Source: an uncultured Pseudomonadota bacterium
GTDB taxonomy: Bacteria > Oederibacteriota > Muellerivitia > Muellerivitales > Muellerivitaceae
DNA: 64,000 nt
Assembly (NCBI GenBank): GCA_963843375.1
Contig: CAWJKT010000011.1
Span: 256,001 to 320,000, forward strand
Reading direction: 5' to 3'
Position 1 is the stretch's first letter, and the number at the start of each line of letters is the position of its first letter. Below the pieces are notes generated by a model. That model was not told the DNA's origin and did not search any database. It saw nothing but the letters and a program-made list of their open reading frames with translations. Made by a program: the position numbers and the translations under genes. This document shows, piece after piece, positions 1-64,000 of the stretch.

Positions 1-1
1 T

Positions 2-787
2 TACGGCCATTTGGACCTGGGTCCCGCTTCGGTGTTTTACGAAAAGGAAGAAGATTGGAAAAAAAACCTGCGGCACGGAGCCAAAGACGTAAGCAACAAC
101 GCCCTGGCGGTCTTGACGACCCCGGACGGGAGCCTGAAATACCAAACCCGGTATCATGGGGATTTTCAGCCGGAACAGGACCTGAAAACGGGCCAGGATT
201 ACTCGACGGGCTGGATGGACATGCAGTTTCAGGTTGAAGATCGCCTCTCCAACGCGGTTCCCGAGGAGGTTTACGAACCTCAGCCCTTTCCCTACCAAAA
301 GGACCCCGAACCCGCCCTTCATTTCGAGGTCCTGCGCCAGCCGGACAAGAAAGAGGGCTGGCTGGGATATCAAAGCTCACCGGTTTCTTTTATGCTGGCC
401 GACGGGCAGAACTTATCCATCGCTTACGGCCCCCAGCGGCTGGAGTTGCCTTTCCAGCTCCAACTGGTTAAGTTCAACGTAGGTTTTGATCCCGGAACCG
501 AGAAGCCCGCTTCCTACGCCAGCAACGTCTATTACATAGATCCAGAAAAGGGGACCCAGGTTCCGGTTACCATCAGCATGAACAACCCGCTCCATTATCT
601 GGGTTATACCGTGTACCAGGCCAGTTACGAGGCGGAAGCGGACGGCACCTATACTTCAGTCTTTTCCGTAGGGAAGGATCCTGGCATTTATTTAAAATAC
701 GGCGGGGCGATCGTGCTGGTCTCGGGGATCATCTTTATGTTTTGGTTTAAAAATCCGGCTTGGAAGAAGGAAGCGAATGAGGTTTAA
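2..787 (+). CDS. ccsB: Cytochrome c biogenesis protein ResB/CcsB-like (System II), 5' part outside window
   Basis: C-terminal ResB-type signature LPFQLQLVKF..PASYAS..ISMNNPL..GYTVYQASY..DPG followed by a TM helix; overlaps ccsA; frame is open to the window edge. Confidence 0.8.
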   Translation, partial: YGHLDLGPASVFYEKEEDWKKNLRHGAKDVSNNALAVLTTPDGSLKYQTRYHGDFQPEQDLKTGQDYSTGWMDMQFQVEDRLSNAVPEEVYEPQPFPYQKDPEPALHFEVLRQPDKKEGWLGYQSSPVSFMLADGQNLSIAYGPQRLELPFQLQLVKFNVGFDPGTEKPASYASNVYYIDPEKGTQVPVTISMNNPLHYLGYTVYQASYEAEADGTYTSVFSVGKDPGIYLKYGGAIVLVSGIIFMFWFKNPAWKKEANEV

Positions 788-2549
788 AAAAGTAAAAAGG
801 GGACATGAAGGCATTCAGAAAGTCTTTTTTAAAATGATAAATACAAAACTTTTCATCCGCCTTCTTTTGCTTTTCTTCGTGTCTTTGTCCCTTCGCGGTT
901 CAACCGCCTTTGCCGACGCGCTGAATTTCAAGACCTTATCCCTCATTCCCATCCAAGAGGGGGGCCGCATCAAGCCCTTCGACACCTTCGCCCGCGAAAG
1001 CGTGCGGCTCGTGACGGGTCATGAACACTTTGAGGGCCAAAATTCCATTACGACGGTACTGGATTGGGCCACCCATCCCCAGAACTGGGAGAACAAGGAT
1101 TTTATTCTTGTCGACAACCTGGATTTTCGCGCCCTCATCGGCCTGCCCAACAGTCAGGGGAAAGTCTCGCCCCACTTTTTGGTGAACCATGAGGGTTTCA
1201 TTTCTTACGCCAAGACCAGCTACGCCAAACAACAAAAAAAGATGGCGCTGGATCCCAAGGAAAAGGAAGCCTTGGCGGTTTTCGGTCGTCTCCAGCGGTT
1301 CGAGGACATCCGTTCGGGCGACGCCCTGTCCATGATTCCCGTCATGGACGACAAGACCCAAAAGTGGGGCACCTTCGGCGATTTGAATCGGGCTTACGCC
1401 ACCAACCAGTCCCATATACCCGCCGCGGCCATGGCGGTGTTGGAAGCTTTCGCGGGAGTCTTGAGCGCCTATGACAAACAGGAGGCGGACAAATTCCTCA
1501 ATGAAACACAAAGTCTCTCCCAAATCCTTTCGCAAATCGGGGGCCGGGATTACGCGGACATCGGCAAAATGCGCCTGGAAGTACTCTTTAACGCTCTAAA
1601 GCCATTCCGTTGGGCTTGGATCATCCATCTTTTGGCGGCAATACTCATCAGCCTTTCCCTGGCTTTCAAAAACCCCAAAATCTCCAATTGGTTTTTCAGG
1701 CCGGGTTTCCTCTGTTTTGAAGCGGGCATTGGCATCAGTATTTACGGTTTTGTCCTTCGGTGCGCCATTGCAGGCCGCCCGCCGGTTTCCAACATGTATG
1801 AGTCTCTCATCTGGGTGACCTTCGGCATGACGGTTTTCGCCCTTATCTTCGAATGGATATTCAAAACCCGGTTCTTCGCTCTGGCGGGGTCGATTTTGGC
1901 GGTAGTGGGCTTCATCTTGGCGGACAATGTTCCGACCATTCTGGACCCCTCCATCCAGCCGATCGAGCCGGTCCTTCGCAGCAACTTCTGGCTGACCATC
2001 CACGTGTTGACCATCACCCTCAGTTATGCGGCTTTCCTGCTTTCACTGGGCATCGGTCATGTGTGTCTTTGGAGCCTTTGGAAGCATCCGGGGGATAAAT
2101 CCCGTTTGCAGGGGCAGACCCGGCTTCTATATAGAGTCGTCCAGGTGGGGGTGGTGCTTTTGGCCGCCGGGACCATATTGGGCGGGGTTTGGGCTAATTA
2201 TTCCTGGGGCCGGTTTTGGGGATGGGATCCCAAGGAGACCTGGGCCCTGATTGCCCTTTTGGGTTATGTGGCCATTCTTCACGGACGTTTGGCCGGGTGG
2301 CTGAAGGAGGTGGGGTTCACCATCGGGGTGATCTGCGCTTTTCTGGGCGTCCTAATGGCTTGGTACGGGGTCAACTTTATCCTGGGTGTGGGCCTTCACA
2401 GCTATGGCTTTTCCAAGGGGGGCCTGCCCTTCGTGATAACCTTCGTTGTGGTCGAGATAGTACTGGTGACGACGGTGGGGTTGAAGGCCCGGCATGCCCA
2501 ATTGGCGCTTCGGCCCAAAGTGGATTCCAGGCCTTTGACGCAATCCTGA
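777..2549 (+). CDS. ccsA: Cytochrome c biogenesis protein CcsA/ResC (alternative start ATG 834)
   Basis: WWD motif WANYSWGRFWGWDPKETW, WLTIHV, GLHSY, multiple TM helices, N-terminal GRIKPFDT soluble domain. Confidence 0.93.
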   Translation: MRFKKVKRGHEGIQKVFFKMINTKLFIRLLLLFFVSLSLRGSTAFADALNFKTLSLIPIQEGGRIKPFDTFARESVRLVTGHEHFEGQNSITTVLDWATHPQNWENKDFILVDNLDFRALIGLPNSQGKVSPHFLVNHEGFISYAKTSYAKQQKKMALDPKEKEALAVFGRLQRFEDIRSGDALSMIPVMDDKTQKWGTFGDLNRAYATNQSHIPAAAMAVLEAFAGVLSAYDKQEADKFLNETQSLSQILSQIGGRDYADIGKMRLEVLFNALKPFRWAWIIHLLAAILISLSLAFKNPKISNWFFRPGFLCFEAGIGISIYGFVLRCAIAGRPPVSNMYESLIWVTFGMTVFALIFEWIFKTRFFALAGSILAVVGFILADNVPTILDPSIQPIEPVLRSNFWLTIHVLTITLSYAAFLLSLGIGHVCLWSLWKHPGDKSRLQGQTRLLYRVVQVGVVLLAAGTILGGVWANYSWGRFWGWDPKETWALIALLGYVAILHGRLAGWLKEVGFTIGVICAFLGVLMAWYGVNFILGVGLHSYGFSKGGLPFVITFVVVEIVLVTTVGLKARHAQLALRPKVDSRPLTQS

Positions 2550-2571
2550 CCTAATTTAGCTTTTCGCCAAT

Positions 2572-2595
2572 CCACCCTGTCCCCGAAGAGGGTGG
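2572..2595. terminator. Possible terminator hairpin between convergent genes
   Basis: CCACCCT-10 nt-AGGGTGG; weak U tract. Confidence 0.3.
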
Positions 2596-2637
2596 GTGTT
2601 CAATTCGTGGTATAACCCGGTTGAGGTTAAATATTTT

Positions 2638-4155
2638 TTAAAAACCGTATAAGGCCCCAAATTTATTTTTGAGATAACCCAAGAAAAACTCGCTGGTTAA
2701 TTCCTGCCCCGTCACTTTCTTACACAAGTCCCCGGCTCTATAGCGCTGGCCCTCGATGTGGATCTTTTCATTTAACCACTTCTTTAGGGGTTTGAAGTCT
2801 CCCTTCTCGAATTTTCCTTCCAAGGGTCCGGCCGCCTTTTCGGCGGTGGCGAAGAACTGGGCCGAATAGAGGTTGCCCAGGGTATAGGTGGGGAAATAGC
2901 CGAAACTTCCATGGCTCCAATGCACGTCCTGCAGACAACCTTGGGAGTCACTGGGCGGGGTGACGCCTAGGTATTGTTTCACGGCTTCGTTCCAGACCTT
3001 GGGCACGTCCGCTGCCTTGAGGCTTCCCGAAATCAGGGCAGTCTCGATGTCATAGCGAAGGGCGACATGCAGGTTATATGTAACTTCGTCCGATTCGGTG
3101 CGGATGAAGGAAGGGGCCGAGTGGTTGATGGCGAAATAAAAAGCCTCCAGCGTCAGGTCGTCGAAGGTGCCGGGGAAAGATTTTTTCAACTCAGGGAAGA
3201 AGAATTTCCAAAAAGCCAGGCTTCGGCCCACCAGGTTTTCCCACAGGCGGGATTGGGATTCGTGGATGCCAAGGGACACCGCCGAGGCGCGGGGGGTTCC
3301 GTAATGGTTCTCCGCGGGGAGATTCTGGTCGTAGATGCCGTGGCCGGACTCATGGAGGGTGCTGAAGAAGGCGTTCTCAAAATTGGTTTCCTCGAAACGG
3401 GTGGTGATGCGGGTGTCCCAAGGCCCCAGGCCGGTGGTAAAGGGATGGGCGGAAACGTCGATGCGGCCCTTGGCAAAATCAAAACCGATGGACTCGGATA
3501 ATTTACGGCAGAAGGCCACCTGTTGGGGAACGGGGCAGGGGCGTTTCAAAATGGAAAGGTCTGGTTGTTTTTTGGAAGAGGTAATCTTGGCCACCATTTC
3601 CGAGAGGCTTTTTTTTAGGGGTGGGAAGAGCTGGTTGAGTTTGGCAGTGGTCAGGCCCGGTTCGTAATCTTCCAAAAGGGCGTCATAGGGATGTTCCTGG
3701 TAGCCGTAACACTTGGCTTGTTCCTGCACCAGACCGATTATTTTTTCAAGCCAGGGTTGGAACCTTGAAAATTTGCTTTCCTTGCGGGCTTCCACCCATT
3801 CCACCTGGGCGTTGGAGGTGACCCGGGCCATTTCCTCCACCAGTTTCTGGGGTAGTTTGGTGGAACGGTCGTAGGAATGGCGCCATTCCCTTAAATTTAC
3901 CGAACTATCGGAAAGGGTATCGGAAGTTAGGGTCTTGGAGGATTCGGCCTTGGAGATGAGTTCCCCCACGGCGGGGTCGGTGAACTTTTGGTGGAGCATG
4001 CCGGCCAAGAGGGAAAGCTGTTCGGCCCGGTAGGGGGCGTTAGCGGGCGGCATATAGACTTCCTGATCCCAGCCCAGTACCCCGGCGGTATTGCCCAGCA
4101 CGGCGATTTCCTTCATGCGTTTTAAAAGATCCTCATAAGATTGTTCGGGAGTCAT
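2638..4155 (-). CDS. M32 family metallocarboxypeptidase (carboxypeptidase Taq-like)
   Basis: HESGH zinc motif, HPF, HESQSRLWEN, IRTESDEVTYNLH, GCLQDVHW, GYFPTYTLG. Confidence 0.95.
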   Translation of the reverse strand: MTPEQSYEDLLKRMKEIAVLGNTAGVLGWDQEVYMPPANAPYRAEQLSLLAGMLHQKFTDPAVGELISKAESSKTLTSDTLSDSSVNLREWRHSYDRSTKLPQKLVEEMARVTSNAQVEWVEARKESKFSRFQPWLEKIIGLVQEQAKCYGYQEHPYDALLEDYEPGLTTAKLNQLFPPLKKSLSEMVAKITSSKKQPDLSILKRPCPVPQQVAFCRKLSESIGFDFAKGRIDVSAHPFTTGLGPWDTRITTRFEETNFENAFFSTLHESGHGIYDQNLPAENHYGTPRASAVSLGIHESQSRLWENLVGRSLAFWKFFFPELKKSFPGTFDDLTLEAFYFAINHSAPSFIRTESDEVTYNLHVALRYDIETALISGSLKAADVPKVWNEAVKQYLGVTPPSDSQGCLQDVHWSHGSFGYFPTYTLGNLYSAQFFATAEKAAGPLEGKFEKGDFKPLKKWLNEKIHIEGQRYRAGDLCKKVTGQELTSEFFLGYLKNKFGALYGF

Positions 4156-4286
4156 GGCTTATCCTTTCATGGTCTTTTGTTGGTATGCAAAAAGTTTGTT
4201 GTCATTCGCAGGAGCAAAGCCGATAGGCTTGATTTGCAACGGTTCAAACCGTCCGGATTGGAACTGGACCTCGCAATAACATGCTT

Positions 4287-4847
4287 TTATATATCTTCGC
4301 TCAACCCAAAAACAACGGGAACGTCCTGCTGAATTAAGTTGTTGTAAAAGAGGATGTTATAGCGGGCTTCCAGGAATAGATGCTCTCCCGGGTGGATATC
4401 GAATTGAAAACCCAACCCCGCGTTGCCGGCCAGGGAGGAAGTGCTGTATCCACTCGGGTTTCCGACCTGGACGTCGTAACCGGGGCCTAATAAAAAGTAA
4501 GTGTCCACGCCCGGACCTGGAACATTGAAACGCAAGTTGAAAAAAGCCCGGTAGTCATAGGTGGAATTGCCTCCACCGGTGAAAAACCAGGGGTTGAGAT
4601 CCAATTGAAGGGCCAGAAGCGAATTCAACCGGACTCCGCCGAAGATGAGGCCGCCTCCACCCAAGGAGTAGCTGGAGTCCCAATTTTGGATGAGGGCGTC
4701 TACACCTAACCCGATTCCTAAATACCAAGGTGATACCGATGAGTTTGAGACATCGCTGTTTTCGATGGCCATGTCCTGTTGGGCCAGGACTGGGGACGCC
4801 ATAATCAAACCGAGGATGAGAAGTAGGACTTTCTTTTTCATATCCAT
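4287..4847 (-). CDS. Small outer-membrane beta-barrel protein (OmpA/OmpW-like membrane domain)
   Basis: Signal peptide ending VLA; amphipathic strands such as GNAGLGFQF and LFLEARYN. Confidence 0.6.
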   Translation of the reverse strand: MDMKKKVLLLILGLIMASPVLAQQDMAIENSDVSNSSVSPWYLGIGLGVDALIQNWDSSYSLGGGGLIFGGVRLNSLLALQLDLNPWFFTGGGNSTYDYRAFFNLRFNVPGPGVDTYFLLGPGYDVQVGNPSGYSTSSLAGNAGLGFQFDIHPGEHLFLEARYNILFYNNLIQQDVPVVFGLSEDI

Positions 4848-4895
4848 CCTTTTTTATCCATGAGACGATTAAAATCGGATTATACCTTTAGATTA

Positions 4896-5867
4896 TTAAG
4901 ACTTGAAGATCCCACCGATGAATTGGATATCCTCCGCGGACAGGGGTTTGCCCTCGCCGGCCAGGTTGACCTGAACTTGGTTAAGATTCCGGAAGCCTGG
5001 GATCACGCAGCAAACCAAGGGATTGGCCAAAAGGTATTGCAGGGCCACCCGGGCCAAATCTTTGACCTCTTTTCCGAAACGGGATTTTAATTTTTCGATT
5101 TTAGGCTGGACCGCCAAAAGGGACTCAGTAGTAAAACGCTGGTCGCCCTTGCGGTGATCGCCCTCGTCGAACTTGGGTGGATTCTTGGGATCGAACTTGC
5201 CCAAAAGGATGCCCTGGTTCAGGGGGGAGAAGGCGACGAAACTCATTTTCTTTTCGACGAGGAGCTTGTGGACGGGCGTTCCCTCGCGGACGAATTGGTC
5301 GTCCATGATGTGGGCCCAGCTTTGCAGCACGTCGGGCTTGACCCTGGGAACCAGTTTTACGAAGTCCTCGTTGGAATAGGCCGACTGGCCAATAAGGCGG
5401 ATCTTGCCTTCTTTTTTTAATTGAAACATGACCGCCACGGCGTCATCGAGATAGCGGGCGTTAGGCCCGAAATCCCCATGGTGGAAATAATATATGTCGA
5501 GGACATCCCGCTTGAGGTTGATCAAGGACTGCTCGCATTGGTGCCGGATATGGGCTGGTTCATAAGCGCTGGCCGCGGTGCCGGGGAACCAGCCGACCTT
5601 GGTGGCGATGATGAGTTTCTTGGTACGCTCCCCCAGGATTTCGGAAAGCATGCGCTCCGCCCGGCCGTTGCCGTAAACATCCGCGTTGTCGAAATGATTC
5701 ACGCCCTGGTCCAGGGCGTAGTCGATAGCCTTTTTAACCTCCACTGCGTTCACGTCGGCCCAGCCATTGGGGCTTCCATTCACCCAATTCAATCCACCGA
5801 GGGTCCAGCAGCCCAGGCTGATTTCCGAGACTTCAATGCTGGATTGGCCGATTTTACGGTATTTCAT
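4896..5867 (-). CDS. Aldo/keto reductase
   Basis: MKYRKIG..VSEISLGCW, FDNADVYGNG, IATKVG, DIYYFH, VIPGFRN; start taken at ATG 5867. Confidence 0.93.
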   Translation of the reverse strand: MKYRKIGQSSIEVSEISLGCWTLGGLNWVNGSPNGWADVNAVEVKKAIDYALDQGVNHFDNADVYGNGRAERMLSEILGERTKKLIIATKVGWFPGTAASAYEPAHIRHQCEQSLINLKRDVLDIYYFHHGDFGPNARYLDDAVAVMFQLKKEGKIRLIGQSAYSNEDFVKLVPRVKPDVLQSWAHIMDDQFVREGTPVHKLLVEKKMSFVAFSPLNQGILLGKFDPKNPPKFDEGDHRKGDQRFTTESLLAVQPKIEKLKSRFGKEVKDLARVALQYLLANPLVCCVIPGFRNLNQVQVNLAGEGKPLSAEDIQFIGGIFKS

Positions 5868-6095
5868 AAGGGCTCCCCTTGATTGGAATTTCCCAAGACT
5901 ACACAAAGCAATCGCCTTTTCATAGCGGATAAACCGAGATTTTCGCCTGTGGGTTGGGTAAAAGTTTCCCGTCTGGGTAATTTCATGATGCCTTCAATGA
6001 CGCTTGAGTGAATTATCGACCCGATTCCGTACAACTTTTTGGCACGACCGTTGCCTTACTGAATGCCATAGATGATCAAACCAAGGAGAACGAAT

Positions 6096-6505
6096 ATGAA
6101 ACACAACGATTTTAAAATCTTAATCGCGGAGGATGATCCGGGAGTCCGCCGTTTATATGAAAAGGCTTTCAAGAGGAAGGCTATGAGGTTGTTTTGGTGG
6201 AGGCAGGCGGCCAAGTCACGGCCGAATTAGCCGAAAACTCCTATGACCTTTTGATTACCGATTTGAAATTGCCGGGAATGAGCGCACTGGAGGCCCTTCC
6301 CGAAATCCGCAAGAAACATCCCCGGCTGCCTATCATCGTGGTGTCGGGTTACTACGTGAACTTGATCGAGGAATTCGACAAAAAGGGTTTCAACGTCAAT
6401 CTGTTCCTCAACAAACCTTTGAGCCTAAGCGACCTGAAAAAGGCGGTTCGCCGGGTGCTGGGATTGTCCGCAGCGGAAGAAACCAGGGGTCAGGCGGCAT
6501 CTTAA
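6096..6505 (+). CDS. Single-domain response regulator (receiver), 1-nt frameshift near 6172
   Basis: AAGGAG RBS, ATG 6096, MKHNDFKILIAEDDPGVRRLYEKAF; continues in another frame as EEGYEVVLV..YDLLITDLKLPGMS..IIVVSG..FLNKP. Confidence 0.85.
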
Positions 6506-6643
6506 AATGAAGGTTAGAATAAAATTCCTGTTACCACTAAGCGCACCAAGAAATGAATGGAAAAAATATTTAAAAAATTTGTTCCTCAAGCTTTCTTCCT
6601 CTTTTTCTTGGAATCCTTAGTGTTTTCAAGTATCGAAATATAT

Positions 6644-7585
6644 TTATTTTTTAAAGCTAGCCTTGGCCAAGCGGTCATTAATCGCTCGGCCCAGGCCCTG
6701 ATCCGGGACCGGGAGAGCTAAAATGACATCCAAATTCTTCTCATCCAGCCTCCTCATGGCGGCGAAAAGATTCGCCGCCGCTTCCTTCAAATCACCTTGA
6801 TTGGACAAAACCTCGATCGCGGTGTAAGGGGTTGGGTCCTGGGGTTTTCCCAGAGCCAGCAGACCGATCCTCTTTCCGACCGGTAGGGAATTCATCGGGA
6901 CACCCAAAACCATGGGTGTGCGAAGTGCATAGTGACTTTCCAATTGCCCCGGGGCCTGGGGAATACCCGCCACCTTTGGTTTGACCAAGACCGGGCCTAT
7001 CAGCGCTTGGATTTCCTCCAATGGCGCGCCGCCTAGTCGCAGGAGCAGGGGCTCCTTTTCGATAAAAGAAATGACCGTGGACTCCACGCCGATTTGGCAG
7101 GGGCCACCGTCTAGGATCATTCCAATCTTGTTTCCCAAGGACCGGCGGACATGTTCGGCGGTGGTGGGGCTGACCTGTCCGAAGGGGTTGGCGCTGGGAG
7201 CCGCGATGGGCCGTCCGGACTCCCGAATTAATTCCAAGGCCATGGGGTGGTTGGGAACCCGAATGGCGACGGTGGGAAGGGAGGAGGTTACGATATCGGG
7301 CACCAAAGAGGCTTTGGAGAGTACAACGGTCAGCGGCCCCGGCCAAAACTTTTCAATGAGCTTTAAGGCTTTTTCCGGGAATTTGGTGACCAGGATTTCA
7401 GCCTGCCGCATATCCGCCACATGCACGATTAGGGGATCGAATTGGGGGCGGTTTTTCACCTCGAAGATTTCGGCCACCGCATAAGGGTTCAGGGCGTCGG
7501 CTCCAAGGCCATAGACGGTTTCGGTGGGGAAGGCCACGAGCCCTCCTTCCTGAATCAATTGAGCGGCTTTTTGAATCTCGGTCAT
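6644..7585 (-). CDS. sua5: L-threonylcarbamoyladenylate synthase (Sua5, with C-terminal SUA5 domain)
   Basis: VAFPTETVYGLGADA, KNRP..DPLIVH, AAPSANP, GVEST, APGQLESHY. Confidence 0.95.
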   Translation of the reverse strand: MTEIQKAAQLIQEGGLVAFPTETVYGLGADALNPYAVAEIFEVKNRPQFDPLIVHVADMRQAEILVTKFPEKALKLIEKFWPGPLTVVLSKASLVPDIVTSSLPTVAIRVPNHPMALELIRESGRPIAAPSANPFGQVSPTTAEHVRRSLGNKIGMILDGGPCQIGVESTVISFIEKEPLLLRLGGAPLEEIQALIGPVLVKPKVAGIPQAPGQLESHYALRTPMVLGVPMNSLPVGKRIGLLALGKPQDPTPYTAIEVLSNQGDLKEAAANLFAAMRRLDEKNLDVILALPVPDQGLGRAINDRLAKASFKK

Positions 7586-7682
7586 AAAGGCCTTATAAAA
7601 TTTGATTAAATTGTATGATAAGAGGCTTCATCAAATAATGATAAATATTGGTGATTCCGGGGAACAAAAAGAAAAGCCCAAG

Positions 7683-10512
7683 TTAACCGGTGTTTTTCAA
7701 TCCCGCGGCGATGCCGTTGATCGTCATGAGGATGGCGTCTTCCAGTTCCCGCTTTTCCGCCGGATCGGGCCGGCTGCGGAAACGTTTGATGAGTTCGATC
7801 TGGATGAAACTCAAGGGATCGATGTAGGGATTGCGCCGGTTAATGGATTCGTGAAGTGGACGGTCCTTCTCCAAGAGTTCCTTTATTCGCGCGATCTGGC
7901 AGATCACCGCGAAAGTCCGGTCGTATTCGCCTTTGATGCGGTCGAATATTTCCTTGGCCAGGGCCTTGTCCGGCACCAAATCGGCGTATCGACGGGCAAT
8001 GTCCATGTCAGCCTTGGCCAGGATCATTTGGGCGTTGTCCAGGACGGTCTTGAAAAAAGGCCATTGGTTATACATTTCCTGAAGTATGGCCAAAACTTTC
8101 GGATCCGTTTTCAGATATTCCTCCACCGCTCCGCCCAGACCATACCAACCCGGCAAGGTATGTCGGCTCTGCATCCAGGCGAAAACCCAGGGGATGGCCC
8201 GAAGGTTCTCAATCGAATCATCCTGTGCCCGCCGCGCGGGGCGGCTTCCCAGGCTGTGCCGGCTGATGTCGTCGATGGGAGTGGCGGAATAGAAATACTC
8301 CTTGAAGCGTGGATGTTCGTAAACCAGGGAACGGTATATTTCCAACGAACGTTTGGCGAGCCGGTCCATAATTTGTCGCCATTCAGCCTTGGGTATGACT
8401 TCCCGGGAGGGGAAGGAACCCCGCAGGACCGCGTTGACGATTTGTTCGAGGTGCCAGCGGGCGGTGGGGGGATCGGCGTAATGGTCGCTGATGACCTCGC
8501 CCTGTTCGGTGATTTTCAAGCGGCCTTTCAGTGTACCCGGCGGCTGGGCCAAAATGGCCTGCCCGGTGGGGCCGCCGCCACGGCCAATGCTGCCGCCACG
8601 GCCATGGAATAGCCTCAGGGCGATCTGGTGGGAATCGGCCAGCCGGTTCAAGTCGGCTTGAGCCCGGTAAAGGGCCCAATTCGCCGAAAGGTACCCACTT
8701 TCCTTATTGGAATCGCTGTAACCCAGCATGATTTCCTGGACGTCCCCCCGCAATTTCAGGTGGGCTCGATAGGATTCATTTTTTAAGAGGTGGCCCAGGA
8801 TTCCGCTGGAACGTTTCAGGTCATCACGAGTTTCAAAGAGAGGGACAATATTCAAGTGACTGAACTGGCCTTTGTGGTACAACCCGGCTTCCCTCAGGAA
8901 AAGAAGCACGGCCAGGACGTCTGAAACCCCGTGAGTCATGGAAATGATGTAGGTATCGATGGCTGCGGGATTCAGGTGGTTCTGAATGGCTGCGGTGGCT
9001 TGGAAAGTTTTGAGCATCTCCGAGGTTTCGGGGCTGTAATCGAAGGAAGCGGGAACCAAGGGCCTTTCTCCGGCCAATTCTTTTTCCAGGACCAGGGTCC
9101 GATCCTCTTCCTTTAAGGAGGCGTAATCCTCGCAGACTCCGGCTTTTTTGAGGATTTCCGAAAGGGCGGACGTGTGGCGCGCTGAATGCTGGCGGATTTC
9201 CAGGCTGGCCAGGCGGAAGCCGAAAACCTGGACGTTTCGAATCACCTGGCTTAAATAACCATCGGCTAGAATCGTCCCTTTGTTGTTTCGAAGGCTTGCT
9301 TCGATTAATCGCAGGTCAGCCTCCAATTCGTACGCCGAAGGGTACCAGGTGTCGGCTGGAGGCGGTGGCGGCGGGGTTTTCCAGTCCGAGGGGAAGGCCT
9401 GGGTATGGGCGAGGGTCCGAGTCAGCTTTTCGTAAATGTAATTGCACTTTTCCCGGTAACGTTCAAAAGGAATATGGTGTGAGAGATCTTCCGCCAATTC
9501 AGGGAAAAGAAGCGTGTCCTTGACGATGGAGGCGATCAGTTCGGGGCTAATGGGGGTTTGCCTTTCGGAAGAACTCAAGCGGCGGCGGAGTTCCCCGATA
9601 CCGGTGAGGTGCATCTTCAGGGCTGCCTCGCGAAGGAGCTTAATCGTTTCCACGGTAATCTCAGGGGTAACGAAAGGGATTGCCGTCGCGGTCCCCGCCG
9701 ATCCAGGAACCGAACCGCAGGAATGGCGGCACGGTCCAGATCGTCTTCGGGTAAGCTTTTTTGAGCGAACGTTCCAATTCATGGTAGACCTGGGGAATGA
9801 CGGTGGCCAGGGTATCCTCGAAGTAGTAAAGGTTGCCCTTCACCTCGTCCGGTACTGTCAATTTCACTTGTCGAACCTCGTCCGATTGCCAGACCGAAAC
9901 CACCTCCTCCAGGATGTATTTCATGATGTCGTATTTCTCGTCGGGGGAAAGGTTTTCCACCACCATCCGAGTTGTGGCTTTGGCGATGCGGTGCAGTTTG
10001 GTTAGGGTGGTGCGCCGCTTGGATTCGGTGGGGTGGGCCGTAAATACCAGATGGATTTGTCCCTGGTCAAAAAGGGCCTGCAAGCTCTTGGGCAATACTC
10101 CCTGTTCCTCAAGAATGGAAACGGCCGAGGAAACGGATCCGGGTCTGGGCTTGAGGATTCCGTCCTCCTGATAGGGATGTTTCAAGGATCGCACCAAGTC
10201 TACCTTTTCGGCCAGGTTAATCAGGCCGAAATAGTGGGTAAATGCCTTGGTGAGGAGATTCAGTTTCGCGAGAGGCAGTTTGGAAACGGTCTGGGCCAGT
10301 TCCTCGCCCACCTTGGGGTCGGAAGTCGTCCGGAGGGTCTTGGCCAGGTGCCGGATGCGCTCCACATGCATGAGGGCCTGAGTGCCTTCCTGGTAGGAAA
10401 TGACGCTGCCAAGGGTAGTAGCCAAGGTATCGACCAGGGAGGACAAGGAATAACTATCGACCTTGTGGTCGGTAAGGGGAGGTGAGGAGGATTTAATTTC
10501 TTCCTGGAACAT
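7683..10512 (-). CDS. ppc: Phosphoenolpyruvate carboxylase, 1-nt frameshift near 9674
   Basis: VFTAHPTE, GSWIGGDRDGNPF then frameshift into VTPEIT, MLGYSDSNKESG, FHGRGGSIGRGGGP, LRAIPWVFAW, C-terminal GLKNTG. Confidence 0.95.
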
Positions 10513-10616
10513 CGTGGATTCCTAGATTTAAACAACAGAGACAACGAAAAACCAATTAAAGACTCAAAATCAAAATGGTATTTAACCGCGTCTCCGTGCC
10601 TCCCTGTTGAAGTGGT

Positions 10617-11102
10617 TTATACCAGTTTTTCCTTGAGGATTTTTTCCGCCTGGTCGGCGCGGAATTGCTTGAGCTTTTCGCGAAGTTTAGGGTCCTTATT
10701 GGCCAGAATGGCGACGGCCAATAAAGCCGCGTTCACCGCGCCTGCCTTGCCGATCGCCAAAGTTCCCACAGGAATGCCACCAGGCATTTGGGCGGTCGAA
10801 AGAAGGGAATCCAACCCGTTCAACTTGCTTTCCATGGGGACGCCCAGTACGGGCAAAAGGGTGTGGGCCGCGCAAACTCCGGCCAAGTGGGCCGCGCCGC
10901 CGGCGGCGGCGATGACGACTTCCACGCCTCTGGCCTCAGCGCCGGAAACATACTCGGAAGTTTCCCTGGGGGTCCGGTGGGCCGAAAGCACCCGAGATTC
11001 ATGGGGCACGTCAAACTGATTCAGGGTGTCGGAAGCGTTCTTCATTACTTCCCAGTCGGATTTACTGCCCATCAAAATATTGACGAGATTCTTTTCAGGC
11101 AT
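10617..11102 (-). CDS. purE: N5-carboxyaminoimidazole ribonucleotide mutase
   Basis: ILMGSKSD, SAHRTP, AGGAAHLAG, QMPGGIPVGT. Confidence 0.97.
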   Translation of the reverse strand: MPEKNLVNILMGSKSDWEVMKNASDTLNQFDVPHESRVLSAHRTPRETSEYVSGAEARGVEVVIAAAGGAAHLAGVCAAHTLLPVLGVPMESKLNGLDSLLSTAQMPGGIPVGTLAIGKAGAVNAALLAVAILANKDPKLREKLKQFRADQAEKILKEKLV

Positions 11103-11234
11103 GCCATACCCCTTCGTTGGATTAGTGTGGGAAAGAATACCAAAAGATGGAAGTCAATAGTAAGAAGGTTTTTGAAAAAGGAGCGCAGGAAGTTTTACCT
11201 CCATTCATCCGGCTGTTCCTGTAAAATACGGCTT

Positions 11235-11942
11235 ATGACCCCTGAAATGTTCAAGCTCATTTACCAGGCCATAACCCAAGGCCTCATCATCGGGTTTTGC
11301 ACCGCGGCCCTTATCGGACCGGTAAATTTCCTGGCTATCCGCCGGGGGATCATGGGGGGGTTCCAGCAAACCTTCATGGTCGGGGCGGGCGCGGCCTTGG
11401 TAGACGCCGTCTTTGCCTGGGTGGTTTATGCGGGATTATTGAAGGTGGGGTTTACGGGCGTCTGGAAGATCATCCTCTGGGGGCTTTGCGCCATTTTCCT
11501 GCTTTACCTGGCCTATTCCACCTTGACCGAAATCCGTGATGACCCGGAGGCCATGGTCCATCCCAAGGTCCGTCGGCAAATTCAATGGATCGACCATTCC
11601 TTTGTCATGGGCCTGATCCTGGCGGCCACCAATCCCTTCACGCTGATGTATTGGATCGGCATGGTTGGAACGGTCCAGCTCTCCATGCCCATTCCCCCCA
11701 ACCTGGATATCGCCGGGGGGGCGGCCACGTCTTTTTTCTCCGCAATCCTGGTGAGCGAACTGATCTGGTTTTCCTGCTTGGGGATGGGGGTCCATTACAG
11801 TCGTAATCTTTTCAATCGGAAGGCCTTGAAATGGATTACCTGGTTCTTCGGGTTTTTGCTTCTTTTCTATTACGTGTTCATGGCGGTGAAGGTGGTCATG
11901 AACCTCATCCACACCGGTGGAGAGCCTTTCGTCCCCCGCTGA
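11235..11942 (+). CDS. LysE family translocator
   Basis: GP motif IGPVNFLAIRRG, GAALVD, NPFTLMYW, about six TM helices; start at ATG 11235. Confidence 0.85.
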   Translation: MTPEMFKLIYQAITQGLIIGFCTAALIGPVNFLAIRRGIMGGFQQTFMVGAGAALVDAVFAWVVYAGLLKVGFTGVWKIILWGLCAIFLLYLAYSTLTEIRDDPEAMVHPKVRRQIQWIDHSFVMGLILAATNPFTLMYWIGMVGTVQLSMPIPPNLDIAGGAATSFFSAILVSELIWFSCLGMGVHYSRNLFNRKALKWITWFFGFLLLFYYVFMAVKVVMNLIHTGGEPFVPR

Positions 11943-11976
11943 CTCGATTAAATTTATTCATTCAAAAATTACGGGC

Positions 11977-12165
11977 TTAATCCTGCTCTCGTTCCGCCTC
12001 TAGTTCCTCCACCTCGCCCCCGTGCATTCTTACCCTCAGGGCGATGGGGCGGCAGCAATTTTCGCAGTCGGTGGTCCATTGTTGAAGTCCGGAAACAGGG
12101 TCCAGGGGCGAGAAATTGGGATAACCGCAGTAAGGACAGCTGAACTCAATCGTGGGCCCGCTCAT
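11977..12165 (-). CDS. CPXCG-motif small cysteine-rich protein
   Basis: CPYCG..DCENCCRP, 62 aa. Confidence 0.85.
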   Translation of the reverse strand: MSGPTIEFSCPYCGYPNFSPLDPVSGLQQWTTDCENCCRPIALRVRMHGGEVEELEAEREQD

Positions 12166-12171
12166 GGGCGG

Positions 12172-12849
12172 CTAGTCGCTGCCTGACAAGAGGAAGTCGT
12201 TGTTGGGCGGGGCAATGCGGGGTTCTCCGTTAAAAAATTTGTTAAAGTTCACGACGTCCACTTCATCCACTGGATCGGGTTCGGCTTTGGCCATTTTCCC
12301 GTTTTGCCAGGTGTTTTCGGAATGCTCCACTTTAAATTTTTGCTCCTCGTCCTTGTCGATGACTGTCAGCTTGCCGGTAAAATATTTCACCATGAGGGAT
12401 TCCTTGGTGGGATCGTAACTGAGGATAGATTGGGTATTGTTAATCGCGGTGACCACCGAACCGGTATTGATCTCAAAAAAACTTTGGCGGGAACCACAAC
12501 CATTGGTTCTCAACAGTAAATTTCCCTTTTGAAGGACCAAACGAATCTGGCGATCGGGGCCTTCCAAATAGTATTCATCAATATTAATAACCGTGCCGCC
12601 ATCCAACCCGATTCTATCCCCCCGGTGGGTTTTTAGAATCACCCAACTTTTGTCGTAAGAGGAAATGGTATCCCCCTTTTGGAGGGTGGTCCCCGTTTGA
12701 ATGGCGTAGGGTTTGGAGCCGTCCGCGGGCTGGACCATGACGGTCCCCTCGATCTTATCGATCGTTATTTCATTGAAAGTCTCGGCGGATAGGCCTACTG
12801 GAAGAAAGAGGGCCGAAGCGGCAAGGACTAATAAGGTTTGAAGGCGCAT
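12172..12849 (-). CDS. Exported FecR-domain protein
   Basis: Signal peptide; IEGTVMV..LQKGDTI, LQKGNL, FEINT, V..FTGKLTV FecR-like pattern. Confidence 0.7.
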   Translation of the reverse strand: MRLQTLLVLAASALFLPVGLSAETFNEITIDKIEGTVMVQPADGSKPYAIQTGTTLQKGDTISSYDKSWVILKTHRGDRIGLDGGTVINIDEYYLEGPDRQIRLVLQKGNLLLRTNGCGSRQSFFEINTGSVVTAINNTQSILSYDPTKESLMVKYFTGKLTVIDKDEEQKFKVEHSENTWQNGKMAKAEPDPVDEVDVVNFNKFFNGEPRIAPPNNDFLLSGSD

Positions 12850-12989
12850 AGCGACTCCTTGTGGAAGTAAAAGCGGTAGGGGTTTATCCTATCTTTTTTT
12901 AAGGTGTGGGGCAACGTGAAAGGGTAGGCTAGGAAGGCCTAGTTTCCTTAGATTGCCTTGCCGCCCAAAATTAAAACCATTGGAGTCTT

Positions 12990-13844
12990 ATGGAAAGCCT
13001 TCCTGTTGCGCTTATTACGGGGTGTTCCACCGGAATTGGTTTTGAAACGGCGCTTCTTTTGGCTCGCAAGGGCCACCGGGTTTATGCAACGATGCGGGAT
13101 TTGAAAAAAGCCCGTTCTTTGAAGGAAGCTTCCGTTGGGTTGCCGGTTGAAATCTTGACGTTGGACGTGGATAAGGCGTCGTCCGTAAAAAAGGCCGTAG
13201 CGGCCATCGTGAAAAAAGCGGGTCGAATCGACGTGTTGGTTAATAACGCGGGGTGGGGAGCATTTGGAGCAATGGAAGAATATTCCGATGAGGAAATCCA
13301 CGCCCAATATGAAACCAATGTCTTCGGCCTTTTGCGGGTCACCCGGGCGGTTTTGCCCGTGATGCGGGCACAAGGCTCAGGCCGTATCCTCCATATCGGG
13401 TCCCTCGCTGGGAAAATGACCTTTGCCGGGATCGGCCTCTATTGTTCCAGCAAATACGCCGTGGAAGCCATAACCGAAAGCCTCAGGCTGGAAGTCCATC
13501 CTTTCCATATCGAGGTGGCGGTGGTGGAGCCGGGCAACATTAGAACCCCTTTCAAGGTCAACCGGCGCCAAGCTAAAATTTTTCTCGAAAAAAAATCCGC
13601 TTATCAGAACGTGCTGGAAAGAATCCTTTATTTTGGGAACCACCCTCCCGATTCGGCACCGGGCCCGGATCGGGTGGCGAAAACGGTCCTCAAAGCCCTT
13701 CAGGCATCCCGAATGGCCATCCGCTATCCGGTCGGAAGGGATGCGATCATGTTTCCTTTGATTCGTTGGTTCCTTCCGGATTTTCTTTATGACCAAGTGC
13801 TGCAAATGCGCTATTTCCAGTTTCAAAAAGAGGGCCTGCCATGA
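12990..13844 (+). CDS. SDR family oxidoreductase
   Basis: TGCSTGIG, NNAG, YCSSK. Confidence 0.95.
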   Translation: MESLPVALITGCSTGIGFETALLLARKGHRVYATMRDLKKARSLKEASVGLPVEILTLDVDKASSVKKAVAAIVKKAGRIDVLVNNAGWGAFGAMEEYSDEEIHAQYETNVFGLLRVTRAVLPVMRAQGSGRILHIGSLAGKMTFAGIGLYCSSKYAVEAITESLRLEVHPFHIEVAVVEPGNIRTPFKVNRRQAKIFLEKKSAYQNVLERILYFGNHPPDSAPGPDRVAKTVLKALQASRMAIRYPVGRDAIMFPLIRWFLPDFLYDQVLQMRYFQFQKEGLP

Positions 13845-14668
13845 ACCCTTCGGTTGTTCTCATAACGGGGGCCAACTCGGGTTTTGGATTGGCCACGGCC
13901 CAGGCCCTGGCCGAAGGGGGCTATCGAGTTTACGCCACCTACCGTAATCCACGAAAGGCGGGCCATTTGTGGCAACTCTCCAAAAACATGACCCTTTTCC
14001 CGCTGTTAATGGATGTCAACCGGGAAACCTCGGTGGATCGCGCGGTAAGACAAATCCTCAAACGCGAGGGCAAAATCGACATCCTTCTTAATAACGCTGG
14101 ATTTGTGATGGCGGGATGCTGGGAAGATTTGTCCGACTCCGATATTGAGGCCCAATTCCAGACCAACGTGTTTGGGCTCTTACGGGTCACGCGGGCGGTC
14201 TTGCCTTCCATGCGAAAGCAGGGTTCGGGAAAGATCATCAATGTCGGGAGCGTCGCGGGTTTCATGGGAACGCCCTTCCTGGGAGCCTATTCCGCCACCA
14301 AGTTCGCGGTGAATTCGATTACCGAGGCATTAAGGATGGAAGGCCGGCCCTGGGGTGTGGACGTGACCGAGATTAATCCGGGGGAAGTCCAAACGAACGT
14401 GGTCCAAAACGCCCGGATAGGGCAAAAAGTTAAATCTTCTTCTTCGCCTTACACCGCTTTTACCCTTCAAGTTGAAGCCTGGCAAAAGGGACGGTTCGAA
14501 AAAGCGGCGCCGGTGGGGATTTTCGTGAAGACGGTTTTTAAAGCCTTGGGGGATAAACCGACGAAACGGCGGTACTTGGTGAAATGGGACGACCGCTTTC
14601 TTTATTTTCTGCGATGGTTGTTGCCGGATACCTTGTTGGAGTGGGGATTTTCCAAAATGTTGTATTAA
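13841..14668 (+). CDS. SDR family oxidoreductase (tandem paralog, ATGA overlap)
   Basis: TGANSGFG, NNAG, YSATK. Confidence 0.95.
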   Translation: MNPSVVLITGANSGFGLATAQALAEGGYRVYATYRNPRKAGHLWQLSKNMTLFPLLMDVNRETSVDRAVRQILKREGKIDILLNNAGFVMAGCWEDLSDSDIEAQFQTNVFGLLRVTRAVLPSMRKQGSGKIINVGSVAGFMGTPFLGAYSATKFAVNSITEALRMEGRPWGVDVTEINPGEVQTNVVQNARIGQKVKSSSSPYTAFTLQVEAWQKGRFEKAAPVGIFVKTVFKALGDKPTKRRYLVKWDDRFLYFLRWLLPDTLLEWGFSKMLY

Positions 14669-14802
14669 GAGGTTTTTGGATATAAAAAATAATTTCAAAA
14701 CCAGGAGGTTCGCTCTTTTAGCGGGAGTCTGAATATGGGTTTTTCCGGAAACCAAGGGGCGGGTTTTGGCAGATTGAAAGTTGGCCCCTTCATACTCCCC
14801 AT

Positions 14803-14836
14803 AAAAAAAGGCGGTTCGCTTTTGACGAACCGCCTT
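14803..14836 (-). terminator. Intrinsic terminator of the lipoprotein gene
   Basis: Perfect 11-bp stem AAGGCGGTTCG/CGAACCGCCTT, 7-nt loop, T tract on the minus strand, 20 bp after the stop. Confidence 0.88.
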
Positions 14837-14856
14837 GAATCAACGGACTTTTTTGT

Positions 14857-16344
14857 TTAATAAACCTGCATATTGTCGATGATATAATCTCCGCTGGCGG
14901 ACTGCGTTCCACCATAAACATTAATCTCGATCCCGAGACCCGTTACGTCTGACATGTCGGTCGTCCAACTGGATGCGGAGGGCTGGAGGGAAACCTCTGT
15001 CCATTGGCCCAGGGCGATACTTTCATAGCTGTATCCCCCTGGTATGGCGCCGCCTACACCGCCCGTACTATAAACATCGCCGTTGGCTTTTATGTAATTT
15101 GCCGCTCCGTAGCCGCTAGAACCCGCGGCATCAGGCATCACATAAACCTGGATACGGACACCCGTCGCGCCAAGAGTAGTGAAATTGATTGGAAACCCGT
15201 TAGAGCCGCTTATATTCACGTAAGTGGATTCAATTTGCATGTCATTTCCGCCCGTTCCCCCGGTAATCATCGTCATATCCAGGGCGCTTACCCCGCCCGA
15301 GGCATTGGTGATCCCCAGACTTGAATACGAGGTAGGTGTAATGGTGTCTCCCGAATTGTAGTCAACGTAAAATCCATCTGACGAACCATCCTCGAAAGTC
15401 CAAGAGTAATTTGGAACAGTCGTTGGAGTAGCGGTGGGTGCGGATGACGGGAGAATAGTAATGTCATCGATATAGAAATTACCCGTGGCACCCGCCGGAA
15501 TGTTGGTTAATTGAACTCCAATTTGATCGACCGCAGAGGGAGTGGATCCGGATCCCGATCCGATGACGAGGGTAACCGGGAACCAAGCGCCCACATTCGT
15601 GGCACCGGTGCCGGAGCCGACATTGTCCCAGGCAGAGCTTTCCCATACGGTGCTTGGGCCGCTTTGATCGAAAAGTTGTAATCCGGTGGTGTAGGTGTCG
15701 GCCGGTGCCGCTAAAGTCGAATCAATATAGACGTTAGCAACCATGGTATAACCGGTCATGTTCTGGGGAGTTGAAAATGTCAACTGGAGCTGGACGCTTT
15801 GATTTGAACCCGAGGTATTGTTGATCGTGGCGACTAAAGAATCGCTTCCCGAAGGAAAGGTCTGTGTATTGGAGGATCCCCAACTGGTGACATAAGCAGT
15901 TGCGACAGCGGGCGACCAGCATTGGACGCCGCTATTAAAAGTATAAGTCGCTTGGAAAGAAGCTGCGTTGCAGGGGGTAGCGGAGGGCGTGCTGGTCGCC
16001 GTGGTAGTCGCGGTGCTGGTAATGGTTGCAGTAGGGGTGGTGGTGGCAGAATTCGTCGGAGAGCTGCTACTGGTGAATGTCGCGGTATTCGTCACCGTGA
16101 AAGTAGAGCTGCTGGTTGCGGAATTCGTGGGTGAAGACGTCGAAGTAGATGTTGGGGTTTTAGTAGCCGTGACCGTTGGCGTTCTAGTTACGGTATTGGT
16201 AGCCGTAGTGGTTGGCGTATTGGTTATGACTGGAGTGGGCGAAATGGCTGGTGATAAGGGGCTGGAGGGATTCTTGGTGGGACAGCCTAAAGATCCCAAA
16301 ATGACAAATCCCAATAAAACAGATAGGGCTAAGAAATTCTTCAT
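14857..16344 (-). CDS. Putative lipoprotein: Thr/Ser/Pro stalk plus two CBM-like jelly-roll domains
   Basis: Lipobox-like SLGC; ~100 aa Thr-rich tract; two related domains (TYTFNSG..W..FYIDDITI and WTFEDG..W..YIIDNMQVY). Confidence 0.7.
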   Translation of the reverse strand: MKNFLALSVLLGFVILGSLGCPTKNPSSPLSPAISPTPVITNTPTTTATNTVTRTPTVTATKTPTSTSTSSPTNSATSSSTFTVTNTATFTSSSSPTNSATTTPTATITSTATTTATSTPSATPCNAASFQATYTFNSGVQCWSPAVATAYVTSWGSSNTQTFPSGSDSLVATINNTSGSNQSVQLQLTFSTPQNMTGYTMVANVYIDSTLAAPADTYTTGLQLFDQSGPSTVWESSAWDNVGSGTGATNVGAWFPVTLVIGSGSGSTPSAVDQIGVQLTNIPAGATGNFYIDDITILPSSAPTATPTTVPNYSWTFEDGSSDGFYVDYNSGDTITPTSYSSLGITNASGGVSALDMTMITGGTGGNDMQIESTYVNISGSNGFPINFTTLGATGVRIQVYVMPDAAGSSGYGAANYIKANGDVYSTGGVGGAIPGGYSYESIALGQWTEVSLQPSASSWTTDMSDVTGLGIEINVYGGTQSASGDYIIDNMQVY

Positions 16345-16681
16345 AAATTACCAGCTCCTTATATTAATTAATTTTTTTGTTTCCGATTTTTAAAGAAGTG
16401 AGAAAGATGAAAATCCGAAACAAAATCGATTTCTAACAAGAGGGCCGTACTTTACCTGACAAATGGACTCGGGTAAAGACTTTAATTTGTCGATAGGGAA
16501 AAGCTTATAAAAAGACTTTTTAAACTTCTAAAAGAAAACAATTAATTCCATTTAAAAGTTTAAACCGTTTAACCCCTGATGGCCTAACATTTGGAACCGC
16601 TTTTCTACAAGTTTTTCTTTTTGATGAAAATTTCTGAAAAGAAAAGCGCTTTGTTGAAAAATGTAATTTCAGTAACTTGGT

Positions 16682-18298
16682 TTAACGGCAAACGAACAGG
16701 GTGGCGGACAGGGGCGGCAGGGAATAATCGAAATGGTCCTTGTCCACTTTGTCCTTTTTGACCAGCTTGATGTCGGGCGAGTTTGCGTTGAAGGAATAGG
16801 CTTCATAATAAGCAAAGGTTTCCTTGCCCTGGAACTTGAATTTGCCATGGATTGGATCCTTTTGGTCCTTGTTCAAGACCACCAACCAAAGGACGCCGGG
16901 ATTCTTGCTGTCAGTGGCCGCATAACAGGAGGTTTTGAGGACATTCTCCGTGGCGGCTGAAACCGCCGTATCCCCGATAGTTCCGTTTTTGCCATCATAA
17001 TTTCGGTAAAGCTTGAAAGCGGCCCGGTTGTACGGTTTTAAATCCCCCCAATAATTGGACATGAAAATGCCGTATTTGCCGAATATCCCCAAGACGTCCG
17101 CTTGGGCGATTCCTCCGGAAATATGGTTCCCCGCGCCAAAATCATATTCACTGAAGGCCAGTTTGGTTCCCGGACACCACTTGTCGATTTTTTGTCGCAC
17201 CCAGGGAATCAACTGGATGGGCTGGCCCTTGGTCGACCATTGGGTAATCCAGCTTTTTTCAACATAGGTCGGATCCCAAAGGCTTCGGGGGGCCTGTAAG
17301 CGGGCCTCGATAGAGTCGGGGGTAATATCGTTGTCGGTAATGCGTTTTCCGCCGCCTTGGGCCTCGGGATACCAATGCAGGTCCAACACTTGAACGAGCC
17401 GATGATGATAGGCGGTTTCCAATCGGTGGATGAAATCCAGGTAAAAGTCCAAGTAAGTGGGAAAAGTTTGGGTGATGGAGGTGTCCTTGCTTTCTGGGGC
17501 GTCCTGGAGGGTCATGAACTCCTGCCAACCATAACAAACGCCTCCGAAAATGATGGCGGTAGGATCCACTCGAAGGATATTTTCAGCAGCAGCCTCGGTT
17601 TTGTTGCGCATTTCCCAATAACTGGTTTTTTCAGGATGGATGCGGGGATGGGTGGATGGCCATATTCCCGGTTCATTGTCTAAATCATAGAATTTTACGC
17701 CGCCCTCGTCGGCTTTCTTGAAGTTAGAGACCATAAAATTGATGAACTCATCCTCATATACGATGGGGTCATCGGGGTCGGGCGTCAGTGTATAAGGTTT
17801 CTTCTTGTGGAACTCAATTTTTTTCCAACGGCGATTGGGGGCTGTTTCCTTGTCCGAAACTTCCCCATTCTTGTCCGCAGCCACGAAACCCGCCATCGGA
17901 ACGGTCATAAGCGTATCAACCCCATATTTTTGGTTCGTTTCCACAAAGTGTTTGGCGAACGCGCCCGCCTGGTCGCAATCGGTATATTTGTGGCTATCGC
18001 AAAGCCAGTTGTCGCTCGTGTGGTGCCAGTCGTTTCCCGCGTTGGAAGCGTTATTGGTCCAGTTGTAACCGGTCATGCGATTTCCGCCCAACCGACGGAC
18101 GGTCGGGTTGATATCTCCCGGGTCCACATCATTCACACCATAAATATAGGGACTGATAGGGCCGATGACCTCGTCAGGCATAACTAAGAAATTAATATCG
18201 GCGGCAAAAGCTGTAACGGCTGAAACGAAAAATCCGGCGGCCAAGAGTGCAAAAGAAACGCGGCGGTTTAATTTTTCTATTTTAGGTCGTGATCCCAT
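16682..18298 (-). CDS. Glycoside hydrolase family 44 (endoglucanase/xyloglucanase)
   Basis: ISPYIYG, RLGGNRMTGYNW.NNASNAG.DW, DNEPGIW..THPRIHP, DLHWYPE, SEYDFG; signal peptide. Confidence 0.9.
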   Translation of the reverse strand: MGSRPKIEKLNRRVSFALLAAGFFVSAVTAFAADINFLVMPDEVIGPISPYIYGVNDVDPGDINPTVRRLGGNRMTGYNWTNNASNAGNDWHHTSDNWLCDSHKYTDCDQAGAFAKHFVETNQKYGVDTLMTVPMAGFVAADKNGEVSDKETAPNRRWKKIEFHKKKPYTLTPDPDDPIVYEDEFINFMVSNFKKADEGGVKFYDLDNEPGIWPSTHPRIHPEKTSYWEMRNKTEAAAENILRVDPTAIIFGGVCYGWQEFMTLQDAPESKDTSITQTFPTYLDFYLDFIHRLETAYHHRLVQVLDLHWYPEAQGGGKRITDNDITPDSIEARLQAPRSLWDPTYVEKSWITQWSTKGQPIQLIPWVRQKIDKWCPGTKLAFSEYDFGAGNHISGGIAQADVLGIFGKYGIFMSNYWGDLKPYNRAAFKLYRNYDGKNGTIGDTAVSAATENVLKTSCYAATDSKNPGVLWLVVLNKDQKDPIHGKFKFQGKETFAYYEAYSFNANSPDIKLVKKDKVDKDHFDYSLPPLSATLFVCR

Positions 18299-18339
18299 TT
18301 CTTTCCTTTTGAGGTATTCCAGCGGTTCAGCAGTGAAAA

Positions 18340-19659
18340 TCAGTAAAAGCTCCCGGCCCTGCGTTCTCCCAAGAGATGATAGTTTTTATCCCGGATGGCC
18401 TGGGCGATAGCGTCATGATACATCAAATAAAAGGACTCCCGCTTGATGGGTTGAATGAAAACATACACCACCTGGAAAAGCAGGGCGATGGCCAGGAAAA
18501 AACATAGGAATCTCCTGCCCCAGCGGTTCATCCACCATCTATCCCAAACATAAAGGGAATAAAGCATGACCACCGGCAGCATTTCACAATAGGTGTTCAC
18601 GTCGGGTTTTTTGATGGTGAATAACAGCGAACCATAAACCATCAGGAAGATCAGGACGGCAAACCACCGGACAGGTTTCCAATCGGGGCGGGGATTTCGG
18701 GAATCAAACAAAAATCCCAGCAATATGAGGACCTGGAGGATGCCGAAGTACCATAGGAAAAGCCCAGGGATTAAGAGCCAATTTTCCGACAGGTAATGAA
18801 TGCGTTCCACCGTATGGGCCCCAATGAAACGAGGCAATTCGAAGCTGGCCAAGGACAGGAATTGGGCCAAGATCACGAAGAAGCTCAGGAAGTTGTGAAG
18901 ATTGAGGCCGAAGGAAAGCCCGGAAACATCGCGAAAAAAATGGTAATCGGGGCGTAAAAGAGTGGGTATGACGAGGGCTTCCAGAGGCAGCGCCCCCAGT
19001 AGAAAATAAAACGGTGCGGTGATTTTATGGGATTTTTTCCATTGGAGGAAAAAGGAAGCCGCCAGGAAGGGCGTCACAACAACCCAAGTCCTATGGAACT
19101 GCGTCCACCAAGCGAGGGAAAATCCCATCAATGCGTTGGCCCAGGCAAGGGGCAGCCATCCGAGGCTTAAGGGTGGAAGGGATTCCATCAGGGCAACGAA
19201 GAAGAAACAAGCCGCTGCGGTGGAATAGGAAAGGTTGATCATTGAGGTGGAATAATGCACACACCAGGGAGCGGTCAGGACCCAAGGAAAGATAAACCAG
19301 GGGGAAAGTTTGGGGAGGCGTCGACAGCAGTAATAAGCGAAAAAAGAATATCCCGCCAGCGTGAGAAGGTTCAACAACAAGAAAGGCGCCAGGGGCGAAG
19401 GCCAAGCATAAAGCGGTCCGCCGATAAGCAACCCTTCCAAGGCCCCCGGATCCTGGGTTAAAAGGGCGATATTGTCCGGAGGAGCGATCACGTCGTTGCC
19501 ATAATAGGGCCAAGCGCCGGTGCAATAGAATTTTAAGCCGATCAGATAGGTCTGGACCTCATCGATCATGATCTGGACTGGCCGGGCCCAAAGGCCAAAG
19601 GCCAATCGCAGGGCGAAAAATAAGGGAAGAAGAAAGGCGAATTTTCGTCGGTCGGACAT
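18340..19659 (-). CDS. Polytopic membrane protein, GT-C-like glycosyltransferase candidate (paralog 1)
   Basis: TM1 followed by acidic loop IDEVQTYLIGLK..WPYYG; many TM helices; C-terminal HLLGERRAGSFY; start ATG 19659. Confidence 0.55.
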   Translation of the reverse strand: MSDRRKFAFLLPLFFALRLAFGLWARPVQIMIDEVQTYLIGLKFYCTGAWPYYGNDVIAPPDNIALLTQDPGALEGLLIGGPLYAWPSPLAPFLLLNLLTLAGYSFFAYYCCRRLPKLSPWFIFPWVLTAPWCVHYSTSMINLSYSTAAACFFFVALMESLPPLSLGWLPLAWANALMGFSLAWWTQFHRTWVVVTPFLAASFFLQWKKSHKITAPFYFLLGALPLEALVIPTLLRPDYHFFRDVSGLSFGLNLHNFLSFFVILAQFLSLASFELPRFIGAHTVERIHYLSENWLLIPGLFLWYFGILQVLILLGFLFDSRNPRPDWKPVRWFAVLIFLMVYGSLLFTIKKPDVNTYCEMLPVVMLYSLYVWDRWWMNRWGRRFLCFFLAIALLFQVVYVFIQPIKRESFYLMYHDAIAQAIRDKNYHLLGERRAGSFY

Positions 19660-19707
19660 AAACACCTTGGAAGTAATTCTTTTAATTTAAAGTTTTCTCT
19701 TCGTTTT

Positions 19708-21018
19708 TTAGTAGAGACTTCCGGGACGGCGTTCCCCGAGGAGGTGCTCATTCTTTTCCGCAATGGCCTGCACCACTTGCGCCCGGTTGGTGTAGAGCGA
19801 CCGGCTTTGCATCATAGCGGCCAAGTAGCCGACATGGAACCAAAGATTGGTCGCGAGGCAAACCACCCCGAAAATCCTCCATCCCCGCAATCGCGCCAGC
19901 CTTTCCCAGACATAAAAAGAATAAACCGCCACCAGGGGAAAAAGGATGTAATAAATGTGGGCAAGGGGAGGTTTGGAAGTAAACCAGGAACTTCCCCAAG
20001 CCAGGCAAAAAGCGAAAAGTGTCAGTAAGGAAATACCCGTTGCCTGCGGGCGCGAAAGGTCTTTGCGAAACCCGAAAAATAAAAGTACCGGAACCTGAAC
20101 CAGGCCCACGGCCCATAGAAAAAATCCAGGTGGAAGAAGGAGCGGGCGACTCGTCAGGAAACCGAGCCGCAAAGAGGTATTCTCCCCCAGGAACCGGGGC
20201 ATTTCGTAAGTCACGAGGGAAAGAAGCCGAGCCAGGATGGTAAAGAAGGCCATGAAATTTTCCATATTAAAAGCAACCGCAGTACCCAATCCGCCGGCTT
20301 CCTGAAATAGGCCGTATTTAAACCAAGTGGGAATGAGAAAAGCCAAAGGAAAGGCTGAACCGGCGAGGAATCCAGTGATTTCGGAAATTCCTTGAAGTCG
20401 GCCTTGCCACCATCGCCAAAGAAAGCAAAATAAAACCAGGGGCGGCAGCAGAAGCCAGGAATAATGGAATTGCATGGCCCAAAAAAGGCCGAAACCCATC
20501 AGCGCAAAGGCGATGCCCGGTGGAATCCAATCCGAGGAGAGTCCTGGGATAGCTTCCAGCAACCCCACGGTGAATAGCAGGCTTCCGAACAGAAGATAGG
20601 AGGGATTGATGGGGTTGGTTGATTCGTGAAGGTTCCAAGGCAAGAGAGCCAGCCAGGAGAAAATGAAATAAAAGGAGATTTCAGGCAGACGCTTTGCCAG
20701 GTAAAAGGAAAAAAAAGCCAGAGCTGAAAGGGAAAGAAGATTCAGAAAGAGGAAAGGGGCCTCGGGAATCGGACAAAGACGTAGGGGAAGACCAATAAGC
20801 AGTGCCTCTAGGGCGCCCGGGATCTGGGTGTAAAAACCGGTTTCGGTCACGATTAAGTCGGGCCCAAAATAGGGCCAGCCGCCATGGCAATACCATTTCA
20901 AGCCGATCAGATAGGTCTGCAATTCATCCGGAGAGAAAAAGGGTTGAGAAAGCCCGAAAGCCGTCCGAAAAATGAAAAGCGCCAGGAACAAAAACGCGAA
21001 TTTCCAGCGGTTGGACAT
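19708..21018 (-). CDS. Polytopic membrane protein, GT-C-like candidate (paralog 2)
   Basis: PDELQTYLIGLK..WPYFG..QIPGALE; C-terminal HLLGERRPGSLY; start ATG 21018. Confidence 0.55.
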   Translation of the reverse strand: MSNRWKFAFLFLALFIFRTAFGLSQPFFSPDELQTYLIGLKWYCHGGWPYFGPDLIVTETGFYTQIPGALEALLIGLPLRLCPIPEAPFLFLNLLSLSALAFFSFYLAKRLPEISFYFIFSWLALLPWNLHESTNPINPSYLLFGSLLFTVGLLEAIPGLSSDWIPPGIAFALMGFGLFWAMQFHYSWLLLPPLVLFCFLWRWWQGRLQGISEITGFLAGSAFPLAFLIPTWFKYGLFQEAGGLGTAVAFNMENFMAFFTILARLLSLVTYEMPRFLGENTSLRLGFLTSRPLLLPPGFFLWAVGLVQVPVLLFFGFRKDLSRPQATGISLLTLFAFCLAWGSSWFTSKPPLAHIYYILFPLVAVYSFYVWERLARLRGWRIFGVVCLATNLWFHVGYLAAMMQSRSLYTNRAQVVQAIAEKNEHLLGERRPGSLY

Positions 21019-21126
21019 TTTTCTCCTCGGAAGAAGTTCTGATTTTTGAGTTATTATCATTTTCTTCTTTGAAGAAAATGTTCATTTCTTAAAAATCCAA
21101 AACCAAAAACTCGAAACTGGTTTTTA

Positions 21127-22598
21127 TTAGTAGAGGCTCTCCGGACGGCGTTCGCCCATCAGGTGGTAATTTTTCTGATCAATGGCCTGCTTGATGACCT
21201 TCCACCATGGATAAATGGAGTCCCGAGGTTCAACAGCGATGGCGAAACCGACCTGAAAAACAACTCCCAGAATCACAAATGCTTTGGCGGCTAGCCGCCA
21301 AGTCTTTTTTTGCGGAAACACATCCAACAGTAACAAGAGTAAGTCATGAGAAGCGGGAAAAACAAAAAATAGATATGGGAGAGAGGCATTTTCACCGTGA
21401 ACCAGAAACTTCCGTAAACCATGGCAAAAACGATGGAAAACAGCAGGTTTAATTCCTTCCATTGGGGCCCGGTTTTTTCGGGTTGGTAATGACTGATCCA
21501 CAACCCCAAGGCCAAGGTAATGGCCATGATCCCAAAAGTTAAGAAAAGAGTTTTGGCCGCGTCGCCCGGATCGCTAAACACCAACATTATTCCCAGGCCG
21601 AGAAAAACGGCCCAAAAAAGCCATCGAAAACGCAGGCGCAGCTCACGGAACCAAAATGCGGCTAAAAGAAAAGGTTGAATCAGACCGGTGACCCATAGCA
21701 GGGCACCGGGAACGAGAAGAAAGGGATGCTCCTCGGTCAGGAAATGGATCCGGGTTTTAGTATTTTCGCCGATAAAACGGGGAACCTCAAAGGAAACAAG
21801 GGATAAATATCGGGCCAAGATGGTCCAAAATTCCTTTACGTTGGCCCAATTGAAAGGAACGGCGAATCCACCGGCCACGTTTCCCCGCGCCAAACCGAAT
21901 TTCAAGTATGTGGGAACGATGAGAGCCAGCATGGGAAGTGATCCTAGGGAAAAAAAGACCGGGGCACTCCATTCCTTTTCTTTAAACATTTGGAAAGCTA
22001 GTGAAAAAAGGGCCAGGGGTACGAGGTAGACGTAAGAAAAGTGGAATTGCATGATCCAAAAGAGGGAGAAGCCCATGGTTGCGTTCGCCCACCCGCGCGA
22101 AACCAAGTTCAAAGTGAAAAAAGGCAAGGATTCCATGAAGGCAATGAAGAAAAGAATAGAGGGCAAAAAAGTGAAGGCGGGATTGATCATGACCGTGGAT
22201 TCGTGAATGCTCCAAGGGGCGATGGCGATCCAAACGAAAAGCCATGTATAAGGAAGCCCGGGAAGTCTTTTGACGATATACCAGCTCAAAAGGGCAACCC
22301 CTGCCAAAGACATGAGATTTAACAAAATAAAAGGCGCTTCTGGGAAGTGTATTAAATAGAAAGGAAGACCAATCAGGAGTCCTTCCATGGCACCTGGAAT
22401 CTGACTTTTAAAGGAGTTTTCCATTCCATTGACGTCGGGGCCAAACCAGGGCCAAGTGGAGGTGCTATAGCATTTCAAGCCGATCAAGTAGGTTTGAAAT
22501 TGGTCGGTTTCCCGAAATTGGGCCCGAAATAAGCCAAACATTAACCGGATGGCAAAGAAGGCGAGTAAAAGGATGATCAATTTTTTGCGGTTGAGCAA
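21127..22598 (-). CDS. Polytopic membrane protein, GT-C-like candidate (paralog 3), frameshift near 21310
   Basis: TDQFQTYLIGLK..WPWFG..QIPGAME; the family C-terminus HLMGERRPESLY lies in another frame beyond a 7-base homopolymer. Confidence 0.55.
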
Positions 22599-22768
22599 CC
22601 GAAACCTCGGGGCTGAATTAGAAAGGCGATATTAACAGAAGCCCTTTCGCCTGAGAAGCCTTCTTCGAGCGTGGGGTTGGATCATTGGATATAATAGGAC
22701 TAGATGTCCTGAAAGACCTTCAACTGGTTTGTCCTCTTAGTCCCCATGGATGGTTCAGAAAGGCAGCA

Positions 22769-25700
22769 ATGGTTTTTCTTTTCACGGAAATCGATCACGA
22801 GTCATTGTTCAAGGAAAGGGGAACTACCGAAGCGAACCATATCCTGGCATGCCAGCATTTCTTGATTGAAGAAATTCTATTTTCCCACAGCGTCCAGTGG
22901 ATGCGGCGGACGTCTTCTGGTGTATTGGGTATCTTCGAGGGGGGTGAGCCCGCCAAAGCCGCCATTGCCCTGCAAAAAAATTTTAAGAGCCATTTGTGGG
23001 ACCGGTTTGGAAAAGCAGGTCTTCGCGTTTCCCTCCATGTGGGAGAGGCTGAGGCCGTGGGCCAAAAGTATGTGGGTCCGGACTTCACTCATGCCCTAAA
23101 ACTTTTGGAAGCCATTCGGGGCAGCCAGATTCTTCTGACGGTTCCCGCCGTCCATTTTGTGCCTCTTCCCCCGGGTGCGCGACTCCAGGATATGGGCCCC
23201 CACTTCCTGAAAGACTTGAGCGAGCCCCAAAATATTTACTCACTGGTCCATCCGGATTTTAACCTGGAAACGACCGACTCTCCCGTGTCGCTGCAAAATT
23301 ATCCCCAAAACTTTCTTCCACAAGGCTCTCCCTTTTTTGGGCGCGAAGAGGAAATGGAGGAGATTGAGAAACTCCTGCTTCATTCCCCCACCCAACTCAT
23401 TACCCTTTTGGGTCCGGGTGGATTCGGCAAAACCCGACTGGCCCTCCAAGCAGCGGCGGACTTGATTGAAAAATTCGAGGATGGGGTTTATGTGATCTCC
23501 TTGGCGTCTCTGCTTTCCGACCAGTTGATGGTAGGCAGTATCGCCAGCGCGGTTAAGTTTTTATTTTATGGAGCGGAAGATCCCAAGACCCAGCTTTTGA
23601 ATCACCTCAAAGGGAAGCAAATGCTCTTGGTGATGGACAATTTTGAGCATGTTATTCAAGGTTCCGAATGGGTGGAACAAATGCTCAAGGTCGCGCCCCG
23701 GCTGAAGATCCTCCTCACTTCCCGTGAAAGCCTGGGGATCGATGGAGAAAAAGTGCTGGAGGTCAAGGGGCTGCGTTATCCTGTCGACGGCCAGATTGAG
23801 GGACTGGAAGCATGTTCAGCCGTCCAGCTTTTTTTAAAAAGTGCCCACCGGGTCCAGCCAAACTTTTCGCTCAAACCGGAAGACCGTGAACAGCTTCTTC
23901 AAATTTGCCGCCTCCTGGAAGGCATGCCGCTAGGGCTTGAGCTTTCCGCTACCTGGGTGCCCACGCTTTCCTTGCCCCAAATCGCCGAAAAGATCGAGAG
24001 CAACCGGGATTTTCTTGCGACTTCCATGCCGCATTTGCCGCCCCGACATCGATCCCTTAGGGCCGTGTTTGAATATTCTTGGATACTGCTTTCCGAGCCC
24101 CAAAAAAAGGTTCTGCGGGGAATCTCGGTTTTTAAGGGAAGCTTTATGGAGCAGGCTGCCCGCAAAGTGGCGGGAGCCTCGGAAAATCTACTGCTTTTCC
24201 TGACGAAAAAATCGCTGTTGAGAATCCGAAGCAACGGGCGCTTTGAGATACATGAATTGCTAAAGTATTACGCCAAGGAAAAACTATTTGACGATCACGC
24301 CGAAAGGGAAAAAATTTTAAACGCCCATTGTTTTTATTTCGCTCAACTGATGGAAAAAAGAGAAGGAAACTTATACGGTTCCAGTCAAAAAAAAGTCGTC
24401 GAGGATTTGACCGAGGAGATCGGGAATATCCGGGAGGGTTGGAAAAGGGCTTTAACACAATTAAAGGAGCCGGAAATTAATAGTTACCTGGGAGCTCTTT
24501 TTTTCCTGTTCGAGACCAAAGGCTGGTTTCGGGAGGCCCAAGAAAACTTTAAAACGGCCGCAGAAGGCCTTTCTCGTAAGTATGCCGATGTTTCCTCCAT
24601 GCCCAAGAGCGCAAAAGCCCTCTTGGCCCGATTGAAAGCTTATTGGGGTTTCTTTGAAAACCTTTTGGGTCAACCCAAGATCGCCCAAAAACTCCTTGAG
24701 GAAAGCCTCCGACTTTATCAATTGGCTCAAACCCTGAAAAAGGCGGGATTTACCTACAGCGCGCTGGGGATCGTCAATGAAACCCAAGGGCACTACGAGA
24801 AAGCCAAGACTTGTTACACAAAAGGTTATCAAGCCTATCATCGGGTGGGGGACCACTACGGCATTGTTTGGTCCCTTAATAACTTAGGGCATATTGAAAA
24901 CCGGATGGGGCGCCATTCCCGCGCCACCGATTTAGTCCAAAAAAGCCTGGCTTATTCTCTTGCTGACAAGGATTTGAGGTCCCAAGCTTATTCCCACAAT
25001 CTCCTTGGCGATATTCTTCATGATGTGGGACATTTCAAGGAAGCCCGCGTCCATTATCAAAAGGGCCTTTCAGCCTACGTGGAAATAGGCGACCGGAAAG
25101 GGATCGCCTGGTCTTTCCACTGCCTGGGGCATGAGGCAGTCATTTTTGGGGATTACGCTGGTGCCCGGGAGATGTTCCAGGAGGGAATGGTCATTTCCCG
25201 CGACCTGGGGGATTCACGGGCGATAGCCTGGTCTAAAGGTTTATTGGGCCAGGTTTGTTGGGCCACGGGAGATTACCCAGAAGCCCTCCAACTTTATTCG
25301 GAAGCCTTGGCCGAGTACCGGAACCTGGGGGATATTCGCGGCGAGGCTCTTATCATGGACTTGACTGGGAATGTCCGGCTGGCCCAAAAGAACGATCTCG
25401 AAGCTGAAAGATCCTATCAACTGGCTTACAATCTCTGGTCACAGGAAGGGGCCAACGTACTGGGCAGGGCTTGGCATCTGCACCACATGGGAACAGTTTA
25501 CGTGTTCAGGCAAAATTGGAAGAAGGCGAAGGCCCAATTCCTTGAGAGCCTCCGTTGTTTTGACTTAAGTCGGGAGCACCTAGGCCAGACGGTATCGCTT
25601 ATCCGGCTGGGCGAGGTGGCTTTTCGCCAAAAGGCCTACGGTGAGGCCCGTCGGCGTTACCAAAAGGCCATGCGGCTTGCCCTGCATTCGCAGCTCTTTC

Positions 25701-26035
25701 CAATGATGGTGGACGGCCTCATCGGGATCGCCCAACTCTTAAAGGAAGAGGGAGATGAACGGCAGGCGATCAGCTTTCTGCTTGTATCATTGAACCATCC
25801 GACCTGTCGGCAAGAAACCAAAGATAGGATCGTGGCCTTCTCGATGGAGCTTCAATCGCATTTTTCCGCGGAGGAAGTGGAGGGAGCCGTTCAATGGGCG
25901 AAGGCCTCAAGCATCCAGGACGTGGTGGCGGCTTGGTTATCTTCCCATAAAACTTCCCGACCCCTTCGAAGGAAAGTTTCCCGAAAGCGGAAGGCCGTGA
26001 AGAAATCCAGGACACAAAAACTAAAAAGAAAATAG
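22769..26035 (+). CDS. Degenerate class III cyclase domain + STAND/NB-ARC-like ATPase + TPR repeats (start uncertain, ORF opens at 22685)
   Basis: VFLFTEID, LRVSLHVGE, LKDLSEP; Walker A GPGGFGKT, Walker B LLVMDNFEH, LEGMPLGLEL, RHRSLRAVF, IHELL; TPR helices. Confidence 0.85.
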   Translation: MVFLFTEIDHESLFKERGTTEANHILACQHFLIEEILFSHSVQWMRRTSSGVLGIFEGGEPAKAAIALQKNFKSHLWDRFGKAGLRVSLHVGEAEAVGQKYVGPDFTHALKLLEAIRGSQILLTVPAVHFVPLPPGARLQDMGPHFLKDLSEPQNIYSLVHPDFNLETTDSPVSLQNYPQNFLPQGSPFFGREEEMEEIEKLLLHSPTQLITLLGPGGFGKTRLALQAAADLIEKFEDGVYVISLASLLSDQLMVGSIASAVKFLFYGAEDPKTQLLNHLKGKQMLLVMDNFEHVIQGSEWVEQMLKVAPRLKILLTSRESLGIDGEKVLEVKGLRYPVDGQIEGLEACSAVQLFLKSAHRVQPNFSLKPEDREQLLQICRLLEGMPLGLELSATWVPTLSLPQIAEKIESNRDFLATSMPHLPPRHRSLRAVFEYSWILLSEPQKKVLRGISVFKGSFMEQAARKVAGASENLLLFLTKKSLLRIRSNGRFEIHELLKYYAKEKLFDDHAEREKILNAHCFYFAQLMEKREGNLYGSSQKKVVEDLTEEIGNIREGWKRALTQLKEPEINSYLGALFFLFETKGWFREAQENFKTAAEGLSRKYADVSSMPKSAKALLARLKAYWGFFENLLGQPKIAQKLLEESLRLYQLAQTLKKAGFTYSALGIVNETQGHYEKAKTCYTKGYQAYHRVGDHYGIVWSLNNLGHIENRMGRHSRATDLVQKSLAYSLADKDLRSQAYSHNLLGDILHDVGHFKEARVHYQKGLSAYVEIGDRKGIAWSFHCLGHEAVIFGDYAGAREMFQEGMVISRDLGDSRAIAWSKGLLGQVCWATGDYPEALQLYSEALAEYRNLGDIRGEALIMDLTGNVRLAQKNDLEAERSYQLAYNLWSQEGANVLGRAWHLHHMGTVYVFRQNWKKAKAQFLESLRCFDLSREHLGQTVSLIRLGEVAFRQKAYGEARRRYQKAMRLALHSQLFPMMVDGLIGIAQLLKEEGDERQAISFLLVSLNHPTCRQETKDRIVAFSMELQSHFSAEEVEGAVQWAKASSIQDVVAAWLSSHKTSRPLRRKVSRKRKAVKKSRTQKLKRK

Positions 26036-26061
26036 GTTTTTATTGAGATTGAAAAGGGCAT

Positions 26062-26093
26062 AAAAAAAGCCACCGGAATTTCCGGTGGCTTTT
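26062..26093. terminator. Bidirectional intrinsic terminator
   Basis: AAAAGCCACCGGA-ATT-TCCGGTGGCTTTT between convergent genes. Confidence 0.9.
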
Positions 26094-26108
26094 AAAAATC
26101 TTACAAAC

Positions 26109-26417
26109 TTAATGCTGTTCGCAAATCCGAAGCTGATCCAACGCAGCATTGATGGCTCCGATTGCGTCTGCTTTATGCCCATGGAAGTCATTACGGGCCT
26201 GCCAAAGGGTATGCTTGGCATTCTGCAACTGTTGAGCGGCTCTCCAAATCTTTGGATCGTGATGCCCCATTCCGCCGTTGAAGTCAAAATGGGCCTGATC
26301 GTCGGCACCGATATTAACGGTCAAGTCGATACCGGCCTTTACTACCATCGGCATCGCCATCAAGCCGAGCATTCCCGCTCCCAAAGCCACTTTGCGCAAA
26401 TAACCTTTCATCTCCAT
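26109..26417 (-). CDS. Small exported helical protein, function unknown
   Basis: GAGGAGG RBS, signal peptide, DFHGHKADAI..IN.AL.QL motif, terminator downstream. Confidence 0.75.
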   Translation of the reverse strand: MEMKGYLRKVALGAGMLGLMAMPMVVKAGIDLTVNIGADDQAHFDFNGGMGHHDPKIWRAAQQLQNAKHTLWQARNDFHGHKADAIGAINAALDQLRICEQH

Positions 26418-26542
26418 GAAAATCCTCCTCGAGTTTTATTACTATCAGCACCCGTTTACATTAAACCGGCTGCCTATTATAGACGTATTCTAACCGTGAA
26501 TTGTTCCGGCAAAATTTTACGCTACTTAAAGGTTTTTAAGGC

Positions 26543-27250
26543 CTACCACTTCAATTCCTGGCCGTTATTGTAAATAAAAAGAGAAGTCTGCTTCATCGTG
26601 AGGTCTTTCAGGGTCTTGGCAATAGCCGCAGCGGATTCTTCGGGCTTCAAGGGGGCGCTGGGACCGCCCATGTCGGTTTGGACCCAGCCTGGATCTAGAC
26701 AAACGCAAACCACATTATCTTTTTGAAGATCGAAAGCCATGGTGCGGGTGAGCATATTCAACCCGGCTTTAGAAACCCCATAGGCGTAAAAGCCACCCTC
26801 GGCTTTTCCCGAAAGAGAACCCAGGCCGGAGGTCATGTTAACCAAACGTGGATTTTTCGCTTTCTTTAATAAAGGGAAAAAAGCTTGTGCAACCCGCAGG
26901 GGACCTAGAGTATTGACCTCGAAAGATTCCCTCATTTTTGTGATTTCCACCTGTTGGAGAGTTGCGTTGTAGGGTTGCAGCGAGATGCCGGCGTTGTTAA
27001 AGAGTACATCCAAATGATCTGTTTTCTTCGCCACTTCCCTTGCGGCGTTATCCACGGAAATATCCGAATCCGCCTCCAGCGTGACCAGTTCCAAGGAATC
27101 TTTATGTTTTTTTTGAAGGGTTTTTAGTTCCTCTGCCTTTTGGGGCTGGCGACAGGCGGCGAAAACTTTTTCTCCTTGGCCTAGCAGGACCCGGGTGACT
27201 GCCAAGCCGATTCCACGGTTAGCACCGGTAATAAGGAACGTTTCAGACAT
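26543..27250 (-). CDS. SDR family oxidoreductase (C-factor-like subgroup)
   Basis: TGANRGIG, NNAG, YGVSK, DPGWVQTDMGG. Confidence 0.93.
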   Translation of the reverse strand: MSETFLITGANRGIGLAVTRVLLGQGEKVFAACRQPQKAEELKTLQKKHKDSLELVTLEADSDISVDNAAREVAKKTDHLDVLFNNAGISLQPYNATLQQVEITKMRESFEVNTLGPLRVAQAFFPLLKKAKNPRLVNMTSGLGSLSGKAEGGFYAYGVSKAGLNMLTRTMAFDLQKDNVVCVCLDPGWVQTDMGGPSAPLKPEESAAAIAKTLKDLTMKQTSLFIYNNGQELKW

Positions 27251-27549
27251 TATTTTACCTCGCGGATTTGTTTTAGCGGGCGAAGTCTATGCTTTTTCTT
27301 TATAAAATTCCAGGGAAGATAAATCGAAGCGTTGTTGATGAGGAAGATTTAACGAAAATCTCTATAGATGGGAGCGCTTTTTTAGAAAAAAGTAATCTGA
27401 AAATTTTTTTCACAAAGTTAGAGTTTCGTTTAAGGCTCAACTTAAGTTTGGCGATATTTGTCTTGCCCCAACAATTAGTTTTTGACTTCCTGAAATAACA
27501 GCGATTTAATTAAATGTTGATCCGTTTAAAATATTAGTAACGAGGCAGT

Positions 27550-30429
27550 TTGTTGCGCCATATTCTAAAAACGATTTCCATCATTATTTATAATTCAACA
27601 TTGTTGAACCGGGTTGTGCCTATTTTTCTTTTTGCTTTTTGTCTACGCATTCCAGCTAACGCGGCATCTCCGGGGCTAATTGTTTCTGAAAATAAAGTTA
27701 CAACCACGGGTGGATGTTCCGTGACCTTAAGAGGGGTCGATGTGGACGGGTTGGAATTTTCACCGACCGGGTACGGTCCCCCCAGCGGAACTGGTGGGAG
27801 CTCGTTAGAAGTTGCGCAGGAAGCAATCACGGTGTGGCATGCCAGCATTATCCGTCTTCCCTTGAATCAAGATTTTTGGTTCGGATGTGGAAATTCGAAA
27901 GACACAACTCCCCCCAGTGCGGCCACCTATCAAAGTACCGTAAATAGTATCGTGAGTTATTGCTCTTCCGAAAACGCTTATGTCATCTTGGACCTTCACT
28001 GGTCGGGAACTTCCTCTACCGCTTCCGCTCCCTGCGGAACCGGATGGGGAGCGGCAACTGCTCAGCAGTACATGGCCGACGAAAACGCGGTGACCTTCTG
28101 GAGTTCAGTGGCGGCGGCCTATGCCAACAATCCAGCGGTAATATTTGACCTTTATAACGAACCCTATAGCAGCGGCGGAGGGGATACAGCGGCCGCATGG
28201 AGCGTCTGGCAACAGGGAGGAACGGGATCGGGAGCTTCTTTTTCCACACCCGGCATGCAGGGACTTTTAAACGCCGTCCGCGCGACGGGGGCCAACAACA
28301 TTTGCCTATCGGGTGGTCTTTCCTGGTGTTCTGATTTGACAGAAGTTGATAGCTATCCCCTTACCAACGTAGGGAACGGAATTGTTTATTCCGCCCATCT
28401 CTATGGAAGTAATGATGGAGATTCGGCCGCCAGTTGGAACGCGGAGGTTCCAAGTTCGGTTTTATCCGCCAACCCCGTATTCGTGGGGGAAATGGGGCCG
28501 TACACCAGTTGCAACGAAGATAACAGCACTTACGACTCCAACATTTTTTCTTGGATAATGGGAACTTCAGGCGTTATGGGGGGCACTGCCTGGTCCATGA
28601 CCACCAATTCCTGTCCGAACCTTCTTTCCGACTGGACTTGGGGTACGGAGGCTTGGGGTGCCGCTGTTTCAACATGGTTGGCAACGCCCGTACCCACCTG
28701 TCCCGCCCCTGGATCGCCTGTCCCAACTAACACGCCCACTTCTACTTTCACCGGTACTCCTACTCATACGTTGACTCCAACAGATACTAGAACGCCATCG
28801 AATACCCCAACCAATAGCTCCACGGAAACTTTAACCAATACTCCCACTAGAACGGTAACTCAGACCCCGACCAATACTCCAACTGGTACGGCGACCATTA
28901 CGACAACTTACACCGCTACCGGGAGTTCGACTTCCACGGCAACGAGAACCCCGACGCCGACGCCGACCAATACCCCGGCCAATACCGTGACCAATACTCC
29001 ATCTTCAACCTCCACTTTTACATTCACTGGCACGGCAACCAACACTGGAACGTCCACAGCCACCAACTCACCGACCAATACCTTCACCCGGACGGCCACC
29101 AATACCGCTACGACTACCGCCACATTCTCCGCCACGAACACTACCACGAATTCGCCAACTAATACGACTACATCCACTGTCACCAACACAGCTTCTCCCA
29201 CTATCACCAATACACCGACCTTGAGTCCGACTGGAACCTTGAGCCCGTCACTGACACCAACGCCGTCTTCCACCGCGACCAAAACCGAAACAAATACAGC
29301 CACCTCAACAGGTACAAATACCGGAACCAACACTGTTACGGCTACGCCGACATCCTCCACCACTAATACTCCGACTCAGACGGTTACATTAAGCCCCACC
29401 TTCACCGCCACCGCGACCACCTCTGCGACTTCAACTTGGACGGCAACCGAAACTCCTACCAATAGCTTGACCAAAACGACCACTAATACGCCGACCATGA
29501 CAGCTACCAACACCTTAACGAATACGGCAACCAAGACCGCTACCTTAACCGCAACGGCAAGCCCGACTTTCACGGCGACGGAAACACCCACGAACACTCT
29601 GGTGAATACGGGAACCCCTACGCTGACCTCCTCGCCAACGCCGGTGACGGTGGAAAATTCACAGGGAACGAGCCCCCCGGGCAACTCTGTGCAAGTGCCT
29701 GGAGCTTCAGGAGTGACGGTAGAACAAATAGTAATGATGAACCCGGGGAACAATTCGGTAAATTTGACAAGCCTGACTTTGACCGAAACGGGGGCAACGG
29801 CTTCGGGAATCACCTCAGTTACTCTTCTGAAAAACGGCGTGCCGGTGTCAACGGCCAATTTTACGGGAAACACCGCCGTTTTTAACTTTAGTGATACGAT
29901 TCCTGCCAGTAATGGGGCAGTGACCTACCTAGTGGAAGCGAGTTTCTCGAATACGGCGTTGGGAAGCTACCAATTTAGCATCACCAATGAAGTGGGAAAC
30001 AATGGGCAGCCAGTTCTTTTCAACCCAACGACAGTCAACGGAGCAATGATCATGGTGGGGCTGGTTACAGCGACACCCTCCTTCACACCGAGTTCGACTG
30101 CGACCTTTGCACCAACATTAACCTATTCGCCAACCGCGATCTTAACCCCTCTCCCAGGCTCTACTCCCGTCTTATATCCCAACCCTTCCTCTGGTGGGCC
30201 TGTTAATATTTCCGTTCCTCAAACCCAACCCTCGGATGTTCGGGTAGAGGTCTTTACCATCGCCTTTCGTAAGGTGCAGGATCAGTCTTTCCAACCGTTA
30301 CCCGTGGGAGAGATCATCACGCTGGATTTAAAAGATAAGTGGGGAACGCCATTGGCCAGCGGACTTTACTATGTGGTGATTACGGTCCATGGGGAAAGAT
30401 CGGTCAGTAAATTATTGATCTTGAGATGA
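27550..30429 (+). CDS. GH5 endoglucanase-like + Thr stalk + beta domain + T9SS-like CTD
   Basis: IIRLPLN, VILDLHW, DLYNEP, SAHLY, VFVGEMG; stalk ~28681-29643; CTD 30166-30429. Confidence 0.9.
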   Translation: MLRHILKTISIIIYNSTLLNRVVPIFLFAFCLRIPANAASPGLIVSENKVTTTGGCSVTLRGVDVDGLEFSPTGYGPPSGTGGSSLEVAQEAITVWHASIIRLPLNQDFWFGCGNSKDTTPPSAATYQSTVNSIVSYCSSENAYVILDLHWSGTSSTASAPCGTGWGAATAQQYMADENAVTFWSSVAAAYANNPAVIFDLYNEPYSSGGGDTAAAWSVWQQGGTGSGASFSTPGMQGLLNAVRATGANNICLSGGLSWCSDLTEVDSYPLTNVGNGIVYSAHLYGSNDGDSAASWNAEVPSSVLSANPVFVGEMGPYTSCNEDNSTYDSNIFSWIMGTSGVMGGTAWSMTTNSCPNLLSDWTWGTEAWGAAVSTWLATPVPTCPAPGSPVPTNTPTSTFTGTPTHTLTPTDTRTPSNTPTNSSTETLTNTPTRTVTQTPTNTPTGTATITTTYTATGSSTSTATRTPTPTPTNTPANTVTNTPSSTSTFTFTGTATNTGTSTATNSPTNTFTRTATNTATTTATFSATNTTTNSPTNTTTSTVTNTASPTITNTPTLSPTGTLSPSLTPTPSSTATKTETNTATSTGTNTGTNTVTATPTSSTTNTPTQTVTLSPTFTATATTSATSTWTATETPTNSLTKTTTNTPTMTATNTLTNTATKTATLTATASPTFTATETPTNTLVNTGTPTLTSSPTPVTVENSQGTSPPGNSVQVPGASGVTVEQIVMMNPGNNSVNLTSLTLTETGATASGITSVTLLKNGVPVSTANFTGNTAVFNFSDTIPASNGAVTYLVEASFSNTALGSYQFSITNEVGNNGQPVLFNPTTVNGAMIMVGLVTATPSFTPSSTATFAPTLTYSPTAILTPLPGSTPVLYPNPSSGGPVNISVPQTQPSDVRVEVFTIAFRKVQDQSFQPLPVGEIITLDLKDKWGTPLASGLYYVVITVHGERSVSKLLILR

Positions 30430-30646
30430 CTCTAAGTTTTTAAAACGGTGAAGAGTCTTTTCTTGAATAATCAATCTAATAATTCGGGATTTTATCCACA
30501 TAATTTATTGAGTTGGTTTTTATGACAGACGAGATTTACCGGTAAACTAAAAAAGATCAAGTTATAAGGCTTACCGAATGTACAAGAAGCCAATATTGAG
30601 GTAGTCTTACTATTCGACTCCTAGTTGTGCCCGGCTAAGGGGAAAA

Positions 30647-33600
30647 GTGAAAACGTTTTTAAATAAAACAAAAAACCTAATTGTCCTGACATTGGCCTTT
30701 TTACCTATGTCGATTTCTCTTTCCTTTGGACAAAACGTCAATTCCGGTTCCCCCAAATACCCTTTTCCTCATGATGGCCAAATTCCTTACACCGTTACGG
30801 CAGGCATGCCCAACATCGACTCTCAAGCGGCCATGGATTCTTCCGTTTCGAATATGTACGTTTCCTGGTATGCCAATGCGGTTACGGCCGCCAGTTCCGT
30901 CTGTTCCGGGTGTCTTCGTGTTTACCGGAATACCAACAACGATGACACCGTGTCTGAAGGCATCGGCTACGGACTGTTGTTTGCCGTGGAAATGGCGGAC
31001 CAAACCCTCTTCAACGGGTTATTCAATTACGAACAGAGCTTTCTTGATGGCAATCATTTAATGAATTGGCAAATCACTTCGGGCGGTTCCGTGGAAAGTT
31101 CGGGCGCTGCTACCGATGCGGATGAAGATATTGCCATGGCCCTTCTGATGGCCAATACCCAATGGGGTTCGGCAGGCGCGATTAATTATTTGACTAAGTT
31201 CCAAGATCAGGTTGCTTATATTTATAACACTGAAATCGACAATGGTTCTAATTACGCGGTCTGGCCTGGAGACCAATATCAGTCTCCCTATTATTCCAGT
31301 TATATGGAACCCGCTTGGTACCGTTGCTGGGAAAGTCACGATACCTCTCATAATTGGAGCCAAGTCATCAACTGGGTTTACGGTACTTATTTCGACCAGA
31401 TCTATTCAAGTTATGCCACAGGGTTTATGCCCGAAACCGCGTCCGGGAGCCCCGTAACTCCGGATACCATGACTATGGGTTACGACGCTTCTCGTTACCC
31501 CATTCGTACTGGAATTGACTACCTCTGGAACGGAACTGCCGCCGATGGGGCATTAACTTATGTAGGGGCCATGGCAAAAAGCGTCACACAAGGGGAAGCC
31601 ACTGTCGGAAGCTGGCAGAACGAAATCGAATCTTATTGGAACATTTCTACCGGTGCGGCCACCGGCTCCAATACGGATGGGGTCCAGGTGGGTGGCGCGT
31701 TAGTGGCTATGATGGTGGCGGGAAACCAATCAGCCGCGAACACAGTTTGGCCCATGATCCTGCCGGGTTCGGGCCATGGTTTTATGGATAATGGTTTCCA
31801 ATATTTCCAGGACAGCCTTTGCCTTTGGGGGGCAATGGTGGGTTCGGGTAATTTCATCAACATGCCTTGTGGAGTTAATCCTTGCGGGTCGGTCGCTTGT
31901 ACACCGACTCCGACTCCCGTTCCTCTGAGTTGTTTCATGTTGTCTTCGCCTATGGAAACCGGCCAAAATTACAATGCTACTGACGGTTATTGGTTTACTT
32001 TCAGTTTCGCTTCCGTCAGTAACACTCCCGTAGCCACGCCAGAGTTAGCGACTGTCTCAGGTGCCGCCTCTATCATTGACGGAGTTGATGGGGGAGCTGA
32101 CGGCGATATCTATGCCGCTCGGGCTATTGGTGCTTTCGATATCAACGGTGGAACTACTCAAGTAGTTTATCCGCCCACGGGAACCACCAGCGCCTCTGAA
32201 ACCGTGTATGCCGGTTTTGCCCTCGGAACGGAACTCTCACCCGCGGGGGTGACCAGTGGTTACAATAATTTGGAAGATTTGGATGAAATTACTTTCTGGT
32301 GCAAGTCTTCCATTGGGGGGATGGTGGTTAATCCAAATGGAACGGCTCCCGCGACGGATATTTGGATGCGGATGAATTTTGTTAACCCGTATATCACAAC
32401 CGCCACTGGTGCAGGTTTAGTTGACTATTATGGATTTAATTTCGCAGTCACGGCGGCAAACACCTGGCAGCAATTCACCGTTCCCTTAAGCAGTATTACT
32501 AACCAAAACTGGGGAACTGGATCCCAACCGCCGGTCAGCGGAGGAGTCAGTTACGTTATGCCGACGGCACCCGGCGCGACGGTTGCGGCGCCTGCGGCGA
32601 ACGCCTTAAGCCAAATTTCCTCTATCGAATGGCAAACCGAAAGTAATACTGGCGCCACTTATCCCGTTTCTTTTACCTTTTGGATAGATCAAGTGTGCTT
32701 GACTTTTGAAAACGATAGTCCGACTCCCACCGTGGTTATTGTGAATACCGCCACTCCGCTTCCCACCGCCACGCCCGTGAGCCAACCCACGGGAACCCCG
32801 ACTGGAACGCCTACCATAACCGGGACTCCCACAAAGACGGTTACAAGTAGTCCAACAAATTCATCCACCTTCACTCTCACATCTACTGAAACCAATAGCC
32901 CTACGGCCACTCTGACAAACACTTTGACTAAGACCGCTACTGCGACGCCGACCTCTACCTTGACCTCCACGCCGACATTAACCGTTACCAACAGCCTGAC
33001 GGCGACTTCCACGAGCACTTCAGCCAGCACTTCGACCAATACGGTAACCACTACCGCGACGGGGACCACGACTAATACCGCTACCCGTACCGCCACCGCT
33101 TCACCCTCCTATACCCCGACAGCTACCCCCACTAATACCCTGACGAATACTTCGACCAATACGGCCACTTCCACCACTACCCGTACCACCACTGCCACAG
33201 CTACCAACACCGCCACTTCCACCATCACGCTGACGGCGACCAATACGGCTACCGGTACCGCCACCTCAACGACGACCAATACCGCCACTCCCACTATCAG
33301 CGATACGCCGACCTTGAGCCCCACGGGAACCATCTTGACCTCGACGCCTACCTCGACTCCCACCAAGACGGCCACGAGTACGGCAACCTTCACGTCCACG
33401 AATACCGGCACCAACACCGCCACGGATACGACGACCATGACGGCGACCAATACCCCGACCAACACGACGACCCAAACCCCGACCAAGACCGCCACGAATA
33501 CGGCCACCGGTACCACGACGAATACGGCGACTCAAACGACCACCTTGACGCCCACCAGCACCTTGGCGAACACCGCGACCAATACGGCTACTTCAACACC

Positions 33601-34855
33601 TTCAAGTACGGCGACGCTCACCACGACTTTCACGGCCACCACTACACCAACGAATACGGCTTCTTCAACTACGACGTTGACACCTTCAAGCACTTTCGCC
33701 AATACCGCCACGAATACGGCTTCATCCACGCCCACCAGTACCTTTGCCGAGACCGCCACCAACACCGCCTCCCTGACGCCCACGGCAAGTCTTCCCAACA
33801 CACCCATAAACACCCCAACCAGTACCCCAACCAACACGGCAACCGAAACCAGGACTTCCACACCCACCAACACCTTGACGAATACGGTTACCAATACCAC
33901 CACTTCCACATTCACCAATACCTTTGCCACTACGGCCACTCAAACCCCTACAGCCACACCTACCAATACCTTGGCGAATACCGCGACCAATACGACAACC
34001 GCTACGGCTGTTTACACCGCTACCTTCACCATCACCGTAACCGGAACACCCACTCAAGTGACGGTCCAGGCTTCGCAGGGAACGAGTCCTCCTTCGAATT
34101 CCACCCAAGTGGCGGGAGCTTCCAGCGTGACGATACAGCAGATCCAACTGACCAATCCGGGTACCAATGTGGTGACTTTAAGCAGTTTGACCCTGAGCGA
34201 ATCAGGGGTTCCGCCCACGGGGATCACTTCCATATCGCTTGTGGACGACGGAACGGTGATCTCCACCGCCAGTTTCAGTGGAACGACGGCGACCTTTAGC
34301 TTAACGTCGAGCAATACCATTCCCGCCAGCAGCGGGGCGGTGACTTATGAAGTGGTGGTGAACTTCTCCAGCAGCGCGGCGGCAGGGAACTACGCCTTCA
34401 GTATCACCAGCGGTGCGGGGAGCAACGGCGAGCCGGTTCTATTCGCCAATATGCCGGTTGGCGGGGCGACAATCACGATCGGTTCGGGGAGTACCACGGC
34501 GTCCGCGACACCCACTTCCACGCTTCAACCGGGTTCAACGCCCGTTGTATACCCGAATCCGGCGACAGGCACAGAACCGGTCACGGTGGCGGCGACAACG
34601 AGTCAGGCGTCAGATTCGATGACGGTGCAGGTCTTCACGGTGGCCTTCCGGGAAGTGCAGAACAACGAGTACTCCACTTCGTCGCCGGGCGTGACGGCTT
34701 CCGTAAGCAGCGGAAGTACCACCGCCAAGACATGGCGTATACCTTTGATCCTCAGTGACAAGTGGGGCACGCCCCTGGCCAGCGGCCTTTATTACGTGGT
34801 GATCTCCAACCATATCGGCTACCACGCGGTGACCAAACTCCTCCTTTTGCGCTGA
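30647..34855 (+). CDS. GH8 + CBM-like jelly roll + Thr stalk + beta domain + T9SS-like CTD
   Basis: DTVSEGIGYG, AATDADEDIA.ALL.A..QWG, YDASR; second domain with ITFWCK..WQQFTVP..FWIDQV; CTD 34541-34855. Confidence 0.9.
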   Translation: MKTFLNKTKNLIVLTLAFLPMSISLSFGQNVNSGSPKYPFPHDGQIPYTVTAGMPNIDSQAAMDSSVSNMYVSWYANAVTAASSVCSGCLRVYRNTNNDDTVSEGIGYGLLFAVEMADQTLFNGLFNYEQSFLDGNHLMNWQITSGGSVESSGAATDADEDIAMALLMANTQWGSAGAINYLTKFQDQVAYIYNTEIDNGSNYAVWPGDQYQSPYYSSYMEPAWYRCWESHDTSHNWSQVINWVYGTYFDQIYSSYATGFMPETASGSPVTPDTMTMGYDASRYPIRTGIDYLWNGTAADGALTYVGAMAKSVTQGEATVGSWQNEIESYWNISTGAATGSNTDGVQVGGALVAMMVAGNQSAANTVWPMILPGSGHGFMDNGFQYFQDSLCLWGAMVGSGNFINMPCGVNPCGSVACTPTPTPVPLSCFMLSSPMETGQNYNATDGYWFTFSFASVSNTPVATPELATVSGAASIIDGVDGGADGDIYAARAIGAFDINGGTTQVVYPPTGTTSASETVYAGFALGTELSPAGVTSGYNNLEDLDEITFWCKSSIGGMVVNPNGTAPATDIWMRMNFVNPYITTATGAGLVDYYGFNFAVTAANTWQQFTVPLSSITNQNWGTGSQPPVSGGVSYVMPTAPGATVAAPAANALSQISSIEWQTESNTGATYPVSFTFWIDQVCLTFENDSPTPTVVIVNTATPLPTATPVSQPTGTPTGTPTITGTPTKTVTSSPTNSSTFTLTSTETNSPTATLTNTLTKTATATPTSTLTSTPTLTVTNSLTATSTSTSASTSTNTVTTTATGTTTNTATRTATASPSYTPTATPTNTLTNTSTNTATSTTTRTTTATATNTATSTITLTATNTATGTATSTTTNTATPTISDTPTLSPTGTILTSTPTSTPTKTATSTATFTSTNTGTNTATDTTTMTATNTPTNTTTQTPTKTATNTATGTTTNTATQTTTLTPTSTLANTATNTATSTPSSTATLTTTFTATTTPTNTASSTTTLTPSSTFANTATNTASSTPTSTFAETATNTASLTPTASLPNTPINTPTSTPTNTATETRTSTPTNTLTNTVTNTTTSTFTNTFATTATQTPTATPTNTLANTATNTTTATAVYTATFTITVTGTPTQVTVQASQGTSPPSNSTQVAGASSVTIQQIQLTNPGTNVVTLSSLTLSESGVPPTGITSISLVDDGTVISTASFSGTTATFSLTSSNTIPASSGAVTYEVVVNFSSSAAAGNYAFSITSGAGSNGEPVLFANMPVGGATITIGSGSTTASATPTSTLQPGSTPVVYPNPATGTEPVTVAATTSQASDSMTVQVFTVAFREVQNNEYSTSSPGVTASVSSGSTTAKTWRIPLILSDKWGTPLASGLYYVVISNHIGYHAVTKLLLLR

Positions 34856-34986
34856 TTCCAAACGTCTGTTAACCCAATTATTTCAATATAAATCTGTTAT
34901 AAACTTGTTCAATTTTCAAAGTACATGAAGATTGTTCTCCAACCTTTAGATGCTCTCTTTTCTAATTTATAATCCCTCGAAGTTTT

Positions 34987-35002
34987 GTGAAACCGGTTTC
35001 AC
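34987..35002. promoter_or_regulatory. Perfect 16-bp palindrome, LacI/GalR-type operator candidate
   Basis: GTGAAACCGGTTTCAC upstream of the ECF sigma gene. Confidence 0.6.
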
Positions 35003-35139
35003 TCCTTTGAATTGGGCTTTAAGATTAGCCGGCGGTTGGCTTTTGAGGTCGGAAATAAAGAATTTCTTGTCATTTCATTTTCTAGGGTCCGAAATGGAAT
35101 ATTTCGGGTTGAAATGGCACTAAGTCATTAGGAGATCCT

Positions 35140-35709
35140 TTGGACGAGCGGGAACTGGTTGAACGGATCCTAAAGGGTGACGAAAAGGCCAAAACGGAGT
35201 TTTATCGGGCTTACCAGCAAAAGCTCTATGGCTTTTGCGTGTACTTCATGGGGTCCAACGACCCGGAAATTGAGGACATCCTTCAGGAAGCTTTTCTGGC
35301 TGCTTTCCAAAAATTAGGCCAGTTTGAGTTTCGTTCCAGCCTGGATACCTGGTTGACCCAAATCTGTATTCACCAATGTTACCGGCATTTCCGAAAGCGC
35401 GGCCGAATGGTGACCCAGGCTGAAGAGGATTTGGAGGAAAGGCTAAAGCCCCTTGCTTTGGAGACCGCCCAACAGGCGGACCGAGATTTGGAAAGGAAGA
35501 CGAGGATGGAAACCGTCGACCGGGCCCTGGGAAGCATGGGGGAACCTTGTAAAAAGATGCTCCAACTAAGAATGAAGGAAAGCGCAAGTTACATTGAGAT
35601 TGCCCGGGCGTTGAAAGTTCCCATAGGAACGGTTATGTCTCGCTTGGCCCGTTGCACGGCAGGGCTGAAAGAAAGGGTAGAGAAGATGTTGGAAGAGGGG
35701 AAGCAATGA
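35140..35709 (+). CDS. ECF sigma-70 factor
   Basis: AGGAG RBS + TTG; EDILQEAFL, FRSSL.TWL, SYIEIA..L.VPIGTVMSRLAR. Confidence 0.93.
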   Translation: MDERELVERILKGDEKAKTEFYRAYQQKLYGFCVYFMGSNDPEIEDILQEAFLAAFQKLGQFEFRSSLDTWLTQICIHQCYRHFRKRGRMVTQAEEDLEERLKPLALETAQQADRDLERKTRMETVDRALGSMGEPCKKMLQLRMKESASYIEIARALKVPIGTVMSRLARCTAGLKERVEKMLEEGKQ

Positions 35710-36362
35710 CAAACTTGGTGAATGAATTTTTCAACCGGAATTTGACCGAGGCCGAAGCTCAGAGTCTAGAAGAGCTTTTGGGTAATTCCCCCGAGGAAGC
35801 CATTCGGTTCGGGGAAAAAATGAAGCAAGAATATCTAGCCATGGGTCTGCCGATTCCCACGATTCCGAAAGATTTCGGACTCTCTCATCAGGTTCTTTCA
35901 CTGACCAAGTTGGCTTTGTTAGCAACCACCTTGTCACCAGTTATTCTCGTTTGGTCCCTGTGGCCTAAAACAACGTCCTGGAGATATCGCAAACTACAAC
36001 TTCGCCGCGCCAATGGAGAAAGTTGTGGTTCCCGCCGCCCTTTCCAGGCCAAAAACAATATTGCCGCCTCCGCCCCTATTAGATTCCCCAACGTCTGACG
36101 GGATCCTCGGTCTGAGGGAACCCGTTTGAGTGTCGTCGTTGAATTGGATAAACCTGCGCCGGTGGCAGTTTGCATCCTCGACCCCAAAGAGCAAACTGTG
36201 CGAACCCTTTACCAAGGAAATCTTTCTCCGGGGAAATGGTCAATCCATTGGGATGGGCTTCTATCCAACGGATCTCAGGCTCCTACAGGGGATTATCGTA
36301 TCTGGGTTAAGTCCGGAACGACCGAGATGTCCAAAAACGTGAGTATTGAAACGGGAAAATAG
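35706..36362 (+). CDS. Putative anti-sigma factor with TM helix and C-terminal FlgD-like Ig domain; reading frame disrupted ~35970-36110
   Basis: ATGA overlap with sigma; N-terminal LTEAEAQSLEELL, TM helix, Pro-rich linker in a shifted frame, then VRTLYQG.L.PG...I.WDG...NG..AP.GDY. Confidence 0.7.
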
Positions 36363-36415
36363 GTTATCATTTCCACGCTGTAGGTTATGAATAGGAAGAG
36401 CCTTCCGGGAATGTT

Positions 36416-37825
36416 ATGATTTTGCCGGGGGCATCCATGCGGCCGTCCGGCTTATCAAAATTCATAATTCCTTTTGTCTTCTTAAACCGATACAAGACCT
36501 ATCCTCGAAGAGGATTTTGGGCTTTATTTTGGTTTTTTTTCTTGGGCTTCGCCGAGTTTTTAGGGGTTTTCTTGCCGATGTCTTTTTCTGCCACGACTTC
36601 TTTCGCGCAAACGGTGACGGGAACAGCGAGCCTGGCGGCACCTTTAGAAAATCTCGAGGGCTCAGCCCGGGATTTGGCCCTGGGGTCAGCCTTTGTGGGC
36701 GTGGCCGACGATACCTCCGCCCTTTTCTTCAACCCTGCGGGACTTTCGGGTTTAATAAACCCGGACATTGCCATTCATCATAACAGTTATCTGGCGGGAA
36801 CTTTTCAAGAAACACTTACAGCGGGTTTCCCAGCCGGGAATCTGGGAGGATTGGCTTTTGCTTTGGATTATGTGGGTTGGGGGAGCCTTGATCTCCGGGA
36901 CGCCTTTGGTGTGTCCGAGGGAAGCTTCAACGATAGCGACGTGGGTTTTACTGCGGGCTGGGGTATGGAATGGTTCCCCGGTTTTTCGGTTGGCTTTGCC
37001 TTGAGAGGACTCCAACAGAAAGTTGTGAACGATCTTTACACCAGCTTGGCGGGGGACGCAGGACTCCTTTGGTTGGCGCAAAAAAATTTCCGCCTGGGCA
37101 TCTCTTATCTTAATTTTGGCACCCCGGTGGCAGGCAGCCCGCTTGCGGGTGAATTAAATGGCGGTGGATCAATTCTTTTCAACCTAACTCCTCATTCCAC
37201 CCTTATGTCGGCTTTGGAGGGATCTTGGACCCCAGGAGGAGTTGGTTCTGCCCAAGCAGGATTGGAAGGGGTTCTGGATCGTCAATGGGCATTGAGGTTG
37301 GGATACCAGCTGCCATTTTATGACAACCAAATCGATGGTCTAACCGGGTTTACCGCTGGCGCCGGTCTTAAAATTTCAGCTTTTGCTATAGATTATGCCT
37401 ATCTTCCCTTTGGCAGTTTGGGGACATCCAACCGCATTAGTTTAGCTTACCAATTTGACCTGCCTAAGGAAGTGGTAAAGGTAACCGTACCCGTTCAAGT
37501 GCCCGTGACGGTAGTTCAACCGGCTCCCGAACTCCCGGGCAAAGATGTTGAAGTTCATTTCAAAATCTCTACCGATCCCCTTGCCAAAGGACAGGAATTG
37601 GAAAAAGAAGGTAAACTGAAAGAAGCTATTGGGATTTACGTAGAAGGTCTCAAGGCAAATCCAGCCGATGATCTTCTTTGGCAGGCACTCGCCAATGACT
37701 ATTACGTCCTGAATGAAAAAGCCTATGCCATTGAGTGTTTTGAAAAAGTTCTCCAATTGAAGCCGGATAATCAGGCTCTAAAGGATTGGCTGGAGAAGTA
37801 CAAAGGATCAACGGTTTCGAATTGA
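36416..37825 (+). CDS. PorV/PorQ-like (FadL-type) outer-membrane barrel with C-terminal TPR (start uncertain)
   Basis: SARDLALGSAFVGVADDTSALFFNPAGL, LRLGY, GFTAGAG, IDYAYLPFG.LG..NRISL; TPR AIECFEKVLQLKPDN. Confidence 0.8.
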   Translation: MILPGASMRPSGLSKFIIPFVFLNRYKTYPRRGFWALFWFFFLGFAEFLGVFLPMSFSATTSFAQTVTGTASLAAPLENLEGSARDLALGSAFVGVADDTSALFFNPAGLSGLINPDIAIHHNSYLAGTFQETLTAGFPAGNLGGLAFALDYVGWGSLDLRDAFGVSEGSFNDSDVGFTAGWGMEWFPGFSVGFALRGLQQKVVNDLYTSLAGDAGLLWLAQKNFRLGISYLNFGTPVAGSPLAGELNGGGSILFNLTPHSTLMSALEGSWTPGGVGSAQAGLEGVLDRQWALRLGYQLPFYDNQIDGLTGFTAGAGLKISAFAIDYAYLPFGSLGTSNRISLAYQFDLPKEVVKVTVPVQVPVTVVQPAPELPGKDVEVHFKISTDPLAKGQELEKEGKLKEAIGIYVEGLKANPADDLLWQALANDYYVLNEKAYAIECFEKVLQLKPDNQALKDWLEKYKGSTVSN

Positions 37826-37847
37826 AGGCGGCACAAAGAGGTTTTTA

Positions 37848-39227
37848 ATGTTTTGGACGAAAACAATTCTGTCTTTTTCGTTTTTGGTTTTTTTGTGTTT
37901 GAGCTTTAGGACAGATCAAGCGCAGGGCCAAACTGCCACGCCCTCACCTACGGCCACTTCCGTGGTCTTGTCCTCTGCATTCCTGAACCAATCTTCCCCT
38001 TCCACGGTGGTGACGGGAGGACAAGTGGTCATCTATAACCTGGCCTATGGAAACACGGGGATTCCCGTGACCACATTGGACACCTTTGAGACCGATACAG
38101 TTGGAGGAATGCCAGCCAGTTGGGTTACCTATGGTGGCGCATCAGGAACGACCATTACCGAAACGGTTATCAGTGGAGCCGAATTCAATGGTCCAACCGC
38201 CCCGGGAAATCAATCTGTGTCGGTAGTTTATCCTTATGGTTGTACGAGTTTTTGCGGCCGTTTGGATTACACGGGTGCCGGACCAGTGACCGATGGTTCG
38301 ATCCAGGCGGATTTTTATTTTCCCAATTCGGGAAACGCGGCGGCCTTAATGTGGCGAAACGATGCCGTGGATGATCAATATCAGGTGACGGTTTCCCAGG
38401 GAACCAGCAACAATATAAATTTGGTGGTCCAGAAATCGGGCAGTTTTCAAATCCTCACCACCGCCAGCGCTAACATCAACACCAGCTCATGGATCACTGT
38501 CAAATTAGCAGTGTCGGGCGTGAACCCTGCTCTATTGACGGCTTATGTAAATGGAGTTCCAGTTGCAACGGCAAGCACCACAGTCCAATTAGCGCCCGGA
38601 TTTTCCGGAATCCAGGTACAAGGATTGTCGACAGTGATTTTTGACAACGTCCAGGTCGTCCAATCGCCGGATTTTGATAACGTGAATCTGCTGGATACTT
38701 TGCCAGCCGGATTGAGCTATGTTACGGCCACTGGAAGCCCGTCGGTCACAGAGCAAATCGTCAATTGGAACTTGGGAAGTTTAGTGGCGGGTTCAGCCGG
38801 GACCGTCCAAGTCGCCGCGACGGCCAATAACTGCGATAAGACTTTCACTAACTCAGCCCAATTGGATTTGGGTGCCCCCCCGGGATCGGTTACTTCCAAT
38901 CCGGTGACCACTTTGGGGGTCTGCAGCCCAACCCCCACTCCCCCGGCACCCGGCAATCAACCTTATGTATACTCCAACCCGTCCAGCGGCCCTACGGTTA
39001 GTTTCGTCTATAACATGGGGGAAAGTGGAAAGGCCGATATCCGAGTGTGGAACGCTTCGGGAGTTCTGGCGGCCAGCCTGGAGGACACGAAACCTGCCGG
39101 AGTCCAACAAAGTGTCCTCAATATACAAACCTTTGCGCCCGGGCATTATTTTTACCAGATAGACTTAAAGTACGATTCGGGTCAGGAGGATCGTTTTAAA
39201 CCCTCCGTATTGGCAATCCAGAAATAA
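37848..39227 (+). CDS. Exported protein: DUF11-like Ig domain with an inserted lectin-like domain, plus a second CTD variant
   Basis: Signal peptide; VIYNLAYGNTG..NVNLLDTLPAGLSYV..VNWNLGSL..TNSA; C-terminal VYSNP..IRVWNASG..APGHYFY. Confidence 0.7.
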   Translation: MFWTKTILSFSFLVFLCLSFRTDQAQGQTATPSPTATSVVLSSAFLNQSSPSTVVTGGQVVIYNLAYGNTGIPVTTLDTFETDTVGGMPASWVTYGGASGTTITETVISGAEFNGPTAPGNQSVSVVYPYGCTSFCGRLDYTGAGPVTDGSIQADFYFPNSGNAAALMWRNDAVDDQYQVTVSQGTSNNINLVVQKSGSFQILTTASANINTSSWITVKLAVSGVNPALLTAYVNGVPVATASTTVQLAPGFSGIQVQGLSTVIFDNVQVVQSPDFDNVNLLDTLPAGLSYVTATGSPSVTEQIVNWNLGSLVAGSAGTVQVAATANNCDKTFTNSAQLDLGAPPGSVTSNPVTTLGVCSPTPTPPAPGNQPYVYSNPSSGPTVSFVYNMGESGKADIRVWNASGVLAASLEDTKPAGVQQSVLNIQTFAPGHYFYQIDLKYDSGQEDRFKPSVLAIQK

Positions 39228-39430
39228 GCTATTTAATTCTAGTTTTTAAGCTGAAAACTCCATAAATGAATACTTTCTTCGATTTTTTCTTAGGGATTGA
39301 GTGATAAATCAAAAAAAAATCGGAAAAGAGGGAATAAAACCATCTAGTTTTGGATCAAAGATACGGGAGACTCTATCCCGTCCAGCTTTGACGAGCGGGA
39401 ATTCCAAAAAATAACGGATGGCGGCGGAAA

Positions 39431-42400
39431 TTGAAATTTTCTGTTTGTGCCCTTAAAAACGGTTTAAACCATTTATCCTCGAAATTAACAGGATACGCCC
39501 GATTTCTTGGATTCCTATTCCTTCTCTTATTACCCTCGCATTCCCAAGCTAATGTTCCCGGTGGCGGCACTGGCACCGGGGCTAATGTCACGGTTACGAC
39601 CAACGGCACGAACGTTACCCTGGCCAACGGCATTGTCTCTTTTGTCATCGACACGACCAATGGGAATATCACTAGTTTCATTTACAACGGCGTAGACCTT
39701 TTGACCGGAGGCGATGGCGGAGCCGGGGGATATTTTTACTACGACAACTCCGGCGGACCTGTTCTGACGAATCCGGTTTATACGCTGACCGTGAACCCCG
39801 CGAACAACGGAGGCGACCAGGCGGAAGTATGGCTACAGTCGACGGAAAGCCCCATGGACATGGCCGTCTATTACGACATGTTGCGTGGACAACAGGGTAT
39901 CTATGATACGGTGATCTTCACTCATGAGGCCAGCTACCCCGACTATCCGGGAGCTGAACTGCGTTCCGATATGTACGTGGGCTCCATTTTTGACTGGCTG
40001 GTCGTGGATCCCTATCGTTTTCGCCAGATGGCGTCGCCGACTGACACAACGGTGGCCGTGCCAGGCGCGCCCCGGAAGTAATGCAGTGGACCAGCGGAAT
40101 CTATAACGGATTCACGAATTGCAAGTATTCCTACAGCGCTCCTTTGGGAGAACTCAACACCTGGGGCTGGGCTTCCTCAACTACCAATTACGGGATCTGG
40201 CAGACGGTCCCCAGCCACGAATATAACGACGGTGGACCTCTTCACCGGGAGCTCACCGAGCATATCGGTAACACGCTGCTGAACATGTTCGGGGGCGATC
40301 ACTACGGTTTCGGTTCCACTCAGGATCAGCCCGCCGGCACTTTCTCAACCAAGACCTTCGGTCCGGCTTTTATTTACCCCAATCAGTACACAGGTTCCTC
40401 CAGCGATCCGGTTTCCTTGAAGGCCCAGGTTCTTTGGGCCGACGCACAGGCGCAAGCTGCCGCCGAACAAGGCGCCTGGCCCTACACTTGGTTCAATCCC
40501 CAGCCGGTGGCCGGAGCGGCTTCTAGCGTTGTTTATACCCAGGCATCCGGCCGCGGTACAGTGAGCGGCAACCTAGCCATAAGCGACCCCTATAACCCGG
40601 GTATCTCGCCTGTGAGCATCTGGGTTGGATTGGCCCCGCTTGACGGTGGGGTGGATTTCCAGCAGCAATACCTGACCTACCAGTTCTGGGTTCAGACGGG
40701 ATCGGGTGGCAGTTTCACCATCCCCAACGTGCTGCCGGGCACCTATAACCTCTGGGCCTTCGGCTCCGGTGTTGTTGGAACCTACGAAGACGCGAATATC
40801 ACAGTGACCGCAGGCCAGTCTCTGAACCTGGGGACTCTCACTTGGTCGCCTCTGCGTCTGGGACCCACGGTGTGGGATATTGGAATTCCGGATAGGGATT
40901 CGAATGAATTCAACGGCGGGAACCATGACGTGACTCCCTATAGCGGTGTTCTTCCGCCCTTTGCGGGTGGAGCGCCTTACGACGTTCCGGCGACTTGGGG
41001 GGCCTTCATGGCCTATCCGGCCTTGTACCCCAACGGGGTCAGTTTTGTTGTGGGGACAAGCAACTATGCCACGGACTGGAACTATTGCCAACCGACCACA
41101 GCCGTCGTCAATGCAGGCGTTACAACCTACAACGGGTCGAGCTCCAGCATTTATTTCAACATGGCTACTGCGCCAACGGCGGCGCAAACGGCCCGACTTT
41201 ATATCGCCTTCGCCTCTGCCTTTAGTTCGGCCTGTATTCTCACGATCAACGGGACAATCCAAACCGGCACGGTCATGGGCTCCACAGACGGTACCTACAC
41301 TGCAATCACCAACCCGGCTACGGGCTTCTATCCGCCCAACTATGGCTTTGCCTGCATAGTTCGCCTGGGTTCCCAGGGCGCCTGGGGGGACGCCTACCTG
41401 GACTTTCCCGGAAACGACCTGAAGGCGGGTATGAACGAGATCAACATCGGCATGCGTCCCACCGGCACGGCCGCCAACGGCGATGGCTTTGAATATGATT
41501 ATGTACGGTTGGAATTAACGGGCTTCCAGACGCCCACCCCCACACCTTCAGGTTCCACTCCCACGAATAGTCCCACATCCACCATCACGGTCACGAGAAC
41601 TAATACGCCTACGAACAGTCCTACGTCCACGTCCACAATGACTGCGACCAATACCGCCTCTTCAACCGCCACGGCGAGCCGAACTAATACCGGCACTAAT
41701 ACTGCCACCAATACGGCGACTTACACCCCTACCCCCACGGCCTCGAATACAACCACCAAATCAGCAACTTCAACACCCACCAGTACTTTAACGAATACTA
41801 TGACCAACACAGTCACCGCATCCGCCACCAGTACCTTGACGAATACTTCCACCAAAAGCCCTACCCCAACCATCTCTAATACCGCCACCCCCACGTCTTC
41901 TTCGACGCCTATTAACACAACTACTAACACTGCCACTATGACTGCTTCGGAAACAACCACCGAGACCGCCACTAGTACCTTGACGAATACCACCACCAAA
42001 AGCCCTACCGCCACCGCCTCCAACACGGCCACCCCCACGTCTTCTTCAACGCCGACTAACACACTGGCGAATACGGCGACTCAAACAGCAACGGCCACGC
42101 CTACCAATAGCTTTGTTAATAGTGCCACTAACACTGCTACTTCTACTTTTTCCTCTTCCACTACGAACACACCCACAGAAACCGCTACTAGTACATTCAC
42201 GAACACAACTACCAACAGCGCCACCGCAACCGTCTCAAACACTGCCACCCCAACCACTTCTTCCACGCCTACCAATACCTTAGCCTTTACTGCTACCAAT
42301 ACAGCTACTGCCACTCCAACGAGTACTTTGACCGATACCGCCACAAACAGCGCTACCGCCACTGCCTCGAATACGGTGACTAAAACGACAACTTCGACCA

Positions 42401-43332
42401 CGACTAATACATTAGCCAATACCGCCACTCAAACCGCTACGGCAACAGCGACCCATTCCGTAACGAATACCCCCACCTTTACGACAACCCCTACGGCGAC
42501 TTATACGCTGACCTCCACCTTTACGTTAACCACGACCCCCACGGAGGTGACGGTCCAAAGCTCCCAGGGCTCCAATCCTCCCATTAACTCCACCCAGGTC
42601 CCGGGTGCGGCGGGAGTCACGGTCCAGCAAATCCAGTTAACCAATCCGGGAGGGAATACGGTCACTTTGACCAGTTTAACTCTGACGGAGACGGGGGCGT
42701 CCCCTTCAGGGATCACTTCGGTGTCACTGGTGGACGATGGAACGGTTGTGTCTTCCGCCCCATTCACTGGTTCAACGGTGATCTTTAGTATTAACAATAC
42801 GATTCCCCCGAGTAATGGGGCGGTGACTTACGAAGTGGTGGTGAACTACTCGAGTAGTGCGCCAACTGGAAGCTATCAGTTCAGCGTAACAGCAGGGACC
42901 GGAACGAACGGCGAACCGGTGCTTTTCAGTGGTTTACCGGTGAGTGGAGCGACGATCACAATTGGTCTTGCCACTCTGACGCCTACCTCCACCGTGATGG
43001 CAACCTCCTCGGCTACTTCGACAGCGACCCTATCGGTTACCCCGACTCCGCAGGCCACTGTGATTGTGTATCCAAATCCAGCGACGGGTCCAGGACCGGT
43101 GACGCTTCAAATTTCTTTGGGAGCGCCCGCATCGAAAGTGACGATTGAGGTCTTTACTTTGGCCTTCAGGAAGGTGAATGAGATTAACTTGTCGAATATC
43201 CCAGCGGGCACCTTGGATGTGACCTTGCCTTTAACCGATAGGGGCGGGATCCCCCTGGCTAACGGGCTCTATTACGTCGTGATCCAGACACCCCAAGGCA
43301 GGTTTATCACAAAGCTCCTAATTATTAGATGA
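39431..43332 (+). CDS. PL4 rhamnogalacturonan lyase + Thr stalk + beta domain + CTD, 1-nt frameshift near 40072
   Basis: VTLANGIV, CKYSYS, EYNDGGP, RGTVSG, YQFWV..FTIPNV.PGTY.LWAF, VWDIGIPDR, DWNYCQ, YDYVRLE; adding one C gives GAPPEVM. Confidence 0.87.
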
Positions 43333-43356
43333 TCCTAGTTTCAAGTGGGTTAACGG

Positions 43357-45588
43357 ATGAAAAAATACTTTTTTTCGATTTTATCGGTTTTGAGCATTCT
43401 GGCACAGGTTTCCTGCACTCGACCTATTAACGTATTGCCAACTCATCCTTATTTAAGGCCAACCGAAACCCCCACGCCTTCTGAAACACCTACAGCTTCT
43501 TCCACTGAAAGTCCATCCATCACAACAACCCTAAGTACCACGACGACCTCTTCTTCGACCAACACCCCGACTTTTTCTTCCACGATGACACCGACATCAA
43601 CTGCCACCAACACTAAAACTTCCACATCATTGCCTTCCCCCACGGATAGTTTTACAGAAACCCTTTCCCCTACGCTTTCTGTTACGCCTTCTGCGACCAC
43701 TTCCTCCACACAAACTCCCACCCACACATCTTCGCTGACCTCCACGAATACACTGGTCGCCAGCCCTACGCCCACCCCAACGCTGGTGAATACGACGACA
43801 ATGACACCGACCTCTTCCACGACGGAAACCCCTCAAAGCACTGCGACTTCATCCTTTACAGAAACGCCAATAACATCGGTTTCTTCGACATCGACTCTCT
43901 CTGCCACATCTACTCCAACGATGATTCCTACGAATACTCCTCTTCCTTCTGAAACGTTCTCACCATCATCTACTGCAACGCTTTCACCCACCGGAACCTA
44001 CACAATGTCTTCCACTCCCACTTTTTCGCCAACTGGAACTTCCACTAACACTCCAAAAGACACTTCTACCTTTACCACCACAATTACGTCTACCTCTAGT
44101 CAAACACCTTCCTCAACCACTTCATTAACAGAAACCTCTACAAGGACTGCGACTTCCACAATCACTTCCACCAATACCACACAATACACGATGACCTTTA
44201 CCTCAACGATTACATCCACTTCCAGTCGAACGTCTACCTCAACTGTAACACTGACCGCGAGTAAAACTCCTACTTTCACCCCTTCCAATACTCCGCAAAA
44301 TACTCAAACCCCTTCTTTCACGAGTTCGGGAACCCCAACCCAATCGCCTACGGGGACATCGACAGGCACAGCCACTTGGACAACTTCGCGGACGCCGTCG
44401 GAGACGATGACGAATTCGGCTACGGCCACCCCCACCTCGTCGTCTACTCCCACAGCAAGCCAAACAACCACCAATAGCCCGACTTCGACGACTTCCAGTA
44501 CGCTAACCGCCACTCCTACGGCAACCGCCACCTGCACAGCCGTCCCCGTTCCGACTCCCACGCTAGGGGTTTCTCCGGATGGTCTTCTGAACGGCTGGGA
44601 CATCTCTCTGTGGCCCACCATGCTAAGTCAGGGTGTTGTTTATAAAAATCCGGCTGCTGAAAACTTGCTTTCCATTGCCACGGACCACGGCTATAGCATC
44701 ATGCGAGTCAGACTTTGGGTGAATCCTAACGGCACCCAGGTTTATGTCAACAACCTAGCTTACGACACGGCCCTGGGAGCGCAGATCAAAGCCGCCGGGT
44801 TGAAGTTCTACCTTGATCTTCACTACTCCGATACTTGGGCCGATCCGGGAGACCAAAATATGCCCGCCGCCTGGACGGGTATTACGACGCAGGCGGCGCT
44901 GGCTCAGCAGGTGCATGATTACACCGAAAACGTCATCACGACCCTCGCTGCGGGTGGTGCCATGCCCGATTATGTGGCGGTGGGCAATGAGATCACCAAT
45001 GGCCTTTTGTTTCCCGCCACCACAGGCGGGCCGGGTGGGGAAATATCCGTTAATGGCTGGGCCAATTATGCCACCCTGATGAAAGCGGGTATCCAGGGAG
45101 TGGATGATGGAGCGGCTTCGGCTTCCGAACCGACTCCCAAGATCATCATCCATATTGACCGGGGCGGTGATTGGGCCACAACCCAGTGGTACTTTACCAA
45201 TGTTAATTCACAGGGCATCAGCTTCGATATCATCGGTGAGAGCTATTATCCCCAATACCACGGGCCCCTTTCCAACGCCCAAACCTGTCTCCCCAACGCG
45301 GCCAATATGTTTGGAAAGCCGGTTTACGTCGCGGAGACGGGATATCCCAATTCGGCGGGGGTCACGGGGACGGGCATCACCTATCCTGAAACCCCGGCGG
45401 GTCAGGCCCAGTTCCTGTCGGACTTGGTAACGACGGTTCAGGGAATTCCAAACGGCCTGGGCATGGGGATCAATTATTGGGAGCCGGAATGGCTTGAGTC
45501 GGTTGGCGGTTATCCGGCTTGGGGAGAACCTCTTTTCGACAGCGGGGGAGTTACCCTTGCCGGTGTGGCAGCCTTGGGCGGGAAATAA
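43357..45588 (+). CDS. Putative lipoprotein: N-terminal Thr/Ser stalk + GH53 endo-beta-1,4-galactanase
   Basis: Signal ending VSC; stalk ~43459-44562; RVRLWVNP, DLHYSDTWADPGDQ, VGNEI, VAETGYP, YWEP. Confidence 0.9.
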   Translation: MKKYFFSILSVLSILAQVSCTRPINVLPTHPYLRPTETPTPSETPTASSTESPSITTTLSTTTTSSSTNTPTFSSTMTPTSTATNTKTSTSLPSPTDSFTETLSPTLSVTPSATTSSTQTPTHTSSLTSTNTLVASPTPTPTLVNTTTMTPTSSTTETPQSTATSSFTETPITSVSSTSTLSATSTPTMIPTNTPLPSETFSPSSTATLSPTGTYTMSSTPTFSPTGTSTNTPKDTSTFTTTITSTSSQTPSSTTSLTETSTRTATSTITSTNTTQYTMTFTSTITSTSSRTSTSTVTLTASKTPTFTPSNTPQNTQTPSFTSSGTPTQSPTGTSTGTATWTTSRTPSETMTNSATATPTSSSTPTASQTTTNSPTSTTSSTLTATPTATATCTAVPVPTPTLGVSPDGLLNGWDISLWPTMLSQGVVYKNPAAENLLSIATDHGYSIMRVRLWVNPNGTQVYVNNLAYDTALGAQIKAAGLKFYLDLHYSDTWADPGDQNMPAAWTGITTQAALAQQVHDYTENVITTLAAGGAMPDYVAVGNEITNGLLFPATTGGPGGEISVNGWANYATLMKAGIQGVDDGAASASEPTPKIIIHIDRGGDWATTQWYFTNVNSQGISFDIIGESYYPQYHGPLSNAQTCLPNAANMFGKPVYVAETGYPNSAGVTGTGITYPETPAGQAQFLSDLVTTVQGIPNGLGMGINYWEPEWLESVGGYPAWGEPLFDSGGVTLAGVAALGGK

Positions 45589-45841
45589 CCGTCGCTGATA
45601 TTCCAAAAATCCCACTCCGTTTATTTTCATGTCTTTCTCTTCCTCATCGCAATCCGGAACCTCGATTTGGTTTCACCTAACAACAGACTGTAAACTCAAC
45701 GAAACAACCCTGAAATAGTTTCGTTCTTTCTGCATTGAAATCATCTGAATTGTGGAATAAAACTCACCTCATCTTGCTCTAAGTTATGGGTGCTCCCGCA
45801 TAGTTCCGTTTTGAAGAACGGAATCCATTCGAGGCGAAAAA

Positions 45842-48649
45842 TTGAAAAAAAATCAAAACGTTTTCGGATCGATCCGGATTTACCGAGCACTTGGTTTCTC
45901 ATTATTTTTTTACGCCGCCGCCGCTTCGAGCCAAACGATCACGATCACTTCCGCACCCTATAACGCCACAACAGGAATCGCCGATAACGCTGCTGCCATC
46001 CAGGCCGCCATCAATGCGCTGGGAACCGGTGGGACGGTTGTTGTGCCAAGCGGAACTTTCCTGAGCGGACCGCTTACCCTCAAAAGCAATATGACCTTTC
46101 AGCTTTCCGCCGGCGCGACCCTGCAGATGACAGCCATGGGCACATTTCCAACGAACACTGATTTTCTTTATGCTTCCAAGCTCACGAATATCACCATTAA
46201 CGGTAGCGGGGTTATGGACGGGCAAGGCGCCGCTTGGTGGACTGCTTTTAACGCAAGCAGTTCAGTTGAAAGGCCACCCGCTATGATCGAAGTTACCGAC
46301 TGTACGGGAGTAACTGTGACGGGGATTACTGTTCAAAATTCTCCGGAATTCCACATCCAATTTCTGGGTACGTCCTCTAATGTGCTGGCTTCGGCCTTGA
46401 GTATCACAGCGGCTTGGCCCTCGCCCAACACGGATGGAATCGATTTGCGAGGCACCAATATTAATATTGAAAACTGTTTTATCAGTGATGGTGACGATCT
46501 TGTCCAAATCGGAGGTTCGCAGTTGTCCTCCGGAGTGACGGTTCAAGGCTGTACTTTCGGAACTGGCCATGGGCTTTCCATCGGCAGTATTACTTCGGGC
46601 GGGGTAAGTAATGTAATGGTTACTAACTGCACCTTCAACGGAACCCAATACGGTATCCGTCTGAAATCGGACCGAACCAACGGCGGAGTGGTATCTAACA
46701 TCACCTATTCCAACATCACGATGAGCAATATCATGGTGAATCCCATCTTGTTCTACAGTTATTATCCCACCATTCCTTCTAGCCCGGCTACGGATACAGG
46801 TTCAACCGTTACCAGCACGACTCCTTTTTGGAACGATGTCAATTTTGAAAACATTACGGCCAGTGAAGCCACTACCTCCACCGCTAATACGGGAATCATC
46901 TGGGGTGTGCCGGAAGCCCCTGTTTCTAATGTGTTGTTTGACGCCTGTACGCTGACCGGCTCGAAAATTTTCGAAGTTTACAATACACAAGGAGTGACAT
47001 TTGATTGTAACTGCCTGATTAACGGGTTGGCTCCTTCAAACACCGCGGCGGTCACTACCTATAACGAAACTTTGGCGGGACCGGATGATGTCCAGTTTCC
47101 TGCCTGCAGTTCGAACCCGACGCCGACTTTTACCAGAACGTCCACCCCCGTTCCGGCGACAAACACTCCCACCCACACCTTTACGTCTACTCCCACGGAT
47201 ACCCCTACCGAAACTCGTACCAATACTTTGATGCCACCTACGGCCACTAGAACCAACACCCCCATCAATTCGACCAGTTTCACCCCTAGTGCCAGCGCCA
47301 CTTCAACGCCTACTCCTACGTTTACGGGTACCGCCACTCGCACGAGTACAACCACGCCGACGGCTTCGGCCACATTCTCTTCAACGGATTCCACAACACC
47401 TACTAAAACTGCCACCTATACCCCTTCCAGCACGGCTACCTTCTCAGCAACACCGACGGGAACCTCTTCCCCGACCTCTACGGCCTCTTCAACAGTTACA
47501 TCCACGGAGACTCCTACCCGTACCATTACACCCATGAATACCCCGACGTCTTCTTTAACCCCTTCCACCACAATGACCCCTTCAAACACCGAAACTCTGT
47601 CGTCCACTGTTACCCCTTCCATAACGGCGACGCCGACTTTAACTTTTACGTCTACCGCCTCCAAAACACCATCCCCGACGATCACTTCAACGGTTACCGC
47701 AGTTTCTACCGCCACCTTCATTTTCACGGCCTCTTCCACGGCCAGCAGTTCTGCCACGGACAGCCCATCGCTCACGGCGACCCGCACGGATACGCCGACA
47801 AGTACATCCACATCCATCTTCACACCAACTTTTACGGCTACTCCGACGGTTACGAATTCGATAACCGCTACTGTTACTTCCAACTTTTCCTCCACGGAAA
47901 CGCTGACATCAACCGTAACTTCGACTCCTTTCGTGACAATGTCAGTGACCTCTAGCCCAACTTATACTTCCACCGGTACGGCCACTTCCAGCCCGACTCC
48001 TTCTGGAACACCAACTATGACTCCCACGGTAACCCTAGTGCCGCCGAATACGTCCACCGAAACGGAAACCCCAACACTTACCGTGAACCCAACTTCAACG
48101 GCAACCTCCAGTCATACCACCACAGCCAGTCCGACAGCTTCGATGACATCCTCCCCTACGAATACGGGAACTGCGTCAGCCTCCTCAACTCATACAGCCA
48201 CCCTGACATCGACTTTCACAAACACCCCCACGCCTTCCTTCACGCAAACATCCACTTCGACGGCTTCGACGACACCGACCTTTACTTTTAGCGCGACCGT
48301 TACTATCACAGTCGTGGAAACAAGTACGCCAGCCACCACGATCACCTCCACGCATTCACCTACACCGCCGGCCACGGTGATTGTCTATCCCAATCCGGCG
48401 ACAGGGGCCTGCGAGGTGACTCTCCAGGTTTTCCTGGGTTCGCCCGCTTCGAAGGTTACCATTGAAGTTTTTACCGTGGCTTTCCGAAAAGTGAATGAAA
48501 TGGTTTTGTTCAATGTCCAAGCGGGAATCAGTGATATCGCCCTGCCCCTGATGGACAAACAGGGAACACCTCTCGCCAATGGACTTTACTATGTCCTTAT
48601 TCAAACGCCCCAGGTGCGGGAAATAGTTAAACTACTAGTTACTCATTAA
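45842..48649 (+). CDS. GH28 polygalacturonase-like + Thr stalk + CTD
   Basis: SPNTDGID, DGDD, GHGLSIGS, IRLKS; CTD 48377-48649. Confidence 0.92.
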   Translation: MKKNQNVFGSIRIYRALGFSLFFYAAAASSQTITITSAPYNATTGIADNAAAIQAAINALGTGGTVVVPSGTFLSGPLTLKSNMTFQLSAGATLQMTAMGTFPTNTDFLYASKLTNITINGSGVMDGQGAAWWTAFNASSSVERPPAMIEVTDCTGVTVTGITVQNSPEFHIQFLGTSSNVLASALSITAAWPSPNTDGIDLRGTNINIENCFISDGDDLVQIGGSQLSSGVTVQGCTFGTGHGLSIGSITSGGVSNVMVTNCTFNGTQYGIRLKSDRTNGGVVSNITYSNITMSNIMVNPILFYSYYPTIPSSPATDTGSTVTSTTPFWNDVNFENITASEATTSTANTGIIWGVPEAPVSNVLFDACTLTGSKIFEVYNTQGVTFDCNCLINGLAPSNTAAVTTYNETLAGPDDVQFPACSSNPTPTFTRTSTPVPATNTPTHTFTSTPTDTPTETRTNTLMPPTATRTNTPINSTSFTPSASATSTPTPTFTGTATRTSTTTPTASATFSSTDSTTPTKTATYTPSSTATFSATPTGTSSPTSTASSTVTSTETPTRTITPMNTPTSSLTPSTTMTPSNTETLSSTVTPSITATPTLTFTSTASKTPSPTITSTVTAVSTATFIFTASSTASSSATDSPSLTATRTDTPTSTSTSIFTPTFTATPTVTNSITATVTSNFSSTETLTSTVTSTPFVTMSVTSSPTYTSTGTATSSPTPSGTPTMTPTVTLVPPNTSTETETPTLTVNPTSTATSSHTTTASPTASMTSSPTNTGTASASSTHTATLTSTFTNTPTPSFTQTSTSTASTTPTFTFSATVTITVVETSTPATTITSTHSPTPPATVIVYPNPATGACEVTLQVFLGSPASKVTIEVFTVAFRKVNEMVLFNVQAGISDIALPLMDKQGTPLANGLYYVLIQTPQVREIVKLLVTH

Positions 48650-48897
48650 TGCCAAACTGAAATTTGGATTAAAGCTTGAGCTTTTATCTTCGAAGGCGTG
48701 CTGGGTTGGAAGCAAATAAAGAAGATGCGTTGCCAAACCTTTTGCAAAAAGATTTCCATCGATAGAAAGCTTTGGAAAATTTGAAAAGTTGACCGTGAAA
48801 CAGAAATTGCCATCGCTATCTTTTGAAAGGATTATCCGGTAAACTTGAACCGTTATCAGCGCTTTATTCATATTTAAATGGCTTTTAACAGGCTCAA

Positions 48898-48913
48898 ATG
48901 AAACCGGTTACAT
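48898..48913. promoter_or_regulatory. LacI-type operator candidate
   Basis: ATGAAACCGGTTACAT near-palindrome ~100 bp upstream of the GH51-like gene. Confidence 0.6.
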
Positions 48914-49009
48914 TGAATTTGGGTTTTATTGCTTTTCGACTCATAACGTTTTAGATAAGCGAATTATTTGAAAATAATTCGTTTTAAGTGTCCTTGGTCT
49001 TGAAGAGGA

Positions 49010-52000
49010 TTGGAAAAAATGCGGATCTTAAAAGTAATATTTTCAGCCCTCATTATTTTGTTTATTTTGGCAAACCTTTCTTACTTATATGCTCAGGCGA
49101 CCATTGCCGTGAACGCTGGTACAACCATTGTCACCATTCCAAACACCATTTATGGCAACAACGCACAGTATTACAACGCAGCCAACAATGGGACGAATGC
49201 CACTTACAATACCGCCATGCAAGTTTCCGGTTGCCATAACATCCGTTGGCCGGGTGGGTCCGAGGCCGATATCGTGAATTGGAATAATCTTGTTTGCGAG
49301 GATACCGGCGCCGCCACGACTCCCCAGTTCATAACTTTCCTTCAAACTATCGGTGGAACCATGCAGCCCATCGTGAATTTCAGCGGTTATTGGTGCAGCG
49401 GCGGGGCAGGGTCTGGCACCAGCACTCAATACACCTCAGCTGAAGCTGTCAGCTTAGCTGAAGCGTGGGTCACCTGGAACATGAGCAATACCGGTTCGGC
49501 CAAAGCGACCTATTGGGAAGTCGGCAACGAGACTTACGGTACTTGGGAACAGGGAGGGGGTATCAGTGGCACGGACTACGGAGTGACTTTTGCCACTTAT
49601 TACACCGGTATGAAAGCGATCGATCCCACCATCCAGATCGGGGCGGTAGCGTCGCCCGGTGCAACGGATTATAACGACTGGACATCGGAAATGCTCACCG
49701 CCGCCAAGGCCGGGGGTGTCGTTCCCGACTTCCTGATCATCCACAATTATCCTGTTACCGCCGGTGCTCCGGCGGGCCAAGCCACGGATTCTTACATCCT
49801 CAGTTATCCCGCCACTGTCGCAACCCAAACCGCCAGCTTGAACTCTATAGTTTCCTCTGCTTTAGGTAGTTCCTACGTTGGCCAAGTGAAATACTTCATG
49901 ACCGAATACAACTCCACTCTTGGACCCGACGCCCAAACCGATGAATATGTGAATGCCATGTTCGTGTCCGAATGGATACTGAATTGTGCCGAAAATGGCT
50001 GGATTGGGGCGAATCTTTGGGCCTCTTTAAACGGAGGTTCTCCTGATTATGGTTTTCTCAACGCTACCACCTATGCTCCTTACCCGGATTATTACGTTTT
50101 CCCGATGCTGACCGAAAAATTTGGAAACAGTATGGTTACCTGCTCGAGTAGTGTTACCACTGTAAATGCCCACGCAGCAATAAACACGGCGGGAGATCTC
50201 ACTCTTTATTTGGTCAATAATAGCCCGACGGCAACAATGGCCACTACGATTACCGTGGCAGGGTTTACACCCTCTTCATCGGGCCAAGCCTGGGTTATGC
50301 TGCCTTCGGGTACCAGTTCCTCGGGGGCGCCGCAAGAAGTTCCTAGTATCTCAATCAACGGCACGGTGAATCCCGCCCCCTCCAATATCGCATCCATTGC
50401 CGGAGTTGCACAAACTACCGGGTCTACTTTTACGGTAAGTCTTCAACCCAGTGAAATGGACATGATCGTTATTCCGGGTACCAGTTCAACGGGATCGACC
50501 AGTACACCCACCGAAACCCCGACCGTCACCCCCACCAACACGCCGACGAAAACAGCGACGGCTACAGCGACGAACAGTCCGACAGCCACTCGCACGAACA
50601 CCGCCACGAATACGGCCACCTCCAGCGCCACGAAGACGGCTACACCCACAATGACTAACACTGTGACCAATACAACCACCGTTACGGCCAGTTCGACTCC
50701 GACTTCCAGCCCTACCGCCACTCGCACGAACACCGCCACGAATACGGCCACCTCCAGCGCCACGAAGACGGCTACACCCACAATGACTAACACTGTGACC
50801 AATACAACCACCGTTACGGCCAGTTCGACTCCGACTTCCAGCCCTACCGCCACACGAACGAATACCGTGACGAACACGACTACTTCCAGTCCAACAAGGA
50901 CCCCCACGACGACCGCGACCAATACGGTGGTCAACACTTTGACGTCAACGCCGTCCAGTACAGCTACAGGCACGGCGACTACCACAAGGACAAATACCGT
51001 GACGAATACGACTACTTTCAGCCCAACGGACACCACTACGGCTACCGCGACCAACACGACGGCGAATACGGCGACTCAAACTCCCACGGCGACGCCTACG
51101 AATACCCTGGCTAATACCGCAACCGATACTCCGACTACGACTGCTTCAAACACCGTCACTAAAACGACGACCTCCACCCCTACGAACACCTTGGCGAATA
51201 CGGCGACTCAAACCGCTACGGCGACGCCCACCAATACTTTGGCTAATACCACAACCGACACTCCAACTACGACCGCTTCAAATACCGTGACTAAAACAAC
51301 GACGTCCACCCCCACGAACACCTTGGCGAATACGGCGACTCAAACCGTCACATCAACGCCCAGCAATACCGTGGTTAATACCCCTTCGAACACCACCACC
51401 CAAACGACGACCTTTACCCCCACGAACACCTTGGCGGATACAGCGACTCAAACTCCCACGGCGACGCCTACGAATACCTTAGCTGATAGCGCAACCAATA
51501 CACCAACCGCAACCGCTTCGAATACCGTCACTAAAACGACGACCTCCACCCCCACGAACACTTTGGCGAATACGGCGACTCAAACCGTCACATCAACGCC
51601 CAGCAATACCGTGGTTAATACCTCAACCTCCACTCCAACCGCTACCGCTTCGAACACCGCCACCAAAACAACGACTTCAACCACTACGTTAACTCCCACT
51701 GAAACATTGACGAATACCCTGACTCATACGACAACCTCCACGGCTACCACTACCGTTACTTTCACGATCACGCCGACCGCCACTCCAACGGCGGTGACAG
51801 TACAGGCTTCACAAGGATCGAACCCTCCCTCGAATTCCACTCAAGTGGCGGGAGCTTCCGGCGTGACCATACAGCAGATTCAGTTAACCAATCCGGGCAA
51901 TAATCCAGTTACCTTGAGCAGTTTGACTCTTACGGAAGCAGGGACTTCGCCCACGGGAATCACTTCCGTATCGCTTGTGGACGATGGGACGATTATTTCC

Positions 52001-52570
52001 ACCACCAGTTTCATCGGATCAACCGCCACCATTAATTTCAGCAATATCATTCCTCCCAGTAACGGGGCGGTCACTTACCAGGTAGTGGTGAATTTCTCGA
52101 ATAGCGCGGCGACAGGGAACTACACATTCAGCGTGACAGGCGGGGCAGGGACCAATGGCCAGGCAGTCCTTTTTGCCAATATGCCCGTACCCGGATCGGT
52201 CGTTACTATCGTGATGGCGACACCTTCGAATACTCCCGCGGCAGCCACATCCACCATCACTTCAACCGCCACCCCTACGGCTACCTCCACGGGTCACCTG
52301 GGCGTCGTGGTTTATCCCAACCCGGTAACGGGGTCGACGGTAAGTGTGCTTCCGCCGGCATATTCAGGAGTTTCGGATGTTCAGGTGGAGATTTTCACCA
52401 TAGCCTTCCGGGAAGTTCAGGAGGAGTTCTTCCGGAACGTGCCGTCGGGTAAGGCGGTAACGCTGGAGTTAACCGATAAATCGGGAACTCCTTTGGCGGA
52501 TGGGATCTATTACATCGTCGTCATCGTCGATGGACACCGCTCCATCGGAAAAATGCTCATCATCCGTTGA
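49010..52570 (+). CDS. Clan GH-A hydrolase (GH51/GH79-like, arabinofuranosidase-like) + Thr stalk + beta domain + CTD
   Basis: IRWPGGSEAD, YWEVGNETYG.WE, FLIIHNYP, FMTEYNS; family assignment tentative. Confidence 0.7.
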   Translation: MEKMRILKVIFSALIILFILANLSYLYAQATIAVNAGTTIVTIPNTIYGNNAQYYNAANNGTNATYNTAMQVSGCHNIRWPGGSEADIVNWNNLVCEDTGAATTPQFITFLQTIGGTMQPIVNFSGYWCSGGAGSGTSTQYTSAEAVSLAEAWVTWNMSNTGSAKATYWEVGNETYGTWEQGGGISGTDYGVTFATYYTGMKAIDPTIQIGAVASPGATDYNDWTSEMLTAAKAGGVVPDFLIIHNYPVTAGAPAGQATDSYILSYPATVATQTASLNSIVSSALGSSYVGQVKYFMTEYNSTLGPDAQTDEYVNAMFVSEWILNCAENGWIGANLWASLNGGSPDYGFLNATTYAPYPDYYVFPMLTEKFGNSMVTCSSSVTTVNAHAAINTAGDLTLYLVNNSPTATMATTITVAGFTPSSSGQAWVMLPSGTSSSGAPQEVPSISINGTVNPAPSNIASIAGVAQTTGSTFTVSLQPSEMDMIVIPGTSSTGSTSTPTETPTVTPTNTPTKTATATATNSPTATRTNTATNTATSSATKTATPTMTNTVTNTTTVTASSTPTSSPTATRTNTATNTATSSATKTATPTMTNTVTNTTTVTASSTPTSSPTATRTNTVTNTTTSSPTRTPTTTATNTVVNTLTSTPSSTATGTATTTRTNTVTNTTTFSPTDTTTATATNTTANTATQTPTATPTNTLANTATDTPTTTASNTVTKTTTSTPTNTLANTATQTATATPTNTLANTTTDTPTTTASNTVTKTTTSTPTNTLANTATQTVTSTPSNTVVNTPSNTTTQTTTFTPTNTLADTATQTPTATPTNTLADSATNTPTATASNTVTKTTTSTPTNTLANTATQTVTSTPSNTVVNTSTSTPTATASNTATKTTTSTTTLTPTETLTNTLTHTTTSTATTTVTFTITPTATPTAVTVQASQGSNPPSNSTQVAGASGVTIQQIQLTNPGNNPVTLSSLTLTEAGTSPTGITSVSLVDDGTIISTTSFIGSTATINFSNIIPPSNGAVTYQVVVNFSNSAATGNYTFSVTGGAGTNGQAVLFANMPVPGSVVTIVMATPSNTPAAATSTITSTATPTATSTGHLGVVVYPNPVTGSTVSVLPPAYSGVSDVQVEIFTIAFREVQEEFFRNVPSGKAVTLELTDKSGTPLADGIYYIVVIVDGHRSIGKMLIIR

Positions 52571-52572
52571 GG
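50528..52572 (+). repeat. Direct repeat copy 1 (stalk + beta domain + CTD coding region)
   Basis: Matches 56131-58175 at offset 5603; appears identical by eye from ~50936 to the stop codon. Confidence 0.95.
50585..50848 (+). repeat. Exact tandem repeat, 2 x 132 bp (44 aa), in the stalk
   Basis: GCCACTCGCACG at 50585 and 50717; next unit begins at 50849. Confidence 0.93.
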
Positions 52573-52653
52573 TTTTTATACTGCATTATTTGATTTAGAT
52601 GGCTAGGACGTTTTTAAGTTCATGGTTCGACCGAAGCGTGTTAATTTGATTTT

Positions 52654-54460
52654 ATGCCGCTTCGAACTTCGGAAATTAAAGCCCACTTTGAAGGCCTTTT
52701 AGAATACGAGGCCTTTCTTTCCATCTTAAAATATTATGTTGACCTGAACTGTTTCGTCGTGCCCCCTACGGATTCGAAGGATATATGGGCGGCGGTATAC
52801 CATCATCAACGATTAGAATCTCTTTTCGATTTCGAAAAAAAATATAACTTTGTCCGTAACTGGGACCTTTTGACGGATAACGTTTTTGAAAACAAAAACA
52901 AGGGTAAACCCCTTCTTGTAGAGAATCTGGGATTTTATGATATTTTCACGCCGATTCGTAAAAAGGGAAAGCGGCTGGGAACCCTATTGTCTGGGGCATT
53001 CGCCGATAAAGAATTGACCTATCCTCACTTGCGGGAAAGTTGGAACCGGTTGACCGGTCAAACCGCTTCTCCCGAAAATACGGAGTTTCGTGAATTCGTC
53101 AGGGTGATGCTGGAAATTCCAGTTCTCGAGGGAGGGGTTCTATTAGCCTATCAGGAAGCCCTTGAAATCTTCGCCAACATTTTAACCCACGAAGAAAACA
53201 GGCAAGCCCAAAAGCGGATTCGGGAATTAATCGTAAATGTTTTTTCCAAGAACATTCCCCACAGTTTTTGGATGAGCTGGGTATTGGGGCTTCCCACGCG
53301 CCAGACCACACCGACTTGGAACATAAAGGTTCAGAACCTTGACTGGGTACGGTCTGAAATCGGTATTACTCGAGTTCCAACCACCGTCATTACGGCCATT
53401 CCAGTGAAACCCACGGAACGCAAAACCGATTCTATTGAAGAGATGATCCGTATTTACCGGTTCCAACGCCGAAGTTTTTCTTTCGCCCGAAACCTTCCCC
53501 AAACGGTTGGGGGAAAGCTTGAAAACTACGGGGCGGTTTTCGTCGATTTCCCCGGACCCCGAAAAGAGCCGGCCTCAGCGCCGTCAACAAGTCCTGGAAG
53601 CGGCGGAACGCATTCATCAATTCTCCGAAGATATATTGGGCGGTCCAGCCTTGGTTGGAATCGGAGAAACGGTCGCGCCCGGGGAACTCTTAAAGGAATC
53701 TCACCGCCAGGCGGTACTGGCCCTCCACCTCGGGCGTCTATCCGGAAAGAAACTGGTTTTTTTTAGCCTTTCCCGGGATGAAAAAACAGAAGGTCTGTTG
53801 AAATTGAGGAAGCTCTTACTGGGGTTGAGGCGGCAAATTGAGACGGCTTCATTTTCGGGAGTGGAATCAGTCCTTGATGAGTATCTCCACGAAGTACTAA
53901 CCCTTTCCTTTCAAAATCCCGAGGAAATACGCTGGCATTTGCAATATGGGATTATTCATTTGGTGGAAGCCATGAAAAATCTAACCGACCTAGGCGAAAA
54001 AGAAACGCGTGTTTTTTATGAAAGTCTTGCGCTTTCGCTGGATGGAACTGGAACCACTCAAGAAATGGTTTTGGCTTTCAAGGAAGCGATGGAAAAATTT
54101 TTGAAGTTGACGCATGGCAAAGGCTCGCTGGCGGAAAACTATTCTATCGAGAAGATAAAGGATTATGTCGACAGGCATTTTGAGGAGCACTTGCGGATAT
54201 CAAGGCTTGCTGGGATGGCGAAGATTTCTATTTCTACCCTCAGCCGCCGTTTTAAAAAAAGTACGGGAATGGGATTGGAAATCTATCTCCAAAATCTGCG
54301 ACTGGAGAAAGCGCGCCGGTTGTTAAAAACCGGAGGTCTTCCCGTGTCCCAAATCGCGAAAGCTTGCGGGTTTGGGTCGAGTTCCTATTTCATCCGTTTG
54401 TTCCGTAGAAAAACAGGAATTTCACCCCAAAAATTCCGTCAAAACCCTAAAAAGGTTTGA
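52654..54460 (+). CDS. AraC family regulator with large N-terminal (PocR-like) sensor region, frameshift near 53547
   Basis: C-terminal YLQNLRLEKARRLL..VSQIAKACGF.SSSYF.RLFRR.TG.SP..FR; the two ORFs join at GAVFV / SPDP. Confidence 0.87.
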
Positions 54461-54476
54461 ACGAAAAACTTTTTCG

Positions 54477-54492
54477 CTTAAACCGGTTACAT
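54477..54492. promoter_or_regulatory. LacI-type operator candidate
   Basis: CTTAAACCGGTTACAT; shares the 15-mer AAACCGGTTACATTG with 48901-48915. Confidence 0.55.
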
Positions 54493-54696
54493 TGGGTATG
54501 TGAAATAAAAGTCAATTTTTTTGACCTTATGGTACTATTGATTTCGGTCTCTTTCCTTGTGAAGACCTACTTTTAGCGGTATGTTTTTGTCACAAAGATA
54601 AACGACCCTTCGGCTTTCGAAAAAAGCGCTTTTTATACGCGGAGTAAAGTTTTTCCTTAACCTGATTTAAATCGTTATAGGTGAGTTTTTGGAGGG

Positions 54697-57600
54697 ATGG
54701 GCGGGCATAATTGTCGTTTGGCCCGATTGAGGAATAAATTGATGTGCTTTTTAAGAAAAATTAAAATTTGGTTTTTCATTGCGAGCTTATTCGGTCTTGC
54801 TTTTTCAGCTTCAGCCCAAACCGCAACCATCAATGCCAACACCACAAACCAATTCATCCGTGGTTTTGGGGCTTCCAGCGCTTGGCATACCGGCGCCTAC
54901 ACCGCCGCTCAAGCTACGATTTTTTGGGACGATACCACCATGAATGGAAACAACCCCGCAGGAATCGGGTTGTCCATGCTGCGTTGCCGAATCCCGCCCG
55001 ATAATCCCACCACTGGCAATTCGACCAGTGGAAGTGACATCACCGATACAGGGGAAATAGCCGTTATGAACCAGGCCAAAGGCATGGGCCTTAGCCAGAT
55101 TTGGGCCACTGAATGGTCTGTCCCCGCTGTTTGGAAAAGTAATGACAGTTTGGATAACGGCGGAACCATTGAAGCGGCTGATTATCCCAATTACGCCAAG
55201 TACCTTCTTGATTATGTTAATTATTGTCAGAGTCAAGGCGTCACATTAATGTGCGTTTCGGCACAAAACGAACCTGATCAGAATGTCACCTATGAATCCG
55301 GAATCTGGACAGGGCAGGTTTTTCACGATTTCATTTCGGAAGATGAAGGAGCGGAATTTAAGGGCAATGCCACTAAAATCATGATGCCGGAGCCTTCCAA
55401 AAACGATCTTTTGACTGGGGGTTGCACCGGGGATGGAGACGCAACTTGTTCCTTAAGTGATGCCGCTGCCGCCACCTATATTTCTTTTATTGGCACTCAC
55501 CTTTATGGTTCAGGACCTTTGGCCTTCGCTGACACCCAAGAAAATGCCCCAACAGGCGTAACAAGAGAATATTGGGAAACCGAGATGATGGACTACAACG
55601 GAGGGGCGGCTTCCGATGATTCGATGACGGATGGTCTCGCTACGGCGACTTTAATCCAAAACTCCATGAGTGTCAGCATGAATGCTTATCATTACTGGTG
55701 GCTGGAATGTGAAAACAGCAATACGAACCAAGGACTAATCGATTACGATGGAACGACCGTTCCCCAAAGAACTTGGTGCATGGGCAATTTCAGTCGGTTT
55801 ATCCGTCCGGGCTATTACCGGATGGGCGGCACCATTACTTCTTTAGCGAACGTTTCAATTACAGCTTATAAGGATAATGTCGGGACGCCTGTGACCTTCG
55901 TTATCGTGGCAATCAACTCGGGAAATTCTGCCGCCAACCAAACCTTTACATTAAGTGGGATTACTACCACCTCAGTAACGCCCTGGCTGACCGATTCCAG
56001 TAACAACCTTACTCAACAAACCGCGGTAGCTGTTTCGGGAGGAAGTTTCACCTATTCCATGCCGGTTTCCAGTGTCGTGAGTTTTGTAGGGGTTAACAGC
56101 GCTACCGGCTCAACCAACACCTTCACCCCGACCCCCACCAACACGCCGACGAAAACAGCGACGGCTACAGCGACGAACAGTCCGACAGCCACTCGCACGA
56201 ACACCGCCACGAATACGGCCACCTCCAGCGCCACGAAGACGGCTACACCCACAATGACTAACACTGTGACCAATACAACCACCGTTACGGCCAGTTCGAC
56301 TCCGACTTCCAGCCCTACCGCCACACGAACGAATACCGTGACGAACACGACTACTTCCAGTCCAACAAGGACCCCCACGACGACCGCGACCAATACGGTG
56401 GTCAACACTTTGACGTCAACGCCGTCCAGTACGGCTACAAGCACGGCGACTACCACAAGGACAAATACCGTGACGAACACGACTACTTTCAGTCCAACGA
56501 GCACCCCCACTCCCACCGCAACCAATACAGTGGTAAATACTTTGACGTCAACGCCGTCCAGTACAGCTACAGGCACGGCGACTACCACAAGGACAAATAC
56601 CGTGACGAATACGACTACTTTCAGCCCAACGGACACCACTACGGCTACCGCGACCAACACGACGGCGAATACGGCGACTCAAACTCCCACGGCGACGCCT
56701 ACGAATACCCTGGCTAATACCGCAACCGATACTCCGACTACGACTGCTTCAAACACCGTCACTAAAACGACGACCTCCACCCCTACGAACACCTTGGCGA
56801 ATACGGCGACTCAAACCGCTACGGCGACGCCCACCAATACTTTGGCTAATACCACAACCGACACTCCAACTACGACCGCTTCAAATACCGTGACTAAAAC
56901 AACGACGTCCACCCCCACGAACACCTTGGCGAATACGGCGACTCAAACCGTCACATCAACGCCCAGCAATACCGTGGTTAATACCCCTTCGAACACCACC
57001 ACCCAAACGACGACCTTTACCCCCACGAACACCTTGGCGGATACAGCGACTCAAACTCCCACGGCGACGCCTACGAATACCTTAGCTGATAGCGCAACCA
57101 ATACACCAACCGCAACCGCTTCGAATACCGTCACTAAAACGACGACCTCCACCCCCACGAACACTTTGGCGAATACGGCGACTCAAACCGTCACATCAAC
57201 GCCCAGCAATACCGTGGTTAATACCTCAACCTCCACTCCAACCGCTACCGCTTCGAACACCGCCACCAAAACAACGACTTCAACCACTACGTTAACTCCC
57301 ACTGAAACATTGACGAATACCCTGACTCATACGACAACCTCCACGGCTACCACTACCGTTACTTTCACGATCACGCCGACCGCCACTCCAACGGCGGTGA
57401 CAGTACAGGCTTCACAAGGATCGAACCCTCCCTCGAATTCCACTCAAGTGGCGGGAGCTTCCGGCGTGACCATACAGCAGATTCAGTTAACCAATCCGGG
57501 CAATAATCCAGTTACCTTGAGCAGTTTGACTCTTACGGAAGCAGGGACTTCGCCCACGGGAATCACTTCCGTATCGCTTGTGGACGATGGGACGATTATT

Positions 57601-58173
57601 TCCACCACCAGTTTCATCGGATCAACCGCCACCATTAATTTCAGCAATATCATTCCTCCCAGTAACGGGGCGGTCACTTACCAGGTAGTGGTGAATTTCT
57701 CGAATAGCGCGGCGACAGGGAACTACACATTCAGCGTGACAGGCGGGGCAGGGACCAATGGCCAGGCAGTCCTTTTTGCCAATATGCCCGTACCCGGATC
57801 GGTCGTTACTATCGTGATGGCGACACCTTCGAATACTCCCGCGGCAGCCACATCCACCATCACTTCAACCGCCACCCCTACGGCTACCTCCACGGGTCAC
57901 CTGGGCGTCGTGGTTTATCCCAACCCGGTAACGGGGTCGACGGTAAGTGTGCTTCCGCCGGCATATTCAGGAGTTTCGGATGTTCAGGTGGAGATTTTCA
58001 CCATAGCCTTCCGGGAAGTTCAGGAGGAGTTCTTCCGGAACGTGCCGTCGGGTAAGGCGGTAACGCTGGAGTTAACCGATAAATCGGGAACTCCTTTGGC
58101 GGATGGGATCTATTACATCGTCGTCATCGTCGATGGACACCGCTCCATCGGAAAAATGCTCATCATCCGTTGA
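54697..58173 (+). CDS. GH30 (xylanase-like) + Thr stalk + beta domain + CTD (alternative start ATG 54742)
   Basis: QFIRGFGAS, GIGLSMLR, SAQNEPD, GTHLYG, WETE, NAYHYWW, GNFSRFIRPGY. Confidence 0.9.
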   Translation: MGGHNCRLARLRNKLMCFLRKIKIWFFIASLFGLAFSASAQTATINANTTNQFIRGFGASSAWHTGAYTAAQATIFWDDTTMNGNNPAGIGLSMLRCRIPPDNPTTGNSTSGSDITDTGEIAVMNQAKGMGLSQIWATEWSVPAVWKSNDSLDNGGTIEAADYPNYAKYLLDYVNYCQSQGVTLMCVSAQNEPDQNVTYESGIWTGQVFHDFISEDEGAEFKGNATKIMMPEPSKNDLLTGGCTGDGDATCSLSDAAAATYISFIGTHLYGSGPLAFADTQENAPTGVTREYWETEMMDYNGGAASDDSMTDGLATATLIQNSMSVSMNAYHYWWLECENSNTNQGLIDYDGTTVPQRTWCMGNFSRFIRPGYYRMGGTITSLANVSITAYKDNVGTPVTFVIVAINSGNSAANQTFTLSGITTTSVTPWLTDSSNNLTQQTAVAVSGGSFTYSMPVSSVVSFVGVNSATGSTNTFTPTPTNTPTKTATATATNSPTATRTNTATNTATSSATKTATPTMTNTVTNTTTVTASSTPTSSPTATRTNTVTNTTTSSPTRTPTTTATNTVVNTLTSTPSSTATSTATTTRTNTVTNTTTFSPTSTPTPTATNTVVNTLTSTPSSTATGTATTTRTNTVTNTTTFSPTDTTTATATNTTANTATQTPTATPTNTLANTATDTPTTTASNTVTKTTTSTPTNTLANTATQTATATPTNTLANTTTDTPTTTASNTVTKTTTSTPTNTLANTATQTVTSTPSNTVVNTPSNTTTQTTTFTPTNTLADTATQTPTATPTNTLADSATNTPTATASNTVTKTTTSTPTNTLANTATQTVTSTPSNTVVNTSTSTPTATASNTATKTTTSTTTLTPTETLTNTLTHTTTSTATTTVTFTITPTATPTAVTVQASQGSNPPSNSTQVAGASGVTIQQIQLTNPGNNPVTLSSLTLTEAGTSPTGITSVSLVDDGTIISTTSFIGSTATINFSNIIPPSNGAVTYQVVVNFSNSAATGNYTFSVTGGAGTNGQAVLFANMPVPGSVVTIVMATPSNTPAAATSTITSTATPTATSTGHLGVVVYPNPVTGSTVSVLPPAYSGVSDVQVEIFTIAFREVQEEFFRNVPSGKAVTLELTDKSGTPLADGIYYIVVIVDGHRSIGKMLIIR

Positions 58174-58175
58174 GG
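56131..58175 (+). repeat. Direct repeat copy 2
   Basis: Matches 50528-52572. Confidence 0.95.
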
Positions 58176-58493
58176 GAAATTCCTTTAAGCCCGATATTCG
58201 AAAAAACAGTCAATTGAGTTTAAGAAAAATCCCTCATTTTGTGGTCTTTTCATTTCCCGGGTCATTTCCGAAGGTTTTACACAATGGATATTTTTGATAT
58301 TTGTTTCCATTTCTCTTAAAAACTTTCATTCAACTCTAACCGCTAGAAAGTTTGAATTGTCGTCTACAATTCGAAAACCTTAAATTAATTTTGTCATCTA
58401 TGAAATCAATATAGTTTTTTCATTAGCAAAAAACTAACGTGAAACTGTTTGAAAAAGAGTCTAATTAGGACACCGCCCATGCCTTCTATCTCC

Positions 58494-58523
58494 TTGACAC
58501 TCCAAAAACTCCTCGTCTAAAAT
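58494..58523 (+). promoter_or_regulatory. Sigma70-type promoter of the respiratory operon
   Basis: TTGACA-18 nt-TAAAAT. Confidence 0.7.
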
Positions 58524-58628
58524 ACGGCTTGTTTTTCAAGCTTTGCCGCCTTTCCACCGCATCAACCGGGTGGAATTTTTTTTGTAAGAGTTCCAATCCT
58601 CCTTAAGAAGAATTACCGGAGTTTTTGA

Positions 58629-59670
58629 ATGACTTCTAGCTGGTTCCATCGATATCGTTTTCTTCTCTCTTCCTCAACTTATTTATTTTTCGGATTCTCC
58701 GTAAAACCTGTCTTCGCCGATGAAGCCTCTTTCGGGGCCTGCGTCCGCCAGTTCGACGATTATCTCCGTCGGGTTGGGTTTGGTTATCCTCCTTTTTGCC
58801 TATGTGGCTTTTCTGACGGTTGGATTCCTACTTAAAACTTTCAAGCAATACCGTCAGGCCAAAAAAGAAGACAAGGCCCATGGCCATGCCGAGTCAAAAC
58901 CCGAAGGCCAAATGGCTTTTTCCCTTGCCGTTATTATTGGAACCTTCTTTGCCGCCACGGCCATAGCCATTTTGTTCTTCGCTTATTTGTTCGCGAATGT
59001 AGGCATGGATATGTCCTCGTCGAAAACGATTGGGGCAATGGTCATCACTTCGGCACTTTTCGCCTTTATCCTTGTTTTTCTTTACCTTATATATTTAACC
59101 GTCGCGGGGTTATTCCGGCATAAGACCGATCTTTCCCATGGGCAGGTTCTCGAGGCTCCCGGAGGAGTGCCCCTCAACCCGGAATTTACCCGTCGTTCTT
59201 TTCTATCCTTATTAGGTTGGGCTTGGGTGGCCTTTACGGCGGCCAGCTTGGGGGCCCTGAGCACCATGTTACGATTCGCTTTTCCCAATGTTACTTTCGA
59301 GCCGCCCCTTAAATTTAAAGCGGGTTTCCCCGTTACTTACAATCCGGGCGTGGATGAACGCTTCAAAGACGCCCACCGAGTTTGGATCGTGCGCAATGAC
59401 CTGGGTTTTTATGCCCTTTCCACCATTTGCACCCATTTGGGCTGCACCCCCAACTGGCTTCAGGCGGAACAAAAATTCAAATGTCCCTGCCACGGGAGCG
59501 GTTATTACATTACGGGGATCAACTTCGAGGGGCCCGCGCCGCGTCCTTTGGAACGGTTCCAAATCACTTTGGCGGATGACGGGCAAATTGAAATAGATGA
59601 AAGTGTCAAATTCCAACAGGAATTAGGCCAATGGGGCCTGCCGGGTTCCTTTTTGGATTATAAAGCCTAG
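58629..59670 (+). CDS. Polytopic Rieske 2Fe-2S subunit; probable frameshift near 58730 (otherwise start 58720)
   Basis: CTHLGC and CPCHGS boxes, GPAPRPL, internal TRRSFL motif, three extra N-terminal TM helices. Confidence 0.9.
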
Positions 59671-59702
59671 TTTTTGCCGTTGAATAAAAGGGGGACAGAC
59701 GA

Positions 59703-60533
59703 ATGCTGGATGATTTGAAAAAAACAATCAAGCAATCGATGGAAAACCGGCCCTCGCCGGAAGCCGTTAAGAAGGCCATCGCCGAAGGGCAGATTTGGAA
59801 ATCGATATTCCGCCACGGCTATCCCGATACGCCCCGCAATCGGATTATGGCCGTCCTTTCCAACGTCTTCCTGCACTTGCATCCCGTCAAGGCACGCCAT
59901 TCGGGGGTCAAAATGAGCTATACCTGGTGCATGGGCGGCTTATCTTTCTTCCTGTTCCTGAACCTGACAGTGACCGGTGTATTGCTCATGTTTTATTACC
60001 GCCCAACGGCCGAATACGCCTATTACGATATCGTCGCCTTGCGGGAGCATGTCCCGTTGGGCATCATGCGCGAGCTTCACCGGTGGGCGGCCCACGCCAT
60101 GGTGATCGCAGTCTGGCTGCATATGTTCCGGGTCTTTATGACCGGTTCCTATAAGCCTCCCCGCGAGTTCAATTGGGTCATCGGAGTGGTTCTCCTTCTT
60201 CTGACCCTGCTTCTTTCTTTCACGGGTTATCTTTTGCCTTGGGACCAGTTGGCCATGTGGGCTATTACGGTTGGTACCAACATGGCCCGCGCCACCCCCT
60301 TCATGGGTTATGAAGGACCCGGAGCTTCCCTTATTCAAATTGGGGGGGTCAAACTGGTCCATGGCGGTTCGGATATCCACTTCGCTCTTTTGGGCGGCCA
60401 CTTCGTCGGGGAACCGACCCTGCTAAGGTTTTACGTGCTTCATTGTGTGTTTATCCCCATTGTCGCTGCGACCCTGATGGCGATCCATTTTTGGCGGGTT
60501 CGCAAAGACGGTGGAATTTCCGGCCCTCTTTGA
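59703..60533 (+). CDS. Cytochrome b N-terminal subunit (b6-like)
   Basis: [60 protein letters not shown]. Confidence 0.95.
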
Positions 60534-60619
60534 GGACCAAGCTGTAAGTTCTTGTTTTTGAGTTTCAATTTTAAGCTCAAAATAAGAACTAAAAACTTAA
60601 AATTTCATTTCGAGGAACC

Positions 60620-61715
60620 ATGCAATTTATCGTTCATTTCATCAACGCCCTTTTCAGCCCGGTTACTTATTTTTTTGGTTCCGTCATCGGCTTCGGGGCC
60701 ATGATTTATTTCCGGGAGAAATGGACTGAACCCAAGTTTGCCTTGAAGACTGCTGGTGGGGGTGATCGCGGCACTGTTGCTGGCCATGTTCAACGATCAT
60801 TTCCGCGATATTTCCACCAAGCCGGACAACGTCCCCATCTTCATCATGGTGTTCTCGGTTGGTTTCTTCACTTGGCTTTCCTTCCGGCAGGCAGTCGTCA
60901 ACGACCGGCGAATCGCTCAGGGCCAACCCCCCAAGGAAAAGGAAACTTCAGATAAAAAAGTTTATGTCTGGCCCGACTTGGTATTTATCGAGTTCATCGC
61001 CACGATCGTCGCGGGCGTGGCCCTGTTGGTATGGTCCTTGTGCCTGCACGCTCCCCTGGAGGAGGCGGCCACCCCGGCTTGGACGCCCAACCCCTCCAAA
61101 GCACCCTGGTACTTTTTGGGCTTGCAGGAAATGCTGGTTTACTACGATCCCTGGTTGGCGGGTGTGGTATTTCCGACCCTTATTATCGTGGGGCTCATGG
61201 CCATTCCCTATATCGACAAAAACCCCAAGGGCGCGGGTTATTACACCTTCAACGAGCGGAAGTTCGCGATTATCCCCTTCCTGTTCGGATTCCTTATTTT
61301 ATGGGTGACTTTGATTTTCTTGGGCACCTTCCTACGGGGCCCGGGCTGGAACTTTTTCGGCCCCTTCGAGGATTGGGATCCCCACAAGGTCTTGGTGTTG
61401 AACAACGTGAACCTGTCCGAGTATTTCTGGGTCAAGTGGCTGGGTTTCACGGGGATAGGTCTTCCCAAAATAATCCTGATTCGGGAAATGCCCGGCTTTT
61501 TGATCCTCGGCTTTTATTTTATCGTTCTGCCGCCGCTCTTGACCAAAAAGATCCCCTATCTGCAAATGTTGTTGGAGAAACTGGGTATTGTGCGTTACGG
61601 CGTCCTGATCAACCTCATCATTTTGATGGCGGCACTTCCCATCAAGATGCTCTTGCGTTGGGCTTTCAACCTGAAGTACATCGTCGGGATACCTGAATTT
61701 TTCTTCAATATTTAA
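60620..61715 (+). CDS. Cytochrome b C-terminal subunit (subunit IV-like, extended), frameshift near 60747
   Basis: GAGG RBS + ATG 60620; KPDNVPI, VWPDL, TPNPSKAPWYFLGLQE, IPYID, LRGPGW. Confidence 0.85.
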
Positions 61716-61730
61716 TGTAAGGAATACACC

Positions 61731-64000
61731 TTGGCGGATTTTAAAGACGAGAGAGCTTACGACAGCAAAACCCTGACCCAATGGTTCCTGGGGTCCAGCT
61801 TGGTCCTGCTGGTCTGCGTCATCCTAATGGCTTATTTCGATTACCACCGTCCCTGGAAAGACTACCAGCGCCGGTTCATGCGCTTCCAAAGGCACTATGA
61901 CATCCAGGAAAGAAATCAGGTGGCTTCGGAAGTCGACGTGGCCCAGTACAAGCAGTTGAAGAGCGATCTCAAGGAAGCCGACGAGGAACTGAAATCCCAC
62001 AAGGGCCAGATTGACAAACTTACTTCCCTAGAGGCCACGCTGGACGCGAAGATCTACAGCAAAAAGTCACAATACCAGATGTTGAAAGCCAACATCGACG
62101 CCGATAAATACGCTTATTCGGAAGGGCTTAAGAACGGCAACAACGAAGATAACTTCAAAAAACACCTGGATGATGAAATCGACCGGGCTGCCATACTCAC
62201 CCAAGAGCAATTCGACCTGCAACAAGAACGGGACCAAGCCGCCAAGAGCATTACGGATATGACTGCCCAAAGGGACGCGGTCCAGGCCAAGATCACGAAA
62301 ATGAGGGCGAGTTATGATGCCCTGGAGAAAAAAATCCGCAACCTTTCCTTCAATTTCTTCTTTTACTTCCGCAACGCCATGCTGTTGGATTTCATGTCTC
62401 CGACCATCCAGATCCAGCAAGTGGTCCTGAAGAACCTGCCGGAAGACCTTTATTTCGCCAAGACCATGCGGGTGGACCGCTGTATGACCTGCCACTTGGG
62501 GATCGACAAGAAGGATTTTGACGAGGACCATTACCCCGGAATCCCCAAAGTTTTCAAGTCCCACCCCACTTGGATCTTTACGTAGGCTCCACCAGCCCCC
62601 ATCCGATGGACAAAGTCGGCTGCACGATCTGCCACGGCGGCATGGGACCTTCCCTTACATTCAATACTTGCGCCCACGTGCCCAATGACGAGGAAGAAGC
62701 CAAGCTATGGAAGAAAAAATACGGCTGGAAAGAGCCGGAAGCCGTCCAAAGCACGATGCTGCCCCTGAAATTCACCGAAGGCTCCTGCTTGAAGTGCCAT
62801 GGCACCCAGGAACAGGTCAACTTCGCCCCCAAACTCAACCGGGGAAGGGAATTGATGGTAGTCCGGGGTTGCGTGGGCTGCCACAAGGTTAAGAATCTGG
62901 AAGGCCTAACCAAGGCCGGACCCATGCTTTATAAAGTCAAGGGCAAGCTCAAGAAGGATTTCGTCCTCAAATGGGTCTGGGATCCAAAGGCTTACAATCC
63001 CGCAGCCAAGATGCCCAGCTTCTTCCACCAAACCAACAATTCCGATCCCGACATCATGGCCAAGAACAAGGCCGAGTTGAACGCGGTGGTGGATTATATC
63101 TACGAAAAGTCCGAAGACTATACCCCCAACATGGTTCCGGGCCACGGAAGTGTTGCGGAGGGCAAGAAACTTTTCAAAGAAGTCGGCTGCCTGGCCTGTC
63201 ACGGCATCGACGACGTCACCAGCCACCACGCGGACTTCGCGCCGGACCTTTCTTCCGTGGGCAGCAAGCTTTCCGCGGCATTCGTTTATTCCTGGATTAA
63301 GAACCCGCAGCATTTCAACCCTGATACCCGCATGCCTTCCCTGCGCCTGTCTGATCAGGAGGCATCGAACATCACGGCCTACCTCATGTCCAAACGCAAC
63401 AAGGATTTCGAAGACGCAGCTCCGCCGAGTTTTGATCCCGCCGTCCGGGACTGGCTGATCGTGGATTACTTGACGCCCCAAGTCGGCCTTGAGGCTGCCA
63501 ACGCCCAATTGACGACGATGGACGAACATGCCAAGCAATTGTTCCTGGGCGAGAAGACCCTTAACAAGTACGCCTGTTTCGCCTGCCACATGATCAAGGG
63601 TTTCGAGACCACCCCCGGCATAGGGACTGAATTGACAACATGGGGCACCAAGCGTGTCAGCCAACTGGATTTCGGGTTTACCGACCCAGCGGAAATTCCC
63701 CACACCCACGAGGGTTTCCTGGCCGCCAAACTGAAGAATCCCCGCGTTTTTGACAAGGACAAGGTCCCGGTCCAGGCCTTTCAAGACCTGCTGAAGATGC
63801 CCAATTTCTACCTGAATGACGACGACCGGGAAGCCATCATGACGGCTGTCCTGGGTCTTACCCAAACCTATATTCCTGACGACATGATGGCCGGCATCGA
63901 GGGCAACGGTCCCATTCTCGAAAAGGGAAGGCGCGTCATCGCGGATTTCAACTGCCGCGGCTGTCACTTGATCGAGGACCAGGGCGGAAAAATCCGCGAA
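61731..64000 (+). CDS. Membrane-anchored multiheme cytochrome c, frameshift near 62566, 3' end outside window
   Basis: TM anchor, coiled coil, CMTCH; after the frameshift I read CTICH, CLKCH, CVGCH, CLACH, CFACH, CRGCH in a frame missing from the ORF track. Confidence 0.88.

Follow-up and report, generated by a model that had tools for sequence, protein, structure and literature searches.

Stalked plant cell wall enzymes with T9SS-type C-terminal domains in a bacterium of candidate phylum FCPU426: a possible tethered display system

Gene content of the island

The window, a 64,000-nucleotide stretch of DNA from an uncultured bacterium whose genome (G000) is 80% complete with 4% contamination, carries an island of genes for plant cell wall degradation (Table 1). 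Open reading frames, Pfam and phmmer identify GH5, GH8, PL4, GH28, and GH30 enzymes and one GH39/GH51-like clan GH-A enzyme, all six with a common plan of signal, catalytic head, Thr/Pro stalk of 337–458 residues, and C-terminal sorting domain (CTD). Between them, the island enzymes cover cellulose/glucan, xylan, and the pectin backbone and side chains. Five of the six enzyme families named in the first-pass annotation hold, but the GH51 label of the sixth does not: Pfam gives no match at all, and by phmmer against the PDB the protein resembles beta-xylosidases of GH39 (E 1e-6) and arabinofuranosidases of GH51 (E 8e-5), which leaves it in clan GH-A without an assigned family. The GH30 enzyme scores 181 bits against NCBIfam XynC, under the 650-bit cut-off. 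The C-terminal modules are also less uniformly shared than had been described. The CTD is present in all six enzymes and in a seventh, lectin-like protein, but the Ig-like module is found in five of these seven only, being missing from the GH28 and LamG proteins. Some 3′ ends are nearly identical: the final 1,962 nt of the GH8 gene share 98.0% identity with the 3′ end of a GH5 gene on contig C32, and the final 2,048 nt of the GH30 gene (stalk, Ig-like module, and CTD) share 96.9% with those of the clan GH-A gene.

Table 1. Features of the island (27550–58173) and two further genes of the window
Feature	Position	Strand	Evidence and architecture (residues)
Lipoprotein, no known family	14857..16344	-	Outside island range; N-terminal stalk 21-133; architecture class of GH53
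GH44 enzyme	16682..18298	-	Pfam 193.5 bits; signal peptide, neither stalk nor CTD
GH5 enzyme	27550..30429	+	Pfam GH5 104.8 bits; signal; head 85-351, stalk 373-710, Ig-like module 697-832, CTD 875-958
GH8 enzyme	30647..34855	+	Pfam GH8 94.9 bits; additional middle region; stalk 689-1114, Ig-like module 1136-1274, CTD 1300-1401
ECF sigma factor	35140..35709	+	Sigma70_r2 54.5 bits (Pfam); TIGR02937 87.7 bits (NCBIfam); G021 orthologue 91% identical
Anti-sigma factor	35652..36362	+	One membrane helix; C-terminal CTD-like (FlgD_ig-type) domain
PorV/PorQ-family outer-membrane barrel, C-terminal TPR tail	36416..37825	+	NF033709 (PorV_fam) 111.5 bits, cut-off 90; TPR_2 30.6 bits
Lectin-like (LamG/ConA-type, DUF11) secreted protein	37848..39227	+	DUF11 29.9 bits; weak type A CTD
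PL4 rhamnogalacturonan lyase	39431..43332 (ORFs 39431-40081 + 40081-43332)	+	Rhamnogal_lyase 30.9 bits, fn3_3 71.3 bits; stalk, Ig-like module, CTD
GH53 galactanase	43357..45588	+	Pfam 263.6 bits; lipoprotein-type signal (Cys20); N-terminal stalk 27-408; no CTD
GH28 polygalacturonase	45842..48649	+	Pfam 188 bits; stalk 416-856; CTD; no Ig-like module
Clan GH-A enzyme (GH39/GH51-like)	49010..52570	+	Stalk, Ig-like module, CTD
PocR-type sensor + AraC HTH regulator	52654..54460 (AraC HTH ORF 53507-54460)	+	Pfam, NCBIfam; one 602-residue gene in G021
GH30 (XynC-like) enzyme	54697..58173	+	Pfam 34.9 and 32.2 bits

Alongside these six enzymes lie genes for the lectin-like CTD protein, the GH53 lipoprotein, an ECF sigma factor paired with an anti-sigma factor, a PorV-family barrel that ends in a TPR tail, and a regulator of PocR-AraC type. 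These results bear out the earlier reading of the GH53 protein as lipid-anchored and stalked, of the barrel as PorV-like, and of an ECF pair and an AraC regulator encoded on the same strand. In the anti-sigma gene, our own CTD model matches window positions 36126–36362. The lectin-like protein, with matches below cut-off to Laminin_G_3 (19.2 bits), Por_Secre_tail (18.9 bits), and TIGR04183 (21.4, cut-off 23), is a candidate surface sensor.

The anti-sigma, PL4, and PocR-AraC genes are each split in the window sequence, the anti-sigma gene into two frames. The contigs of all four public runs (two studies) have one additional C at 40069 and, from 35971 to 36362, five to six indels of a single base each, and all three genes are unbroken in the same-genus genome G021 used for gene and synteny comparison, where the anti-sigma factor has 214 residues (CTD-like domain at 134–205) and the PL4 protein 1319. 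The splits are therefore assembly errors, and PL4 is a single gene with an erroneous frameshift near 40069–40081.

The island is syntenic in G021. Six orthologues of the anti-sigma factor were aligned, and the barrel has orthologues in six genomes (62–77% identity). A cassette of sigma, anti-sigma, barrel, and lectin genes, flanked by stalked CTD enzymes, recurs in five of six related genomes. In all six related loci the lectin-like gene is a direct neighbour of the barrel gene. It immediately follows the matched barrel in five, and immediately precedes the barrel in L087 and in the second of the copies in L084.

C-terminal domains, stalks, and the Ig-like module

A count of CTD proteins by a custom HMM, as the first-pass annotation had suggested, gives 79 in the genome: our model matches 81 ORFs, and 79 of these matches end at most 30 residues from the stop, so the pattern is not due to chance. 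An N-terminal hydrophobic stretch is present in 60 of 74 CTD proteins as against 996 of 2358 among all genes, and the heads encoded outside the window include three GH5, three GH12, and three GH30 enzymes together with GH9, GH44, and GH62. Throughout the phylum, CTD matches number 15–126 per genome (41/41 genomes).

With library models, all island CTDs fall below the cut-offs for Por_Secre_tail (17.2–22.3 bits, cut-off 27) and TIGR04183 (16.7–21.4, cut-off 23), and the sole match above cut-off is FlgD_ig in PL4 (33.4 bits, cut-off 27); three CTDs elsewhere in the genome pass the Pfam cut-off for Por_Secre_tail. Over its full length, a profile of 73 CTD sequences matches the C-termini of PorU (E 5.3e-11) and PorZ (9.9e-9) and the CTD of NucA as solved in a T9SS substrate complex (8glk_D; 7.2e-7). 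FlgD Ig domains are matched as well (E 1.7e-10), and the fold alone is thus no proof of export. In the AF2 model of the PL4 cassette (residues 815–1083, pLDDT 88.9), the best structural match of the CTD is that of PorU (Z 12.0, rmsd 2.3, 22% identity), followed by PorZ (Z 10.8) and the mirolase (Z 10.6) and NucA (Z 9.2) CTDs; unrelated beta-sandwiches score Z 9–11 in the same comparison. The assignment of the island tails as T9SS-type CTDs, already put forward on first inspection, is supported by this agreement with solved T9SS CTDs in profile and predicted fold.

Stalks of at least 60 residues occur in 58 of the 79 CTD proteins, and 43 of these 58 have at most 30 residues between the end of the stalk and the CTD or Ig-like module. 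Among 46 stalked proteins that lack a CTD, 30 have the stalk straight after the N-terminal signal, mostly with a lipobox Cys. Genome-wide, the stalk adjoins the predicted anchor, either CTD or lipid, which fits the tethered surface display that we infer. The Ig-like module, modelled by AF2 as a beta-sandwich, has among its best structural matches N-terminal domains of carbohydrate-binding type from sialidases (6mnj, Z 11.4; 8gn6, Z 10.2) and a cohesin module (2vo8, Z 8.9). Many CAZyme families carry the cassette in metagenomes.

Host and secretion machinery

The host, which on first inspection seemed possibly to lie outside Bacteroidota, is a bacterium of the little-known candidate phylum FCPU426, which had been suggested as a possibility, and does not count among the canonical T9SS hosts of Bacteroidota. 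Of the six nearest named records, three are labelled FCPU426, two 'uncultured proteobacterium', and one 'uncultured bacterium'; NCBI places FCPU426 among 'Bacteria candidate phyla'.

PorV_fam gives 24 matches in 19 genes of the genome, 12 of them above cut-off. Many of the barrels have TPR or fn3 tails, some sit in a flagellar locus (C25), and ten of the 19 genes immediately follow a CTD ORF, whose stop often overlaps the start of the barrel gene. Of 61 genomes of the phylum, 58 encode a SprA-like protein, which stays under the TIGR04189 cut-off in 56 of the 61; neither this protein nor the PorV barrel has a phmmer match in the PDB. GldM was found in none of 61 genomes (0/60 of those at least 90% complete) with a search that gave no hit in any control genome. 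The same holds for GldL and GldN (each 0/5 genomes), and a divergent motor could escape such searches. GldL, GldN, and PorP are likewise not found in four genomes at least 96% complete, one a single contig, and TIGR03519 (PorP/SprF) has no real match in five genomes. The PorU model matches only CTD-like tails in the family of the window, and no PorU was found there. Two FGE-sulfatase proteins give weak GldK matches (86 and 45 bits), with no PorL/M/N families in their neighbourhood.

The search for SprA, PorKLMN, and PorU thus yields a distant SprA-like protein but neither PorL/M/N, for which a positive control is lacking, nor PorU. The proposal of a T9SS-related pathway outside Bacteroidota stands as regards the CTDs, the PorV-family barrel, the distant SprA-like protein, and the host, but not as regards the motor and sortase. 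Known T9SS requires the PorLM motor and PorKN ring, and we know of no working SprA pathway without an energy source; since GldM, GldL, and GldN were not found, a functional motorless version would be unprecedented. Apparently, a reduced T9SS-like system, outside the group where T9SS is known, serves the island enzymes.

SusD and dockerin are each found in none of five genomes, with searches that did hit their controls, and no SusD, dockerin, cohesin, SLH, or sortase family occurs among the window proteins scanned, in agreement with what had been noted from the sequence.

Proposed display route and relation to known systems

On balance, we think it somewhat probable that the island is a regulated battery of plant cell wall enzymes tethered on the outer membrane via a reduced T9SS-like pathway. 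The enzymes would be exported by Sec through N-terminal signals, which are themselves seen. The type A-like CTD would then be recognised and the outer membrane crossed via the distant SprA-like protein, a step for which the parts are seen. The CTD would be passed to a PorV/PorQ-family barrel and probably remain there, anchoring the protein non-covalently in the way that PorV and PorQ hold PorU and PorZ in Porphyromonas; since no PorU sortase was found, it is probably not swapped for a lipid-linked glycan. With an assumed 0.25–0.35 nm per residue, a stalk of 337–458 residues, predicted to be probably O-glycosylated, would hold the catalytic head about 85–160 nm off the membrane. Lipoprotein versions, e.g., GH53, would gain the same geometry from the N-terminal lipid anchor. 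Tethering as such is deduced from protein architecture.

The enzymes might instead be free secreted proteins that leave the cell after export, built of a catalytic domain, an exaggerated PT linker, and a polysaccharide-binding Ig-like module and/or CTD, which we consider unlikely. PT linkers join catalytic domain and CBM in a classical textbook design, and the sialidase- and cohesin-like fold of the pre-CTD beta-sandwich, the spread of the cassette over many CAZyme families in metagenomes, and the failure to find a covalent-anchoring sortase would all suit such proteins. However, the Ig-like module is present in only 11 of the 79 CTD proteins, against 58 with a stalk, the island GH28 has stalk and CTD without the module, and the 30 CTD-less proteins with signal-adjacent stalks, mostly of lipoprotein type, have no binding module there. 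The stalk thus tracks the anchor and not a CBM, and the ten PorV-like barrels encoded directly behind CTD proteins also speak against this reading.

It is very improbable that the CTD is merely a structural FlgD-type Ig domain, with the proteins kept within the periplasm or on the inward side of the outer membrane and the PorV/SprA-like genes used otherwise. In its favour, the profile scores FlgD Ig domains and T9SS CTDs about equally, the searches for motor, ring, and sortase found none, and some barrels belong to a flagellar locus. Against it, the CTD is strictly terminal in 79 of 81 ORFs, its 15–126 matches per genome go together with the SprA-like protein throughout the phylum, and the genes for CTD proteins overlap with PorV-like genes at stop and start codons. 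Moreover, the enzymes carried are endo-acting and attack insoluble polymers, which are unable to enter the periplasm. Least probable in our view is that an FCB-type organism has a complete T9SS of the ordinary kind, whose motor, ring, and sortase were missed through genome incompleteness or over-specific models. The incompleteness of G000, the Gld searches without control hits, and the weak GldK matches leave room for it; the failure to find GldM, GldL, GldN, and PorP in the more complete genomes, the restriction of PorU matches to CTD-like tails, the neighbourhoods of the GldK-like genes, and the label of three of the six nearest named records, which is FCPU426 and not an FCB phylum, argue against it.

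If tethered through CTD and barrel, the enzymes would resemble several systems. Like cellulosomes and Sus-type PULs, they would mount a multi-enzyme, cell-associated attack on plant polysaccharide, but there is no scaffoldin and every enzyme has its own tether. SusD and dockerin are missing, but a display distinct from PULs and cellulosomes, as had been suggested, would not be novel in itself: T9SS-CTD CAZymes without PULs occur in Ca. Paraporphyromonas polyenzymogenes and Cytophaga hutchinsonii, with many type A CTD glycoside hydrolases in operon-like clusters replacing PULs and cellulosomes (PMC5831590). Those hosts are Bacteroidota with the needed T9SS components, unlike the present one, and that paper uses neither the word 'linker' nor the word 'threonine'. 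In the P. gingivalis attachment complex, PorV anchors PorU and PorQ anchors PorZ (PMC5562754), an arrangement similar to a CTD-retaining surface protein on the barrel encoded behind it. However, most Porphyromonas cargo is cleaved by PorU and linked to A-LPS (PMC5562754), and here some 19 barrels are encoded per genome, many with TPR or fn3 tails. Type B CTDs of F. johnsoniae with cognate PorP/SprF-like shuttles (PMC12618676; PMC9143113) share the link of a cargo gene to a private shuttle or anchor gene, but the present barrels are of the PorV/PorQ family, and the CTDs are of type A/FlgD_ig.

Expression would probably be controlled by the ECF sigma factor, the anti-sigma factor with its CTD-like periplasmic domain, the PorV-TPR barrel, and the lectin-like CTD protein, acting like the surface-to-cytoplasm relay of PorA, PorV, and SigP in P. 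gingivalis, where the PorA CTD binds PorV and signals to SigP (PMC7712824). The likeness to PorA-PorV-PorXY-SigP lies in a lectin-like CTD protein, a CTD–PorV interaction, and a surface signal that reaches an ECF sigma factor (PMC7712824). The island cassette differs in its barrel, which carries a TPR tail, and in having, in place of the PorXY two-component step, a membrane anti-sigma factor that ends in a CTD-like domain; the cassette probably regulates the adjacent enzyme genes and not secretion parts. From known systems in general, the island really differs in its phylum, its very long stalks, its many PorV-like barrels, and the seeming absence of both the PorKLMN motor/ring and PorU. What is new is the host phylum, the reduced machinery, the very long stalks, and the sigma/PorV sensor cassette.

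Architecture of the island and its C-terminal domain

The island comprises 13 genes on a single strand (window 27550–58173), as judged from ORF calls and from Pfam and NCBIfam scans (see table). Six of its enzymes are built from a signal, a catalytic head, a Thr/Pro-rich stalk of 337–458 residues and a C-terminal domain, as the first-pass annotation had described them, but the C-terminal modules are not shared throughout: a 137-residue Ig-like module precedes the tail in five of the six. In the GH53 enzyme the layout is reversed, with a lipoprotein-type signal (Cys20) followed by a 381-residue stalk and then the head. The earlier label "GH51-like" for the clan GH-A product survives only in part, as a weak likeness to GH51 structures (E 8e-5) exists, but GH39 structures are closer (E 1e-6); the product, which lacks a Pfam family, is on its sequence best called an unassigned clan GH-A enzyme.

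Genes of the island with window positions, strand and basis of the assignment
Product	Window position	Strand	Basis
GH5	27550–30429	+	Pfam/NCBIfam
GH8	30647–34855	+	Pfam/NCBIfam
ECF sigma factor	35140–35709	+	Pfam/NCBIfam
Anti-sigma factor, two frames in window, between sigma gene and barrel gene	35652–36362	+	ORFs
PorV/PorQ-family barrel with TPR tail	36416–37825	+	NF033709, 111.5 bits (cut-off 90)
LamG/DUF11 lectin-like protein	37848–39227	+	Pfam/NCBIfam
PL4	39431–43332	+	Pfam/NCBIfam
GH53	43357–45588	+	Pfam/NCBIfam
GH28	45842–48649	+	Pfam/NCBIfam
Unassigned clan GH-A enzyme	49010–52570	+	Weak GH39/GH51 likeness
PocR-AraC regulator	52654–54460	+	Pfam/NCBIfam
GH30	54697–58173	+	Pfam/NCBIfam

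The metagenome-assembled genome (MAG) that holds the window, G000, consists of 32 contigs (completeness 80%, contamination 4%), and the genes for PL4, the anti-sigma factor, the PocR-AraC regulator, a PEP carboxylase (window 7683–10512, minus strand) and an SprA-like protein (contig C15, 110180–115226) are broken in it. Contigs of four out of four public DNA runs (two studies) have an extra C at 40069 and five to six one-base indels at 35971–36362, a check that covers two of the broken genes; no RNA run was listed for window 35100–41500. In the same-genus genome G021 (99% complete, 5 contigs), PL4 (1319 residues), the anti-sigma factor (214) and the PocR-AraC regulator (602) are unbroken. The splits are therefore assembly errors and not pseudogenes. 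Long genes of this MAG are under-called by ORF-based annotation.

The tails of the island proteins score below the cut-offs of the established sorting-domain models, with 17.2–22.3 bits against Por_Secre_tail (cut-off 27) and 16.7–21.4 bits against TIGR04183 (cut-off 23), and the only tail-family match above cut-off is FlgD_ig in PL4. Three C-terminal sorting domains (CTDs) of the genome exceed the PF18962 cut-off, and a type A CTD (TIGR04183/PF18962) is found on the cargo despite the sub-cut-off island scores. The custom-HMM count that the first-pass annotation had proposed was made with our own model, seeded with the window's tails and iterated over the ORFs of the genome; it matches 81 ORFs, 79 of which have no more than 30 residues between the end of the domain and the stop. 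When a profile from a 73-sequence alignment of the genome's tails was searched against PDB sequences, it matched the C-terminal domain of PorU (E 5.3e-11), PorZ (E 9.9e-9), the NucA CTD of a T9SS substrate complex (E 7.2e-7) and another CTD (8glj_D, E 6.3e-4), and also FlgD Ig domains (E 1.7e-10).

Modeled with AlphaFold2, the PL4 cassette consists of two β-sandwiches (pLDDT 88.9). Compared with 48,161 representative chains in VIA-align, the modeled tail is closest to the PorU CTD (Z 12.0, rmsd 2.3 over 95 residues, 22% identity), followed by PorZ (Z 10.8), the mirolase CTD (Z 10.6) and the NucA CTD (Z 9.2), so that T9SS CTDs span Z 9.2–12.0 at 22–26% identity. Because sandwiches unrelated to CTDs reach Z 9–11, at lower identity, the fold alone is not decisive, and for the two-domain model, Foldseek returned only generic tandem-Ig matches (TM at most 0.35). 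The nearest folds to the Ig-like module are sialidase N-terminal domains (Z 11.4), a CLIPPER adhesin domain (Z 9.4) and cohesin (Z 8.9). The tails also carry the motifs YPNP, G-x-Y-Y and K-L-L. Profile, predicted fold, terminal position and motifs concur, and on this combination we assign the tail as a T9SS-type CTD. Across the phylum, 41 out of 41 genomes contain such domains, with 15–126 matches each at an E-value threshold of 1e-6. In five distant families, a Thr-rich segment of at least 40 residues lies upstream of the CTD in 24 of 30 CTD proteins, and these segments are mostly shorter, 45–250 residues.

Candidate secretion components across the genome

In current T9SS models, the PorKLMN motor and ring and the PorU sortase are essential. 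A genome-wide search for SprA, suggested in the first-pass annotation, yielded a distant SprA-like protein for which TIGR04189 matches three segments in G000 (118.5, 72.3 and 25.7 bits) under the cut-off of 200. A protein of this type, about 2000 residues long, occurs in 58 of 61 genomes of the phylum, and the summed segments pass the cut-off in five of the 61. It has no phmmer match in the PDB, and is predicted to be a distant relative of SprA/Sov. The PorV_fam model (NF033709) gives 24 matches in 19 genes of G000, 12 of which exceed the cut-off, and the PorV shuttle of T9SS is represented in the island by the barrel listed in the table. The stricter equivalog models are not reached (PorV, 37 bits against 250; PorQ, 89 bits against 220). 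No PDB match to the barrel was obtained by phmmer, and TPR matches dominate when the profile of the whole PorV-TPR protein is used.

GldM was found in none of 61 genomes (60 of them at least 90% complete), and GldL and GldN in none of five (four at least 96% complete); no control genome matched these models either, the sole Bacteroidota control being B. thetaiotaomicron. Absence of GldL, GldM and GldN is thus probable as judged from these searches. PorP/SprF likewise gave no real match in five genomes, four of which are at least 96% complete. The GldK model has two weak matches in G000 (86 and 45 bits, cut-off 350), and these genes were considered as PorK candidates, but they encode plain FGE-sulfatase proteins whose neighbors contain no PorL/M/N families. 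For PorU (NF033707), G000 and the window's family match only model positions ~955–1095, which is the CTD of PorU itself; matches to the catalytic region are restricted to two distant genomes, and no PorU signal peptidase/sortase was identified in G000 or the window's family. The search for PorK/L/M/N and PorU that the first-pass annotation had called for thus found none of them, for PorU within the window's family, with the reservation that L, M and N lacked a matching control.

Its observation that SusD and dockerins are missing was borne out genome-wide. SusD (PF07980) is absent from five out of five genomes, with a match in the Bacteroides thetaiotaomicron control, and a Sus-like PUL is not indicated. 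Type I dockerin (PF00404) is absent from the same number of genomes, with matches in two controls, and from all window proteins, and a cellulosome is not indicated either. The claim that the strategy is distinct from PULs and cellulosomes holds to this extent, but T9SS-linked CAZymes without PULs are already known from Bacteroidota (PMC5831590).

Stalks, predicted anchors and exchange of cassettes

Of the 19 PorV-like genes, ten lie immediately downstream of a gene for a CTD protein, in many cases with stop and start codons that overlap, and many of the barrels carry TPR or fn3 tails. In two regions of contig C14 of G000 (115402–119479 and 132054–136108), TPR-tailed PorV-like barrels come after CTD proteins and are followed by signaling genes, a SpoIIE phosphatase and HATPase switch in one set and a histidine kinase with a response regulator in the other; pairing of barrel and regulator is therefore not restricted to ECF sigma factors. 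Contig C25 (9996–16333) has two PorV-like barrel genes, one with fn3, amid flhB-like and flagellar rod genes.

Stalks of at least 60 residues are encoded by 104 genes and occur in 58 of 79 CTD proteins. For 43 of these 58, no more than 30 residues separate the end of the stalk from the CTD or Ig-like module, and the remaining 15 have extra intervening domains. Among the 46 stalked proteins without a CTD, 30 have the stalk straight after the N-terminal signal, and almost all of these 30 show a lipobox-like Cys. The stalk thus adjoins the predicted membrane anchor, be it CTD or lipid, which is the best argument that it serves as a tether and not as a linker between catalytic domain and CBM. A crude test detects an N-terminal hydrophobic stretch in 60 of 74 CTD proteins, against 996 of 2358 for all genes. 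Among the 72 CTD ORFs outside the window that were scanned for cargo heads, 12 have glycoside hydrolase domains (three each of GH5, GH12 and GH30, and one each of GH9, GH44 and GH62), two are GH74-like, and some carry malectin, CBM9 or CBM11 modules; five are peptidases, five have DUF7948 and/or SBBP, and 27 have no Pfam family.

The 3′ ends of several enzyme genes are nearly identical. The last 2,048 nt of the GH-A and GH30 genes (window 50528–52572 and 56131–58175) are 96.9% identical, and 1,962 nt are 98.0% identical between the GH8 gene (window 32890–34851) and a GH5 gene on contig C32 of G000 (15714–17639). Both segments encode stalk, Ig-like module and CTD under unlike catalytic heads. 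Duplication by an assembly artefact is an unlikely explanation, given that the copies differ at these identities, and the different heads on near-identical ends argue that stalk-and-tail cassettes move between heads. The stalk DNA has a periodicity of 132 nt, and the sharing points to recombination or gene conversion in this repetitive DNA. Within a genome, stalk lengths are alike (246/242 residues in related locus L085, 264/298 in L086 and 409/411 in L087). Metagenomic proteins carry the same cassette on GH5, 8, 9, 18, 28, 30, 43, 44 and 53, as well as on PL4, CE4, pectinesterase and expansin.

As for glycosylation of the stalks, three tandem polytopic membrane paralogues (435–450 residues, 44–46% mutual identity) are encoded on the minus strand at window 18340–22598. 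Their family counts at least 454 metagenomic proteins, none with a Pfam domain, and their synteny with the island is kept in G021. An Asp45/Glu85 pair in their first loops is conserved. In a protein language model, they fall near PMT_2/GT-C glycosyltransferases, a membership that sequence and profile comparisons do not reproduce: none of 42 family members matched Pfam, hhalign against same-phylum PMT_2 proteins gave a probability of 0.55%, and a PDB profile search found no match. The paralogues are candidates for glycosylating the stalks. A genuine PMT_2 (GT-C) protein (741 residues, 119.6 bits) is encoded on contig C7 of G000 (59613–60089), ~1.6 kb downstream of the gene for a stalked CTD protein (56467–58035). 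The products of the four PMT_2 genes of the genome could glycosylate the stalks.

Regulation, host and the proposed display system

The whole island is syntenic in G021, together with the three membrane paralogues upstream of it and a regulator of STAND-TPR type. The latter (window 22685–26035, plus strand) is a 1116-residue STAND NTPase (NB-ARC) with a TPR array, located between the paralogues and the island and 82% identical in G021, and it may also take part in regulating the region. Six loci at 62–77% identity came out of a search of species-representative genomes with the PorV-TPR protein. The full set of sigma factor, anti-sigma factor with a CTD-like end, barrel and lectin-CTD protein is kept in five of the six; stalked enzymes flank all six, with CTDs detected on them in five. 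At L083, downstream stalked ORFs are split or reach the end of the locus, and CTD matches are found on other flanking ORFs. The CTD-like nature of the anti-sigma C-terminus is seen in an alignment of six orthologues, and similar sigma/anti-sigma(CTD)/barrel sets occur on contigs C16, C12 and C6 of G000. The closest published analogue of this sensor cassette is the lectin-like CTD protein PorA of P. gingivalis, which signals to SigP and interacts with PorV through its CTD (PMC7712824).

Counting k-mers in seven upstream regions revealed no shared ECF-type promoter. A palindrome of the type TGAAACCGGTTTCA is present at intergenic window positions 30536, 34988, 48833, 48899 and 54478, ~100–240 nt ahead of the genes for GH8, the ECF sigma factor, GH-A and GH30, and at 30920 inside the GH8 coding region. 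There are nine strand-matches against 1.7 expected, for a pattern derived from the same regions; across the genome, the background is 2.2 per 64 kb. G021 has the palindrome ahead of its ECF sigma, GH-A and GH30 orthologues and ahead of one additional CTD gene, and the palindrome is a candidate operator. The genes that follow the island (window 58720–64000, plus strand), encoding a Rieske protein, a split cytochrome b and multihaem/c-type cytochromes, form an ordinary respiratory bc-type complex with no relation to it.

Among the six nearest titled records, three are labeled candidate division FCPU426, the lineage that the first-pass annotation had named as worth testing, two "uncultured proteobacterium" and one "uncultured bacterium". 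The two closest, L082 and L083, are the "uncultured proteobacterium" records and the more distant ones are FCPU426, and public MAG labels of the lineage are inconsistent. NCBI places FCPU426 under Bacteria candidate phyla, and an FCB-superphylum host is not indicated. A study of the cellulolytic Goldbacteria links them to an FCPU426 16S cluster, beside Firestonebacteria and Elusimicrobia, reports GH5, 8, 9 and 44, and contains no discussion of T9SS (PMC7031533). Literature searches joining FCPU426 with T9SS, or threonine-rich linkers with T9SS, returned nothing, and for Goldbacteria with type IX secretion the secretion term appeared only in a reference title. In two other papers, T9SS is called unique to the FCB superphylum (PMC12421860, PMC11205867).

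The island system resembles the T9SS display pathway, but departs from it in the motor, ring and sortase, none of which was found, and in the host group. A joint reading, which we put forward as possible but on balance doubtful, is that FCPU426 bacteria export and anchor proteins through a type IX-like system that lacks both motor and sortase, which would yield a brush of stalked enzymes with swapped cassettes and a sensor relay. A distant SprA-like pore and 15–30 PorV-like barrels would export the proteins and then hold them permanently via their CTDs. Plant-cell-wall enzymes on glycosylated stalks of ~100 nm, similar in length within each genome, would form an enzymatic brush round the cell, and recombination would swap stalk-and-tail cassettes among catalytic heads. 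A relay of lectin-CTD protein, PorV-TPR barrel and CTD-bearing anti-sigma factor could sense substrate and switch on the brush. For the island system as a whole, display at the surface, anchoring by barrels, glycosylation and a source of energy are inferred.

If this reading is true, the outer-membrane core of T9SS (CTD, SprA-like pore and PorV-like barrel) works outside the FCB superphylum and without PorKLMN and PorU, and the minimal requirements and evolutionary origin of T9SS would become testable. An anti-sigma factor with a copy of the cargo sorting domain would couple transcription to surface display. The system would also constitute a third route to plant biomass beside PULs and cellulosomes, with a very long tether for each enzyme, and, as near-identical DNA is found in soils, this route would bear on soil carbon turnover.

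Follow-up and report, generated by a model that had tools for sequence, protein, structure and literature searches.

The 64,000-nucleotide stretch of DNA that was analysed (the window) comes from an uncultured member of the soil and peat phylum FCPU426, a candidate division. It holds a set of four genes that encode an ECF sigma factor, its anti-sigma factor, a PorV-like outer-membrane barrel and an exported partner protein (Table 1). A preliminary description of this DNA had called these genes tightly spaced, and all four proved to be real and to lie on the same strand. Sigma and anti-sigma genes overlap by 4 nt; the barrel gene begins 53 nt after the anti-sigma gene, and the partner gene 22 nt after the barrel gene. 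Inside the four-gene module, which was the extent of the search, no gene for a kinase or a response regulator was seen. Because the set recurs as paralogues and orthologues, it is well beyond chance.

Table 1. Features of the module and of its putative regulon, numbered from the first nucleotide of the window
Feature	Coordinates	Strand	Basis or remark
ECF-type promoter-like site, GGAATA-N18-CTAAGT	35096..35125	+	motif pattern, conservation
Four-gene set (sigma, anti-sigma, barrel, partner)	35140..39227	+	coordinates confirmed
ECF (group 4) sigma-70 factor, 189 aa, TTG start	35140..35709	+	Sigma70_r2, TIGR02937
Anti-sigma factor: cytoplasmic N-domain, one TM helix, Pro-rich linker, C-terminal FlgD-type Ig domain	35706..36362	+	
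FlgD_ig, Ig-like beta-sandwich, periplasmic domain of anti-sigma	36099..36362	+	PF13860
PorV/PorQ-family 14-stranded outer-membrane barrel with TPR tail	36416..37825	+	NF033709, AF2, Foldseek
Exported lectin-like partner: signal peptide, ConA/LamG-like region, DUF11, CTD	37848..39227	+	Pfam scan
Module-specific T9SS type-A-like CTD of partner	38940-39224	+	CTD subfamily HMM
Second site, GGAATA-N19-CTAAGT	45754..45784	+	58 nt 5' of GH28 gene
Secreted GH28 enzyme, polygalacturonase-like, its C-terminal domain of FlgD_ig type; putative member of the regulon	45842..48649	+	

The first gene product belongs to the ECF superfamily, scoring 87.7 bits against TIGR02937 (sigma70-ECF, cut-off 42.9) in the NCBIfam scan and 54.5 bits against Sigma70_r2 (cut-off 24) in the Pfam profile scan. 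Sigma70_r4_2 stayed under its cut-off (21.9 versus 25.7 bits), and no equivalog model was reached, the top one being PRK11922 at 103.8 versus 204. The protein is 91% identical to its same-genus orthologue. The main text of a paper on ECF classification mentions neither FlgD nor PorV (PMC7826278). The promoter-like site ends 14 nt 5' of the TTG start codon, and a GGAG comes after it. It is one of two matches to GGAATA-N18/19-CTAAGT in the window, where 0.01 are expected, and it stands at the same place in 6/6 orthologous loci. Across 40 related loci, 21 of the 33 motif sites lie directly 5' of sigma genes, and a reversed-pattern control gave 2 matches.

The anti-sigma factor has a short N-domain, followed by a transmembrane helix at about 35905-35965; its N-terminal part gave no Pfam and no NCBIfam match and has no FecR domain. 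As assembled, the gene appears broken. An N-terminal ORF runs from the ATG at 35706 to a TGA ending at 36098 and the FlgD_ig ORF covers 36126-36362, the two being in one frame and divided by this lone TGA (36096-36098), with the linker scrambled at 35971-36109. The codon terminates 692 of the 1731 ORFs longer than 900 nt in the genome and is therefore an ordinary stop here. A true pseudogene in this genome, with the sigma factor constitutively active or the module decaying, would agree with the in-frame TGA, with the +2, +8, +1 and +1 bases in the linker relative to the same-genus orthologue, and with stops inside the copies of two relatives (one TGA in G017:C29, one TAA in G018:C110), but we consider it very improbable. 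At 35971, 35974, 36004, 36078, 36083 and 36109 the window sequence is contradicted by contigs of four public runs. These runs, from three studies and of near-identical DNA, agree with one another against the window at each linker indel that they cover: four indel sites are seen in 4/4 runs, and the insertion after 36004 is seen in three, the fourth being uncovered there. A sixth shared indel, at 36362, falls at the anti-sigma stop codon (three runs; the fourth uncovered). The domains that flank the linker are, moreover, 85-91% identical to those of the orthologue. With the public-run differences the gene reads as 217 codons without interruption, and its paralogues and orthologues are intact proteins of 204-290 aa. 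The break is confined to the window assembly, and the population carries an intact gene. The frame repair proposed in the preliminary description restored one ORF from the public-run contigs, and the FlgD part is neither a separate gene nor a fixed pseudogene, since relatives encode a single intact protein.

The extracytoplasmic end of the anti-sigma factor is, as had been claimed, a FlgD-type Ig domain. It scored 46.6 bits against PF13860 (cut-off 27, E 3.4e-12), a profile search matched FlgD structures at 8.6e-12, and the AF2 model (pLDDT 86.7) had the FlgD hook cap as its top Foldseek match (E 1.7e-4, TMq 0.63), with the T9SS CTDs of PorZ, NucA and PorU at E 8e-3 to 2e-2. The further claim of a relation to T9SS CTDs stood in part. 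The hhalign comparison gave 92.9% with the CTDs of the genome's CAZymes, over a core of only 64 columns, and 82.9% with the CTD of the module itself. The nearest solved fold is, however, that of FlgD, and two features of the CTDs, the N-terminal YPNP motif and the final strand, are missing. With these two absences, and with no Por_Secre_tail match in the Pfam and NCBIfam scans, the domain does not qualify as a T9SS type-A CTD.

The gene after the anti-sigma gene had been read as a PorV-like barrel with TPR, and the models agree. The protein scored 111.5 bits against the PorV/PorQ family NF033709 (cut-off 90), its tail scored 30.6 bits against TPR_2 (cut-off 27), and a profile search found PorV 6h3i_F at 5e-12. 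The AF2 model has 14 strands (pLDDT 79.3), a confident TPR tail and a flexible linker; its top Foldseek matches were PorV 8gl6_F (1.3e-14, TMt 0.64) and 6h3i_F (4.4e-13, TMt 0.66), followed by the FadL family. The barrel occupies about residues 117-346, a disordered linker residues 353-385, and the tail, of five helices or about 2.5 TPR, residues 388-464 (about 37577-37807). Scores against the equivalog models of the two proteins (NF033710, NF033711) fell short for both PorV (37.4 versus 250) and PorQ (89.2 versus 220). The tail is present on 4/4 sigma-linked barrels of this genome versus 0/~15 of its other PorV-like barrels, and on 32 of the 33 barrels whose C-terminus lies inside a fetched locus.

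For the partner protein, DUF11 was matched at 29.9 bits (cut-off 24.6) and Laminin_G_3 remained below its cut-off (19.2 versus 27.6). Its CTD scored 18.9-22.5 bits against Por_Secre_tail (PF18962), below the cut-off of 27, and 21.4 versus 23 against TIGR04183. In the family of this CTD, 31/35 members match PF18962 (best E 4.1e-8), and the genome's two best Por_Secre_tail matches, both over the cut-off, come from paralogues C16 and C12. An HMM of the CTD subfamily matched the three module partners in this genome and nothing else. Among 25 partner proteins scanned, eight have PA14 with CBM9, four have DUF11 (two of these with Laminin_G_3), two have pectate lyase with malectin, three have NHL/SGL propellers, and an SBBP propeller and DUF5122 occur once each; one long protein has Por_Secre_tail/CHU_C only and another has no family. 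The remaining five are short proteins of 119-161 aa, approximately a CTD alone, four of which match Por_Secre_tail. Such partners occur in type-C modules, and this genome's own copy is 130 aa long.

Synteny and paralogy, named in the preliminary description as a check, turned out to be strongly conserved across paralogues, relatives and 40 fetched loci. Of the three conditions that the preliminary description had named as refuting its reading, two, loss of synteny and a separate or pseudogenised FlgD part, were thus decided in favour of that reading. This genome has four paralogous modules. Full-length anti-sigma relatives were found in 30/30 sampled same-family genomes of FCPU426, with 1-11 matches each, and also in a second family (f14, genome G069), where the module is complete (L067). 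Sigma adjoins anti-sigma in 40/40 fetched loci; 35/40 also have the barrel, and a CTD protein stands beside it in 34 of these. The genes come in three orders (A in about 6 loci, B in about 18 and C in about 12), and the linkage has therefore outlasted rearrangement. The same six loci (L027, L028, L015, L026, L029 and L030) are nearest the window copy for the anti-sigma domain, the CTD and the barrel alike, so the parts duplicate as a unit. One sigma/anti-sigma pair (L046) lies in a housekeeping region and has no barrel gene within about 7 kb; no barrel was detected in four further loci, L048, L050, L035 (near a contig end) and L040 (which runs into a giant gene); and the C6 paralogue has a barrel and no CTD partner. 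Pairs of a CTD protein and a PorV-like barrel also exist without a sigma gene, in other FCPU426 families (L071, L072) and in this genome at C14:130873-133904.

The second promoter-like site of the window is one of only three strict sites genome-wide. It is kept 5' of the GH28 orthologue in a same-genus genome (G001), where the sigma and GH28 sites are the only ones over 48 kb. The gene behind it, 10 kb downstream of the sigma gene, encodes a pectinase (Glyco_hydro_28, E 3e-55; FlgD_ig, 8.8e-6), and the module as a whole is located among secreted CAZymes (GH5, GH8, PL4, GH53, GH28, GH30). Motif conservation makes the GH28 gene the apparent target of the sigma factor. For export, the phylum's hydrolases apparently rely on a T9SS-like, non-canonical system in which a SprA-like pore is combined with many PorV-like barrels. 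A SprA-like protein, some 2000 aa long, is encoded in the genome but scored under its cut-off; no match was found for catalytic PorU, nor, in searches run with no positive control for either, for GldL and GldM.

The module joins an ECF sigma switch to a PorV-like barrel and a sugar-binding surface protein, probably in order to turn plant-cell-wall-degrading enzymes on. Our best reading, to which we give a probability of about 0.5, is a trans-envelope relay resembling cell-surface signalling, in which the PorV-like barrel would replace the TonB-dependent transducer and contact the anti-sigma factor. The partner, with its glycan-binding head and dedicated type-A-like CTD, would be exported and then held by the cognate barrel, whose C-terminal TPR tail would extend into the periplasm. 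The anti-sigma factor would cross the inner membrane once and display its CTD-like Ig domain in the periplasm on the long Pro-rich linker. The state of barrel and partner (glycan bound, or CTD engaged) would be relayed via the TPR tail to the Ig domain, and the sigma factor, once freed, would transcribe its own operon and nearby secreted hydrolase genes, here that of the GH28 pectinase. The analysis establishes the gene content, the folds, an architecture compatible with this topology, the conservation of the module and of the promoter sites, and the confinement of the TPR tail to sigma-linked barrels. That the barrel binds the partner CTD and that the tail touches the Ig domain is our inference, as are the signalling direction and the way in which sigma is released. 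The signal may be an extracellular glycan rather than cargo status, because the partners carry CBM9, PA14, malectin, LamG or pectate lyase and the apparent target is a GH28 gene; the type-C CTD-only partners, which have no sensing head, fit glycan sensing poorly. More specifically, and tentatively, we propose that this ECF cell-surface-signalling system has taken over a PorV-family barrel to serve as its outer-membrane transducer, the TPR tail reading or competing for the Ig domain, in a TonB-independent arrangement of T9SS parts that would provide 1-11 insulated channels per genome in a phylum outside Bacteroidota. Transcription of the secreted hydrolases would then depend on engagement of the barrel, either by its cognate glycan sensor with a CTD or by a reporter that consists of a CTD only.

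Several observations weigh against the relay. Orders A and B put barrel and partner downstream of the sigma promoter, where they could simply be outputs; L046 and four further loci are without a barrel, C6 is without a partner, and the Ig domain is nearest FlgD. The sigma/anti-sigma pair might then sense through the Ig domain itself, with envelope stress, CTD proteins that failed to be exported or an oligosaccharide in the periplasm as candidate signals, and the barrel and CTD partner would be a co-regulated secretion or anchoring pair. The position of these two genes 3' of an autoregulated promoter in orders A and B, the CTD-protein and barrel pairs that have no sigma gene and the stand-alone pair at L046 all agree with this explanation, which we nevertheless judge rather unlikely, as it leaves the restriction of the TPR tail to sigma-linked barrels unexplained. 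Nor does it explain the type-C loci, in which the barrel and CTD-only genes lie 5' of, and outside, the sigma-type promoters. The sigma-type sites there face the sigma gene and a divergent neighbour, and none faces the CTD-only or barrel genes, as is expected if such genes are inputs.

It is also conceivable, but improbable in our view, that the CTD-like domain of the anti-sigma factor acts as pseudo-cargo, a reading close to the secretion-coupled one of the preliminary description. The domain would vie with genuine CTDs for the barrel, the TPR tail or the SprA-like translocon, and cargo load or export failure would set sigma activity, in a hard-wired version of the PorA-PorY-PorX-SigP cascade. 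The homology of the Ig domain to the genome's cargo CTDs, the near-CTD-only partners of type C and the presence of the SprA-like protein are in line with such competition. PorA of Porphyromonas gingivalis offers a parallel: its CTD is described as activating PorY, upstream of the ECF sigma factor SigP, also in a form anchored to the inner membrane (PMC12152298). The same account has PorA function require an intact last CTD strand (PMC12152298), whereas the Ig domain has neither this strand nor YPNP. Most partners, furthermore, have glycan-binding heads, and the gene that the sigma factor seems to control encodes a pectinase, not secretion machinery.

The relay that we favour can be set beside several known systems. 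FecI/FecR/FecA and the ECF-sigma/anti-sigma/SusC-like transducers of Bacteroides PULs constitute cell-surface signalling. They share with the module an ECF sigma factor and a single-pass anti-sigma factor whose periplasmic end faces a co-encoded outer-membrane barrel, as well as an autoregulated sigma factor and apparent targets among adjacent genes for glycan-degrading enzymes. They differ in having a 22-strand TonB-dependent transducer with an N-terminal signalling domain, whereas the module has a 14-strand PorV/FadL-type barrel with a C-terminal TPR tail, an anti-sigma factor without a FecR domain and no evident link to TonB. The module does not match the FecR/FecA type, the N-terminal part of the anti-sigma factor being without a family match and the barrel PorV-like. 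PorV with cargo CTDs, the PorQ-PorZ and PorV-PorU attachment pairs and the PorP/SprF-type barrels encoded beside type-B CTD cargo offer a second comparison. There too a barrel gene, of PorV fold, stands beside, and often overlaps, a gene whose product has a CTD subfamily to itself; neither a TPR tail nor linkage to sigma and anti-sigma genes is known from those proteins.

The closest characterised analogue is PorA-PorXY-SigP of P. gingivalis, so that the earlier statement that no characterised example was known needs amending: there, a T9SS CTD, that of PorA, is reported as the periplasmic ligand of PorY, with an ECF sigma factor at the end of the pathway (PMC7712824; PMC12152298). PorA is also reported to bind PorV (PMC7712824; PMC12152298), and the small CTD proteins of that system resemble the type-C CTD-only partners. 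The receiver in P. gingivalis is, however, a histidine kinase and the output T9SS genes, while here the CTD-like domain lies within the anti-sigma factor, the module includes a TPR-tailed PorV-like barrel and hydrolase genes are the apparent output. The SigX/CfrX/CmpX/OprF set of Pseudomonas aeruginosa is described as an ECF sigma operon with an outer-membrane protein suspected in regulation (PMC7826278). Its protein families are unrelated to those of the module, and it has no CTD or PorV-type parts.

If the relay is true, it would be a second architecture for cell-surface signalling, one without a TonB-dependent receptor, and PorV-like barrels and CTD-like domains would gain a regulatory role besides secretion. 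The P. gingivalis PorA-PorY result makes the idea of a CTD as signal timely, and the module would be its hard-wired counterpart. The module family amounts to sets of sigma factor, anti-sigma factor and promoter, probably orthogonal, with recognisable promoters (GGAATA...CACTA/CTAAGT types), and the module suggests how FCPU426 controls its large set of secreted plant-cell-wall hydrolases.

The four-gene module of the preliminary description is correct as drawn, with four genes on the + strand at 35140-39227 (see table). The stop codon of the sigma gene overlaps the ATG of the anti-sigma gene (35706). The first 130 residues encoded from this ATG gave no family match among the Pfam and NCBIfam models; the ORF with the FlgD_ig domain is in frame with this start, and one TGA (36096-36098) lies between the two. 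The barrel protein encoded by the third gene did not pass the PorV and PorQ equivalog models. The scan of 34800-39500 for sigma-70 promoters and terminators returned counts at chance level, and no operon structure was readable from it.

Features of the signalling module, of its paralogues in the same genome and of the second strict promoter site
Feature	Position	Strand	Evidence or composition
ECF sigma factor, first gene	35140 on	+	Sigma70_r2 54.5 bits; TIGR02937 87.7 bits
FlgD_ig domain, 78-codon ORF	36126-36362	+	E 3.4e-12
PorV/PorQ-family barrel, third gene, 469 aa		+	Family model 111.5 bits (cut-off 90); TPR repeats at the end
Exported protein, fourth gene, 459 aa		+	DUF11; weak ConA/LamG-like match; Por_Secre_tail match below threshold
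Second strict promoter site	45754-45784		58 nt before GH28 gene
Paralogous module on contig C12			Sigma, anti-sigma, PA14+CBM9+CTD protein, barrel-TPR
Paralogous module on contig C16			130-aa CTD-only protein, barrel-TPR, sigma, anti-sigma
Paralogous module on contig C6	G000:C6:199860-203402		Sigma and anti-sigma-FlgD as one 652-aa ORF, no stop between

The anti-sigma frame was compared with public sequence by alignment of contigs from four runs (three studies) to 35600-36500. Within these 900 bases the contigs concur in six indels and several substitutions relative to the window. They lack one base of the window at 35971, 35974, 36083 and 36109 (four of four runs) and at 36362, and have a T inserted after 36004 (at each of the latter two sites in three runs, the fourth being without cover there); A36078T is among their common substitutions. 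The indels cluster at 35971-36109, with the one at 36362 apart. Compared with the same-genus orthologue, the linker in the window carries +2, +8, +1 and +1 bases, and the orthologous linker peptide can be read in the window only through other frames. The frame repair called for in the preliminary description, done by applying the public-contig differences by script, gives one intact and uninterrupted ORF of 217 codons, the linker of which then matches the orthologue. Because the public contigs agree against the window and restore the frame, the lesion belongs to this assembly, and it is either an error or strain-specific decay. Recoding of TGA, as for selenocysteine, was ruled out, as TGA ends 692 of 1731 long ORFs and the public contigs are without the stop.

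The paralogues in the same genome are likewise intact single proteins (227 and 263 aa), as are the copies in relatives, and all have a common layout of N-domain, transmembrane helix, Pro-rich linker and FlgD_ig. The FlgD part is accordingly neither a separate gene nor a fixed pseudogene, and the gene type is a genuine single anti-sigma. A single in-frame stop was seen in two relatives' copies, G017:C29:3743-4360 (TGA) and G018:C110:9117-9875 (TAA), which could reflect MAG errors or occasional decay of a paralogue. Because six indels against the public contigs fall within 900 bases, further frame breaks in this assembly may be artefacts too. The gene of a PL4 rhamnogalacturonan lyase (39431-43332) breaks at 40081 into two ORFs that overlap and differ in frame, the first with the Rhamnogal_lyase N-part and the second with fn3_3 and a FlgD_ig-type CTD; this break, too, could come from an assembly indel of the kind found in the linker of the anti-sigma.

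Conservation and paralogy of the gene set, on which the proposed signalling role had been made to depend, are both evident. Four modules are present in the genome of the window, the other three being on contigs C12, C16 and C6. In the C6 module the TPR-tailed barrel adjoins the 652-aa ORF, a CTD partner is lacking, and flagellar hook genes lie immediately upstream. The C12 anti-sigma had matches in 23 of 24 further genomes from this taxonomic family; a 21-sequence profile found them in 30 of 30 same-family genomes and, at full length, also in one other family (G069). In the rest of the phylum, FCPU426 (99 genomes searched in all), it was mostly the Ig domain alone that matched, in other proteins. 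A related-locus search with a 5-sequence alignment returned seven loci, all of one lineage, and a profile run against 1.84 billion representatives gave 285 clusters at E <= 1e-30; of the 150 listed, most are full-length at 200-300 aa, and the others are large proteins with multiple FlgD repeats.

We annotated 40 loci around full-length anti-sigma matches with HMMs built from the four modules. The sigma adjoins the anti-sigma in all 40, a barrel is present in 35, and a module-type CTD protein stands beside the barrel in 34 of these 35; the TPR tail is found on 32 of the 33 barrels with a C-terminus inside the locus. The genes occur in three orders. One locus (L046) is a clear stand-alone sigma/anti-sigma pair among housekeeping genes with no barrel detected; the other four loci without a detected barrel are L035 (near a contig end), L040 (which runs into a giant gene), and L048 and L050 (both with neighbours not assigned to a family), and these four are less clear. 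A second family, f14, has a complete module (L067), and a divergent form occurs in the relative G013 (L068). The parts of the module are inherited together.

The AF2 model of the barrel protein (pLDDT 79.3) has 14 strands, a disordered linker of 33 residues and five confident helices. The model is structurally nearest to PorV in T9SS translocon complexes, with FadL-type transporters next, and the sequence profile of the protein reaches PorV at 5e-12. The association of tail and sigma linkage is exclusive: four of the approximately 19 PorV-like barrels in the genome carry the TPR tail, and these are exactly the sigma-linked ones. For the Ig domain of the anti-sigma (model pLDDT 86.7), the Ig domain of the FlgD hook cap is the nearest structure, and the T9SS CTDs of PorZ, NucA and PorU match more weakly. 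In profile-profile comparison the anti-sigma domain matched the CTDs of the genome's secreted CAZymes at 92.9% (E 3.7e-7) and the module CTD at 82.9%, over a core that includes neither the YPNP motif nor the last strand; the module CTD matched the CAZyme CTDs at 90.2% over its full length. The module CTD is a distinct subfamily, the HMM of which matches only the three module partners in the genome. Por_Secre_tail is matched by 31 of the 35 module CTD members; its two best matches in the genome are those of the C16 and C12 modules. The heads of the partner proteins are glycan-related, enzymatic or missing.

GGAATA-N18-CTAAGT, with GGAG after it, immediately precedes the sigma start, and all six orthologous loci printed have this arrangement. 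Other paralogue groups have GGAATAA-N15/16-CACT(A/C) at equal distance from the sigma. Across the 40 loci the combined pattern gave 33 sites (two for the reversed control), 21 of which precede sigma genes; seven of the remaining 12 lie no more than 150 nt from where an adjacent ORF begins (169 to >1000 aa), and five are without a called ORF of at least 100 aa downstream. A loose genome-wide search pattern was discarded for poor specificity (66 sites, 28 in the reversed control), and the regulon was defined with the strict, group-specific pattern alone. The strict window-type pattern has three sites genome-wide, roughly as many as chance predicts for 8 Mb; of these, two fall inside the window, where 0.01 would be expected. 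A same-genus genome has just two sites in 48 kb, before the sigma and before the GH28 orthologue; the sites outline a plausible regulon. The module of the window has GH5, GH8, PL4, GH53, GH28 and GH30 genes as neighbours, the products of which carry CTDs.

The PL4 gene is preceded, at 39331-39361, by GGAATAAAAC, the same -35-like element as stands before GH28; the accompanying -10 is poor (10 of 12 positions), and the site could be a promoter that is weak or is read in another way. Beside the type-C module, at G000:C16:24640-26306, GGAATAAA-N-TCACTATA occurs three times ahead of divergent genes, which encode a thioredoxin-domain protein and a 494-aa unknown protein next to an M12 peptidase; these genes probably belong to the regulon of the paralogous sigma there. 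In the type-C loci among the 40, which carry the CTD-only partner, no sigma-type site was directed at the CTD-only or barrel genes. At 32689-34320 (- strand), several Val/Gly-rich ORFs of 135-141 aa lie opposite the Thr/Pro-rich linker encoded by the GH8 gene and are by-products of repeat composition, not genes. A STAND-type NTPase of 1116 aa (NB-ARC/AAA_16, many TPR repeats; 22685-26035) is encoded upstream of the CAZyme run, and its orthologue in the same-genus relative is 80% identical.

The best-supported reading is a relay akin to cell-surface signalling, with the PorV-like barrel as its putative transducer; we infer every protein contact in it. The tail of the barrel and the Ig domain of the anti-sigma are each carried on a long flexible tether, a topology that allows the relay. 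In PorV-type proteins both termini of the barrel are periplasmic, which is a property of the fold. Complex prediction for barrel-TPR residues 64-469 with the Ig domain, using alignments, gave 0.17 and 0.18 (mark 0.32) and is evidence neither way; parts that co-duplicate yield congruent trees even without binding. The main rival holds that barrel and partner are mere outputs, an ordinary cognate pair of CTD protein and PorV-like protein, and such pairs do exist without a sigma elsewhere in the phylum. At L071 (3-1928 and 5190-7711) and L072 (4469-8457), a gene for a protein with a FlgD/CTD-like C-terminus is followed by a PorV-like barrel, with no sigma or anti-sigma. Because these sigma-less pairs occur in other FCPU426 families, they suggest that the pairing of a cargo with a cognate barrel is general in the phylum. 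For a relay through the barrel, two kinds of signal may be considered: an extracellular glycan, suggested by the heads of the partners and the CAZyme targets, or CTD occupancy or secretion load, to which the CTD-only partners, the CTD-like domain of the anti-sigma and the PorA precedent point.

As to the secretion machinery, SprA-like matches, all below the curated cut-off, occur in this genome and in four of four near-complete relatives. GldM in this genome and GldL in the four near-complete relatives had no match, and neither did the control genomes, so that this does not indicate absence. GldK gave partial generic matches only, in two of the four relatives, and PorU CTD-like C-terminal matches only.

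The module's proposed way of working is similar to that of FecIRA and PUL-type cell-surface signalling, but their defining features, the FecR domain and the TonB-dependent transducer, are absent. What it shares with PorA-PorXY-SigP (PMC7712824; PMC12152298) is the notion that a CTD signals from the periplasm to an ECF sigma; it differs in having no two-component step and in building the CTD-like domain into the anti-sigma. No ECF/anti-sigma pair coupled to a PorV-like barrel was found in the portions covered of the literature on anti-sigma factors, ECF sigma factors, PorV and FlgD, including the main text of the ECF classification paper, and the part of the FCPU426 literature covered holds nothing on such a module. 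The module is a real, conserved regulatory module with multiple paralogues, a variant of trans-envelope ECF signalling in which the key contact would be made through the PorV-like barrel.
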